Below, piece by piece: positions 1 to 64,000 of a stretch of 64,000 nucleotides of DNA; position 1 is the stretch's first letter, and each line of letters begins with the position of its first letter. The notes beneath the pieces are model-generated. The model saw nothing but the letters and a program-made list of their open reading frames with translations. It was not told where the DNA came from and made no database searches. The position numbers and the translations under genes are program-made. The stretch spans positions 120,389,593 through 120,453,592 of the forward strand of contig NC_090378.1 of assembly GCF_036365525.1 (NCBI RefSeq). Direction: 5' to 3'. The DNA is from Heterodontus francisci. Its lineage: Eukaryota.

Positions 1-2533
1 GGAGAGAGAAGAGCAAATGTGTCGGCAAATTACTGAAAAGTGCAGAAACAACAGGCCAGTAATAGGAGGGGATTTCAACTTTCCAAATATTAACTGGGAT
101 AAATTCAGTATAAAAGGTACAGAGGGCGCAGAATTCCTAAAATACATTCGGGAGAACTTTTCTCATCAGTAGAAAGACCAACAAGAGAAGATACAGTTCT
201 GGACTTAGTTTTCAGGAATGAATCTGGGCAGGTGGAAGGGGATCAATGTGAGAGTGTTTTAGTGGCAGTGATTATAATTCAGTTAGATTTAGAGCAGTTA
301 TAGAAAAGGATAAAGATGGACCAAGAGTAAAAGTTTTAAACTGGGGAAAGGCCAATTTTACTAAGCTGAGATGTGATTTGTCAGAATTAGACTGGAAACA
401 GCTACTTGAAGGTAAATCAGTGTTAGAGCAGTGGGAGGCATTCAAGGAGGAGATAGTGAGGGCTCAGAACAAACATGTTCCCACAAAGAAAAAGGGTGAG
501 ACTCCCAAATCTCCATTTACCGCAGATGGTAAAGAGCATACACAGTAGGATAAGGTACAAAAGGGAAACTTATATCGGATACTGAGATCTTGATACTGCA
601 GAAAACCTGGAGAAGTGTAGAGAGTTCAGGGGTGAAATTGAAAAGGAAATTAGGGAAACAAAGAGAGGACATGAAAAAATATGAGCTAGTAAAATCAAGG
701 AAAACCCAAAGATGTTTAATAAATACATAAAGAGCCGGAGAATCACTAAGAAAAGAGCGGGGTAAATTGGAGTCCAAAAACCTAACCTGTGTGTGGAGGT
801 GGAGGATGTGGACATGTTTCTGAATGAATACTTTGTGCCTTTTTTCACAGAGAGTGACAAAGCAGACATTGTAGTGAAGGAGGAGGAGTGTGAAATCTTG
901 GATGGGATAAACTTAGTGAGGGAGGAAATATTAAGGTGTTTCACATCCTTGAAAATGGATAAATCACCAGGCCCAGGTGAAATGTATCCCAGGCTGCAAA
1001 GGAAGCAATGGAAGAAATAGCGGAGGCTCTGATCCTCATTTTCCAATTCTCTCTGGTTAAAGGCATGGTACCTGAGGACTGGAGGACTGCTAATGTTCTA
1101 CTGTTGTTTAAAAAGGAAAGAATGGATGGACCAAGTAATTACAGATCAGTCAGCATAACCTCGGCAGTGGGAAAATTATTGGAAAAAGTTCTGAGAGACA
1201 GTAAAAACCATCACTTAGAGAAGCACGGGATTAATTCAGGACAGTCAGCATGGATTTGTTAAGGGAAGTTTGTGTCTGACTAACGATTACATTTCATGAG
1301 GAGGTTACAAGGAGTGTCAAAGTGGGCGTCATGTTTGAAAGAGTCTACATGGATTTTAGCAAGGCCTTTGATAAGATCCCACATGGCAGACTGGTCAGAA
1401 AGTTAAAAGCCCATCGGATCCAAGGAAAAGTGGGAAATTGGATCAAAAATTGAGTCAGTGACAGGAAGCAAAGTTTTATTGTCAACGGGTGTTTTTGTGA
1501 GTGGAAAGCTGTTTTCAGTGGGGTTCTGCAGGGCTCAGTACTGGGTCCACTGCTGATTATAGTGTCTTTCAATGATTTAGATTTAAATGGAAGGGGTATT
1601 AAGAAGTTTGCAGATGATACAAAAATAGGCCTTGCGGTTGATAATGAGGAAAAAGGCTGTAGACTGCAGGAAGATATCAATGGACTGGTCAGGTGGGCAG
1701 AAAAATAGCAAATGGAATTCAGTCCAGAGAAATGTGAGGTGATGCATTTGGGGAGGACAAACGAGGCAAAGGAATATCCAATAAATGGGATGATACTGAG
1801 AAGTGTAGAGGAACTGAGGGACATTGGAGTTCATGTCCACAGATCCCTGAAGGTAGCAGGACAGCTAGATAAGGTGGTTAAGAAGGCTTACGGGATGCTT
1901 GCCCTTATTCGCTGAGGCCTGGAGTATAAAGGTAAGGAGGTTATGCCAGAACTGTAGAAAACACTAGTTAGACCACAGCTAGAAAACTGTGTACAGTTCT
2001 GGTCACCACATTACAGGAAGGATGTGATCAAACAAGAGGGGGTACAGAGGAGATTTACGAGGATGTTACCAGGAATGGAGAATTTTACCTATGAGGAAAG
2101 ATAGGATCGGCTGGGATTGTTATCTCTGGAACAGAGGAGACTGAGGGGAGATTTAATTGAGGTGTATAAAATTATGAGGGGCCAAGATAGAGTGGATAGG
2201 AAGGACCTACTTCCCGCAGCAGAGAGGTCAATAACCCAGCGGCATAGATTTAAATTAATTGGTGGAAGGATGAGAGGTGAATTGAGGAGTAATTTTTTCA
2301 CCCAGAGGGTGTTGGGGGTCTGGAACTCACTGCCTGAAAGGGTGGTAGAGGCAGAAACTCTCATCACATTGAAAAAACACTTGGATATGCACTTGAGGTG
2401 CCGAAACCTACAGGGATATGGGAATAAGAGCTGGAAAGTGGGATTAGGTTTGTTAACTCATTTTCAGCTGGCATGGACACCATGGGCCGAATGGCCTCAT
2501 CTGCATTGTAAATCTTTCTATGTTTCTCTGTTT
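1..2533 (+). mobile_element. Decayed CR1-clade LINE: ORF2 (end of APE endonuclease plus reverse transcriptase) and 3' tail; 5' part lies outside the window
   Basis: Translated fragments carry CR1 ORF2 motifs: GGDFNFPNINW (~65-97), LDLVF, LNWGKANF, KSPGP, PEDWRTANV, NYRSVSITS, QHGF, DFSKAFDKIPH, QGSVLGPLL, KFADDTK (~1604-1624), LEQRRLRGDLIEVYKIM and FFTQRV..WNSLP. There are many stops and frameshifts. It ends in a TTTCTATGTTTCTCTG tail (~2515-2533) like the CR1 3' short repeat. Confidence 0.95.
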
Positions 2534-2965
2534 AAACGTCTCTAATGAAGGTTTATCACCAATTCAGCACTGAAATGGTTAATAGTAAGAGTGTTTAAAG
2601 ACTCAGTGTCCCTTTAAGACACTGTTAACCTGACAGGAAGCTCGAACTGTAGATCAGTCTATCTGGAGGAAACAGGCTCAGTGTTAACAAATCTCAGATC
2701 ACACACACATCCGGAGAACTTTCTCTGAGAACACTGGAGCAGACTTGTATCAACACATGTCAGAAAGGATTCATGTTGGGTGTCGGTGTAGAAGGTTTTC
2801 GATTTCATTTAAAACCTTCTTGTCCAACACTGGGGTGAGGTCAAGGGTGAGGTTATAATCAGTCTCAGTGTACTGGGGTCAGGCAGGGTCACTGCTCCAA
2901 ATGATCCCATGACCCCTGGAAGGTGAGAGTGTGCGCGAGGGTCAGGATCAGGAGCCTCCAAACTC

Positions 2966-3364
2966 AAAGAAAGACTTGCATTTCTATAGTGCCTGTCACC
3001 ACCTCAGGATGTCCCAAAGTGTTTTACGGCCAATTGTGCACAGCAAGATCCCAGACAGCTGAGTGATAATGAGCAGATAATCTGATTTTCAATGCTGTTG
3101 GTTGAGTGATAAACATTGTCCAGAACACCGAGGAGAACTCCCCTGCTCTTCTAATAGTGCAGTGGGATCCTTTACATTCACCTGAGAGGGCAGACGTCAG
3201 TTTGTCTCATCTGAAAGACAGCACCTCTGACAATGCAGCACTCCCTCAATACTGCACTGCAGTGTCAGCCTGGATTATGTGCTCCAGTCTCTGGAGTGGG
3301 ACTTGAAGCCACGACATTCTGTCTCAGAGGTGAGAGTGTTACCCACTGAGACAACACTAACACC
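2966..3364 (-). mobile_element. tRNA-derived SINE, near full length, resembling shark DeuSINE/SacSINE1-type elements
   Basis: The minus strand starts with degenerate Pol III A-box (TGTCTCAGTGGG) and B-box (GCTTCAAGTCC) motifs. It ends in an L2-like tail, CTTTGGGACATCCTGAGG...CTATAGAAATGCAAGTCTTTCTTT. It aligns by eye with a second copy at 3763-3966. The family name is from recognition, not a database search. Confidence 0.8.
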
Positions 3365-3762
3365 TCACAGTCGAATAGCCTGCCATTCTCAACCTCCCGG
3401 CTCACACTTGGAGGAATGAGGCCACTTGGGGAGGGTGGAGCTGTGCCCCAGCCAGAAATAGTGCCTTCAGGAGAGAGATGGAGAGCAGATTGTGGGAGAC
3501 CTGTAGTCTAGACGGGTGACATTTAACCAGTCGATGGCAGGTGCTGAGCCCTTTCCCCGTAAGTATTTTGTAAGTCCTTGGGGAAAGTGGGAGGGGCACT
3601 AGAGTAACACCTTTGTTGCTGCTGAAACTCTTGCTATCTGCTCAGTCATGTCTAATAAACACACAGACAAATCAGACAAACATTAGTCAGTTTTCTGTGG
3701 ATTTTCTGCTGGGTTCAGCTTTAATCAACAGGGTATTGTGGGAGCTCCCGGTTAATAAAAGG

Positions 3763-3966
3763 AAAAGAAAGACTTGTATTTATATCGAGTATTTCACACC
3801 TCAGGACCTCCCAAAGTCATTTACAGACAATGAAGGACTTGTTTAAAGAGCAGTCACTGTTGGAATGTAGGAAATGTGGCAGACAATTTGTGCACAGCAA
3901 GATCCCACAAACAGCAATGAGGTAAATGAACATTTTCAGTGACGTCGGTTCAGAGATAAATATCAG
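3763..3966 (-). mobile_element. Truncated second copy of the same SINE (3' half only)
   Basis: Shares AGAAAGACTTG, CACCTCAGGA, CCCAAAG, TGTGCACAGCAAGATCCCA and GATAAA blocks in the same order as 2966-3120. It stops exactly where the LTR-like element begins. Confidence 0.8.
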
Positions 3967-4918
3967 TGTCATGCAGGCCCCCACCTGCCAAGAATGAGGC
4001 ACATTAATTTCGCCATATGAACACTGCTTTTTAATCTGTTGCTGGAGTAAAGAAAGAACTTGTTTTTAAAAAACAGCACCAGGCCCTTGACTGGAAAGAC
4101 ATTGGCATAATAACAGATAGTACTTGGAAGGGACAAAAGACCATTTCCTGACAAATTCAATCCACAATGGACTTTTGATTACCAGACATTGAGGGTGGAG
4201 GAGCTCCCATTCCAGCTTGACTGCTAAGATGGCCGACTACACCATCGGACATGGTCAGACCAGTTTAGTCACATGACTAACTGGCTGTTGTAGTTTTTTG
4301 AATTTGAACTTGCCACAGAGAATTTGAACTCAGAAAGCTGTTTGCTCCTGGACTGAAAAGACTTTTCATGGCTGGCTTGCCACTGTCTCTCTCCCGTCGG
4401 CTTTCATCTCTCTCACCAGCTTCAGAAATCATTGAAGACATATGAACCGCAAGAGGGAAAAGTCTCCCACAGTGAACAAGGTTTAAGAAGAATACTGGGC
4501 CCCAATGAAAAGCAAGATCTACCGACAAGCAAGGACTCCAGTGAGCTCGAAGCACAGTAACAAAAACTCTCTTCAGAGATTGCCTCAAACCTCTGCACTT
4601 TATTTTTCTTCTGCTCTTTTCTGTCTCTATTTGCATGTGTGTATCGCATATGCATGCTAGCATGGGGCATGGCGTGTATCCGTACGCGTTAACTGAATTA
4701 GAGTTTTAGTTTAAGTTTTAATAAATTTCACCTTTCTTCTTTAAACCTAAGAAAACCTGTTTGTGCTCATTTCTTTGCCTCACAATTGGAAAGCGGTGAA
4801 CAAGGATTCACCGAGAAGGAGCTCAAAACACAGTTTGTTTCAAATTAAATCTTGTTACAGTAAGACCAGGTGAAGGCTGTGAAAGACCCCGAGAGACTTT
4901 CATCACCTGGTCAGAACA
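3967..4918 (+). mobile_element. Solo LTR-like element (~950 bp), probably Gypsy-type
   Basis: TGT...ACA termini (TGTCATG at 3967; CAGAACA ending at 4918), an AATAAA at 4720-4725, no coding capacity, and it truncates the neighbouring SINE. There is no clean target-site duplication. Orientation is inferred only from the AATAAA. Confidence 0.6.
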
Positions 4919-5455
4919 ATAGACCTGAACTCGACCCAAAGACAAAGCAACTGAGAGTTTCCCCAAAACCCTGGAACACTGAAGCCACTGGATTGGGAGC
5001 CCTGCTGTCACTGTTTGTCATCAGAACTTTGACAAGAGATAAGCAGGGAGTGGACAGAGCAGAGTTAAAGCTGGGGGAGGTGGGACCTTGGTGTCTCACT
5101 GTGCTGGTGCTGAGATCAGTTATATCAGAGACTGTGACAGAGACCCAGAGCTCACACTGAGACTGGCAGGAGTCTAGTGAGGGATTTCACTCCATGGAGC
5201 AGGAATGTGACCACAGTCTGCAAACGTCCAGATCTCCTCTACACACTCGGTAAAAGTTGGTTACTTATATCTTGCTGGTTAAAGGGGGAATGTAACTAAA
5301 GAAATACAGCTGGGCACCCTGTTATACACAGTGCTCTTCAATGAACCATTTCATTGACTGCAGCTCCTTTCTAACACCTTCCACTATTCAGCATTTGTGT
5401 TTTAGAAAGTTTCAGTATTTAAAGGATTAGTAACGGAGGATTGAGGTTTACTTAC

Positions 5456-5490
5456 TCAGTCTAAGCTTGGTTCCTTTACCGAACGTAAAC
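5456..5490 (-). CDS. IGKJ: Immunoglobulin light-chain joining (J) segment, kappa / shark type III (NS4)-like, unrearranged
   Basis: The minus strand reads G TTT ACG TTC GGT AAA GGA ACC AAG CTT AGA CTG A|GTAAGT, i.e. FTFGKGTKLRL plus a phase-1 base. It has the F-G-x-G-T-K-L J motif, a perfect donor at 5455-5450 and a 23-RSS directly abutting it. As I recall, FGKGTKLRL(S) is the shark kappa-type J sequence. TCR J segments use 12-RSS and IgH J segments have WGxG. Confidence 0.93.
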
Positions 5491-5529
5491 CACACTGACA
5501 GCTTCCAGTGCAGGGGCTGTACAATATCC
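5491..5529 (-). promoter_or_regulatory. Recombination signal sequence with 23-bp spacer (23-RSS) of the J segment
   Basis: Read on the + strand away from J: heptamer CACACTG at 5491-5497 (6/7 to CACAGTG, CAC intact), a spacer of exactly 23 bp at 5498-5520, and nonamer ACAATATCC at 5521-5529 (7/9 to ACAAAAACC). Confidence 0.9.
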
Positions 5530-6158
5530 TCTGCTCTCTGTTTCACTCACTCACTCTCACCCTCTCTCTGTCTTTCACTGTCACTGTGTCTCTCTCTCTG
5601 TCACTCTTTGCCTGTGTGTATGTGTGTCTCTGTCTCGCACACTCTCTCTATATATATCTATTTGTCTCTGTCTCTATGTGTGCTTCTGTCTGTCTCTGTC
5701 TGTGTGTGTCGTTCACAGTGTGTCACACTCTGTCTCTGCTACTTTGGGTTTCTCTCACATTCTGTCTCTCTCTCATTGTTTTCTCTCACTCTGTCTCTTT
5801 CACTCTCTCATTATGTCCCTCTCTCTCACTCCCTGTTACTCTGTCTCTGTCACACGCTCTCTCTCTCTCACACTCTCTCTCAATCTGTCTCTCTCTTTCT
5901 CTCACTCACTCTGTCTCTCTTTCTCAATCTCTCTCACTCCCTCACTCTGTCTCTCTTTTTCTCCCTCTCACTCTCTCTCTTTCTCTCTCTCTCACTCTCT
6001 CTCATTCAGTCTCACTCTGTCTCTCTTTTTCTCCCTCTCACTATCTCTCTCTTTCTCTCTCTCTCACTCTCTCACTTTGTCTCTCTTTCTCACTCTGTCT
6101 CTCTTTTTCTCCCTCTCACTCTCTCTCTCTCTCACTTTCTCTCTCTCTGTCTCTCACA
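5530..6158. repeat. Degenerate (CT)n/CTCA/CTGT polypyrimidine simple repeat
   Basis: Near-continuous CT, CTCA and CTGT units on the + strand. It produces the S/L-rich spurious ORFs at 5467-6345. Confidence 0.95.
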
Positions 6159-6162
6159 GACT

Positions 6163-6930
6163 GGGATGAATTCTCCCGGTGCCATGGAGACGGGGTTCTC
6201 ATTTGGAGGTTGGGCAGGACTGGGAAAAATACGACGAGCCGTGTCAACATGGCTCCCTGACACATTCCCGCCTCCGGGTTACTTTCCCATGGGTGTACTG
6301 GGAACCGGTCATCTGCTGGCTCCATGGAGATGGGCAGACAATTAGAGCAATGAAGTTCACATTTAGGGGCCATTTTGAGCCGGTGCTGGTATTTTACCAA
6401 CGTCGGAGCGGCCTCCCCACCCCCGAGTGTGGAGGCCGCCAGCTCAATGGAGGAGCCCTCCCGGCAGCAGGCCAGGGGACCATCGGAGACGGAGACTCTA
6501 TGTCCCAATGAGCTACAGGGATGAAAAGCTGCAGTCCCGCCTGTGAATAATCCTGTGGAGGAGTTTCCTAATCCTAACCCTCTTCAACCTGATGGCCCAA
6601 CTGGCTTCAGCCCTTTTTATTTTACTATTCCTCTGCAGGCAGCCGAGGGCATCTCCATGTTGAGGGGCCCTCACTCTCGCCTGCCTGTTTCAGCAGGGCC
6701 CACCTCTCCCGGTGGAGCTGCCAGCCTGACATCACTGTGGGCCCTCTGATTGGGCCTGCAGGCTCGGGAGCCTGACCGCCATCATTAATAGGACAGTGAG
6801 TGTGGAGGTGACCAATTAGGAGGCTGCCTCCCAGAAAGTTGCTCCGGCGAGTGCTGATGACATGGGCAGGCTCGGGACCCTCATATAGGCCAGACGTCAG
6901 AGTCCGAATGTCGACTGGGCCAACCAGCCA
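6163..6930. mobile_element. ~770-bp GC-rich non-coding insertion, probably a non-autonomous DNA transposon (MITE; PIF/Harbinger-like)
   Basis: Sharp compositional boundaries inside a CT tract that continues on both sides. It starts GGGATGAATT and ends ...AACCAGCCA, a weak terminal inverted similarity. There is an internal inverted pair GCGGCCTCC/GGAGGCCGC (~6408-6440). No clear TSD. Confidence 0.45.
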
Positions 6931-7220
6931 TCTCTCTCTCTCACGCTGTCACTCTTGTGCTCTTTCCCTCTGTCTATCTCACTATCTCCCTCTCTCTCTT
7001 TCTCTCACTCTCTCTCTCTCTCCCTCTCTCTATCTCACTCTCTTTCTCTCACTCTTTCTCTCTCTCTATCTGTCTCTCTCTAGCACTTTCTCTCTCTCTC
7101 TAACTGTCTCTCTTTATCTCACTCTCTCCCCCAATGTCTCTCTTTCTGTCATTCTCTCTCTCCCACTGTCTCTGTTTCTCTCTCTCTCCTGCTGTCTCTG
7201 TTTCACTCTCTCTCTCTGTC
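6931..7220. repeat. Degenerate (CT)n simple repeat, continuation of 5530-6158
   Basis: Same unit composition and strand bias as the tract to the left of the insertion. Confidence 0.93.
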
Positions 7221-7368
7221 TGAATTCCATGCTGCTGTGCTTGGGAAAGTTGGGAATTCTACTTGTCGATGATAAATCTTCCAGCTGCTCTTCCCACCAC
7301 ATCAGATGGAAAAGCCTGGAGCCACTCAATTCCTGGAAAATGAAAATCTCCCAGCAAACCGAGCTCAC

Positions 7369-7379
7369 CTGCCTGTGCC
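7369..7379 (-). other. Candidate 11-nt micro-exon
   Basis: The minus strand reads CCCCTCCCCTTTTTTCCAG|GGCACAGGCAG|GTGAGC: a strong polypyrimidine acceptor and a consensus donor 11 nt apart. No transcript evidence. Confidence 0.3.
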
Positions 7380-7472
7380 CTGGAAAAAAGGGGAGGGGTG
7401 TTTCTGTAAATGTGATGTTTCTGTTGCTGACTCTGCTCTTCCTCATGGACCATTTGAAAACAGTGAGTTTCA

Positions 7473-7910
7473 GAGTCAGTGGATCATGTCTACATGGAGT
7501 GGGAGAGGTTGTGGCCCCTGTTCCATTATTTGAACGGGCTGCTCCTCATCCTCTGGTTCTAATTCAGGCCCACGCTCCTGATCTTTGGCCACCCAGTGCA
7601 GAGGGGAGTGGGCAGGTTGGAGGCCCCTCCTCGTGGGTCTGCTCCTGGGCGTGGCCAAGGTGTCCATCCACAGGCCCGAGTTGGATGGGACCTGTGGGGG
7701 TGGTGGCACTGGCTGCCAGTCTCTCTACCATGGCATTGTCCCCACCCGGGTGGCCCTGGAGAAGGAGCAGGGGGTGTCTGCTGGGTCACTTGAGGCCTTC
7801 AGGCTGCAGTGGGCACCACAGGGACAGGAGTGTGTAGTGGATAGTGAAAATAACATCAGGCTTTAATTTGTTCAGTTTGCTTTCTATTTATGATTTCAGT
7901 TTTATTCATT
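7473..7910 (+). mobile_element. 5'-truncated Tx1/L1-clade LINE fragment (ORF2 C-terminus plus T-rich 3' end)
   Basis: Translates as ESVDHVYMEWERLWPLFHYL..LL..W.*F.PTLLIFGHPV (decayed end of a zinc-knuckle region), then after a frameshift LLVGLLLGVAKVSIHR...RVALEKEQ.VS.G.LEAFR.QWAP...ENNIRL* (stop 7864-7866). This is the pattern I recognise for Tx1-type ORF2 ends. A T-rich tail follows. Confidence 0.8.
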
Positions 7911-7925
7911 TCGACACATTTCACA

Positions 7926-8035
7926 ATTGGATTTTGATTGGTGAAAATTGTGTCATCCAGATTGTCCAATCAGATGAGAAGAAACCTGTTTCCATAGTAA
8001 CTGACCTGGGGTGTCTGACCTGGGATGGGGGGTCA
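7926..8035. promoter_or_regulatory. Promoter-like motif cluster: CCAAT boxes, RFX X-box and TGACCT half-sites
   Basis: ATTGG at 7926-7930, TGATTGG at 7935-7941, CCAATCAG at 7966-7973, GTTTCCATAGTAAC at 7988-8001 (matches the 14-bp X-box GTTNCCATRGNAAC), and TGACCTGGG twice (8002, 8016). Function is not shown. Confidence 0.4.
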
Positions 8036-8322
8036 ATAATAATGATCAATAATTAGTCTGTGCTCATGAAGCGACTCCACGAGAACCCAGAGAGAATCGA
8101 ATGAAGCAAAATGTCAAATCTCCAGAGCTGTGAGATTCTCACTGATGAAGACAGCAGCTCCTCGTCCTCTCTAAACTCCTCCATCCTTTCCCAATTCGTC
8201 ACACCGTTCAGGGGAATGTTTCTGTCAACACTCTCATCGACACATGTGGCAGCAATGCACAAAACAGCAAATATTTCCCAGATAGATAAGACAGGAGATT
8301 GAAGCAACTGTTTTAATACACC

Positions 8323-11300
8323 GTCTGTTTATTATATAATAAATATAACTGTGGATGTGTCAGTACAGGAGGTGGGACTATGTCCATTATTATATATTAT
8401 TTATAACTGTGGGATGTGTCAGTACAGGAGGTGGGACTGTGTGTCCATTATTATATATTATATATAACTGTAGGATGTGTCAGTACAGGAGGTGGGACTG
8501 TGTGTCCATTATTATATATTATATATAACTGTAGGATGTGTCAGTACAGGAGGTGGGACAGTGTGTCCATTATTATATATTATATATAACTGTGGGATGT
8601 GTCAGTCCAGGAGGTGGGACTGTGTGTCCATTATTCTTTATTATATATAACTGTGGAATGTGTCAGTGCAGGTTTTGGGACTGTGTGTCCATTATTATAT
8701 ATTATATATAACTGTGGGATGTGTCAGTACCGGAGGTGGGACAGTGTGTCCATTATTATATATTATATATAACTGTGGGATGTGTCAGTGCAGGAAGTGG
8801 GACAGTGTGTCCATTATTTTATATTATATATAACTGTGGGATGTGTCAGTCCAGGAGGTGGGACTGTGTGTCCATTATTATATATTATATATAACTGTGG
8901 GATGTGTCAGTACAGGAGGTGGGACTGTGTGTCCATTATTATATATTATATATAACTGTGGGATGTGTCAGTACAGGAGGTGGGACTGTGTGTCCATTAT
9001 TATATATTATATATAACTGTGGGATGTGTCAGTACAGGAGGTGGGACTGTGCGTCCATTATTATATATTATATATAACTGTGGGATGTGTCAGTACAGGA
9101 GGTGGGACTGTGTGTCCATTATTTTTTATTATATATAACTGTGGAATGTGTCAGTGCAGGTTTTGGGACTGTGTGTTCATTATTATATATTATATTTAAC
9201 TGTGGGATGTGTCAGTGCGGGAGGTGGGACTGTGTGTCCATTATTATATATTATATATATATGTGGAACGTTTCAGTCTAGGAGGTGGGACTGTGCGTCC
9301 ATTATTATATATTATATATAACTGTGGAACGTGTCAGTCGAGGAGGTGGGACTGTGCGTCCATTATTATATATTATATATAACTGTGGGATGTGTCACTG
9401 CGGGAAGTGGGACTGTGTGTCCATTATTATATATTATATATAACTGTGGGATGTGTCAGTACAGGAGGTGGGACTGTGTGTCCATTATTTTTTATTATAT
9501 ATAACTGTGGAATGTGTCAGTGCAGGTTTTGGGACTGTGTGTTCATTATTATATATTATATTTAACTGTGGGATGTGTCAGTGCGGGAGGTGGGACTGTG
9601 TGTCCATTATTATATATTATATATATATGTGGAACGTTTCAGTCTAGGAGGTGGGACTGTGCGTCCATTATTATATATTATATATAACTGTGGAACGTGT
9701 CAGTCGAGGAGGTGGGACTGTGCGCCCATTATTATATATTATATATAACTGTGGAACGTGTCAGTCGAGGAGGTGGGACTGTGCGTCCATTATTATATAT
9801 TATATATAACTGTGTAACGTGTCAGTCGAGGAGGTGGGACTGTGCGTCCATTATTATATATTATAAAAAACTGTGGGATGTGTCAGTACTGGAGGTGTGA
9901 CTGTGCGTCCATTATTATATATTATATATAACTGTAGGATGTGTTAGTACAGGACGTGGGACTGTGTGTCCATTATTATATATTATATATAACTGTTGGA
10001 TGTGTCCGTTCCGGAGGTGGGACTGTGTGACCATTATTATATATTATATATAACTGTGGGATGTGTCAGTACAGGAGGTGGGACTGTGTGTCCATTATTA
10101 TATATTATATATAACTGTGGGATGTGTCAGTGCAGGAGGTGGGACAGTGTGTCCATTATTATATATTATATATAACTGTAGGATGTGTTAGTACAGGACG
10201 TGGGACTGTGTGTCCATTATTATATATTATATATAACTGTTGGATGTGTCCGTTCCGGAGGTGGGACTGTGTGACCATTATTATATATTATATATAACTG
10301 TGGGACGTGTCAGTGCAGGAGGTGGGACAGTGTGTCCATTATTATATATTATATATAACTGTAGGATGTGTTAGTACAGGACGTGGTACTGTGTGTCCAT
10401 TATTATATATTATATATAACTGTTGGATGTGTCCGTTCCGGAGGTGGGACAGTGTGTCCATTATTATATATTATATATAACTGTAGGATGTGTTAGTACA
10501 GGACGTGGGACTGTGTGTCCATTATTATATATTATATATAACTGTGGAACGTGTCAGTCGAGGAGGTGGGACTGTGCGTTCATTATTATTTATTATATAT
10601 AACTGTGGGACGTGTCAGTGCAGGAGGTGGGACAGTGTGTCCATTATTATATATTATATATAACTGTAGGATGTGTTAGTACAGGACGTGGGACTGTGTG
10701 TCCATTATTATATATTATATATAACTGTTGGATGTGTCCGTTCCGGAGGTGGGACTGTGTGACCATTATTATATATTATATATAACTGTGGGATGTGTCA
10801 GTCGAGGAGGTGGGACTGTGTGTCCATTTTTATGTATTATATATAACTGTGGGATGTGTCAGTACCGGAGGTGGGACTGTGTGTCCATTATTTTATATTA
10901 TATATAACTGTGGGATGTGTCAGTACAGGAGGTGGGTCAGTGTGTCCATTATTATATATTATTTATAACTGTGGGATGTGTCAGTACAGGAGGTGGGACT
11001 GTGTGTCCATTATTATATATTATATATAATTGTGGGATGTGTCAGTCCAGGAGGTGGGACTGTGTGTCCATTATTTTAAATTATATATAACTGTGGGATG
11101 TGTCAGTGCAGGAGGTGGGACTGTGTGTCCATTATTATATATTATATATAACTGTGGGATGTGTCAGTACAGGAGGTGGGACTGTGTGTCCATTATTATA
11201 TATTATATATAACTGTGGGATGTGTCAGTACCGGAGGTGGGACAGTGTGTCCATTATTATATATTATATATAACTGTGGGATGTGTCAGTGCAGGAAGTG

Positions 11301-14300
11301 GGACTGTGTGTCCATTATTATATATTATATATAACTGTGGGATGTGTCAGTACAGGAGGTGGGACTGTGTGTCCATTATTATATATTATATATAACTGTG
11401 GGATGTGTCAGTACCGGAGGTGGGACAGTGTGTCCATTATTATATATTATATATAACTGTGGGATGTGTCAGTACCGGAGGTGGGACAGTGTGTCCATTA
11501 TTATATATTATATATAACTGTGGGATGTGTCAGTACCGGAGGTGGGACTGTGAGTCCATTATTCTTTATTATATATATCTGTGGGATGTGTCAGTACAGG
11601 CGGTGGGACTGTGTGTCCATTATTATATATTATATATAACTGTGGGATGTGTCAGTGCGGGAGGTGGGACTGTGTGTCCATTATTATATATTATATATAA
11701 CTGTGGGATGTGTCAGTACAGGAGGTGGTACTGTGTGTCCATTATTATATATTATATATAACTGTGGGATGTGTCAGTGCAGGAAGTGGGACAGTGTGTC
11801 CATTATTATATATTATATATAACTGTGGGATGTGTCAGTCCTGGAGGTGGGACTGTGCGTCCATTATTATATATTATATATAACTGTGGGATGTGTCAGT
11901 ACAGGAGGTGGGACTGCGTGTCCATTATTATATATTATATATAACTGTTGGATGTGTCAGTACAGGAGGTGGGACAGTGTGTCCATTATTATATATTATA
12001 TATAACTGTGGGATGTGTCAGTGCAGGATGTGGGACAGTGTGTCCATTATTATATATTATATATAACAGTGGGATGTGTCAGTACAGGAGGTGGGACTGT
12101 GTGTCCATTATTATTTATTATATATAACTATGGGATGTGTCAATACAGGAGGTGGGACTGTGTGTCCATTATTATATGTTAGATATAACTGTGGGATGTG
12201 TCAGTACAGGAGGTGGGACGGTGTGTCCATTATTATATATTATATATAACTGTGGGATGTGTCAGTACAGGAGGTGGGACGGTGTGTCAATTATTATATG
12301 TTAGATATAACTGTGGGATGTGTCAGTACAGGAGGTGGGACGGTGTGTCCATTATTATATATTATATATAACTGTGGGATGTGTCAGTACAGGAGGTGGG
12401 ACTGTGTTTCCATTATTATTTATTATATATAATTGTGGGATGTGTCAGTACAGGAGGTGGGACGGTGTGTCCATTATTATATGTTAGATATAACTGTGGG
12501 ATGTGTCAGTACAGGAGGTGGGACTGTGTGTCCATTATTATATATTATATATAACTGTGGGATGTGTCAGTACAGGAGGTGGGACTGTGTGTCCATTATT
12601 ATTTATTATATATAACTATGGGATGTGTCAGTACAGGAGGTGGGACTGTGTGTCCATTATTATTTATTATATATAACTATGGGATGTGTCAGTACAGGAG
12701 GTGGGACTGTGCGTCCATTATTATATATTATATATAACTGTGGGATGTGTCAGTGCGGGACGTGGGACTGTGTGTCCATTATTATATATTATATATAACT
12801 GTGGAACGTGTCAGTCGAGGAGGTGGGACTGTGTGTCCATTATTATATATTATATATAACTGTGTAACGTGTCAGTCGAGGAGGTGGGACTGTGCGTCCA
12901 TTATTATATATTATATATAACTGTGGAACATGTCAGTCGAGGAGGTGGGACTGTGCGTCCATTATTATATATTATATATAACTGTGGGATGTGTCAGTAC
13001 AGGAGGTGGGACTGTGTTTCCATTATTATTTATTATATATAATTGTGGGATGTGTCATTACAGGAGGTGGGACGGTGTGTCCATTATTATATGTTAGATA
13101 TAACTGTGGGATGTGTCAGTACAGGAGGTGGGACTGTGTTTCCATTATTATATATTATTTATAAATGTGGGATGTGTCAGTACAGGAGGTGGGACGGTGT
13201 GTCCATTATTATATGTTATATATAACTGTGGGATGTGTCAGTACAGGAGGTGGGACTGTGTGTCAATTATTATTTATTATATATAACTGTGGGACGTGTC
13301 AGTTCAGGAGGTGGGACTGTGTGTCCATTATTATATATTATATATGACTGTGGGATTTGTCAGTACAGGAGGTGGGACTGTGTGTCCATTATTATATATA
13401 ACTGTGGGATGTGTCAGTACAGGAGGTGGGACTGTGTGTCCATTATTATTTATTATATATAACTCTGGGATGTGTCAGTACAGGAGGTGGGACTGTGTGT
13501 CCATTGTTATATATTATATATTATTGTGGGATGTGTCAGTGCAGGAGGTGGGACTGTGTGTCCATTATTATATATAACTGTGGGATGTGTCAGTACAGGA
13601 GGTGGGACTGTGTGTCCATTATTATTTATTATATATAACTCTGGGATGTGTCAGTACAGGAGGTGGGACTGTGTGTCCATTATTATATACAACTGTGGGA
13701 TGTGTCAGTACAGGAGGTGGGACTGTGTGTCCATTATTATATATAACTGTGGGATGTGTCAGTACAGGAGGTGGGACTGTGTGTCCATTATTATATATAA
13801 CTGTGGGATGTGTCAGTACAGGAGGTGGGAATGTGTGTCCATTATTATTTATTATATATAACTCTGGGATGTGTCAGGACAGGAGGTGCGACTGTGTGTC
13901 CATTATTATATATTAGATATAACTGTGGGATGTGTCAGTGCAGGAGGTGGGACTGTGTGTCCATTATTATATATTAGATAAAACTATGGGATGTGTCAGT
14001 ACAGGAGGTGGGACTGTGTGTCCATTATTACATATTAGATATAACTGTGGGATGTGTCATTGCAGGTGGTGGGACTGTGTGTCTATGAGTATATATTATA
14101 TATTATTGTGGGACGTGTCAGTACCGGGGTTTGGACTGTGTGTTCATTATTATATAAAACTGTGGGATGTGTCAGTACAGTAGGTGGGACTGTGTGTCTA
14201 TGAGTATATATTATATATTATTGTGGGACGTGTCAGTACCGGGGTTTGGACTGTGTGTCCATTATTATATATTCTATATAACTGTGGGACATGTCACGAC

Positions 14301-17300
14301 AGGAGGTGGGACTGTGTGTCCATTATTATATATTATATCTAACTGTGGGATGTGTCAGTACAGGAGGTAGGACAGTGTGTCCATTATTATCTATTATATA
14401 TAACTGTGGGATGTGTCAGTACAGGAGGTGGGACAGTGTGTCCATTATTATATATTATATATAACTGTGGGATGTGTCAGTGCAGGAAGTGGGACAGTGT
14501 GTCCATTATTTTATATTATATATTACTGTGGGATGTGTCAGTACAGGAGGTGGGACTGTGTGTCCATTATTATATATTATATATAACTGTGGGATGTGTC
14601 AGTGCAGGAAGTGGGACAGTGTGTCCATTATTTTATATTATATATTACTGTGGGATGTGTCAGTACAGGAGGTGGGACTGTGTGTCCATTATTATTTATT
14701 ATATATAATTGTGGGATGTGTCATTACAGGAGGTGGGACGGTGTGTCCATTATTATATGTTAGATATAACTGTGGGATGTGTCAGTACAGGAGGTGGGAC
14801 TGTGTTTGCATTATTATATATTATTTATAAATGTGGGATGTGTCAGTACAGGAGGTGGGACGGTGTGTCCATTATTATATGTTATATATAACTGTGGGAT
14901 GTGTCAGTACAGGAGGTGGGACTGTGTGTCAATTATTATTTATTATATATAACTGTGGGACGTGTCAGTTCAGGAGGTGGGACTGTGTGTCCATTATTAT
15001 ATATTATATATGACTGTGGGATTTGTCAGTACAGGAGGTGGGACTGTGTGTCCATTATTATATATAACTGTGGGATGTGTCAGTACAGGAGGTGGGACTG
15101 TGTGTCCATTATTATTTATTATATATAACTCTGGGATGTGTCAGTACAGGAGGTAGGACAGTGTGTCCATTATTATCTATTATATATAACTGTGGGATGT
15201 GTCAGTACAGGAGGTGGGAATGTGTGTCCATTATTATTTATTATATATAACTCTGGGATGTGTCAGGACAGGAGGTGCGACTGTGTGTCCATTATTATAT
15301 ATTAGATATAACTGTGGGATGTGTCAGTGCAGGAGGTGGGACTGTGTGTCCATTATTATATATTAGATAAAACTATGGGATGTGTCAGTACAGGAGGTGG
15401 GACTGTGTGTCCATTATTACATATTAGATATAACTGTGGGATGTGTCATTGCAGGTGGTGGGACTGTGTGTCTATGAGTATATATTATATATTATTGTGG
15501 GACGTGTCAGTACCGGGGTTTGGACTGTGTGTTCATTATTATATAAAACTGTGGGATGTGTCAGTACAGTAGGTGGGACTGTGTGTCTATGAGTATATAT
15601 TATATATTATTGTGGGACGTGTCAGTACCGGGGTTTGGACTGTGTGTCCATTATTATATATTCTATATAACTGTGGGACATGTCACGACAGGAGGTGGGA
15701 CTGTGTGTCCATTATTATATATTATATCTAACTGTGGGATGTGTCAGTACAGGAGGTAGGACAGTGTGTCCATTATTATCTATTATATATAACTGTGGGA
15801 TGTGTCAGTACAGGAGGTGGGACAGTGTGTCCATTATTATATATTATATATAACTGTGGGATGTGTCAGTGCAGGAAGTGGGACAGTGTGTCCATTATTT
15901 TATATTATATATTACTGTGGGATGTGTCAGTACAGGAGGTGGGACTGTGTGTCCATTATTATATATTATATATAACTGTGGGATGTGTCAGTGCAGGAAG
16001 TGGGACAGTGTGTCCATTATTTTATATTATATATTACTGTGGGATGTGTCAGTACAGGAGGTGGGACTGTGTGTCCATTATTATTTATTATATATAATTG
16101 TGGGATGTGTCATTACAGGAGGTGGGACGGTGTGTCCATTATTATATGTTAGATATAACTGTGGGATGTGTCAGTACAGGAGGTGGGACTGTGTTTGCAT
16201 TATTATATATTATTTATAAATGTGGGATGTGTCAGTACAGGAGGTGGGACGGTGTGTCCATTATTATATGTTATATATAACTGTGGGATGTGTCAGTACA
16301 GGAGGTGGGACTGTGTGTCAATTATTATTTATTATATATAACTGTGGGACGTGTCAGTTCAGGAGGTGGGACTGTGTGTCCATTATTATATATTATATAT
16401 GACTGTGGGATTTGTCAGTACAGGAGGTGGGACTGTGTGTCCATTATTATATATAACTGTGGGATGTGTCAGTACAGGAGGTGGGACTGTGTGTCCATTA
16501 TTATTTATTATATATAACTCTGGGATGTGTCAGTACAGGAGGTGGGACTGTGTGTCCATTGTTATATATTATATATTATTGTGGGATGTGTCAGTGCAGG
16601 AGGTGGGACTGTGTGTCCATTATTATATATAACTGTGGGATGTGTCAGTACAGGAGGTGGGACTGTGTGTCCATTATTATTTATTATATATAACTCTGGG
16701 ATGTGTCAGTACAGGAGGTGGGACTGTGTGTCCATTATTATATACAACTGTGGGATGTGTCAGTACAGGAGGTGGGACTGTGTGTCCATTATTATATATA
16801 ACTGTGGGATGTGTCAGTACAGGAGGTGGGACTGTGTGTCCATTATTATATATAACTGTGGGATGTGTCAGTACAGGAGGTGGGAATGTGTGTCCATTAT
16901 TATTTATTATATATAACTCTGGGATGTGTCAGGACAGGAGGTGCGACTGTGTGTCCATTATTATATATTAGATATAACTGTGGGATGTGTCAGTGCAGGA
17001 GGTGGGACTGTGTGTCCATTATTATATATTAGATAAAACTATGGGATGTGTCAGTACAGGAGGTGGGACTGTGTGTCCATTATTACATATTAGATATAAC
17101 TGTGGGATGTGTCATTGCAGGTGGTGGGACTGTGTGTCTATGAGTATATATTATATATTATTGTGGGACGTGTCAGTACCGGGGTTTGGACTGTGTGTTC
17201 ATTATTATATAAAACTGTGGGATGTGTCAGTACAGTAGGTGGGACTGTGTGTCTATGAGTATATATTATATATTATTGTGGGACGTGTCAGTACCGGGGT

Positions 17301-20300
17301 TTGGACTGTGTGTCCATTATTATATATTCTATATAACTGTGGGACATGTCACGACAGGAGGTGGGACTGTGTGTCCATTATTATATATTATATCTAACTG
17401 TGGGATGTGTCAGTACAGGAGGTAGGACAGTGTGTCCATTATTATCTATTATATATAACTGTGGGATGTGTCAGTACAGGAGGTGGGACAGTGTGTCCAT
17501 TATTATATATTATATATAACTGTGGGATGTGTCAGTGCAGGAAGTGGGACAGTGTGTCCATTATTTTATATTATATATTACTGTGGGATGTGTCAGTACA
17601 GGAGGTGGGACTGTGTGTCCATTATTATATATTATATATAACTGTGGGATGTGTCAGTAAAGGAGGTGGGACTGTGTGTCCATTATTATATATTATATAT
17701 AACTGTGGGATGTGTCAGTACAGGAGGTGGGACTGTGTTTCCATTATTATATATTATTTATAAATGTGGGATGTGTCAGTACAGGAGGTGGGACGGTGTG
17801 TCCATTATTATATGTTATATATAACTGTGGGATGTGTCAGTACAGGAGGTGGGACTGTGTGTCAATTATTATTTATTATATATAACTGTGGGACGTGTCA
17901 GTTCAGGAGGTGGGACTGTGTGTCCATTATTATATATTATATATGACTGTGGGATTTGTCAGTACAGGAGGTGGGACTGTGTGTCCATTATTATATATAA
18001 CTGTGGGATGTGTCAGTACAGGAGGTGGGACTGTGTGTCCATTATTATATATAACTGTGGGATGTGTCAGTACAGGAGGTGGGACTGTGTGTCCATTATT
18101 ATTTATTATATATAACTCTGGGATGTGTCAGTACAGGAGGTGGGACTGTGTGTCCATTGTTATATATTATATATTATTGTGGGATGTGTCAGTGCAGGAC
18201 GTGGGACTGTGTGTCCATTATTATATATAAGTGTGGGATGTGTCAGTACAGGAGGTGGGACTGTGTGTCCATTATTATTTATTATATATAACTCTGGGAT
18301 GTGTCAGTACAGGAGGTGGGACTGTGTGTCCATTATTATATACAACTGTGGGATGTGTCAGTACAGGAGGTGGGACTGTGTGTCCATTATTATATATAAC
18401 TGTGGGATGTGTCAGTACAGGAGGTGGGACTGTGTGTCCATTATTATATATAACTGTGGGATGTGTCAGTACAGGAGGTGGGAATGTGTGTCCATTATTA
18501 TTTATTATATATAACTCTGGGATGTGTCAGGACAGGAGGTGCGACTGTGTGTCCATTATTATATATTAGATATAACTGTGGGATGTGTCAGTGCAGGAGG
18601 TGGGACTGTGTGTCCATTATTACATATTAGATATAACTGTGGGATGTGTCATTGCAGGTGGTGGGACTGTGTGTCTATGAGTATATATTATATATTATTG
18701 TGGGACGTGTCAGTACCGGGGTTTGGACTGTGTGTTCATTATTATATAAAACTGTGGGATGTGTCAGTACAGTAGGTGGGACTGTGTGTCCATTATTACA
18801 TATTAGATATAACTGTGGGATGTGTCATTGCAGGTGGTGGGACTGTGTGTCTATGAGTATATATTATATATTATTGTGGGACGTGTCAGTACCGGGGTTT
18901 GGACTGTGTGTCCATTATTATATATTCTATATAACTGTGGGACATGTCACGACAGGAGGTGGGACTGTGTGTCCATTATTATATATTATATCTAACTGTG
19001 GGATGTGTCAGTACAGGAGGTAGGACAGTGTGTCCATTATTATCTATTATATATAACTGTGGGATGTGTCAGTACAGGAGGTGGGACAGTGTGTCCATTA
19101 TTATATATTATATATAACTGTGGGATGTGTCAGTGCAGGAAGTGGGACAGTGTGTCCATTATTTTATATTATATATTACTGTGGGATGTGTCAGTACAGG
19201 AGGTGGGACTGTGTGTCCATTATTATATATTATATATAACTGTGGGATGTGTCAGTAAAGGAGGTGGGACTGTGTGTCCATTATTATTTATTATATAAAA
19301 CTGTGGGATGTGTCAGTACAGGAGGTGGGACTGTGTGTCCATTATTATATATTATATATAACTGTGGGATGTGTCAGTACAGGAGGAGGGACTATGTGTC
19401 CATTATTTTTTATTATATATAACTGTGGAATGTGTCAATGCAGGTTTTGGGACTGTGTGTCCATTATTATATATTATATATAACAGTGGGATGTGTCAGT
19501 ACCGGAGGTGGGACAGTGTGTCCATTATTTTATATTATATATAACTGTGGGATGTGTCAGTACTGGAGGTGGGACTGTGCGTCCATTATTATATATTATA
19601 TATAACTGTGGGATGTGTCAGTACAGGAGGTGGGACTGTGTGTCCATTATTATTTATTATATATAACTCTGGGATGTGTCAGTACAGGAGGTGGGACTGT
19701 GTGTCCATTGTTATATATTATATATTATTGTGGGATGTGTCAGTGCAGGAGGTGGGACTGTGTGTCCATTATTATATATAACTGTGGGATGTGTCAGTAC
19801 AGGAGGTGGGACTGTGTGTCCATTATTATTTATTATATATAACTCTGGGATGTGTCAGTACAGGAGGTGGGACTGTGTGTCCATTATTATATACAACTGT
19901 GGGATGTGTCAGTACAGGAGGTGGGACTGTGTGTCCATTATTATATATAACTGTGGGATGTGTCAGTACAGGAGGTGGGACTGTGTGTCCATTATTATAT
20001 ATAACTGTGGGATGTGTCAGTACAGGAGGTGGGAATGTGTGTCCATTATTATTTATTATATATAACTCTGGGATGTGTCAGGACAGGAGGTGCGACTGTG
20101 TGTCCATTATTATATATTAGATATAACTGTGGGATGTGTCAGTGCAGGAGGTGGGACTGTGTGTCCATTATTATATATTAGATAAAACTATGGGATGTGT
20201 CAGTACAGGAGGTGGGACTGTGTGTCCATTATTACATATTAGATATAACTGTGGGATGTGTCATTGCAGGTGGTGGGACTGTGTGTCTATGAGTATATAT

Positions 20301-23300
20301 TATATATTATTGTGGGACGTGTCAGTACCGGGGTTTGGACTGTGTGTTCATTATTATATAAAACTGTGGGATGTGTCAGTACAGTAGGTGGGACTGTGTG
20401 TCTATGAGTATATATTATATATTATTGTGGGACGTGTCAGTACCGGGGTTTGGACTGTGTGTCCATTATTATATATTCTATATAACTGTGGGACATGTCA
20501 CGACAGGAGGTGGGACTGTGTGTCCATTATTATATATTATATCTAACTGTGGGATGTGTCAGTACAGGAGGTAGGACAGTGTGTCCATTATTATCTATTA
20601 TATATAACTGTGGGATGTGTCAGTACAGGAGGTGGGACAGTGTGTCCATTATTATATATTATATATAACTGTGGGATGTGTCAGTGCAGGAAGTGGGACA
20701 GTGTGTCCATTATTTTATATTATATATTACTGTGGGATGTGTCAGTACAGGAGGTGGGACTGTGTGTCCATTATTATATATTATATATAACTGTGGGATG
20801 TGTCAGTAAAGGAGGTGGGACTGTGTGTCCATTATTATATATTATATATAACTGTGGGATGTGTCAGTACAGGAGGTGGGACTGTGTTTCCATTATTATA
20901 TATTATTTATAAATGTGGGATGTGTCAGTACAGGAGGTGGGACGGTGTGTCCATTATTATATGTTATATATAACTGTGGGATGTGTCAGTACAGGAGGTG
21001 GGACTGTGTGTCAATTATTATTTATTATATATAACTGTGGGACGTGTCAGTTCAGGAGGTGGGACTGTGTGTCCATTATTATATATTATATATGACTGTG
21101 GGATTTGTCAGTACAGGAGGTGGGACTGTGTGTCCATTATTATATATAACTGTGGGATGTGTCAGTACAGGAGGTGGGACTGTGTGTCCATTATTATATA
21201 TAACTGTGGGATGTGTCAGTACAGGAGGTGGGACTGTGTGTCCATTATTATTTATTATATATAACTCTGGGATGTGTCAGTACAGGAGGTGGGACTGTGT
21301 GTCCATTGTTATATATTATATATTATTGTGGGATGTGTCAGTGCAGGACGTGGGACTGTGTGTCCATTATTATATATAAGTGTGGGATGTGTCAGTACAG
21401 GAGGTGGGACTGTGTGTCCATTATTATTTATTATATATAACTCTGGGATGTGTCAGTACAGGAGGTGGGACTGTGTGTCCATTATTATATACAACTGTGG
21501 GATGTGTCAGTACAGGAGGTGGGACTGTGTGTCCATTATTATATATAACTGTGGGATGTGTCAGTACAGGAGGTGGGACTGTGTGTCCATTATTATATAT
21601 AACTGTGGGATGTGTCAGTACAGGAGGTGGGAATGTGTGTCCATTATTATTTATTATATATAACTCTGGGATGTGTCAGGACAGGAGGTGCGACTGTGTG
21701 TCCATTATTATATATTAGATATAACTGTGGGATGTGTCAGTGCAGGAGGTGGGACTGTGTGTCCATTATTACATATTAGATATAACTGTGGGATGTGTCA
21801 TTGCAGGTGGTGGGACTGTGTGTCTATGAGTATATATTATATATTATTGTGGGACGTGTCAGTACCGGGGTTTGGACTGTGTGTTCATTATTATATAAAA
21901 CTGTGGGATGTGTCAGTACAGTAGGTGGGACTGTGTGTCCATTATTACATATTAGATATAACTGTGGGATGTGTCATTGCAGGTGGTGGGACTGTGTGTC
22001 TATGAGTATATATTATATATTATTGTGGGACGTGTCAGTACCGGGGTTTGGACTGTGTGTCCATTATTATATATTCTATATAACTGTGGGACATGTCACG
22101 ACAGGAGGTGGGACTGTGTGTCCATTATTATATATTATATCTAACTGTGGGATGTGTCAGTACAGGAGGTAGGACAGTGTGTCCATTATTATCTATTATA
22201 TATAACTGTGGGATGTGTCAGTACAGGAGGTGGGACAGTGTGTCCATTATTATATATTATATATAACTGTGGGATGTGTCAGTGCAGGAAGTGGGACAGT
22301 GTGTCCATTATTTTATATTATATATTACTGTGGGATGTGTCAGTACAGGAGGTGGGACTGTGTGTCCATTATTATATATTATATATAACTGTGGGATGTG
22401 TCAGTAAAGGAGGTGGGACTGTGTGTCCATTATTATTTATTATATAAAACTGTGGGATGTGTCAGTACAGGAGGTGGGACTGTGTGTCCATTATTATATA
22501 TTATATATAACTGTGGGATGTGTCAGTACAGGAGGAGGGACTATGTGTCCATTATTTTTTATTATATATAACTGTGGAATGTGTCAATGCAGGTTTTGGG
22601 ACTGTGTGTCCATTATTATATATTATATATAACAGTGGGATGTGTCAGTACCGGAGGTGGGACAGTGTGTCCATTATTTTATATTATATATAACTGTGGG
22701 ATGTGTCAGTACTGGAGGTGGGACTGTGCGTCCATTATTATATATTATATATAACTGTGGGATGTGTCAGTACAGGAGGTGGGACTGTGTGTCCATTATT
22801 ATTTATTATATATAACTGTGGGATGTGTCAGTACAGGAGGTGGGACTGTGTGTCCATTATTATATATTATATATAACTGTGGGATGTGTCAGTACAGGAG
22901 GTGGGACTGTGTGTCCATTATTTTTTTTAGATATAACTGTGGAATGTGTCAGTGCAGGTTTTGGGACTGTGTGTCCATTATTATATATTATATATAACTG
23001 TGGGATGTGTCAGTACCGGAGGTGGGACAGTGTGACCATTATTATATATTATATATAACTGTGGGATGTGTCAGTGCAGGAAGTGGGACAGTGTGTCCAT
23101 TATTATTTATTATATATAACTATGGGATGTGTCAGTACAGGAGGTGGGACTGTGTGTCCATTATTATATATTATATGTAACTGTGGGATGTGTCAGTACA
23201 GGAGGTTGGACTGTGTGTCCATTATTTTTTATTATATATAACTGTGGAATGTGTCAGTGCAGGTTTTGGGACTGTGTGTTCATTATTATATATTATATTT

Positions 23301-26300
23301 AACTGTGGGATGTGTCAGTACAGGAGGTGGGACTGTGTGTCCATTATTATATATTATATATAACTGTGGAACGTGTCAGCCGAGGAGGTGGGACTGTGTG
23401 TCCACTATTATATATTATATATAACAGTGGAACGTGTCAGTCGAGGAGGTGGGACTGTGCGTCCATTATTATATATTATATATAACTGTGGAACGTGTCA
23501 GTCGAGGAGGTGGGACTGTGCGTCCATTATTATATATTATATATAACTGTGGGATGTGTCAGTGCGGGAGGTGGGACTGTGTGTCCATTATTATATATTA
23601 TATATAACTGTGGAACGTGTCAGTCGAGGAGGTGGGACTGTGCGTCCATTATTATATATTATATATAACTGTGTAACGTGTCAGTCGAGGAGGTGGGACT
23701 GTGCGTCTATTATTATATATTATATATAACTGTGGAACGTGTCAGTCGAGGAGGTGGGACTGTGCGTCCATTATTATATATTATATATAACTGTGGAACG
23801 TGTCAGTCGAGGAGGTGGGACTGTGCGTCCATTATTATATATTATATATAACTGTGGAACGTGTCAGTCGAGGAGGTGGGACTGTGCGTCCATTATTATA
23901 TATTATATATAATTGTGAGATGTGTCAGTGCAGGAGGTGGGACTGTGTGTCCATTATTATTTATTATATATAACTGTGGGACGTGTCAGTACAGGAGGTG
24001 GGACAGTGTGTCCATTATTATATATTATATATAACTGTAGGATGTGTTAGTACAGGAGGTGGGACTGTGTTTCCATTATTATTTATTATATATAACTGTT
24101 GGATGTGTCAGTTCCGGAGGTGGGACTGTGTGACCATTATTATATGTTATATATAACTGTGGGATGTGTCAGTACAGGAGGTGGGACTGTGTGTCCATTA
24201 TTTTATATTATATATAACTGTGGGATGTGTCAGGACAGGAGGTGGGTCTGTGTGTCCATTATTATATATTATTTATAACTGTGGGATGTGTCAGTGCAGG
24301 AGGTGGGACTGTGTGTCCATTATTATATATTATATATAACTGTGGGATGTGTCAGTGCAGGAGGTGGGACTGTGTGTCCATTTTTATGTATTATATATAA
24401 CTGTGGGATGTGTCAGTTCAGGAGGTGGGACTGTGTGTCGATTATTATATATTGTATATAACTGTGGGATGTGTCAGTACAGGAGGTGGGACTGTGTGTC
24501 CATTATTTTATATTATATATAACTGTGGGATGTGTCAGTACAGGAGGTGGGTCTGTGTGTCCATTATTATATCTTATATATAACTGTGGGATGTGTCAGT
24601 GCAGGAGGTTGGACTGTGTGTCCATTTTTATTTATTCTATATAACTGTGGGATGTGTCAGTGCGGGAGGTGGGTCTGTGTGTCCATTATTATATGTTATA
24701 TATAACTGTGGGATGTGTCAGTGCAGGAGGTGGGACTGTGCGTCCATTATTATATATTATATATAACTGTGGGATGTGTCAGTACTGGAGGTGGGACTGT
24801 GCGTCCATTATTATATATTATATATAACTGTGGGATGTGTCAGTACAGGAGGTGGGACTGTGTGTCCATTATTATATATTATATATAACTGTGGAATGTG
24901 TCAGTGCAGGAGGTGGGACAGTGTGTCCATTATTATATATTATATATAACAGTGGAATGTGTCAGTATAGGAGGTGGGACTGTGCGTCCATTATTATATA
25001 TTATATATAACTGTGGGATGTGTCAGTACAGGAGGTGGGACTGTGCGTCCATTATTATATATTATATATAACAGTGGAATGTGTCAGTGCAGGAGGTGGG
25101 ACAGTGTGTCCATTATTTTATATTATATATAACTGTGGGATGTGTCAGTGCAGGAGGTGGGACTGTGCGTCCATTATTATATATTATATATAACTGTGGG
25201 ATGTGTCAGTACTGGAGGTGGGACTGTGCGTCCATTATTATATATTATATATAACTGTGGGATGTGTCAGTACTGGAGGTGGGACTGTGCGTCCATTATT
25301 ATATATTATATATAACTGTGGGATGTGTCAGTGCAGGAGGTGGGACTGTGCGTCCATTATTATATATTATATATAACTGTGGGATGTGTCAGTACTGGAG
25401 GTGGGACTGTGCGTCCATTATTATATATTATATATAACTGTGGGATGTGTCAGTACAGGAGGTGGGACTGTGTGTCCATTATTATATATTATATATAACA
25501 GTGGAATGTGTCAGTGCAGGAGGTGGGACAGTGTGTCCATTATTTTATATTATATATAACTGTGGGATGTGTCAGTACTGGAGGTGGGACTGTGCGTCCA
25601 TTATTATATATTATATATAACTGTGGGATGTGTCAGTACTGGAGGTGGGACTGTGCGTCCATTATTATATATTATATATAACTGTGGGATGTGTCAGTAC
25701 TGGAGGTGGGACTGTGTGTCCATTATTATATGTTAGATATAACTGTGGGATGTGTCAGTACAGGAGGTGGGACTGTGTTTGCATTATTATATATTATTTA
25801 TAAATGTGGGATGTGTCAGTACAGGAGGTGGGACGGTGTGTCCATTATTATATGTTATATATAACTGTGGGATGTGTCAGTACAGGAGGTGGGACTGTGT
25901 GTCAATTATTATTTATTATATATAACTGTGGGACGTGTCAGTTCAGGAGGTGGGACTGTGTGTCCATTATTATATATTATATATGACTGTGGGATTTGTC
26001 AGTACAGGAGGTGGGACTGTGTGTCCATTATTATATATAACTGTGGGATGTGTCAGTACAGGAGGTGGGACTGTGTGTCCATTATTATTTATTATATATA
26101 ACTCTGGGATGTGTCAGTACAGGAGGTGGGACTGTGTGTCCATTGTTATATATTATATATTATTGTGGGATGTGTCAGTGCAGGAGGTGGGACTGTGTGT
26201 CCATTATTATATATAACTGTGGGATGTGTCAGTACAGGAGGTGGGACTGTGTGTCCATTATTATTTATTATATATAACTCTGGGATGTGTCAGTACAGGA

Positions 26301-29300
26301 GGTGGGACTGTGTGTCCATTATTATATACAACTGTGGGATGTGTCAGTACAGGAGGTGGGACTGTGTGTCCATTATTATATATAACTGTGGGATGTGTCA
26401 GTACAGGAGGTGGGACTGTGTGTCCATTATTATATATAACTGTGGGATGTGTCAGTACAGGAGGTGGGAATGTGTGTCCATTATTATTTATTATATATAA
26501 CTCTGGGATGTGTCAGGACAGGAGGTGCGACTGTGTGTCCATTATTATATATTAGATATAACTGTGGGATGTGTCAGTGCAGGAGGTGGGACTGTGTGTC
26601 CATTATTATATATTAGATAAAACTATGGGATGTGTCAGTACAGGAGGTGGGACTGTGTGTCCATTATTACATATTAGATATAACTGTGGGATGTGTCATT
26701 GCAGGTGGTGGGACTGTGTGTCTATGAGTATATATTATATATTATTGTGGGACGTGTCAGTACCGGGGTTTGGACTGTGTGTTCATTATTATATAAAACT
26801 GTGGGATGTGTCAGTACAGTAGGTGGGACTGTGTGTCTATGAGTATATATTATATATTATTGTGGGACGTGTCAGTACCGGGGTTTGGACTGTGTGTCCA
26901 TTATTATATATTCTATATAACTGTGGGACATGTCACGACAGGAGGTGGGACTGTGTGTCCATTATTATATATTATATCTAACTGTGGGATGTGTCAGTAC
27001 AGGAGGTAGGACAGTGTGTCCATTATTATCTATTATATATAACTGTGGGATGTGTCAGTACAGGAGGTGGGACAGTGTGTCCATTATTATATATTATATA
27101 TAACTGTGGGATGTGTCAGTGCAGGAAGTGGGACAGTGTGTCCATTATTTTATATTATATATTACTGTGGGATGTGTCAGTACAGGAGGTGGGACTGTGT
27201 GTCCATTATTATATATTATATATAACTGTGGGATGTGTCAGTAAAGGAGGTGGGACTGTGTGTCCATTATTATATATTATATATAACTGTGGGATGTGTC
27301 AGTACAGGAGGTGGGACTGTGTTTCCATTATTATATATTATTTATAAATGTGGGATGTGTCAGTACAGGAGGTGGGACGGTGTGTCCATTATTATATGTT
27401 ATATATAACTGTGGGATGTGTCAGTACAGGAGGTGGGACTGTGTGTCAATTATTATTTATTATATATAACTGTGGGACGTGTCAGTTCAGGAGGTGGGAC
27501 TGTGTGTCCATTATTATATATTATATATGACTGTGGGATTTGTCAGTACAGGAGGTGGGACTGTGTGTCCATTATTATATATAACTGTGGGATGTGTCAG
27601 TACAGGAGGTGGGACTGTGTGTCCATTATTATATATAACTGTGGGATGTGTCAGTACAGGAGGTGGGACTGTGTGTCCATTATTATTTATTATATATAAC
27701 TCTGGGATGTGTCAGTACAGGAGGTGGGACTGTGTGTCCATTGTTATATATTATATATTATTGTGGGATGTGTCAGTGCAGGACGTGGGACTGTGTGTCC
27801 ATTATTATATATAAGTGTGGGATGTGTCAGTACAGGAGGTGGGACTGTGTGTCCATTATTATTTATTATATATAACTCTGGGATGTGTCAGTACAGGAGG
27901 TGGGACTGTGTGTCCATTATTATATACAACTGTGGGATGTGTCAGTACAGGAGGTGGGACTGTGTGTCCATTATTATATATAACTGTGGGATGTGTCAGT
28001 ACAGGAGGTGGGACTGTGTGTCCATTATTATATATAACTGTGGGATGTGTCAGTACAGGAGGTGGGAATGTGTGTCCATTATTATTTATTATATATAACT
28101 CTGGGATGTGTCAGGACAGGAGGTGCGACTGTGTGTCCATTATTATATATTAGATATAACTGTGGGATGTGTCAGTGCAGGAGGTGGGACTGTGTGTCCA
28201 TTATTACATATTAGATATAACTGTGGGATGTGTCATTGCAGGTGGTGGGACTGTGTGTCTATGAGTATATATTATATATTATTGTGGGACGTGTCAGTAC
28301 CGGGGTTTGGACTGTGTGTCCATTATTATATATTCTATATAACTGTGGGACATGTCACGACAGGAGGTGGGACTGTGTGTCCATTATTATATATTATATC
28401 TAACTGTGGGATGTGTCAGTACAGGAGGTAGGACAGTGTGTCCATTATTATCTATTATATATAACTGTGGGATGTGTCAGTACAGGAGGTGGGACAGTGT
28501 GTCCATTATTATATATTATATATAACTGTGGGATGTGTCAGTGCAGGAAGTGGGACAGTGTGTCCATTATTTTATATTATATATTACTGTGGGATGTGTC
28601 AGTACAGGAGGTGGGACTGTGTGTCCATTATTATATATTATATGTAACTGTGGGATGTGTCAGTAAAGGAGGTGGGACTGTGTGTCCATTATTATTTATT
28701 ATATAAAACTGTGGGATGTGTCAGTACAGGAGGTGGGACTGTGTGTCCATTATTATATATTATATATAACTGTGGGATGTGTCAGTACAGGAGGAGGGAC
28801 TATGTGTCCATTATTTTTTATTATATATAACTGTGGAATGTGTCAATGCAGGTTTTGGGACTGTGTGTCCATTATTATATATTATATATAACAGTGGGAT
28901 GTGTCAGTACCGGAGGTGGGACAGTGTGTCCATTATTTTATATTATATATAACTGTGGGATGTGTCAGTACTGGAGGTGGGACTGTGCGTCCATTATTAT
29001 ATATTATATATAACTGTGGGATGTGTCAGTACAGGAGGTGGGACTGTGTGTCCATTATTATTTATTATATATAACTGTGGGATGTGTCAGTACAGGAGGT
29101 GGGACTGTGTGTCCATTATTATATATTATATATAACTGTGGGATGTGTCAGTACAGGAGGTGGGACTGTGTGTCCATTATTTTTTTTAGATATAACTGTG
29201 GAATGTGTCAGTGCAGGTTTTGGGACTGTGTGTCCATTATTATATATTATATATAACTGTGGGATGTGTCAGTACCGGAGGTGGGACAGTGTGACCATTA

Positions 29301-32300
29301 TTATATATTATATATAACTGTGGGATGTGTCAGTGCAGGAAGTGGGACAGTGTGTCCATTATTATTTATTATATATAACTATGGGATGTGTCAGTACAGG
29401 AGGTGGGACTGTGTGTCCATTATTATATATTATATGTAACTGTGGGATGTGTCAGTACAGGAGGTTGGACTGTGTGTCCATTATTTTTTATTATATATAA
29501 CTGTGGAATGTGTCAGTGCAGGTTTTGGGACTGTGTGTTCATTATTATATATTATATTTAACTGTGGGATGCGTCAGTACAGGAGGTGGGACTGTGTGTC
29601 CATTATTATATATTATATATAACTGTGGAACGTGTCAGCCGAGGAGGTGGGACTGTGTGTCCACTATTATATATTATATATAACAGTGGAACGTGTCAGT
29701 CGAGGAGGTGGGACTGTGCGTCCATTATTATATATTATATATAACTGTGGAACGTGTCAGTCGAGGAGGTGGGACTGTGCGTCCATTATTATATATTATA
29801 TATAACTGTGGGATGTGTCAGTGCGGGAGGTGGGACTGTGTGTCCATTATTATATATTATATATAACTGTGGAACGTGTCAGTCGAGGAGGTGGGACTGT
29901 GCGTCCATTATTATATATTATATATAACTGTGTAACGTGTCAGTCGAGGAGGTGGGACTGTGCGTCTATTATTATATATTATATATAACTGTGGAACGTG
30001 TCAGTCGAGGAGGTGGGACTGTGCGTCCATTATTATATATTATATATAACTGTGGAACGTGTCAGTCGAGGAGGTGGGACTGTGCGTCCATTATTATATA
30101 TTATATATAACTGTGGAACGTGTCAGTCGAGGAGGTGGGACTGTGCGTCCATTATTATATATTATATATAATTGTGAGATGTGTCAGTGCAGGAGGTGGG
30201 ACTGTGTGTCCATTATTATTTATTATATATAACTGTGGGACGTGTCAGTACAGGAGGTGGGACAGTGTGTCCATTATTATATATTATATATAACTGTAGG
30301 ATGTGTTAGTACAGGAGGTGGGACTGTGTTTCCATTATTATTTATTATATATAACTGTTGGATGTGTCAGTTCCGGAGGTGGGACTGTGTGACCATTATT
30401 ATATGTTATATATAACTGTGGGATGTGTCAGTACAGGAGGTGGGACTGTGTGTCCATTATTTTATATTATATATAACTGTGGGATGTGTCAGGACAGGAG
30501 GTGGGTCTGTGTGTCCATTATTATATATTATTTATAACTGTGGGATGTGTCAGTGCAGGAGGTGGGACTGTGTGTCCATTATTATATATTATATATAACT
30601 GTGGGATGTGTCAGTGCAGGAGGTGGGACTGTGTGTCCATTTTTATGTATTATATATAACTGTGGGATGTGTCAGTTCAGGAGGTGGGACTGTGTGTCGA
30701 TTATTATATATTGTATATAACTGTGGGATGTGTCAGTACAGGAGGTGGGACTGTGTGTCCATTATTTTATATTATATATAACTGTGGGATGTGTCAGTAC
30801 AGGAGGTGGGTCTGTGTGTCCATTATTATATCTTATATATAACTGTGGGATGTGTCAGTGCAGGAGGTTGGACTGTGTGTCCATTTTTATTTATTCTATA
30901 TAACTGTGGGATGTGTCAGTGCGGGAGGTGGGTCTGTGTGTCCATTATTATATGTTATATATAACTGTGGGATGTGTCAGTGCAGGAGGTGGGACTGTGC
31001 GTCCATTATTATATATTATATATAACTGTGGGATGTGTCAGTACTGGAGGTGGGACTGTGCGTCCATTATTATATATTATATATAACTGTGGGATGTGTC
31101 AGTACAGGAGGTGGGACTGTGTGTCCATTATTATATATTATATATAACTGTGGAATGTGTCAGTGCAGGAGGTGGGACAGTGTGTCCATTATTATATATT
31201 ATATATAACAGTGGAATGTGTCAGTATAGGAGGTGGGACTGTGCGTCCATTATTATATATTATATATAACTGTGGGATGTGTCAGTACAGGAGGTGGGAC
31301 TGTGCGTCCATTATTATATATTATATATAACAGTGGAATGTGTCAGTGCAGGAGGTGGGACAGTGTGTCCATTATTTTATATTATATATAACTGTGGGAT
31401 GTGTCAGTGCAGGAGGTGGGACTGTGCGTCCATTATTATATATTATATATAACTGTGGGATGTGTCAGTACTGGAGGTGGGACTGTGCGTCCATTATTAT
31501 ATATTATATATAACTGTGGGATGTGTCAGTACTGGAGGTGGGACTGTGCGTCCATTATTATATATTATATATAACTGTGGGATGTGTCAGTGCAGGAGGT
31601 GGGACTGTGCGTCCATTATTATATATTATATATAACTGTGGGATGTGTCAGTACTGGAGGTGGGACTGTGCGTCCATTATTATATATTATATATAACTGT
31701 GGGATGTGTCAGTACAGGAGGTGGGACTGTGTGTCCATTATTATATATTATATATAACAGTGGAATGTGTCAGTGCAGGAGGTGGGACAGTGTGTCCATT
31801 ATTTTATATTATATATAACTGTGGGATGTGTCAGTACTGGAGGTGGGACTGTGCGTCCATTATTATATATTATATATAACTGTGGGATGTGTCAGTACTG
31901 GAGGTGGGACTGTGCGTCCATTATTATATATTATATATAACTGTGGGATGTGTCAGTACTGGAGGTGGGACTGTGTGTCCATTATTATATATTATATATA
32001 ACTGTGGGATGTGTCAGTACAGGAGGTGGGAATGTGTGTCCATTATTATATATTATATATAACTGTGGGATGTGTCAGTACTGGAGGTGGGACTGTGCGT
32101 CCATTATTATATATTATATATAACTGTGGGATGTGTCAGTACAGGAGGTGGGACTGTGTATCCATTATTATATATTATATATAACTGTGGGACGTGTCAG
32201 TACAGGAGGTGGGACTGTGTGTCCATTATTATATATTATATATAACAGTGGAATGTGTCAGTGCAGGATGTGGGACAGTGTGTCCATTATTATATATTAT

Positions 32301-35300
32301 ATATAACTGTGGGATGTGTCAGTACAGGAGGTGGGACTGTGTGTCCATTATTATATATTATATATAACAGTGGAATGTGTCAGTGCAGGATGTGGGACTG
32401 TGTGTCCATTATTTTATATTATATATAACTGTGGGATGTGTCAGTACTGGAGGTGGGACTGTGCGTCCATTATTATATATTATATATAACTGTGGGATGT
32501 GTCAGTACAGGAGGTGGGACTGTGTGTCGATTATTATATATTGTATATAACTGTGGGATGTGTCAGTGCGGGAGGTGGGACTGTGCGTCCATTATTATAT
32601 ATTATATATAACTGTGGGATGTGTCAGTACAGGAGGTGGGACTGTGTGTCGATTATTATATATTGTATATAACTGTGGGATGTGTCAGTGCAGGATGTGG
32701 GACAGTGTGTCCATTATTATATATTATATATAACTGTGGGATGTGTCAGTCCAGGAGGTGGGACTGTGTGTCCATTATTTTATATTATATATAACTGTGG
32801 AATGTGTCAGTGCAGGATGTGGGACAGTGTGTCCATTATTATATATTATATATAACTGTGGGATGTGTCAGTGCAGGATGTGGGACAGTGTGTCCATTAT
32901 TATATATTATATATAACTGTGGGATGTGTCAGTACTGGAGGTGGGACTGTGCGTCCATTATTATATATTATATATAACTGTGGGATGTGTCAGTACAGGA
33001 GGTGGGACTGTATGTCGATTATTATATATTGTATATAACTGTGGGATGTGTCAGTGCAGGATGTGGGACTGTGCGTCCATTATTATATATTATATATAAC
33101 TGTGGGATGTGTCAGTACTGGAGGTGGGACTGTGCGTCCATTATTATATATTATATATAACTGTGGGATGTGTCAGTACTGGAGGTGGGACTGTGCGTCC
33201 ATTATTATATATTATATATAACAGTGGAATGTGTCAGTGCAGGATGTGGGACAGTGTGTCCATTATTTTATATTATATATAACAGTGGAATGTGTCAGTG
33301 CAGGATGTGGGACTGTGCGTCCATTATTATATATTATATATAACTGTGGGATGTGTCAGTACAGGAGGTGGGACTGTGTGTCGATTATTATATATTGTAT
33401 ATAACTGTGGGATGTGTCAGTGCAGGATGTGGGACAGTGTGTCCATTATTATATATTATATATAACTGTGGGATGTGTCAGTCCAGGAGGTGGGACTGTG
33501 TGTCCATTATTTTATATTATATATAACTGTGGAATGTGTCAGTGCAGGATGTGGGACAGTGTGTCCATTATTATATATTATATATAACTGTGGGATGTGT
33601 CAGTGCAGGATGTGGGACAGTGTGTCCATTATTATATATTATATATAACTGTGGGATGTGTCAGTACTGGAGGTGGGACTGTGCGTCCATTATTATATAT
33701 TATATATAACTGTGGGATGTGTCAGTACAGGAGGTGGGACTGTGTGTCGATTATTATATATTGTATATAACTGTGGGATGTGTCAGTGCAGGATGTGGGA
33801 CTGTGCGTCCATTATTATATATTATATATAACTGTGGGATGTGTCAGTACTGGAGGTGGGACTGTGCGTCCATTATTATATATTATATATAACAGTGGAA
33901 TGTGTCAGTGCAGGATGTGGGACTGTGCGTCCATTATTATATATTATATATAACTGTGGGATGTGTCAGTACAGGAGGTGGGACTGTGTGTCCATTATTA
34001 TATATTATATATAACTGTTGGATGTGTCAGTACAGGAGGTGGGATTGTGTGTCCATTATTTTATATTATATATAACTGTGGGATGTGTCAGTGCAGGAGG
34101 TGGGACTGTGTGTCCATTATTTTATATTATACATAACTGTGGTTTGTGTCAGTACCGGAGGTGGGACAGTGTGTCCATTATTATATATTATATATAACTG
34201 TGGGATGTGTCAGTCCAGGAGGTGGGACTGTGTGTCCATTATTTTATATTATATATAACTGTGGGATGTGTCAGTGCAGGAGGTGGGACTGTGTGTCCAT
34301 TATTATATATTATATTTAACTGTGGGATGTGTCAGTGCAGGAGGTGGGACTGTGCGTCCATTATTATATATTATATATAACTGTGGGATGTGTCAGTACT
34401 GGAGGTGGGACTGTGTGTCCATTATTATATATTATATTTAACTGTGGGATGTGTCAGTACAGGAGGTGGGACTGTGTGTCCATTATTATATATTATATAT
34501 AACTGTTGGATGTGTCAGTACAGGAGGTGGGACTGTGTGTCCATTATTTTTTATTATATATAACTGTGGGATGTGTCAGTACAGGAGGTGGGACTGTGTG
34601 TCCATTATTATATATTATATATAACTGTGGGATGTGTCAGTGCAGGTAGTGGGACTGTGTGTCCATTATTATATATTATATATAACTGTGGGATGTGTCA
34701 GTACAGGTAGTGGGACTGTGTGTCCATTATTATATATTATATATAACTGTGGGATGTGTCAGTACAGGTAGTGGGACTGTGTGTCCATTATTATATATTA
34801 TATATAACTGTGGGATGTGTCAGTGCAGGTAGTGGGACTGTGTGTCCATTATTATATATTATATATAACTGTGGGATGTGTCAGTACAGGTAGTGGGACT
34901 GTGTGTCCATTATTATATATTATATATAACTGTGGGATGTGTCAGTACAGGTAGTGGGACTGTGTGTCCATTATTATATATTATATATAACTGTGGGATG
35001 TGTCAGTACAGGAGGTGGGACTGTGTGTTCATCATTATTTATTATATATAACTGTGGGATGTGTCAGTACAGGTAGTGGGACTGTGTGTCCATTATTATA
35101 TATTATATATAACTGTGGGATGTGTCAGTACAGGTAGTGGGACTGTGTGTCCATTATTATATATTATATATAACTGTGGGATGTGTCAGTACAGGTAGTG
35201 GGACTGTGTGTCCATTATTATATATTATATATAACTGTGGGATGTGTCAGTACAGGTAGTGGGACTGTGTGTCCATTATTATATATTATATATAACTGTG

Positions 35301-38300
35301 GGATGTGTCAGTACAGGTAGTGGGACTGTGTGTCCATTATTATATATTATATATAACTGTGGGATGTGTCAGTACAGGTAGTGGGACTGTGTGTCCATTA
35401 TTATATATTATATATAACTGTGGGATGTGTCAGTACAGGAGGTGGGACTGTGTGTCCATTATTATATATTATATATAACTGTGGGATGTGTCAGTACAGG
35501 TAGTGGGACAGTGTGTCCATTATTGTATATTATATATAACTGTGGGTTGTGTCAGTACAGGAGGTGAGACTGTGTGTCCATTATTATATATTATATATAA
35601 CTGTGGGACGTGTCAGTACAGGAGGTGGGACTGTGTGTCCATTATTATATATTATATATAACTGTGGGACGTGTCAGTACAGGAGGTGGGACTGTGTGTC
35701 CATTATTATATATTATATATAACTGTGGGATGTGTCAGTGCAGGTAGTGGGACTGTGTGTCCATTATTATATATTATATATAACTGTGGGATGTGTCAGT
35801 GCAGGCGGTGGGACTGTGTGTCCATTATTATTTATTATATATAACTGTGGGATGTGTCAGTGCAGGTAGTGGGACTGTGTGTCCATTATTATATATTATA
35901 TATAACTGTGGGATGTGTCAGTGCAGGCGGTGGGACTGTGTGTCCATTATTATATATTATATATAACTGTGGGATGTGTCAGTACAGGAGGTGGGACTGT
36001 GTGTCCATTATTATGTATTGTATATAACTGTGGGATGTGTCAGTGCAGGTAGTGGGACTGTGTGTCCATTATTATATATTGTATATAACTGTGGGATGTG
36101 TCAGTGCAGGTAGTGGGACTGTGTGTCCATTATTATATATTATTTTTTACTGTGGGATGTGTCAGTACAGGAGGAGGGACTGTGTGTCCATTATTATATA
36201 TTATATATAACTGTGGGATGTGTCAGTACAGGAGGTGGGACTGTGTGTCCATTATTATATATTATTTTTTACTGTGGGATGTGTCAGTACAGGAGGAGGG
36301 ACTGTGTGTCCATTATTATATATTATATATAACTGTGGGATGTGTCAGTACAGGAGGAGGGACTGTGTGTCCATTATTATATATTATATATAACTGTGGG
36401 ATGTGTCAGTACAGGAGGTGGGACTGTGTGTCCATTATTATATATTATATATAACTGTGGGATGTGTCAGTACTGGAGGTGGGACTGTGCGTCCATTATT
36501 ATATATTATATATAACTGTGGGATGTGTCAGTACAGGAGGTGGGACTGTGTGTCGATTATTATATATTGTATATAACTGTGGGATGTGTCAGTGCAGGAT
36601 GTGGGACTGTGCGTCCATTATTATATATTATATATAACTGTGGGATGTGTCAGTACTGGAGGTGGGACTGTGCGTCCATTATTATATATTATATATAACA
36701 GTGGAATGTGTCAGTGCAGGATGTGGGACTGTGCGTCCATTATTATATATTATATATAACTGTGGGATGTGTCAGTACAGGAGGTGGGACGGTGTGTCCA
36801 TTATTATATATTATATATAACTGTTGGATGTGTCAGTACAGGAGGTGGGACTGTGTGTCCATTATTTTATATTATATATAACTGTGGGATGTGTCAGTGC
36901 AGGAGGTGGGACTGTGTGTCCATTATTTTATATTATACATAACTGTGGGTTGTGTCAGTACCGGAGGTGGGACAGTGTGTCCATTATTATATATTATATA
37001 TAACTGTGGGATGTGCAGTCCAGGAGGTGGGACTGTGTGTCCATTATTTTATATTATATATAACTGTGGGATGTGTCAGTGCAGGAGGTGGGACTGTGTG
37101 TCCATTATTATATATTATATTTAACTGTGGGATGTGTCAGTGCAGGAGGTGGGACTGTGCGTCCATTATTATATATTATATATAACTGTGGGATGTGTCA
37201 GTACAGGAGGTGGGACTGTGTGTCCATTATTATATATTATATATAACTGTGGGATGTGTCAGTGCAGGTAGTGGGACTGTGTGTCCATTATTATATATTA
37301 TATATAACTGTGGGATGTGTCAGTACAGGTAGTGGGACTGTGTGTCCATTATTATATATTATATATAACTGTGGGATGTGTCAGTACAGGTAGTGGGACT
37401 GTGTGTCCATTATTATATATTATATATAACTGTGGGATGTGTCAGTGCAGGTAGTGGGACTGTGTGTCCATTATTATATATTATATATAACTGTGGGATG
37501 TGTCAGTACAGGTAGTGGGACTGTGTGTCCATTATTATATATTATATATAACTGTGGGATGTGTCAGTACAGGTAGTGGGACTGTGTGTCCATTATTATA
37601 TATTATATATAACTGTGGGATGTGTCAGTACAGGAGGTGGGACTGTGTGTTCATCATTATTTATTATATATAACTGTGGGATGTGTCAGTACAGGTAGTG
37701 GGACTGTGTGTCCATTATTATATATTATATATAACTGTGGGATGTGTCAGTACAGGTAGTGGGACTGTGTGTCCATTATTATATATTATATATAACTGTG
37801 GGATGTGTCAGTACAGGTAGTGGGACTGTGTGTCCATTATTATATATTATATATAACTGTGGGATGTGTCAGTACAGGTAGTGGGACTGTGTGTCCATTA
37901 TTATATATTATATATAACTGTGGGATGTGTCAGTACAGGTAGTGGGACTGTGTGTCCATTATTATATATTATATATAACTGTGGGATGTGTCAGTACAGG
38001 TAGTGGGACTGTGTGTCCATTATTATATATTATATATAACTGTGGGATGTGTCAGTACAGGAGGTGGGACTGTGTGTCCATTATTATATATTATATATAA
38101 CTGTGGGATGTGTCAGTACAGGTAGTGGGACAGTGTGTCCATTATTGTATATTATATATAACTGTGGGTTGTGTCAGTACAGGAGGTGAGACTGTGTGTC
38201 CATTATTATATATTATATATAACTGTGGGACGTGTCAGTACAGGAGGTGGGACTGTGTGTCCATTATTATATATTATATATAACTGTGGGACGTGTCAGT

Positions 38301-41300
38301 ACAGGAGGTGGGACTGTGTGTCCATTATTATATATTATATATAACTGTGGGATGTGTCAGTGCAGGTAGTGGGACTGTGTGTCCATTATTATATATTATA
38401 TATAACTGTGGGATGTGTCATTGCAGGCGGTGGGACTGTGTGTCCATTATTATTTATTATATATAACTGTGGGATGTGTCAGTGCAGGTAGTGGGACTGT
38501 GTGTCCATTATTATATATTATATATAACTGTGGGATGTGTCAGTGCAGGCGGTGGGACTGTGTGTCCATTATTATATATTATATATAACTGTGGGATGTG
38601 TCAGTACAGGAGGTGGGACTGTGTGTCCATTATTATATATTGTATATAACTGTGGGATGTGTCAGTGCAGGTAGTGGGACTGTGTGTCCATTATTATATA
38701 TTGTATATAACTGTGGGATGTGTCAGTGCAGGTAGTGGGACTGTGTGTCCATTATTATATATTATTTTTTACTGTGGGATGTGTCAGTACAGGAGGAGGG
38801 ACTGTGTGTCCATTATTATATATTATATATAACTGTGGGATGTGTCAGTACAGGAGGTGGGACTGTGTGTCCATTATTATATATTATTTTTTACTGTGGG
38901 ATGTGTCAGTACAGGAGGAGGGACTGTGTGTCCATTATTATATATTATATATAACTGTGGGATGTGTCAGTACAGGAGGAGGGACTGTGTGTCCATTATT
39001 ATATATTATATATAACTGTGGGATGTGTCAGTACAGGAGGTGGGACTGTGTGTCCATTATTATATATTATATATAACTGTGGGATGTGTCAGTACAGGAG
39101 GAGGGACTGTGTGTCCATTATTATATATTATATATAACTGTGGGATGTGTCAGTACAGGAGGTGGGACTGTGTGTCCATTATTATATATTATTTTTTACT
39201 GTGGGATGTGTCAGTACAGGAGGTGGGACTGTGTGTCCATTATTATATATTATTTTTTACTGTGGGATGTGTCAGTACAGGAGGTGGGACTGTGTGTCCA
39301 TTATTATATATTATTTTTTACTGTGGGATGTGTCGGTACAGGAGGTGGGACTGTGTGTCCATTATTATTTATTATATATAACTATGGGATATGTCAGTAC
39401 AGGATGTGGGACTGTGCTTCCATTATTATATATTGTATATAACTGTGGGATGTGTCAGTGCGGGAGGTGGGACTGTGTGTCGATTATTATATATTATATA
39501 TAACTGTGGAACGTGTCAGTCGAGGAGGTGGGACTGTGTGTCCATTATTATATATTATATATAACTGTGTAACGTGTCAGTCGAGGAGGTGGGACTGTGC
39601 GTCCATTATTATATATTATATATAACTGTGGAACGTGTCAGTCGAGGAGGTGGGACTGTGCGTCCATTATTATATATTATATATAACAGTGGAACGTTTC
39701 AGTCGAGGAGGTGGGACTGTGCGTCCATTATTATATATTATATATAACTGTGGAACGTGTCAGTCAAGGAGGTGGGACTGTGCGTCCATTATTATATATT
39801 ATATATAATTGTGGGATGTGTCAGTGCAGGAGGTGGGACTGTGTGTCCATTATTATTTATTATATATAACTGTGGGACGTGTCATTACAGGAGGTGGGAC
39901 ATGTGTCCATTATTATATATTATATATAACTGTAGGATGTGTTAGTACAGGAGGTGGGACTGTGTTTCCATTATTATTTATTATATATAATTGTGGGATG
40001 TGTCAGTACAGGAGGTGGGACGGTGTGTCCATTATTATATGTTATATATAACTGTGGGATGTGTCAGTACAGGAGGTGGGACTGTGTTTCCATTATTATA
40101 TATTATATATAAATGTGGGATGTGTCAGTACAGGAGGTGGGACGGTGTGTCCATTATTATATGTTAGATATAACTGTGGGATGTGTCAGTACAGGAGGTG
40201 GGACTGTGTGTCAATTATTATTTATTATATATAACTTTGGGACGTGTCAGTTCAGGAGGTGGGACTGTGTGTCCATTATTATATATTATATATGATTGTG
40301 GGATGTGTCAGTACAGGAGGTGGGACTGTGTGTCCATTATTATATATAACTGTGGGATGTGTCAGTACAGGAGGTGGGACTGTGTGTCCATTATTATTTA
40401 TTATATATAACTCTGGGATGTGTCAGTACAGGAGGTGGGACTGTGTTTCCATTGTTATATATTATACATTATTGTGGGATGTGTCAGTGCAGGAGGTGGG
40501 ACTGTGTGTCCTTTATTATATATAACTGTGGGATGTGTCAGTACAGGAGGTGGGACTGTGTGTCCATTATTATTTATTATATATAACTCTGGGATGTGTC
40601 AGTACAGGAGGTGGGACTGTGTGTCCATTATTATATATAACTGTGGGATGTGTCAGTACAGGAGGTGGGACTGTGTGTCCATTATTATATATAACTGTGG
40701 GATGTGTCAGTACAGGAGGTGGGACTGTGTGTCCATTATTATTTATTATATAAAACTCTGGGATGTGTCAGTACAGGAGGTGGGACTGTGTGTCCATTGT
40801 TATATATTATTTATTATTGTGGGATGTGTCAGTGCAGGAGGTGGGACTATGTGTCCATTATTATATATAACTGTGGAATGTGTCAGTACAGGAGGTGGGA
40901 CTGTGTGTCCATTATTATTTATTATATATAACTCTGGGATGTGTCAGTACAGGAGGTGGGACTGTGTGTCCATTATTATATATAAGTGTGGGATGTGTCA
41001 GTACAGGAGGTGGGACTGTGTGTCCATTATTTTATATTATATATAACTGTGGGATGTGTCAGTACTGGAGGTGGGACTGTGCGTCCATTATTATATATTA
41101 TATATAACTGTGGGATGTGTCAGTACAGGAGGTGGGACTGTGTGTCCATTATTATTTATTATATATAACTGTGGGATGTGTCAGTACAGGAGGTGGGACT
41201 GTGTGTCCATTATTATATATTATATATAACTGTGGGATGTGTCAGTACAGGAGGTGGGACTGTGTGTCCATTATTTTTTTTATATATAACTGTGGAATGT

Positions 41301-44300
41301 GTCAGTGCAGGTTTTGGGACTGTGTGTCCATTATTATATATTATATATAACTGTGGGATGTGTCAGTACCGGAGGTGGGACAGTGTGACCATTATTATAT
41401 ATTATATATAACTGTGGGATGTGTCAGCGCAGGAAGTGGGACAGTGTGTCCATTATTATTTATTATATATAACTATGGGATGTGTCAGTACAGGAGGTGG
41501 GACTGTGTGTCCATTATTATATATTATATATAACTGTGGGATGTGTCAGTACAGGAGGTGGGACTGTGTGTCCATTATTTTTTATTATATATAACTGTGG
41601 AATGTGTCAGTGCAGGTTTTGGGACTGTGTGTTCATTATTATATATTATATTTAACTGTGGGATGTGTCAGTGCGGGAGGTGGGACTGTGTGTCCATTAT
41701 TATATATTATATATAACTGTGGAACGTGTCAGCCGAGGAGGTGATACTGTGTGTCCATTATTATATATTATATATAACAGTGGAACGTGTCAGTCGAGGA
41801 GGTGGGACTGTGCGTCCATTATTATATATTATATATAACTGTGGAACGTGTCAGTCGAGGAGGTGGAACTGTGCGTCCATTATTATATATTATATATAAC
41901 TGTGGAACGTGTCAGTCGAGGAGGTGGGACTGTGCGTCCATTATTATATATTATATATAACTGTGTAACGTGTCAGTCGAGGAGGTGGGACTGTGCGTCT
42001 ATTATTATATATTATATATAACTGTGGAACGTGTCAGTCGAGGAGGTGGGACTGTGCGTCCATTATTATATATTATATATAACTGTGGAACGTGTCAGTC
42101 GAGGAGGTGGGACTGTGCGTCCATTATTATATATTATATATAACTGTGGAACGTGTCAGTCGAGGAGGTGGGACTGTGCGTCCATTATTATATATTATAT
42201 ATAATTGTGGGATGTGTCAGTGCAGGAGGTGGGACTGTCTGTCCATTATTATTTATTATATATAACTGTGGGACGTGTCAGTACACGAGGTGGGACAGTG
42301 TGTCCATTATTATATTTTATATATAACTGTAGGATGTGTTAGTACAGGAGGTGGGACTGTGTTTCCATTATTATTTATTATATATAACTGTTGGATGTGT
42401 CAGTTCCGGAGGTGGGACTGTGTGTCCATTATTATATGTTACATGTAACTGTGGGATGTGTCAGTACAGGAGGTGGGACTGTGTGTCCATTATTTTATAT
42501 TATATATAACTGTGGGATGTGTCAGGACAGGAGGTGGGACTGTGTGTCCATTATTATATATTATTTATAACTGTGGGATGTGTCAGTGCAGGAGGTGGGA
42601 CTGTGTGTCCATTATTATATATTATATATAACTGTGGGATGTGTCAGTGCAGGAGGTGGGACTGTGTGTCCATTTTTATGTATTATATATAACTGTGGGA
42701 TGTGTCAGTACAGGAGGTGGGACTGTGTGTCGATTATTATATATTGTATATAACTGTGGGATGTGTCAGTACAGGAGGTGGGACTGTGTGTCCATTATTT
42801 TATATTATATATAACTGTGGGATGTGTCAGTACAGGAGGTGGGACTGTGTGTCCATTATTATATATTATATATAACTGTGGGATGTGTCAGTACAGGAGG
42901 TGGGACTGTGTGTCCATTATTATATATTATATATAACTGTGGGATGTGTCAGTACAGGAGGTGGGACTGTGTGTCCATTATTATATATTATATATAACTG
43001 TGGGATGTGTCAGTACAGGAGGTGGGTCAGTGTGTCCATTATTATATATTATTTATAACTGTGGGATGTGTCAGTGCAGGAGGTTGGACTGTGTGTCCAT
43101 TTTTATTTAATATATATAACTGTGGGATGTGTCAGTACAGGAGGTGGGACTGTGTGTCCATTATTATATATTGTATATAACTGTGGGATGTGTCAGTACA
43201 GGAGGTGGGACTGTGTGTCTATTATTATATATTATATATAAATGTGGGATGTGTCAGTACAGGAGGTGGGACTGTGTGTCCATTATTATATATTATATAT
43301 AACTGTGGGATGTGTCAGTACAGGAGGTGGGACTGTGTGTTCATTATTATTTATTATATATAACTGTGGATGTGTCAGTACAGGAGGTGGGACTGTGTGT
43401 CCATTATTATATATTATATATAAATGTGGGATGTGTCAGTACAGGAGGTGGGACTGTGTGTCCATTATTATATATTATATATAAATGTGGGATGTGTCAG
43501 TACAGGAGGTGGGACTGTGTGTCCATTATTATATATTATATATAACTGTGGGATGTGTCAGTACAGGAGGTGGGACTGTGTGTCCATTATTATATATTAT
43601 ATATAACTGTGGGATGTGTCAGTACAGGAGGTGGGACTGTTTGTCCATTATTATATATTATTTATAACTGTGGGATGTGTCAGTACAGGAGGTGGGACTG
43701 TGTGTCCATTATTATATATTATTTATAACTGTGGGATGTGTCAGTACAGGAGGTGGGACTGTGTGTCCATTATTATATATTATATATAACTGTGGGATGT
43801 GGCAGTACAGGAGGTGGGACTGTGTGTCCATTATTATATATTATTTATAACTGTGGGATGTGTTAGTACAGGAGGTTGGACTGTGTGTCCATTTTTATTT
43901 AATATATATAACTGTGGGATGTGTCAGTACAGGAGGTGGGACTGTGTGTCCATTATTATATATTATATATAACTGTGGGATGTGTCAGTACAGGAGGTGG
44001 GACTGTGTGTCCATTATTATATATTATTTATAACTGTGGGATGTGTCAGTGCAGGACGTTGGACTGTGTGTCCATTTTTATTTAATATATATAACTGTGG
44101 GATGTGTCAGTACAGGAGGTGGGACTGTGTGTCTATTATTATATATTATATATAAATGTGGGATGTGTCAGTACAGGAGGTGGGACTGTGTGTCCATTAT
44201 TATATATTATTTATAACTGTGGGATGTGTCAGTGCAGGAGGTTGGACTGTGTGTCCATTTTTATTTAATATATATAACTGTGGGATGTGTCAGTACAGGA

Positions 44301-47300
44301 GGTGGGACTGTGTGTCCATTATTATATATTATATATAAATGTGGGATGTGTCAGTACAGGAGGTGGGACTGTGTGTCCATTATTATATATTATATATAAC
44401 TGTGGGATGTGTCAGTACAGGAGGTGGGACTGTGTGTCCATTATTATATATTATATATAACTGTGGGATGTGTCAGTACAGGAGGTGGGACTGTGTGTCC
44501 ATTATTATATATTATATATAAATGTGGGATGTGTCAGTACAGGAGGTGGGACTGTGTGTCCATTATTATATATTATATATAACTGTGGGATGTGTCAGTA
44601 CAGGAGGTGGGACTGTGTGTCCATTATTATATATTATATATAAATGTGGGATGTGTCAGTACAGGAGGTGGGACTGTGTGTCCATTATTATATATTATAT
44701 ATAACTGTGGGATGTGTCAGTACAGGAGGTGGGACTGTGTGTCCATTATTATATATTATATATAACTGTGGGATGTGTCAGTACAGGAGGTGGGACTGTG
44801 TGTCCATTATTATATATTATATATAAATGTGGGATGTGTCAGTACAGGAGGTGGGACTGTGTGTCCATTATTATATATTATATATAACTGTGGGATGTGT
44901 CAGTCCAGGAGGTGGGACTGTGTGTCCATTATTATATATTATATGTAACTGTGGGATGTGTCAGTACAGGAGGTGGGACAGTGTGTCCATTATTTTATAT
45001 TATATATAACTGTGGGATGTGTCAGTACTGGAGGTGGGACTGTGCGTCCATTATTATATATTATATATAACTGTGGGATGTGTCAGTACAGGAGGTGGGA
45101 CTGTGTGTCCATTATTATATATTATATATAACTGTGGGATGTGTCAGTACAGGATGTGGGACTGTGCTTCCATTATTATATATTGTATATCACTGTGGGA
45201 TGTGTCAGTGCGGGAGGTGGGACTGTGTGTCGATTATTATATATTATATATAACTGTGGGATGTGTCAGTCCAGGAGGTGGGACTGTGTGTCCATTATTA
45301 TATATTATATATAACTGTGGGATGTGTCAGTACAGGAGGTGGGACTGTGTGTCCATTATTATTTATTATATATAACTATGGGATATGTCAGTACAGGATG
45401 TGGGACTGTGCTTCCATTATTATATATTGTATATAACTGTGGGATGTGTCAGTGCGGGAGGTGGGACTGTGTGTCGATTATTATATATTATATATAACTG
45501 TGGAACGTGTCAGTCGAGGAGGTGGGACTGTGTGTCCATTATTATATATTATATATAACTGTGTAACGTGTCAGTCGAGGAGGTGGGACTGTGCGTCCAT
45601 TATTATATATTATATATAACTGTGGAACGTGTCAGTCGAGGAGGTGGGACTGTGCGTCCATTATTATATATTATATATAACAGTGGAACGTTTCAGTCGA
45701 GGAGGTGGGACTGTGCGTCCATTATTATATATTATATATAACTGTGGAACGTGTCAGTCAAGGAGGTGGGACAGTGCGTCCATTATTATATATTATATAT
45801 AACTGTGGGATGTGTCAGTGCAGGTTTTGGGACTGTGTGTTCATTATTATATATTATATTTAACTGTGGGATGTGTCAGTGCGGGAGGTGGGACTGTGTG
45901 TCCATTATTATATATTATATATAACTGTGGAACGTGTCAGTGCAGGTTTTGGGACTGTGTGTTCATTATTATATATTATATTTAACTGTGGGATGTGTCA
46001 GTGCGGGAGGTGGGACTGTGTGTCCATTATTATATGTTATATATAACAGTGGAACGTGTCAGTCGAGGAGGTGGGACTGTGCGTCCATTATTATATATTA
46101 TATATAACTGTGGAACGTGTCAGTCGAGGAGGTGGAACTGTGCGTCCATTATTATATATTATATATAACTGTGGAACGTGTCAGTCGAGGAGGTGGGACT
46201 GTGCGTCCATTATTATATATTATATATAACTGTGTAACGTGTCAGTCGAGGAGGTGGGACTGTGCGTCTATTATTATATATTATATATAACTGTGGAACG
46301 TGTCAGTCGAGGAGGTGGGACTGTGCGTCCATTATTATATATTATATATAACTGTGGAACGTGTCAGTCGAGGAGGTGGGACTTTGCGTCCATTATTATA
46401 TATTATATATAACTGTGGAACGTGTCAGTCGAGGAGGTGGGACTGTGCGTCCATTATTATATATTATATATAATTGTGGGATGTGTCAGTGCAGGAGGTG
46501 GGACTGTGTGTCCATTATTATTTATTATATATAACTGTGGGACGTGTCAGTACACGAGGTGGGACAGTGTGTCCATTATTATATTTTATATATAACTGTA
46601 GGATGTGTTAGTACAGGAGGTGGGACTGTGTTTCCATTATTATTTATTATATATAACTATTGGATGTGTCAGTTCCGGAGGTGGGACTGTGTGTCCATTA
46701 TTATATGTTATATGTAACTGTGGGATGTGTCAGTACAGGAGGTGGGACTGTGTGTCCATTATTTTATATTATATATAAATGTGGGATGTGTCAGTACAGG
46801 AGGTGGGACTGTGTGTCCATTATTATATATTATATATAACTGTGGGATGTGTCAGTACAGGAGGTGGGACTGTGTGTCCATTATTATATATTATATATAA
46901 CTGTGGGATGTGTCAGTACAGGAGGTGGGACTGTGTGTCCATTATTATATATTATATATAAATGTGGGATGTGTCAGTACAGGAGGTGGGACTGTGTGTC
47001 CATTATTATATATTATATATAACTGTGGGATGTGTCAGTCCAGGAGGTGGGACTGTGTGTCCATTATTATATATTATATGTAACTGTGGGATGTGTCAGT
47101 ACAGGAGGTGGGACAGTGTGTCCATTATTTTATATTATATATAACTGTGGGATGTGTCAGTACTGGAGGTGGGACTGTGCGTCCATTATTATATATTATA
47201 TATAACTGTGGGATGTGTCAGTACAGGAGGTGGGACTGTGTGTCCATTATTATATATTATATATAACTGTGGGATGTGTCAGTACAGGATGTGGGACTGT

Positions 47301-50300
47301 GCTTCCATTATTATATATTGTATATCACTGTGGGATGTGTCAGTGCGGGAGGTGGGACTGTGTGTCGATTATTATATATTATATATAACTGTGGGATGTG
47401 TCAGTCCAGGAGGTGGGACTGTGTGTCCATTATTATATATTATATATAACTGTGGGATGTGTCAGTACAGGAGGTGGGACTGTGTGTCCATTATTATTTA
47501 TTATATATAACTATGGGATATGTCAGTACAGGATGTGGGACTGTGCTTCCATTATTATATATTGTATATAACTGTGGGATGTGTCAGTGCGGGAGGTGGG
47601 ACTGTGTGTCGATTATTATATATTATATATAACTGTGGAACGTGTCAGTCGAGGAGGTGGGACTGTGTGTCCATTATTATATATTATATATAACTGTGTA
47701 ACGTGTCAGTCGAGGAGGTGGGACTGTGCGTCCATTATTATATATTATATATAACTGTGGAACGTGTCAGTCGAGGAGGTGGGACTGTGCGTCCATTATT
47801 ATATATTATATATAACAGTGGAACGTTTCAGTCGAGGAGGTGGGACTGTGCGTCCATTATTATATATTATATATAACTGTGGAACGTGTCAGTCAAGGAG
47901 GTGGGACAGTGCGTCCATTATTATATATTATATATAACTGTGGGATGTGTCAGTGCAGGTTTTGGGACTGTGTGTTCATTATTATATATTATATTTAACT
48001 GTGGGATGTGTCAGTGCGGGAGGTGGGACTGTGTGTCCATTATTATATATTATATATAACTGTGGAACGTGTCAGTGCAGGTTTTGGGACTGTGTGTTCA
48101 TTATTATATATTATATTTAACTGTGGGATGTGTCAGTGCGGGAGGTGGGACTGTGTGTCCATTATTATATATTATATATAACAGTGGAACGTGTCAGTCG
48201 AGGAGGTGGGACTGTGCGTCCATTATTATATATTATATATAACTGTGGAACGTGTCAGTCGAGGAGGTGGAACTGTGCGTCCATTATTATATATTATATA
48301 TAACTGTGGAACGTGTCAGTCGAGGAGGTGGGACTGTGCGTCCATTATTATATATTATATATAACTGTGTAACGTGTCAGTCGAGGAGTTGGGACTGTGC
48401 GTCTATTATTATATATTATATATAACTGTGGAACGTGTCAGTCGAGGAGGTGGGACTGTGCGTCCATTATTATATATTATATATAACTGTGGAACGTGTC
48501 AGTCGAGGAGGTGGGACTTTGCGTCCATTATTATATATTATATATAACTGTGGAACGTGTCAGTCGAGGAGGTGGGACTGTGCGTCCATTATTATATATT
48601 ATATATAATTGTGGGATGTGTCAGTGCAGGAGGTGGGACTGTGTGTCCATTATAATTTATTATATATAACTGTGGGACGTGTCAGTACACGAGGTGGGAC
48701 AGTGTGTCCATTATTATATTTTATATATAACTGTAGGATGTGTTAGTACAGGAGGTGGGACTGTGTTTCCATTATTATTTATTATATATAACTATTGGAT
48801 GTGTCAGTTCCGGAGGTGGGACTGTGTGTCCATTATTATATGTTATATGTAACTGTGGGATGTGTCAGTACAGGAGGTGGGACTGTGTGTCCATTATTTT
48901 ATATTATATATAACTGTGGGATGTGTCAGGACAGGAGGTGGGACTGTGTGTCCATTATTATATATTATTTATAACTGTGGGATGTGTCAGTGCAGGAGGT
49001 GGGACTGTGTGTCCATTATTATATATTATATATAACTGTGGGATGTGTCAGTGCAGGAGGTGGGACTGTGTGTCCATTTTTATGTATTATATATAACTGT
49101 GGGATGTGTCAGTACAGGAGGTGGGACTGTGTGTCGATTATTATATATTGTATATAACTGTGGGATGTGTCAGTACAGGAGGTGGGACTGTGTGTCCATT
49201 ATTTTATATTATATATAACTGTGGGATGTGTCAGTACAGGAGGTGGGACTGTGTGTCCATTATTATATATTATATATAACTGTGGGATGTGTCAGTACAG
49301 GAGGTGGGACTGTGTGTCCATTATTATATATTATATATAACTGTGGGATGTGTCAGTACAGGAGGTGGGACTGTGTGTCCATTATTATATATTATATATA
49401 ACTGTGGGATGTGTCAGTACAGGAGGTGGGTCAGTGTGTCCATTATTATATATTATTTATAACTGTGGGATGTGTCAGTGCAGGAGGTTGGACTGTGTGT
49501 CCATTTTTATTTAATATATATAACTGTGGGATGTGTCAGTACAGGAGGTGGGTCTGTGTGTCCATTATTATATATTGTATATAACTGTGGGATGTGTCAG
49601 TACAGGAGGTGGGACTGTGTGTCTATTATTATATATTATATATAAATGTGGGATGTGTCAGTACAGGAGGTGGGACTGTGTGTCCATTATTATATATTAT
49701 ATATAACTGTGGGATGTGTCAGTACAGGAGGTGGGACTGTGTGTTCATTATTATTTATTATATATAACTGTGGATGTGTCAGTACAGGAGGTGGGACTGT
49801 GTGTCCATTATTATATATTATATATAAATGTGGGATGTGTCAGTACAGGAGGTGGGACTGTGTGTCCATTATTATATATTATATATAAATGTGGGATGTG
49901 TCAGTACAGGAGGTGGGACTGTGTGTCCATTATTATATATTATATATAACTGTGGGATGTGTCAGTACAGGAGGTGGGACTGTGTGTCCATTATTATATA
50001 TTATATATAACTGTGGGATGTGTCAGTACAGGAGGTGGGACTGTGTGTCCATTATTATATATTATTTATAACTGTGGGATGTGTCAGTACAGGAGGTGGG
50101 ACTGTGTGTCCATTATTATATATTATTTATAACTGTGGGATGTGTCAGTACAGGAGGTGGGACTGTGTGTCCATTATTATATATTATATATAACTGTGGG
50201 ATGTGTCAGTACAGGAGGTGGGACTGTGTGTCCATTATTATATATTATTTATAACTGTGGGATGTGTCAGTACAGGAGGTTGGACTGTGTGTCCATTTTT

Positions 50301-53300
50301 ATTTAATATATATAACTGTGGGATGTGTCAGTACAGGAGGTGGGACTGTGTGTCCATTATTATATATTATATATAACTGTGGGATGTGTCAGTACAGGAG
50401 GTGGGACTGTGTGTCCATTATTATATATTATTTATAACTGTGGGATGTGTCAGTGCAGGAGGTTGGACTGTGTGTCCATTATTATATATTATATATAACT
50501 GTGGGAAGTGTCAGTACAGGAGGTGGGACTGTGTGTCTATTATTATATATTATATATAAATGTGGGATGTGTCAGTACAGGAGGTGGGAATGTGTGTCCA
50601 TTATTATATATTATTTATAACTGTGGGATGTGTCAGTGCAGGAGGTTGGACTGTGTGTCCATTTTTATTTAATATATATAACTGTGGGATGTGTCAGTAC
50701 AGGAGGTGGGACTGTGTGTCCATTATTATATATTATATATAAATGTGGGATGTGTCAGTACAGGAGGTGGGACTGTGTGTCCATTATTATATATTATATA
50801 TAACTGTGGGATGTGTCAGTACAGGAGGTGGGACTGTGTGTCCATTATTATATATTATATATAACTGTGGGATGTGTCAGTACAGGAGGTGGGACTGTGT
50901 GTCCATTATTATATATTATATATAAATGTGGGATGTGTCAGTACAGGAGGTGGGACTGTGTGTCCATTATTATATATTATATATAACTGTGGGATGTGTC
51001 AGTACAGGAGGTGGGACTGTGTGTCCATTATTATATATTATATATAAATGTGGGATGTGTCAGTACAGGAGGTGGGACTGTGTGTCCATTATTATATATT
51101 ATATATAACTGTGGGATGTGTCAGTACAGGAGGTGGGACTGTGTGTCCATTATTATATATTATATATAACTGTGGGATGTGTCAGTACAGGAGGTGGGAC
51201 TGTGTGTCCATTATTATATATTATATATAAATGTGGGATGTGTCAGGGCAGGAGGTGCGACTGTGTGTCCATTATTATATATTATATATAACTGTGGGAT
51301 GTGTCAGTACAGGAGGTGGGACTGTGTGTCCATTATTATATATTATATGTAACTGTGGGATGTGTCAGTACAGGAGGTGGGACAGTGTGTCCATTATTTT
51401 ATATTATATATAACTGTGGGATGTGTCAGTACTGGAGGTGGGACTGTGCGTCCATTATTATATATTATATATAACTGTGGGATGTGTCAGTACAGGAGGT
51501 GGGACTGTGTGTCCATTATTATATATTATATATAACTGTGGGATGTGTCAGTACAGGAGGTGGGACTGTGTGTCCATTATTATATATTATATATAACTGT
51601 GGGATGTGTCAGTACAGGATGTGGGACTGTGCTTCCATTATTATATATTGTATATAACTGTGGGATGTGTCAGTACAGGAGGTGGGACTGTGTGTCCATT
51701 ATTATTTATTATATATAACTATGGGATATGTCAGTACAGGATGTGGGACTGTGCTTCCATTATTATATATTGTATATAACTGTGGGATGTGTCAGTGCGG
51801 GAGGTGGGACTGTGTGTCGATTATTATATATTATATATAACTGTGGAACGTGTCAGTCGAGGAGGTGGGACTGTGTGTCCATTATTATATATTATATATA
51901 ACTGTGTAACGTGTCAGTCGAGGAGGTGGGACTGTGCGTCCATTATTATATATTATATATAACTGTGGAACGTGTCAGTCGAGGAGGTGGGACTGTGCGT
52001 CCATTATTATATATTATATATAACAGTGGAACGTTTCAGTCGAGGAGGTGGGACTGTGCGTCCATTATTATATATTATATATAATTGTGGGATGTGTCAG
52101 TGCAGGAGGTGGGACGGTGTGTCCATTATTATATGTTATATATAACTGTGGGATGTGTCAGTACAGGAGGTGGGACTGTGTTTCCATTATTATATATTAT
52201 ATATAAATGTGGGATGTGTCAGTACAGGAGGTGGGACGGTGTGTCCATTATTATATGTTATATATAACTGTGGGATGTGTCAGTACAGGAGGTGGGACTG
52301 TGTGTCAATTATTATTTATTATATATAACTGTGGGACGTGTCAGTTCAGGAGGTGGGACTGTGTGTCCATTATTATATATTATATATGATTGTGGGATGT
52401 GTCAGTACAGGAGGTGGGACTGTGTGTCCATTATTATATATAACTGTGGGATGTGTCAGTACAGGAGGTGGGACTGTGTGTCCATTATTATTTATTATAT
52501 ATAACTCTGGGATGTGTCAGTACTGGAGGTGGGACTGTGTTTCCATTGTTATATATTATACATTATTGTGGGATGTGTCAGTGCAGGAGGTGGGACTGTG
52601 TGTCCTTTATTATATATAACTGTGGGATGTGTCAGTACAGGAGGTGGGACTGTGTGTCCATTATTATTTATTATATATAACTCTGGGATGTGTCAGTACA
52701 GGAGGTGGGACTGTGTGTCCATTATTATATATAACTGTGGGATGTGTCAATACAGGAGGTGGGACTGTGTGTCCATTATTATATATAACTGTGGGATGTG
52801 TCAGTACAGGAGGTGGGACTGTGTGTCCATTATTATTTATTATATAAAACTCTGGGATGTATCAGTACAGGAGGTGGGACTGTGTGTCCATTGTTATATA
52901 TTATTTATTATTGTGGGATGTGTCAGTGCAGGAGGTGGGACTGTGTGTCCATTATTATATATAACTGTGGAATGTGTCAGTACAGGAGGTGGGACTGTGT
53001 GTCCATTATTATTTATTATATATAACTCTGGGATGTGTCAGTACAGGAGGTGGGACTGTGTGTCCATTATTATATTTAAGTGTGGGATGTGTCAGTACAG
53101 GAGGTGGGACTGTGTGTCCATTATTATTTCTAACTGTGGGATGTGTCAGTACAGGAGGTGGGACTGTGTGTCCATTATTATATATAACTGTGGGATGTGT
53201 CAGTACAGGAGGTGGGACTGTGTGTCCATTATTATTTATTATATATAACTCTGGGATGTGTCAGTACAGGAGGTGCGACTGTGTGTCCATTATTATATAT

Positions 53301-56300
53301 TAGATATAACTGTGGGATGTGTCAGTGCAGGAGGTGGGACTGTGTGTCCATTATTATATATTAGATATAACTATGGGATGTGTCAGTACAGGAGGTGGGA
53401 CTGTGTGTCCATTATTACATATTAGATATAACTGTGGGATGTGTCATTGCAGGTGGTGGGACTGTGTGTCTATGAGTATATATTATATGTTATTGTGGGA
53501 CGTGTCAGTACCGGGGTTTGGACTGTGTGTCCATTATTATATATAACTGTGGGATGTGTCGGTACAGTAGGTGGGACTGTGTGTCTATGAGTATATATTA
53601 TATATTATTGTGGGACGTGTCAGTACCGGGGTTTGGACTGTGTCTCCATTATTATATATTCTATATAACTGCGGGACATGTCACTACAGGAGGTGGGACT
53701 GTGTGTCCATTATTATATATTATATCTAACTGTGGGATGTGTCAGTACAGGAGGTAGGACAGTGTGTCCATTATTATCTATTATATCTAACTGTGGGATG
53801 TGTCAGTACAGGAGGTGGGACTGTGTGTCCATTATTATATATTATATATAACTGTGGGATGTGTCAGTACCGGAGGTGGGACAGTGTGTCCATTATTATA
53901 TATTTTATGTAACTGTGGGATGTGTCAGTGCAGGAGGTGGGACAGTGTGTCCATTATTATATATTATATATAACTGTGGGATGTGTCAGTACAGGAGGTG
54001 GGACTGTGTGTCCATTATTATTTATTATATAAAACTGTGGTATGTGTCAGTACAGGAGGTGGGACTGTGTGTCCATTATTATATATCATATATAACTGTG
54101 GGATGTGTCAGTACAGGAGGTGGGACTGTGTGTCCATTATTTTTTATTATATATAACTGTGGAATGTGTCAATGCAGGTTTTGGGACTGTGTGTCCATTA
54201 TTATATATTATATATAACTGTGGGAAGTGTCAGTACCGGAGGTGGGACAGTGTGTCCATTATTATATATTATATATAACTGTGGGATGTGTCAGTGCAGG
54301 AAGTGGGACAGTGTGTCCATTATTTTATATTATATATAACTGTGGGATGTGTCAGTGCAGGAGGTGGGACTGTTTGTCCATTATTATTTATTATATATAA
54401 CTGTGGGATGTGTCAGTACAGGCGGTGGGACTGTGCGTCCATTATTATATATTATATATAATTGTGGGATGTGTCAGTGCAGGAGGTGGGACTGTGTGTC
54501 CATTATTATATATTATATATAACTGTGGGACGTGTCATTACAGGAGGTGGGACATGTGTCCATTATTATATATTATATATAACTGTAGGATGTGTTAGTA
54601 CAGGAGGTAGGACTGTGTTTCCATTATTATTTATTATATATAATTGTGGGATGTGTCAGTACAGGAGGTGGGACGGTGTGTCCATTATTATATGTTATAT
54701 ATAACTGTGGGATGTGTCAGTACAGGAGGTGGGACTGTGTGTCAATTATTATTTATTATATATAACTGTGGGACGTGTCAGTTCAGGAGGTGGGACTGTG
54801 TGTCCATTATTATATATTATATATGATTGTGGGATGTGTCAGTACAGGAGGTGGGTCTGTGTGTCCATTATTATATATTATATATAACTGTGGGATGTGT
54901 CAGTACAGGAGGTGGGACTGTGTGTCCATTATTATTTATTATATAAAACTGTGGGATGTGTCAGTACAGGAGGTGGGACTGTGTGTCCATTATTATATAT
55001 CATATATAACTGTGGGATGTGTCAGTACAGGAGGTGGGACTGTGTGTCCATTATTTTTTATTCTATATAACAGTGGAATGTGTCAATGCAGGTTTTGGGA
55101 CTGTGTGTCCATTATTATATATTATATATAACTGTGGGATGTGTCAGTACCGGAGGTGGGACAGTGTGTCCATTATTATATATTATATATAACTGTGGGA
55201 TGTGTCAGTGCAGGAAGTGGGACAGTGTGTCCATTATTATATATTATATATAACTGTGGGATGTGTCAGTACAGGAGGTGGGACTGTGTGTCCATTATTA
55301 TTTATTATATATAACTGTGAGATGTGCCAGTACAGGAGGTGGGACTGTGCGTCCATTATTATATATTATATATAATTGTGGGATGTGTCAGTGCAGGAGG
55401 TGGGACTGTGTGTCCATTATTATTTATTATATATAACTGTGGGACGTGTCATTACAGGAGGTGGGACATGTGTCCATTATTATATATTATATATAACTGT
55501 AGGATGTGTTAGTACAGGAGGTGGGACTGTGTTTCCATTATTATTTATTATATATAATTGTGGGATGTGTCAGTACAGGAGGTGGGACGGTGTGTCCATT
55601 ATTATATGTTATATATAACTGTGGGATGTGTCAGTACAGGAGGTGGGACTGTGTTTCCATTATTATATATTATATATAAATGTGGGATGTGTCAGTACAG
55701 GAGGTGGGACGGTGTGTCCATTATTATATGTTATATATAACTGTGGGATGTGTCAGTACAGGAGGTGGGACTGTGTGTCAATTATTATTTATTATATATA
55801 ACTGTGGGACGTGTCAGTTCAGGAGGTGGGACTGTGTGTCCATTATTATATATTATATATGATTGTGGGATGTGTCAGTACAGGAGGTGGGACTGTGTGT
55901 CCATTATTATCTATAACTGTGGGATGTGTCAGTACAGGAGGTGGGACTGTGTGTCCATTATTATTTATTATATATAACTCTGGGATGTGTCAGTACAGGA
56001 GGTGGGACTGTGTTTCCATTGTTATATATTATACATTATTGTGGGATGTGTCAGTGCAGGAGGTGGGACTGTGTGTCCTTTATTATATATAACTGTGGGA
56101 TGTGTCAGTACAGGAGGTGGGACTGTGTGTCCATTATTATTTATTATATATAACTCTGGGATGTGTCAGTACAGGAGGTGGGACTGTGTGTCCATTATTA
56201 TATATAACTGTGGGATGTGTCAGTACAGGAGGTGGGACTGTGTGTCCATTATTATATATAACTGTGGGATGTGTCAGTACAGGAGGTGGGACTGTGTGTC

Positions 56301-59300
56301 CATTATTATTTATTATATAAAACTCTGGGATGTGTCAGTACAGGAGGTGGGACTGTGTGTCCATTGTTATATATTATATATTATTGTGGGATGTGTCAGT
56401 GCAAGAGGTGGGACTGTGTGTCCATTATTATATATAACTGTGGAATGTGTCAGTACAGGAGGTGGGACTGTGTGTCCATTATTATATATAAGTGTGGGAT
56501 GTGTCAGTACAGGAGGTGGGACTGTGTGTCCATTATTATATATAACTGTGGGATGTGTCAGTACAGGAGGTGGGACTGTGTGTCCATTATTATATATAAC
56601 TGTGGGATGTGTCAGTACAGGAGGTGGGACTGTGTGTCCATTATTATTTATTATATATAACTCTGGGATGTGTCAGTACAGGAGGTGCGACTGTGTGTCC
56701 ATTATTATATATTAGATATAACTGTGGGATGTGTCAGTGCAGGAGGTGGGACTGTGTGTCCATTATTATATATTAGATATAACTATGGGATGTGTCAGTA
56801 CAGGAGGTGGGACTGTGTGTCCATTATTACATATTAGATATAACTGTGGGATGTGTCATTGCAGGTGGTGGGACTGTGTGTCTATGAGTATATATTATAT
56901 GTTATTGTGGGACGTGTCAGTACCGGGGTTTGGACTGTGTGTCCATTATTATATATAACTGTGGGATGTGTCGGTACAGTAGGTGGGACTGTGTGTCTAT
57001 GAGTATATATTATATATTATTGTGGGACGTGTCAGTACTGGGGTTTGGACTGTGTGTCCATTATTATATATTCTATATAACTGTGGGACATGTCACTACA
57101 GGAGGTGGGACTGTGTGTCCATTATTATATATTATATCTAACTGTGGGATGTGTCAGTACAGGAGGTAGGACAGTGTGTCCATTATTATCTATTATATAT
57201 AACTGTGGGATGTGTCAGTACAGGAGGTGGGACTGTGTGTCCATTATTATATATTATATATAACTGTGGGATGTGTCAGTACCGGAGGTGGGACAGTGTG
57301 TCCATTATTATATATTTTATGTAACTGTGGGATGTGTCAGTGCAGGAAGTGGGACAGTGTGTCCATTATTATATATTATATATAACTGTGGGATGTGTCA
57401 GTACAGGAGGTGGGACTGTGTGTCCATTATTATTTATTATATAAAACTGTGGGATGTGTCAGTACAGGAGGTGGGACTGTGTGTCCATTATTATATATCA
57501 TATATAACTGTGGGATGTGTCAGTACAGGAGGTGGGACTGTGTGTCCATTATTTTTTATTATATATAACTGTGGAATGTGTCAATGCAGGTTTTGGGACT
57601 GTGTGTCCATTATTATATATTATATATAACTGTGGGATGTGTCAGTACCGGAGGTGGGACAGTGTGTCCATTATTATATATTATATATAACTGTAGGATG
57701 TGTCAGTGCAGGAAGTGGGACAGTGTGTCCATTATTTTATATTATATATAACTGTGGGATGTGTCAGTACAGGAGGTGGGACTGTGTGTCCATTATTATT
57801 TATTATATATAACTGTGGGATGTGTCAGTACAGGAGGTGGGACTGTGTGTCCATTATTATATATTATATATATCTGTGGGATGTGTCAGTACAGGAGGTG
57901 GGACTGTGTGTCCATTATTTTTTATTATACATAACTGTGGAATGTGTCAGTGCAGGTTTTGGGACTGTGTGTTCATTATTATATATTATATTTAACTGTG
58001 GGATGTGACAGTGCGGGAGGTGGGTCTGTGCGTCCATTATTATATATTATATATAACTGTGGAACGTGTCAGTCGAGGAGGTGGGACTGTGCGTCCATTA
58101 TTATACATTATATATAACTGTGGAACGTGTCATTCGAGGAGGTGGGACTGTGCGTCCATTATTGTACATTATATATAACTGTGGAAATTGTCAGTCGAGG
58201 AGGTGGGACTGTGCGTCCATTATTATATATTATATATTACTGTGGAACGTGTCAGTCGAGGAGGTGGGAATGTGCGTCCATTATTATATATTATATATAA
58301 CTGTGGAACGTGTCAGTCGAGGAGGTGGGACTGTGCGTCCATTATTATATATTATATATAACTGTGGAACGTGTCAGTCGAGGAGGTGGGACTGTGCGTC
58401 CTTTATTATATATTAAAAATAACTGTGGAACGTGTCAGTCGAGGAGGTGGGACTGTGCGTCCATTATTATATATTATATATAACTGTGGAACGTGTCAGT
58501 CGAGGAGGTGGGACTGTGCCTCCATTATTATATATTATATATAATTGTGGGATGTGTCAGTGCAGGAGGTGGGACTGTGCGTCCATTATTCTTTATTATA
58601 TATAACTGTGGGACGTGTCAGTACAGGAGGTGGGACAGTGTGTCCATTATTTTATATTATATATAACTGTAGGATGTGTTAGTACAGGAGGTGGGACTGT
58701 GTGTCAATTATTATATATTATATATAACTGTGGAACGTGTCAGTCGAGGAGGTGGGACTGTGCGTCCTTTATTATATATTATATATAACTGTGGAACGTG
58801 ACAGTCGAGGAGGTGGGACTGTGTATCCATTATTATATATTATATATAACTGTGGGACGTGTCAGTGCAGGAGGTGGGACTGTGTGTCGATTATTATATA
58901 TTATATATGATTGTGGGATGTGTCAGTACAGGAGGTGGGACTGTGTGTCCATTATTATATATAACTGTGGGATGTGTCAGTACAGGAGGTAGGACTGTGT
59001 GTCCATTGTTATATATTATATATTATTATGGGATGTGTCAGTACAGGAGGTGGGACTGTGTGTCCATTGTTATATATTATATATTATTGTGGGATGTGTC
59101 AGTACAGGAGGTGGGACTGTGTGTCCATTATTATATATAACTGTGGGATGTGTCAGTACAGGAGGTGGGACTGTGTGTCCATTGTTATATATTATATATT
59201 ATTGTGGGATGTGTCAGTACAGGAGGTGGGACTGTGTGTCCATTGTTATATATTATATATTATTGTGGGATGTGTCAGTACAGGAGGTGGGACTGTGTGT

Positions 59301-62300
59301 CCATTATTATATATAACTGTGGGATGTGTCAGTACAGGAGGTGGGACTGTGTGTCCATTGTTATATATTATATATTATTGTGGGATGTGTCAGTACAGGA
59401 GATGGGACTGTGTGTCCATTATTATATATAACTGTGGGATGTGTCAGTACAGGAGGTGGGACTGTGTGTCCATTATTATTTATTATATATAACTCTGGGA
59501 TGTGTCAGTACAGGAGGTGGGACTGTGTGTCCATTGTTATATATTATATATTATTGTGGGATGTGTCAGTGCAGGAGGTGGGACTGTGTGTCCATTATTA
59601 TATATTAGATATAACTGTGGGATGTGTCAGTGCAGGAGGTGGGACTGTGTGTCCATTATTATACATTAGATATAACTGTGGGATGTGTCAGTACAGGAGG
59701 TGGGACTGTGTGTCCATTGTTATATATTATATATTATGGTGGGATGTGTCAGTACAGGAGGTGGGGCAGTGTGTCCATTATTATATATTATATATAAATG
59801 TGGGATGTGTCATTGCAGGTGGAGGGACTGTGTGTCTGTTATTATATATTATATCTAACTGTGGGACATGTCACTACAGGAGGTGGGACTGTGTGTTTAT
59901 TTTTATATATTATATCTAACTTTGGGACGTGTCAGTACCAGAGGTGGGACTGTGTGTCTATTATTATATATAACTGTGGGATGTGTCAGTACAGGAGGTA
60001 GGACAGTGTGTCCATTATTATATATTATATATAAATGTGGGATGTGTCATTGCAGGTGGTGGGACTGTTTGTCCGTTATTATATATTATATCTAACTGTG
60101 GGATGTGTCAATACAGGAGGTGGGACTTTGTGTCCATTATTATTTATTATATATAACTGTGGGATGTGTCAGTGCGGGAGGTGGGACTGTGTGTCCATTA
60201 TTATATATTATCTCTAACTGTGGGATGTGTCAGTACAGGAGGTGGGACTGTGTGTCCATTATTATATATTATATATAACTGTGGGATGTGTCATTGCAGG
60301 AGGTGGGACTGTGTGTCCATTATTCGATATTATATATAACTGTGGGATGTGTCAGTACCGGAGGTGGGACTGTGTGTCCATTATCATATATTATATATAA
60401 TTGTGGGATGTGTCAGTGCAGTAGGTGGGACTGTGTGTCCATTATTATATATTATATGTAACTGTAGGATGTGTTAGTACAGGAGGTGGGAATGTGTTTC
60501 CATTATTATTTATTATATATAACTGTGGGACGTGTCAGTACAGGAGGTGGGACAGTGTGTCCATTATTATATATTATATATAACTGTAGGATGTGTTAGT
60601 ACAGGAGGTGGGACTGTGTTTCCATTGTTATTTATTATATATAATTGTGGGATGTGTCAGTACAGGAAGTGGGACTGTGTTTCCATTATTATTTATTATA
60701 TATAATTGTGGGATGTGTCAGTACAGGAGGTGGGACGGTGTGTCCATTATTATATGTTATATATAACTGTGGGATGTGTCAGTACAGGAGGTGGGACTGT
60801 GTGTCAATTATTATTTATTATATATAACTGTGGGACGTGTCAGTGCAGGAGGTTGGACTGTGTGTCCATTATTATATATTATATATGATTGTGGGATGTG
60901 TCAGTACAGGAGGTGGGACTGTGTGTCCATTATTATATATAACTGTGGGATGTGTCAGTACAGGAGGTGGGACTGTGCGTCCATTATTATATATTATATA
61001 TAATTGTGGAACGTGTCAGTCGAGGAGGTGGGAATGTGCGTCCATTATTATATATTATATATAACTGTGGAACGTGTCAGTCGAGGAGGTGGGACTGTGC
61101 GTCCATTATTATATATTATATATAACTGTGGAATGTGTCAGTCGAGGAGGTGGGACTGTGCGTCCATTATTATATATTATATATAACTGTGGAACGTGTC
61201 AGTCGAGGAGGTGGGACTGTGCGTCCATTATTATATATTATATATAACTGTGGAACGTGTCAGTCGAGGAGGTGGGACTGTGCGTCCATTATTATATATT
61301 ATATATAACTGTGGAATGTGTCAGTCGAGTAGGTGGGACTGTGCGTCCATTATTATATATTATATATAATTGAGGGATGTGTCAGTGCAGGAGGTGGGAC
61401 TGTGTGTCCATTATTATTTGTTATATATAACTGTGGGACGTGTCAGTACAGGAGGTGGGACAGAGTGTCCATTATTTTATATTTTATATAACTGTAGGAT
61501 GTGTTAGTACAGGAGGTGGGACTGTGTTTCCATTATTATTTATTATATATAACTGTGGGAGGTGTCAGTACAGGAGGTGGGACGGTGTGTCCATTATTAT
61601 ATGTTAGATATAACTGTGGGATGTGTCAGTACAGGAGGTGGGACTGTGTGTCAATTATTATTTATTATATATAAATGTGGGACGTGTCAGTGCAGGAGGT
61701 GGGACTGTGTGACCATTATTATAAATTATATATGATTGTGGGATGTGTCAGTACAGGAGGTGGGACTGTGTGTCCATTATTATATATAACTGTGGGATGT
61801 GTCAGTACAGGAGGTGGGACTGTGTGTCCATTATTATTTATTATATATATCTCTGGGATGTGTCAGTACAGGAGGTGGGACTGTGTGTCCATTGTTATAT
61901 ATTATATATTATTGTGGGATGAGTCAGTGCAGGAGGTGGGACTGTGTGTCCATTATTATACATTAGATATAACTGTGGGATGTGTCAGTACAGGAGGTGG
62001 GACTGTGTGTCCATTGTTATATATTATATATTATTGTGGGATGTGTCAGTACAGGAGGTGGGACCGTGTGTCCATTATTATATATAACTGTGGGATGTGT
62101 CAGTACAGGAGGTGGGACAGTGTGTCCATTATTATATATTATATATAAATGTGGGATGTGTCATTGCAGGTGGTGGGACCGTGTGTCCGTTATTATATAT
62201 TATATATAAATGTGGGATGTGTCATTGCAGGTGGTGGGACTGTGTGTCTGTTATTATATATTATATCTAACTGTGGGACATGTCACTACAGGAGGTGGGA

Positions 62301-64000
62301 CTGTGTGTTTATTTTTATATATTATATCTAACTTTGGGACGTGTCAGTACCAGAGGTGGGACTGTGTGTCCATTATTATATATAACTGTGGGATGTGTCA
62401 GTACAGGAGGTAGGACAGTGTTTCCATTATTATATATTATATATAAATGTGGGATGTGTCATTGCAGGTGGTGGGTCTGTGTGTCCGTTATTTTATATTA
62501 TATCTAACTGTGGGATGTGTCAATACAGGAGGTGGGACTTTGTGTCTATTATTATTTATTATATATAACTGTGGGATGTTTCAGTACCGGAGGTGGGACT
62601 GTGTGTCCATTATCATATATTATATATAATTGTGGGATGTGTCAGTACAGGAGGTGGGACTGTGTGTCCATTATTATATATTATATATAACTGTGGGATG
62701 TGTCAGTACCGGAGGTGGGACTGTGTGTCCATTATCATATATTATATATAATTGTGGGATGTGTCAGTGCAGGAGGTGGGACTGTGTGTCCATTAATATA
62801 TATTATATATAACTGTAGGATGTGTTAGTACAGGAGGTGGGACTGTGTTTCCATTATTATTTATTATATATAACTGTGGGATGTGTCAGGACACGAGGTG
62901 GGACTGTGTTTCCATTATTATTTGTTATATATAATTGTGGGATGTGTCAGTACAGGAGGTGGGACGGTGTGTCCATTATTATATGTTATATATACCTGTG
63001 GGATGTGTCAGTACAGGAGGTGGGACTGTGTGTCAATTATTATTTATTATATATAACTGTGGGACGTGTCAGTGCAGGAGGTGGGACTGTGTGTCCATTA
63101 TTATATATTATATATGATTGTGGGATGTGTCAGTACAGGAGGTGGGACTGTGTGTCCATTATTATATATAACTGTGGGATGTGTCAGTACTGGAGGTGGG
63201 ACAGTGTGTCCATTATTATTTATTATATATAACTCTGGGATGTGTCAGTACAGGAGGTGGGACTGTGTATCCATTGTTATACATTATATATTACTGTGGG
63301 ATGTGTCAGTGCAGGAGGTGGGACTGTGTTTCCATTATTATTTATTATATATAACTCTGGGATGTGTCAGTACAGGAGGTGGGACGGTGTGTCCATTATT
63401 ATATGTTATATATACCTGTGGGATGTGTCAGTACAGGAGGTGGGACTGTGTGTCAATTATTATTTATTATATATAACTGTGGGACGTGTCAGTGCAGGAG
63501 GTGGGACTGTGTGTCCATTATTATATATTATATATGATTGTGGGATGTGTCAGTACAGGAGGTGGGACTGTGTGTCCATTATTATATATAACTCTGGGAT
63601 GTGTCAGTACTGGAGGTGGGACAGTGTGTCCATTATTATTTATTATATATAACTCTGGGATGTGTCAGTACAGGAGGTGGGACTGTGTATCCATTGTTAT
63701 ACATTATATATTACTGTGGGATGTGTCAGTGCAGGAGGTGGGACTGTGTTTCCATTATTATTTATTATATATAACTCTGGGATGTGTCAGTACAGGAGGT
63801 GGGACTGTGTGTCCATTGTTATATGTTATATATTATTGTGGGATGTGTCAGGGCAGGAGGTGGGACTATGTGTCCATTATTATATATAACTGTGGGATGT
63901 GTCAGTACAGGAGGTGGGACTGTGTGTCCATTATTATATATAACTGTGGGATGTGTCAGTACAGGAGGTGGGACTGTGTGTCCATTATTATTTATTATAT
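8323..64000 (+). repeat. Large tandem repeat (satellite / expanded minisatellite), 61-bp monomer, roughly 900 copies, extending past the window end
   Basis: Consensus AACTGTGGGATGTGTCAGTACAGGAGGTGGGACTGTGTGTCCATTATTATATATTATATAT (unit starts at 8893 and 8954 are 61 bp apart). There are 54-bp variants missing 7 bp of the AT tract and rare 60-bp units. All units are head-to-tail, with no inversion or foreign insertion seen by eye. Copy number is estimated as length/61. Confidence 0.99.

Follow-up and report, generated by a model that had tools for sequence, protein, structure and literature searches.

The window, by which we mean the whole stretch of 64,000 nucleotides of Heterodontus francisci DNA analysed here, carries near its left end an unrearranged immunoglobulin J segment that is read from right to left, and further to the right a 61-bp satellite that runs off its end. 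The mapped features are as follows.

1-5449, minus strand: putative J-C intron, at least 5.45 kb, with no C domain by Pfam or tblastn
~1-2550, plus strand: decayed LINE with RVT_1 (E 1e-15) and Exo_endo_phos_2 (E 2.5e-4) in the same frame, with frameshifts and stops
5455-5450, minus strand: phase-1 splice donor GTAAGT
5490-5456, minus strand: germline unrearranged J-kappa of 35 nt, FTFGKGTKLRL plus a final A
5497-5491, minus strand: heptamer CAGTGTG of the J recombination signal sequence (RSS), one mismatch, CAC kept
5520-5498, minus strand: RSS spacer, 23 bp
5529-5521, minus strand: J-RSS nonamer GGATATTGT, non-canonical, with two A-to-T changes as read on the plus strand
5530-6155, minus strand: GA-rich J-proximal part of the spacer (TRF 5761-6155; contig of sequencing run X7; read-through of zebra-shark model P0002)
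7479-7884, minus strand: single-copy spacer sequence common to other shark kappa loci (matches to P0005, P0033 and P0014)
8327/8329-64000, minus strand (J direction): 61-bp satellite, about 922 units, uninterrupted, running off the right end of the window

The J segment, its 23-spacer RSS and its donor lie on the minus strand at exactly the place given by the initial annotation, 5529-5450, and the absence of the J from the open reading frame track is expected for an exon of 35 nt. Counted against the RSS consensus, the J signal has three mismatches (one in the heptamer, two in the nonamer) and is the top-scoring RSS in 1-8330. When 1-8328 was dinucleotide-shuffled 200 times, an RSS of equal quality arose by chance in 19 shuffles and the composite of RSS, FGxG and donor in none. 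The position of a 23-spacer RSS 5' of the J, with CAC kept, agrees with the 12/23 arrangement that is called kappa-type in PMC5985310. The FGxG J itself is of kappa sequence and ends in A ahead of the GT donor, as described for the nurse-shark NS4 J (Lee et al. 2000; PMC2193156). In itself the J is ordinary, a new member of a well-known family.

Read through as protein, the deviant nonamer yields the peptide AEDIVQ, which is found in one of 123 fetched proteins, the H. francisci model P0001, and the canonical-looking read-through EV[FY]VQPL is found in seven models of other sharks. The nonamer would thus by itself suggest Heterodontus as the source of the J. The loss of two A residues from the J nonamer, in the window as in P0001, is likely a genus-level weakening of the kappa J-RSS.

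Several other elements were recorded to the left of the J and between the J and the satellite. The LINE is presumably of CR1 type, judged by its motifs, and the segments 2966-3400 and 3764-3831, within which two 69-bp pieces are 80% alike, look SINE-like. A minus-strand piece of ~890 bp (~3968-4858) with TG...CA bounds looks by eye like a solo LTR; no target-site duplication was seen, and the window's single octamer match (4629-4636) lies inside this piece. A PstI site is located 3' of the J at 5358-5363. Between two GA-rich tracts, a GC-rich block (~6155-6930) matches none of the fetched proteins and is possibly an inserted repeat. The single-copy part of the spacer is matched by proteins of catshark (P0005, 7854-7771, E 7e-7), sawshark (P0033, 7604-7479, E 1e-10) and epaulette shark (P0014, 7841-7788, E 0.004), with 5530-8400 as the database in each case; the matches at 7.5-7.9 kb could be a common shark repeat. 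CCAAT/ATTGG boxes cluster on the minus strand at ~7930-7990, 400 bp off the array end, where they could serve as a promoter of J-C germline transcripts. Rfam gave no match on 1-9000.

Isotype and use of the J segment

All 18 positions of JL5, the NS4 J primer given in PMC2193156, agree with 5466-5483 (0 mismatches), and no match with three mismatches or fewer arose in 100 shuffles. NS4, type III and kappa are names of one isotype (PMC5985310, PMC5192425, PMC4279169). When longer proteins were searched with the J frame, two of five candidates matched, the H. francisci kappa model P0001 and a zebra-shark model; P0001 is the better match, with 27 of 28 amino acids of RSS and J frame identical. 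All 11 residues of the J recur in 3 of the 123 fetched proteins, every one of them an H. francisci kappa, and P0122 is identical over PLHW...LRLS. A PDB search with the 26-aa J frame returned weak antibody light-chain matches alone (best E 0.21), which do not discriminate, and a metagenome scan for the J had no matches.

Contigs of four coded sequencing runs (X1, X2, X7 and X8) were placed on 4870-5740. X1 and X2 represent one organism, A, and X7, of unknown kind, comes from another organism and study; X1 is putatively RNA. The contigs of X8 gave no cover over the J. Among the ends listed, loose ends at the donor (5455) occur in at least 35 contigs of X1 and at least 11 of X7, with an agreement of 1.0, and read by eye they spell a C start that is present in 5 of the 123 fetched proteins, all H. 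francisci kappa. At the opposite edge of the J (5486-5492), several kinds of V CDR3 ends, YYC-Q/H, were seen among the ends listed. Since V ends and C starts adjoin the two edges of the J, segments of this sequence have been rearranged and spliced to C-kappa; the splicing is seen for the J sequence in two organisms and would extend to the copy in the window. In a C-domain tree, used only to separate the lambda-like rows (the root of the kappa group is open and branches are long), the spliced C domains group with other elasmobranch kappa-named C domains, outside a nine-row lambda-like group (93/96).

The J is almost certainly kappa. The earlier suggestion of a kappa-type J of a shark light chain cluster, read right to left, is borne out jointly by primer JL5, by P0001 and by the C-kappa splice partner, and the comparison of J plus RSS with shark light chains that it called for leads to an H. 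francisci kappa model. That the J belongs instead to a T-cell receptor (TCR), lambda or sigma locus, or is a chance match, is barely conceivable. FGKGTKL is found in shark lambda J as well (P0082, 10 of 11 against this J), and the compared protein set held no TCR or sigma proteins. Nevertheless, all the 11/11 matches are kappa-named, the composite J signal is absent from all 200 shuffles, and lambda is reported in reviews to be germline-joined in all species studied, whereas this J is unrearranged with an RSS and has a kappa C as its partner in place of a lambda C. Judged by splice partner, the same C-kappa speaks against a TCR, sigma or sigma-2 J.

The contigs also bear on which copy is expressed. 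At position 5463 the window has A; the one DNA contig of X2 over the J has G, and so does 1.19 of the 1.48 million of summed X1 depth. The X2 contig differs from the window at 4921, 4959 and 5370 as well, and because of these differences and of the other base in most of the X1 J depth, the transcripts may derive from paralogues. The X1 contig depth, which is not an expression measure, is 6.5-9.2e5 in the J bins versus 38-871 in the adjacent flanks. X1 contigs over 5464-5740 cross the unrearranged J-RSS in two variants, with depths of 275 and 282; they represent either sterile germline transcripts or DNA carry-over, from either two alleles or two copy groups. One X7 contig covers the same 5464-5740 with eight differences. 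The deviant J nonamer can probably be used, given that the DNA contig of organism A shows no other type and that rearranged kappa contigs are present in the second run of this organism, though contigs drop rare variants. For this latter reason, and with several named clusters in existence, we dropped the idea, prompted by the one contig over 5470-5529, of a single J in organism A.

The satellite and its origin

The array contains 922 unit anchors, and their 921 spacings all measure 54-63 bp, so it is uninterrupted. There are 312 distinct units among 921, with a mean difference of 4.9% from the modal unit, and identical blocks extend to 53 units. Units with a 7-bp deletion (82 in number) are grouped in blocks, and higher-order repeats are present at lags of 53, 104, 107 and 160 units. 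On the plus strand the array has 15,668 G versus 5,828 C and wholly lacks AGCT. The metagenome scan for the 61-bp unit gave no matches.

CAC occurs 4,411 times in the array; the minus strand has 4,390 of these sites and the plus strand 21, and hence nearly all of them face the J-RSS. Scored as 23-RSS, 12 array sites have three mismatches and 370 have four; scored as 12-RSS, the best has five. The modal unit reaches four mismatches at best as an RSS, a value equalled by 42 of 5000 dinucleotide shuffles (P about 0.008, post hoc), and its nonamer has no A tract. On these grounds an array of true RSSs is considered doubtful; with five mismatches at best as 12-RSS, the satellite units are expected to be poor partners for the J-RSS, and their likeness to a 23-RSS is loose.

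The unit itself resembles the sequence that follows the 12-RSS of V. Model P0001 reads from V through the 12-RSS into a peptide (residues 128-140) that shares 12 of 13 residues with the translated unit, and against the array this peptide gives 916 HSPs, all on the minus strand, the direction of the J. A fixed-register test was applied to 35 shark kappa-like proteins at an offset of 11 codons after the heptamer. The RSS read-through pattern was fitted by 13 of them, and in 8 of the 13 the segment at this offset beat every other 13-mer of its own protein, with identities of 5-11 of 13 and in two reading frames: H. francisci (11), zebra shark S. tigrinum (7), basking shark C. maximus (9 and 5), cloudy catshark S. 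torazame (7, 11 and 7) and bamboo shark C. punctatum (10). The remainder consists of two weak cases (5/13 and 4/13) and three uninformative ones, of which one splices out first, one ends and one is a false pattern match in a cDNA. That one offset serves two reading frames speaks against a hidden intron.

In catshark, models P0005 and P0123 contain a 57-nt stretch, the length of one unit, that closes with YIIN and is followed by peptides that match 7883-7866 and 7854-7771. The last, J-proximal unit of the array also ends in YIIN, at 8338-8327, and KQTEQI follows an AG ending at 7884 where P0005 has KETEQI. The catshark IIN...KETEQI fits the window in two ways, either with a splice joining 8321 to 7884 or as a contiguous stretch near 7894, and the one-unit reading depends on the 57-nt length. 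The flank evidence as a whole consists of proteins from automatic gene models rather than DNA, in which introns are invisible, and P0001 gives no array length. From these comparisons, the order of unit, single-copy block, GA-rich block and J-RSS would be that of the shark kappa V-J spacer, and the unit very probably derives from the flank of the V-RSS. The array is likely to have arisen by in-place amplification, at least 920-fold, of the ~60 bp with which the V-J spacer begins.

Organization of the kappa cluster

Neither a V nor a C was found in the window by tblastn with two shark V domains (best E 4.4-4.7) and two shark C domains (best E 0.33-2.3), and a six-frame Pfam scan of 1-8330 detected LINE domains only, with no V or C. 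In 5530-8330 no V remnants were detected by Pfam, by tblastn, by primers NS4A/NSL at three mismatches or fewer, or by a 12-RSS scan; the primer scan had one 3-mismatch match at 7962, without V context. No candidate was obtained among V-only models (30-151 aa) reading into the 61-bp unit, and a search of 1.84 billion representatives gave one match, a toad V with RSS read-through and without the unit. With neither element found in the window, the V is placed more than 58,471 bp from the J and the C more than 5.45 kb away, presumably to the left of the window. A compact minicluster, with V about 0.5 kb from J, is thus not what is seen here: the V-J distance is 502-524 bp in nurse-shark NS4 (PMC2193156) and the VL-JL distance 250-500 bp in a review (PMC5192425), as against at least 58,471 bp without V.

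Two claims of the initial annotation need qualification in this respect. The J is indeed the only exon in the window, but to call it the sole confident host-gene element overlooks that most of the remaining window is likely the V-J spacer of the same gene. The proposed cluster with a C exon to the left agrees with the splicing of J segments of this sequence to C-kappa in contigs, but the 5.45 kb available on that side hold no C.

We consider it probable that the window contains a germline shark kappa J whose 58.5-kb V-free spacer was inflated by the in-place amplified V-RSS-flank unit, with the V likely beyond 64000. By its sequence context, the far end of the array is a good candidate place for the V, and V and C are presumably linked to the J in cis. 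Under the 12/23 rule, RAG pairs a 23-RSS with a 12-RSS. At this locus it would pair the J 23-RSS with a convergent V 12-RSS beyond the array, the whole spacer with its satellite would be lost in a circle that measures 58 kb or more, and the joined VJ would be spliced from the GT at 5455 to a C-kappa left of the window. Growth of the array most likely proceeds by unequal crossing-over, which fits the identical blocks of units, and the array may be tolerated because B cells excise it and other kappa clusters provide backup. It is predicted to reduce, not abolish, the use of the cluster; judged from sequence, the chances that the window copy rearranges in vivo are about even.

An orphan or silenced cluster would have an intact J, and perhaps C, with the V lost or out of reach and the expressed kappa supplied by paralogues. 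Such a cluster would agree with 58.5 kb lacking a V, with the G in place of the window's A at 5463 in most J contigs, with the backup offered by kappa models of H. francisci, of which one chromosome has at least four, and with the description of nurse-shark IgH, in which rearrangement is reported to take place over ~400 bp and long-distance events to be absent (PMC2435157). We nevertheless regard it as unlikely, given that the unit appears to be a V-RSS flank and an H. francisci model has a V directly ahead of it, that J, RSS and donor are all intact, and that about one fifth of the summed X1 depth at 5463 is not G, the last being a weak point as it concerns contig depths.

Two further alternatives are less probable. 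The array could be real but inflated in length by the assembly, or wrongly joined to the J flank; identical blocks of 53, 43 and 38 units are a possible product of a mis-resolved repeat. Copying of a short array, however, is at odds with the 312 distinct units spread along the whole length, the junction at 8327 runs into sequence that is found after the unit in catshark models, and the window has no N, all of which makes an assembly error improbable. A translocon-like kappa locus, in which many remote Vs share one or a few J-C units as in sterlet and gar, has precedents in the translocon-type kappa of non-teleost fishes (PMC5985310), and it would be in line with the one X2 DNA contig on 5470-5529 and with the several V ends that join the J. 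It is very improbable here, as H. francisci has a chromosome with four V-J-C models that are unlike one another in V as well as J (W-Y-T, W-F-T, W-L-T), the single-contig argument is weakened by the dropping of rare variants from contigs, and two smaller runs share 0.72 of words, as does the largest run, which fits several copies.

Implications and comparison with known systems

Shark immunoglobulin clusters are described as compact cassettes in which rearrangement spans a few hundred bases, so that locus contraction is bypassed (PMC2435157, PMC5192425). The spacer described here is unlike the published descriptions of shark miniclusters, and the literature search, which reached few subscription papers, brought up no account of a satellite between a shark V and its J. 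A kappa cluster with V and J at least 58 kb apart would break the minicluster size rule more than 100-fold, and surveys by PCR or lambda clones would miss such clusters. It would also be a case of a satellite arising within an immune gene from a flank that was single-copy.

As a natural experiment, such a locus can show whether cluster choice and exclusion in sharks are limited by distance, and it can also set RAG scanning against diffusion, since a CAC-rich array is convergent with a J nonamer that looks weakened. Scanning RAG in mouse makes low-level use of convergent CAC sites (bioRxiv 2020.06.30.181222), and mouse kappa joins by diffusion through strong RSSs (PMC11153149). We tentatively suggest, as a possibility with somewhat less than an even chance, that in bullhead-shark kappa clusters V and J are split by a tens-of-kb satellite of V-RSS flank, with ~4,400 CACs facing the J-RSS, and that the clusters still rearrange. 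If true, this would imply long-range V-J synapsis, by scanning or contraction, in a kind of shark locus that was believed to do without it, the minicluster, and the length of the array would act as a heritable dial on the choice of cluster by B cells.

Type III genes of the horned shark were reportedly described by Rast in 1994. Among known systems, the nurse-shark NS4 split genes S1, S10 and S31 (PMC2193156) share with the window the J primer site, the final A of the J and a PstI site 3' of the J. NS4 is an unrearranged V-J-C cluster with classical RSSs, and the J described here is likewise unrearranged with an RSS. The NS4 spacer of 502-524 bp contrasts with at least 58,471 bp here, and the SacI site in the nurse-shark NS4 J-RSS is absent from the J-RSS of the window. 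In H. francisci itself, the type III/kappa proteins XP_067894202.1, XP_067894095.1, XP_067894067.1, XP_067894199.1 and WKK30311.1 match the J at 10-11 of 11 residues, and their C start is that of the RNA loose ends. XP_067894202.1 in addition has the same deviant nonamer read-through as the window and reads from the V-RSS into the unit; it differs in having Y where the window J has F.

Kappa models of catshark, basking, bamboo, zebra and epaulette sharks (P0002-P0123) carry the unit motif behind the V 12-RSS, at an identical offset, and have pieces of the spacer at 7.5-7.9 kb and the GA-rich J flank in common with the window. The catshark kappa models show one unit's length and no array, and their J nonamer reads canonical, whereas that of the window is deviant. 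A further parallel is provided by the cryptic-RSS repeats of Cowell et al. (2003; PMC2193808), a repeat family that, like the satellite, is rich in CAC-containing RSS-like sites. Those repeats came from scans of the mouse and human genomes, whereas the repeat of the window is located inside one V-J interval.

Follow-up and report, generated by a model that had tools for sequence, protein, structure and literature searches.

Antibody clusters of sharks serve as the textbook case of rearrangement over a few hundred bases, and the authors of a study of nurse shark IgH miniloci argue that these may bypass locus contraction; in the mouse, joining over ~100 kb or more needs locus contraction or looping (PMC2435157). 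In nurse shark kappa genes, V and J are separated by about 500 bp (502-524 bp in NS4, as given in PMC2193156), and PMC5985310 assigns kappa loci a 12/23 RSS pattern. The stretch of horn shark (Heterodontus francisci) DNA analysed here, 64,000 nucleotides in length (the window), holds the J segment of an intact shark Ig kappa V-J-C cluster which, by its C domain, RSSs and somatic joining, belongs to the chondrichthyan Ig kappa (type III/NS4) genes, with a 12-bp spacer in the RSS of V and a 23-bp spacer in that of J. The overall reading, which we hold with considerable confidence, is that of an intact cluster in which V and J lie 102.5 kb apart across a kappa-specific satellite (Table 1) and V is joined to J in RNA, likely through deletion of the whole array by RAG.

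Table 1. Features of the kappa cluster; plain numbers are window positions, and positions outside the window are given on the chromosome (C8).
Feature	Position	Strand	Remarks
C-kappa exon, intact, 108 codons + stop	G000:C8:120386992-120387320		Pfam C1-set; ~2.3-2.6 kb left of window
J-C intron, in-window portion	1..5455	-	leads to intact C-kappa exon
J-kappa segment FTFGKGTKLRL, gt splice donor	5456..5490	-	motif scan
J 23-bp-spacer RSS	5491..5529	+	1 mismatch in heptamer, 2 in nonamer
J-side non-satellite tail, 2.8 kb	5530..8328	.	CT-rich microsatellites, without V
61-bp satellite array, in-window portion	8329..64000	-	922 copies, 91% matches
V 12-RSS, perfect	C8:120497585-120497612	-	directly past far array end, outside window
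V-kappa exon, open	C8:120497613-120497914	-	outside window
Leader exon, intact	C8:120498101-120498149	-	186-nt intron between leader and V
Octamer-like element, 7/8	~107 bp before leader ATG	-	outside window

An earlier note on this DNA had described a minus-strand J whose 23-RSS ends at 5529, followed by a tail lacking both V and octamer and then by nothing except satellite, and each of these observations held. The motif scan and tblastn found no V in either orientation within 5530-8328, the motif scan detected no V-type W-Q or YYC context in positions 1-8400, and the only match that tblastn reported for the V of this cluster anywhere in the window was a chance one of 8 residues (E 2.5). The sole exact octamer of the window, at 4629, lies inside the J-C intron, and the satellite runs from the end of the tail to the window end. 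Thus, the description of a J without a V is correct within the window but not beyond it: the array continues for 44 kb past the right edge, to about G000:C8:120497580, where inspection beyond its far end, as the note had advised, recovered both a V and a 12-RSS, both intact. The whole array comprises 99.7 kb, or ~1,630 units, in a single orientation and without N. The idea of a J-C pair orphaned through loss of its V at the satellite, for which the missing V inside the window speaks, is refuted, given that V, RSS and C are all intact, that the V with its perfect 12-RSS stands in the right orientation at the array end, and that the 28 V, J and C of the chromosome alternate. The C exon, located 7.7 kb behind J, is 95% identical to a named horn shark kappa protein and 73-90% identical to those of other sharks (31 matches, pairwise identity); in a structure database search, the antibody chains among the 60 best matches were all mammalian or engineered.

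Comparison with the paralogous clusters, also proposed in the note, revealed the same V-array-J arrangement in all 28 kappa clusters of this chromosome, which carries 28 V, 28 J and 28 C in alternating order. The V-J intervals, all of them gapless from end to end, range from 7.5 to 217 kb (median 49 kb), so that the inflated V-J interval suggested earlier is real, is at 102.5 kb larger here than the >58 kb of the note, and has counterparts in every cluster; a V within ~0.4-0.5 kb of its J, as described for shark miniloci, occurs in 0 of the 28. Array lengths vary from 3.4 to 211 kb and add up to 1.49 Mb, and the J-side tails of the paralogous clusters are 2.7-5.4 kb long. In every cluster the first satellite unit begins at +5 from the V nonamer; it has 0-5 mismatches in all but one of the 28 clusters and 13 in the remaining one, and the nonamer of the J 23-RSS is identical in all 28. 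The satellite is nearly confined to these genes: 3,219 of the 3,229 genome-wide matches to an exact 34-mer and 11,713 of the 11,781 matches to a 17-mer fall inside kappa V-J intervals. Close paralogues differ in array length (19.8 vs 25.6 kb, 61.9 vs 77.2 kb, and 3.4 vs 11.3 kb) with flank differences of just 0-0.3%, 0.4-1.2% and 0.8-2.6%, respectively. Several arrays contain LINE-like insertions and multi-kb internal duplications, and reverse-strand satellite cover is ~2% or less, that is, there are no inverted satellite blocks. A search with a joined-gene pattern found no germline-joined kappa gene, its single match being a lambda-type gene on another contig. A J-like match on contig C2 was considered as an ancestral short cluster and rejected, since the ~20 kb to its left and right contain neither V nor C.

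The RNA data come from one sample, probably the assembled animal, and consist of contigs, not reads. These contigs skip the 186-nt leader intron and end at the RSS. Ten loose ends of RNA contigs were located at V, six of them in a zone unique to the V of this cluster; all six proved to be J, with six different junctions, and all fit the cluster's own J. Four of the joins have the Phe-type J start, shared by 11 of the 28 J, and two have the variant with the Leu codon CTT, common to 4 of the 28, among them this J; under random J choice, a fit of 6/6 would arise with a chance of about 5e-4. Accordingly, this V likely uses its own J, a conclusion that falls short of proof because the CTT variant is common to three other clusters as well. 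Since the V-unique contigs are joined to J, with 6/6 fitting the own J, deletion across the entire array in B cells, with ~100 kb cut out, is likely as well, and the suggestion that the array silences rearrangement fails in the face of spliced, J-joined contigs unique to this V. The V-J joins that the earlier note wished to see in RNA were thus identified for this V, albeit in contigs of a single sample; the use of this J by V segments of other clusters, the third option of the note, may occur but is not needed, all six joins from the V side fitting the own J. On the other haplotype the allele of this cluster could be shorter, and the V-RSS and array junctions and the array length are given as assembled, DNA run X3 providing no cover of the V end and RSS. 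A ranking of V usage against array length was attempted and rejected, given that contig depth cannot rank genes and that three variants match no germline V.

The long intervals might be artefacts, with arrays over-expanded or clusters mis-joined via the shared satellite. Satellites are hard to assemble and, as measured by k-mer sharing between arrays, the pairs 6/12, 9/23, 10/22 and 11/21 have 97-99% of array 150-mers in common, along with near-identical flanks (one 10-kb flank is 100% identical), and the flanks of two more cluster pairs agree within 0.3%, so that some clusters may be false duplicates. However, no interval contains N, all 28 clusters have their V-side junction at one and the same position, and the J-side junction of this cluster recurs in 6 of the 10 clusters listed. 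The array under study has at most 1% of its 150-mers in common with any other array, 75% of its 300-mers have no earlier copy within it, and the RNA joins this V to the J type that the assembly places across the array. When one member of each of the six near-identical pairs is dropped, the median over the 22 remaining clusters is still 49 kb, and we regard an artefact as very unlikely. Somewhat less remote, if still improbable, is that V segments are also joined to the J of the neighbouring downstream cluster, so that the clusters act in part as a single large locus. From the V of cluster 3 to the J of cluster 2 the distance is 105 kb, and from the V of cluster 25 to the J of cluster 26 it is 107 kb, similar to the 102.5 kb found here and below the intervals of 124 and 217 kb, and the orientation permits deletion. 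Closeness, then, cannot keep the clusters to themselves, because some foreign J are as near as a V's own. Another loose end that carries a J (run X8, place 1555), of a type other than that of this cluster, is ambiguous: its best reading is a mutated V from cluster 4 or 26 joined to the J of that same cluster, but it could be an inter-cluster join. Against such joining stand the six joins from this V, all compatible with the own J, and a named horn shark kappa protein, which the V of clusters 11/21 or 19/25 fit equally (94/100) and whose Phe-type J start fits 11/21; in the nurse shark IgH data of PMC2435157, inter-locus joining is rare (1 of 58 clones).

Another explanation, to which we give limited credence, is that the array is a selected spacer that makes V-J joining slower or rations it, so that only a few clusters rearrange in each cell (allelic and isotype exclusion), or guards the kappa genes from germline joining, with its many cryptic 23-RSS-like motifs on the same strand as possible decoys. 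The array is kept in 28/28 clusters, always abuts the V RSS and is almost confined to kappa clusters, and no germline-joined kappa gene was found here; PMC2193156 describes five independent germline joins in the nurse shark, with its 500-bp intervals, and horn shark type III genes as all split. A 23-RSS-like motif with 4 mismatches is present in the consensus unit (p 0.014 in a test against 5,000 shuffles that was chosen post hoc), 54 sites in this array have 3 mismatches to the 23-RSS, equal to the RSS of J itself, CAC outnumbers GTG on the gene strand by 7,739 to 57, and a cryptic 23-RSS of the mouse gamma-satellite is cleavable by RAG according to PMC2193808. On the other hand, array length varies 60-fold, between close paralogues too, the 100-kb array blocks neither joining nor expression of this V, and a single origin suffices for its presence in all clusters. 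Inverted satellite blocks, the expected trace of germline V-to-decoy inversion, are lacking, and the cryptic nonamer is without the central A run that RAG needs. Furthermore, horn shark type I genes are reported to be split too (PMC5192425, PMC2193156), so the split state does not require this array. A bolder version, in our view unlikely, is that the satellite is dedicated DNA excised by every kappa B cell, its length and thousands of one-way cryptic signals throttling V-J joining and thereby controlling allelic exclusion and V usage, while the cluster genes use mammal-like long-range RAG scanning. A role of the unit as a CTCF site, by analogy with V-proximal sites in the mouse, was rejected, the match to the CTCF consensus being 11/14 on the strand that points away from J (p 0.058, 5,000 shuffles).

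In the best reading, the array is most likely a passenger, tolerated because every expressed allele would have lost it; neutrality is the default assumption here, and retention in every cluster could also mean selection. In basking shark, a catshark and zebra shark, gene models that run on past the V RSS match the translated first unit in 10, 11, 8, 7 and 7 of 15 residues; among the 11 models tested, 3 scored under 6/15 and two only 6. Given that these are automated protein models with uncertain introns, the comparison bears on the unit core and not on copy number. The likeness of the unit to the sequence flanking the V RSS in other sharks makes amplification in place likely. Under this scenario, the 61-bp unit would be the ancestral sequence just behind the V nonamer, a single in-place amplification would have occurred in one ancestral cluster that was later multiplied, and the individual arrays would afterwards have grown or shrunk through multi-kb duplications. 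Since the V 12-RSS and the J 23-RSS face each other, joining would be deletional and would release a circle of ~102.5 kb, although no such circle was observed; at this distance, the RSSs would pair via chromatin looping or scanning, not through closeness.

Satellite-filled long V-J intervals in shark kappa genes were not found in the literature covered, Rast 1994 and the Hsu-lab kappa papers lying outside its scope. Here, the V-J gaps of an entire shark isotype measure 7.5-217 kb, and at least one cluster, that with the 102.5-kb gap, undergoes joining and is expressed; sharks therefore likely pair RSSs over mammalian-scale distances. The clusters amount to a natural experiment, with 22-28 nearly identical substrates whose V-J distance differs ~30-fold, and 1.5 Mb of satellite is confined to DNA that would be somatically deleted. 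Compared to the nurse shark NS4 genes, the V-J distance in these horn shark type III kappa genes is greater by a factor of ~15 to 420, and a locus-specific satellite fills it; furthermore, NS4 has germline-joined members as described in PMC2193156, whereas none were found in horn shark kappa here. Like the kappa satellite with its putative 23-RSS-like motif, the mouse gamma-satellite carries such a motif in the unit of a tandem repeat but, as described in PMC2193808, it makes up ~6% of the mouse genome and is not tied to an Ig gene, whereas the kappa satellite lies inside rearranging genes and is at most a putative target of RAG. Nurse shark IgH miniloci, as presented in PMC2435157, similarly comprise multiple clusters spaced by ~100 kb or more; each of them rearranges internally, as the cluster studied here probably does, but their segments are ~400 bp apart, whereas here the distances within clusters overlap those between clusters. 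The mammalian translocon Ig loci share with this locus the joining over ~100 kb or more; in contrast to them, each unit here has one V and one J, and the distance consists of satellite rather than of further segments, so that it adds no combinatorial diversity.

The V gene expected in the neighborhood of this J segment is located beyond the satellite. Within the window, which spans C8:120389593-120453592, we recovered the arrangement described in the earlier note, namely the J segment with its 23-RSS, the lack of a V in the 2.8 kb behind J, where CT microsatellites are found instead, and the 61-bp tandem array extending to the right edge. When the region was extended beyond the window, by 50 kb on the left and 150 kb on the right, the array was found to end ~44 kb past this edge, and the remaining parts of the cluster were located. 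The order of elements is leader-V-12RSS, 99.7 kb of satellite, a 2.8 kb non-satellite tail, 23RSS-J and C, and the V-J distance is 102,530 bp. The proposal that this is an orphan J-C unit that lost its V has to be abandoned because an open V, a perfect 12-RSS and an intact C flank the array and J. The J-C intron contains, in window positions 1-2500, a decayed LINE fragment, which we take to be of the CR1 type, with dispersed matches elsewhere.

Features of the kappa cluster (C8, chromosome NC_090378.1)
Feature	Coordinates	Location	Strand	Basis
Octamer-like promoter element		past leader exon	strand of J	sequence
Leader exon		past 186-nt intron	strand of J	sequence
V-leader intron (186 nt)			strand of J	sequence
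Open V exon		directly past 12-RSS, beyond array	strand of J	sequence
Perfect 12-RSS	C8:120497585-120497612	directly past array end	strand of J	
61-bp array	window 8329 to right end and beyond			
23-RSS of J	window 5491-5529			
J segment (FTFGKGTKLRL)	window 5456-5490		minus	
Intact C exon	C8:120386992-120387320	7.7 kb behind J		sequence

The V exon matches the Pfam V-set domain and the C exon the C1-set domain. A protein named horn shark kappa light chain matches the C exon at 95% identity, and automated models bearing this name match it at 96-100%, so that the isotype is type III/NS4/kappa; the type III light chain was reportedly first described by Rast et al. in 1994. The three names are synonyms for one shark isotype (PMC5985310, PMC5192425).

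In genome searches, V and C were each matched 28 times and J 29 times. Apart from one stray J fragment on C2, all of these matches map to C8 between 115.7 and 124.8 Mb, where 15 clusters have one orientation and 13 the opposite one. Every one of the 28 V exons is open, with no more than one mismatch in its 12-RSS. A leader exon was found in 27 clusters, and the J heptamer is identical in all but one, where it differs by a single base. By every tested feature except a short V-J interval, the cluster under study belongs to the shark kappa family.

Several individual loci depart from this pattern. Cluster 13 (L024), with open V and J, lacks the third-position C of CAC in the J heptamer and is likely disabled by this change, and in clusters 7 and 16 (L075, L076) framework 3 of the V gene has an additional cysteine (TRCTG) and the nonamer is changed at one base. 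The same two departures from the nonamer consensus (window 5521-5529 in the present cluster) occur in all 28 J signals, so that a weak-looking signal is fixed across the family. The C2 fragment (L029, G000:C2:125446227-125446355) is a genuine orphan J-kappa and retains a decayed 23-RSS and ~250 bp of flank among LINE-like pieces, with no V or C within ~20 kb. A germline-joined V-J exon with an unusually short CDR3 (YCYAASIFG) is located at G000:C23:54902806-54902846 (L238) and is presumably of the lambda type.

All 28 V-J intervals were taken whole for array analysis, and none contains an N. Each consists of a single array of 3.4-211 kb, with all units on the same strand, and a tail of 2.7-5.4 kb behind it; the inflated interval that the earlier note put at >58 kb is thus real, and V-J distances across the family are 7.5-217 kb, with a median of 49 kb. 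Together the arrays comprise 1.49 Mb, or ~24,500 units with 1.7-6.1% divergence from a single consensus, and the first unit begins 5 bp past the V nonamer in every cluster, with a poor fit in one. A satellite-filled V-J interval is the rule for the kappa isotype in this genome, and the satellite is almost confined to these intervals, which contain 3,219 of the 3,229 genome matches to an exact 34-mer and 11,713 of the 11,781 to an exact 17-mer. A CTCF-like reading of the unit failed when tested. LINE reverse transcriptase-like, non-satellite insertions of 1-3.5 kb interrupt the arrays of clusters 7, 9, 10, 13, 22, 23 and 28, those of clusters 7 and 9 having some sequence in common. The J-side tails of clusters 2, 4, 6, 9, 12, 20, 23, 26 and 28 contain a second, GA/CA-rich minisatellite of 72-74 bp (e.g., L015:1917-2647), whose 12-RSS-like motifs, with 3 mismatches, point toward the J 23-RSS from ~0.2-1.1 kb away. 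These 59 sites, none of them in the cluster under study, are possibly decoys or chance products of CA repeats.

At most 1% of the 150-mers of the present array are shared with any other array, 75% of its 300-mers have not occurred before within it, and it contains multi-kb internal duplications; judged by this variation and by the insertions in other arrays, the satellite has the look of evolved DNA. Four cluster pairs show 97-99% array sharing with near-identical flanks, and flanks of two further pairs agree within 0.3%; these six pairs, none of which includes the present cluster, may be recent duplications or false ones; if each pair is counted once, 22 clusters remain and the median V-J distance is unchanged. 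An inverted ~430 kb block with three clusters is present twice, at C8 119.10-119.53 Mb and 122.82-123.24 Mb (L233, L234; clusters 9-11 and 21-23), the flanks of the two copies being 99.8-100% identical. In clusters 6 and 12, the flanks are nearly identical and the intervals equally long; both cases are either very recent duplications or false assembly duplicates.

Four runs from one sample, guessed to be RNA, were mapped as contigs on the V gene. Added up over the contigs, depth on the V and leader exons exceeds that on the leader intron by orders of magnitude; this intron is skipped at GT..AG ends, and depth drops at the RSS, so the runs behave as RNA. The loose ends of contigs at the 3' end of V consist of J sequence. 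Mapping of the V end at 99% identity used three of the four runs plus a DNA run that gave no contig cover at this V end, and listed 10 loose ends. Six lie at places 1541-1548 along the mapped V-gene stretch, where the tested 31-mers occur in none of the other 27 V, and all six continue into J with different junction letters. The Phe-type J start, present in 11 of the 28 J copies, is seen in four of the six, and the CTT variant, present in 4 of 28, in the other two; this combination has a probability near 5e-4 under random J choice; the J of the upstream neighbor, which is nearer (88.7 kb) than the cluster's own, lacks the CTT variant. The remaining four comprise two upstream V variants, one from the DNA run and one with a different J type (run X8, place 1555). 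The best explanation of the latter is a V of cluster 4 or 26 that has mutated and is joined to its own J, but it could also be an inter-cluster join. In the contigs of this sample, the V under study is joined and expressed, most likely with its own J. Facing 12/23 signals are joined by deletion under the V(D)J rules, and this step would accordingly release a 102.5-kb circle. The second haplotype could hold a shorter allele.

The suggestion that the array silences rearrangement does not survive the six J-joined contigs unique to this V. Joining across 100 kb, together with the rapid change in array length between close paralogues, fits a tolerated passenger located in DNA that is deleted in expressing cells, and both observations speak against a functional array. 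There is a real, if thinner, case for function: every kappa cluster has kept the array, which is nearly absent from the rest of the genome; a search for germline-joined kappa genes in the H. francisci genome found none, compared with five independent germline joins in nurse shark (PMC2193156); the unit holds a 23-RSS-like motif (p 0.014, in a test chosen after the fact), with CAC almost only on the strand facing the J signal; and, by analogy, cryptic signals in mouse gamma-satellite can be cleaved by RAG (PMC2193808).

With respect to origin, we compared the translated first unit with automated protein models from other sharks that read through the V RSS and show the core of the unit, not its copy number. 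Right after the translated RSS, 10 of 15 residues are identical in a basking shark model, 11, 8 and 7 in catshark models and 7 in a zebra shark model; eight of the 11 tested models, one of them from horn shark, scored at least 6. The core is thus likely, on this protein-level resemblance, to be ancestral flank of the V-kappa RSS that was amplified in place. A single amplification in one ancestral cluster followed by cluster duplication would be the simplest history because all arrays have a common consensus and start point. The horn shark and nurse shark kappa families expanded separately (PMC2193156).

In a mostly listing-level literature search with incomplete coverage of light-chain papers, neither satellite-filled nor long V-J intervals turned up as described for shark kappa clusters, and a genome-consortium preprint surveyed Ig loci by V genes only, without naming H. 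francisci in its main text (PMC13320880). The finding is real, and the long, satellite-filled interval is a variant of known shark kappa clusters for which no earlier report was found. The V-J interval of the same isotype in nurse shark is 502-524 bp (PMC2193156), in contrast to 7.5-217 kb in H. francisci. Shark miniloci have been argued to bypass the looping needed in mammals (PMC2435157), whereas by V-J distance the horn shark kappa cluster resembles the mammalian loci instead.
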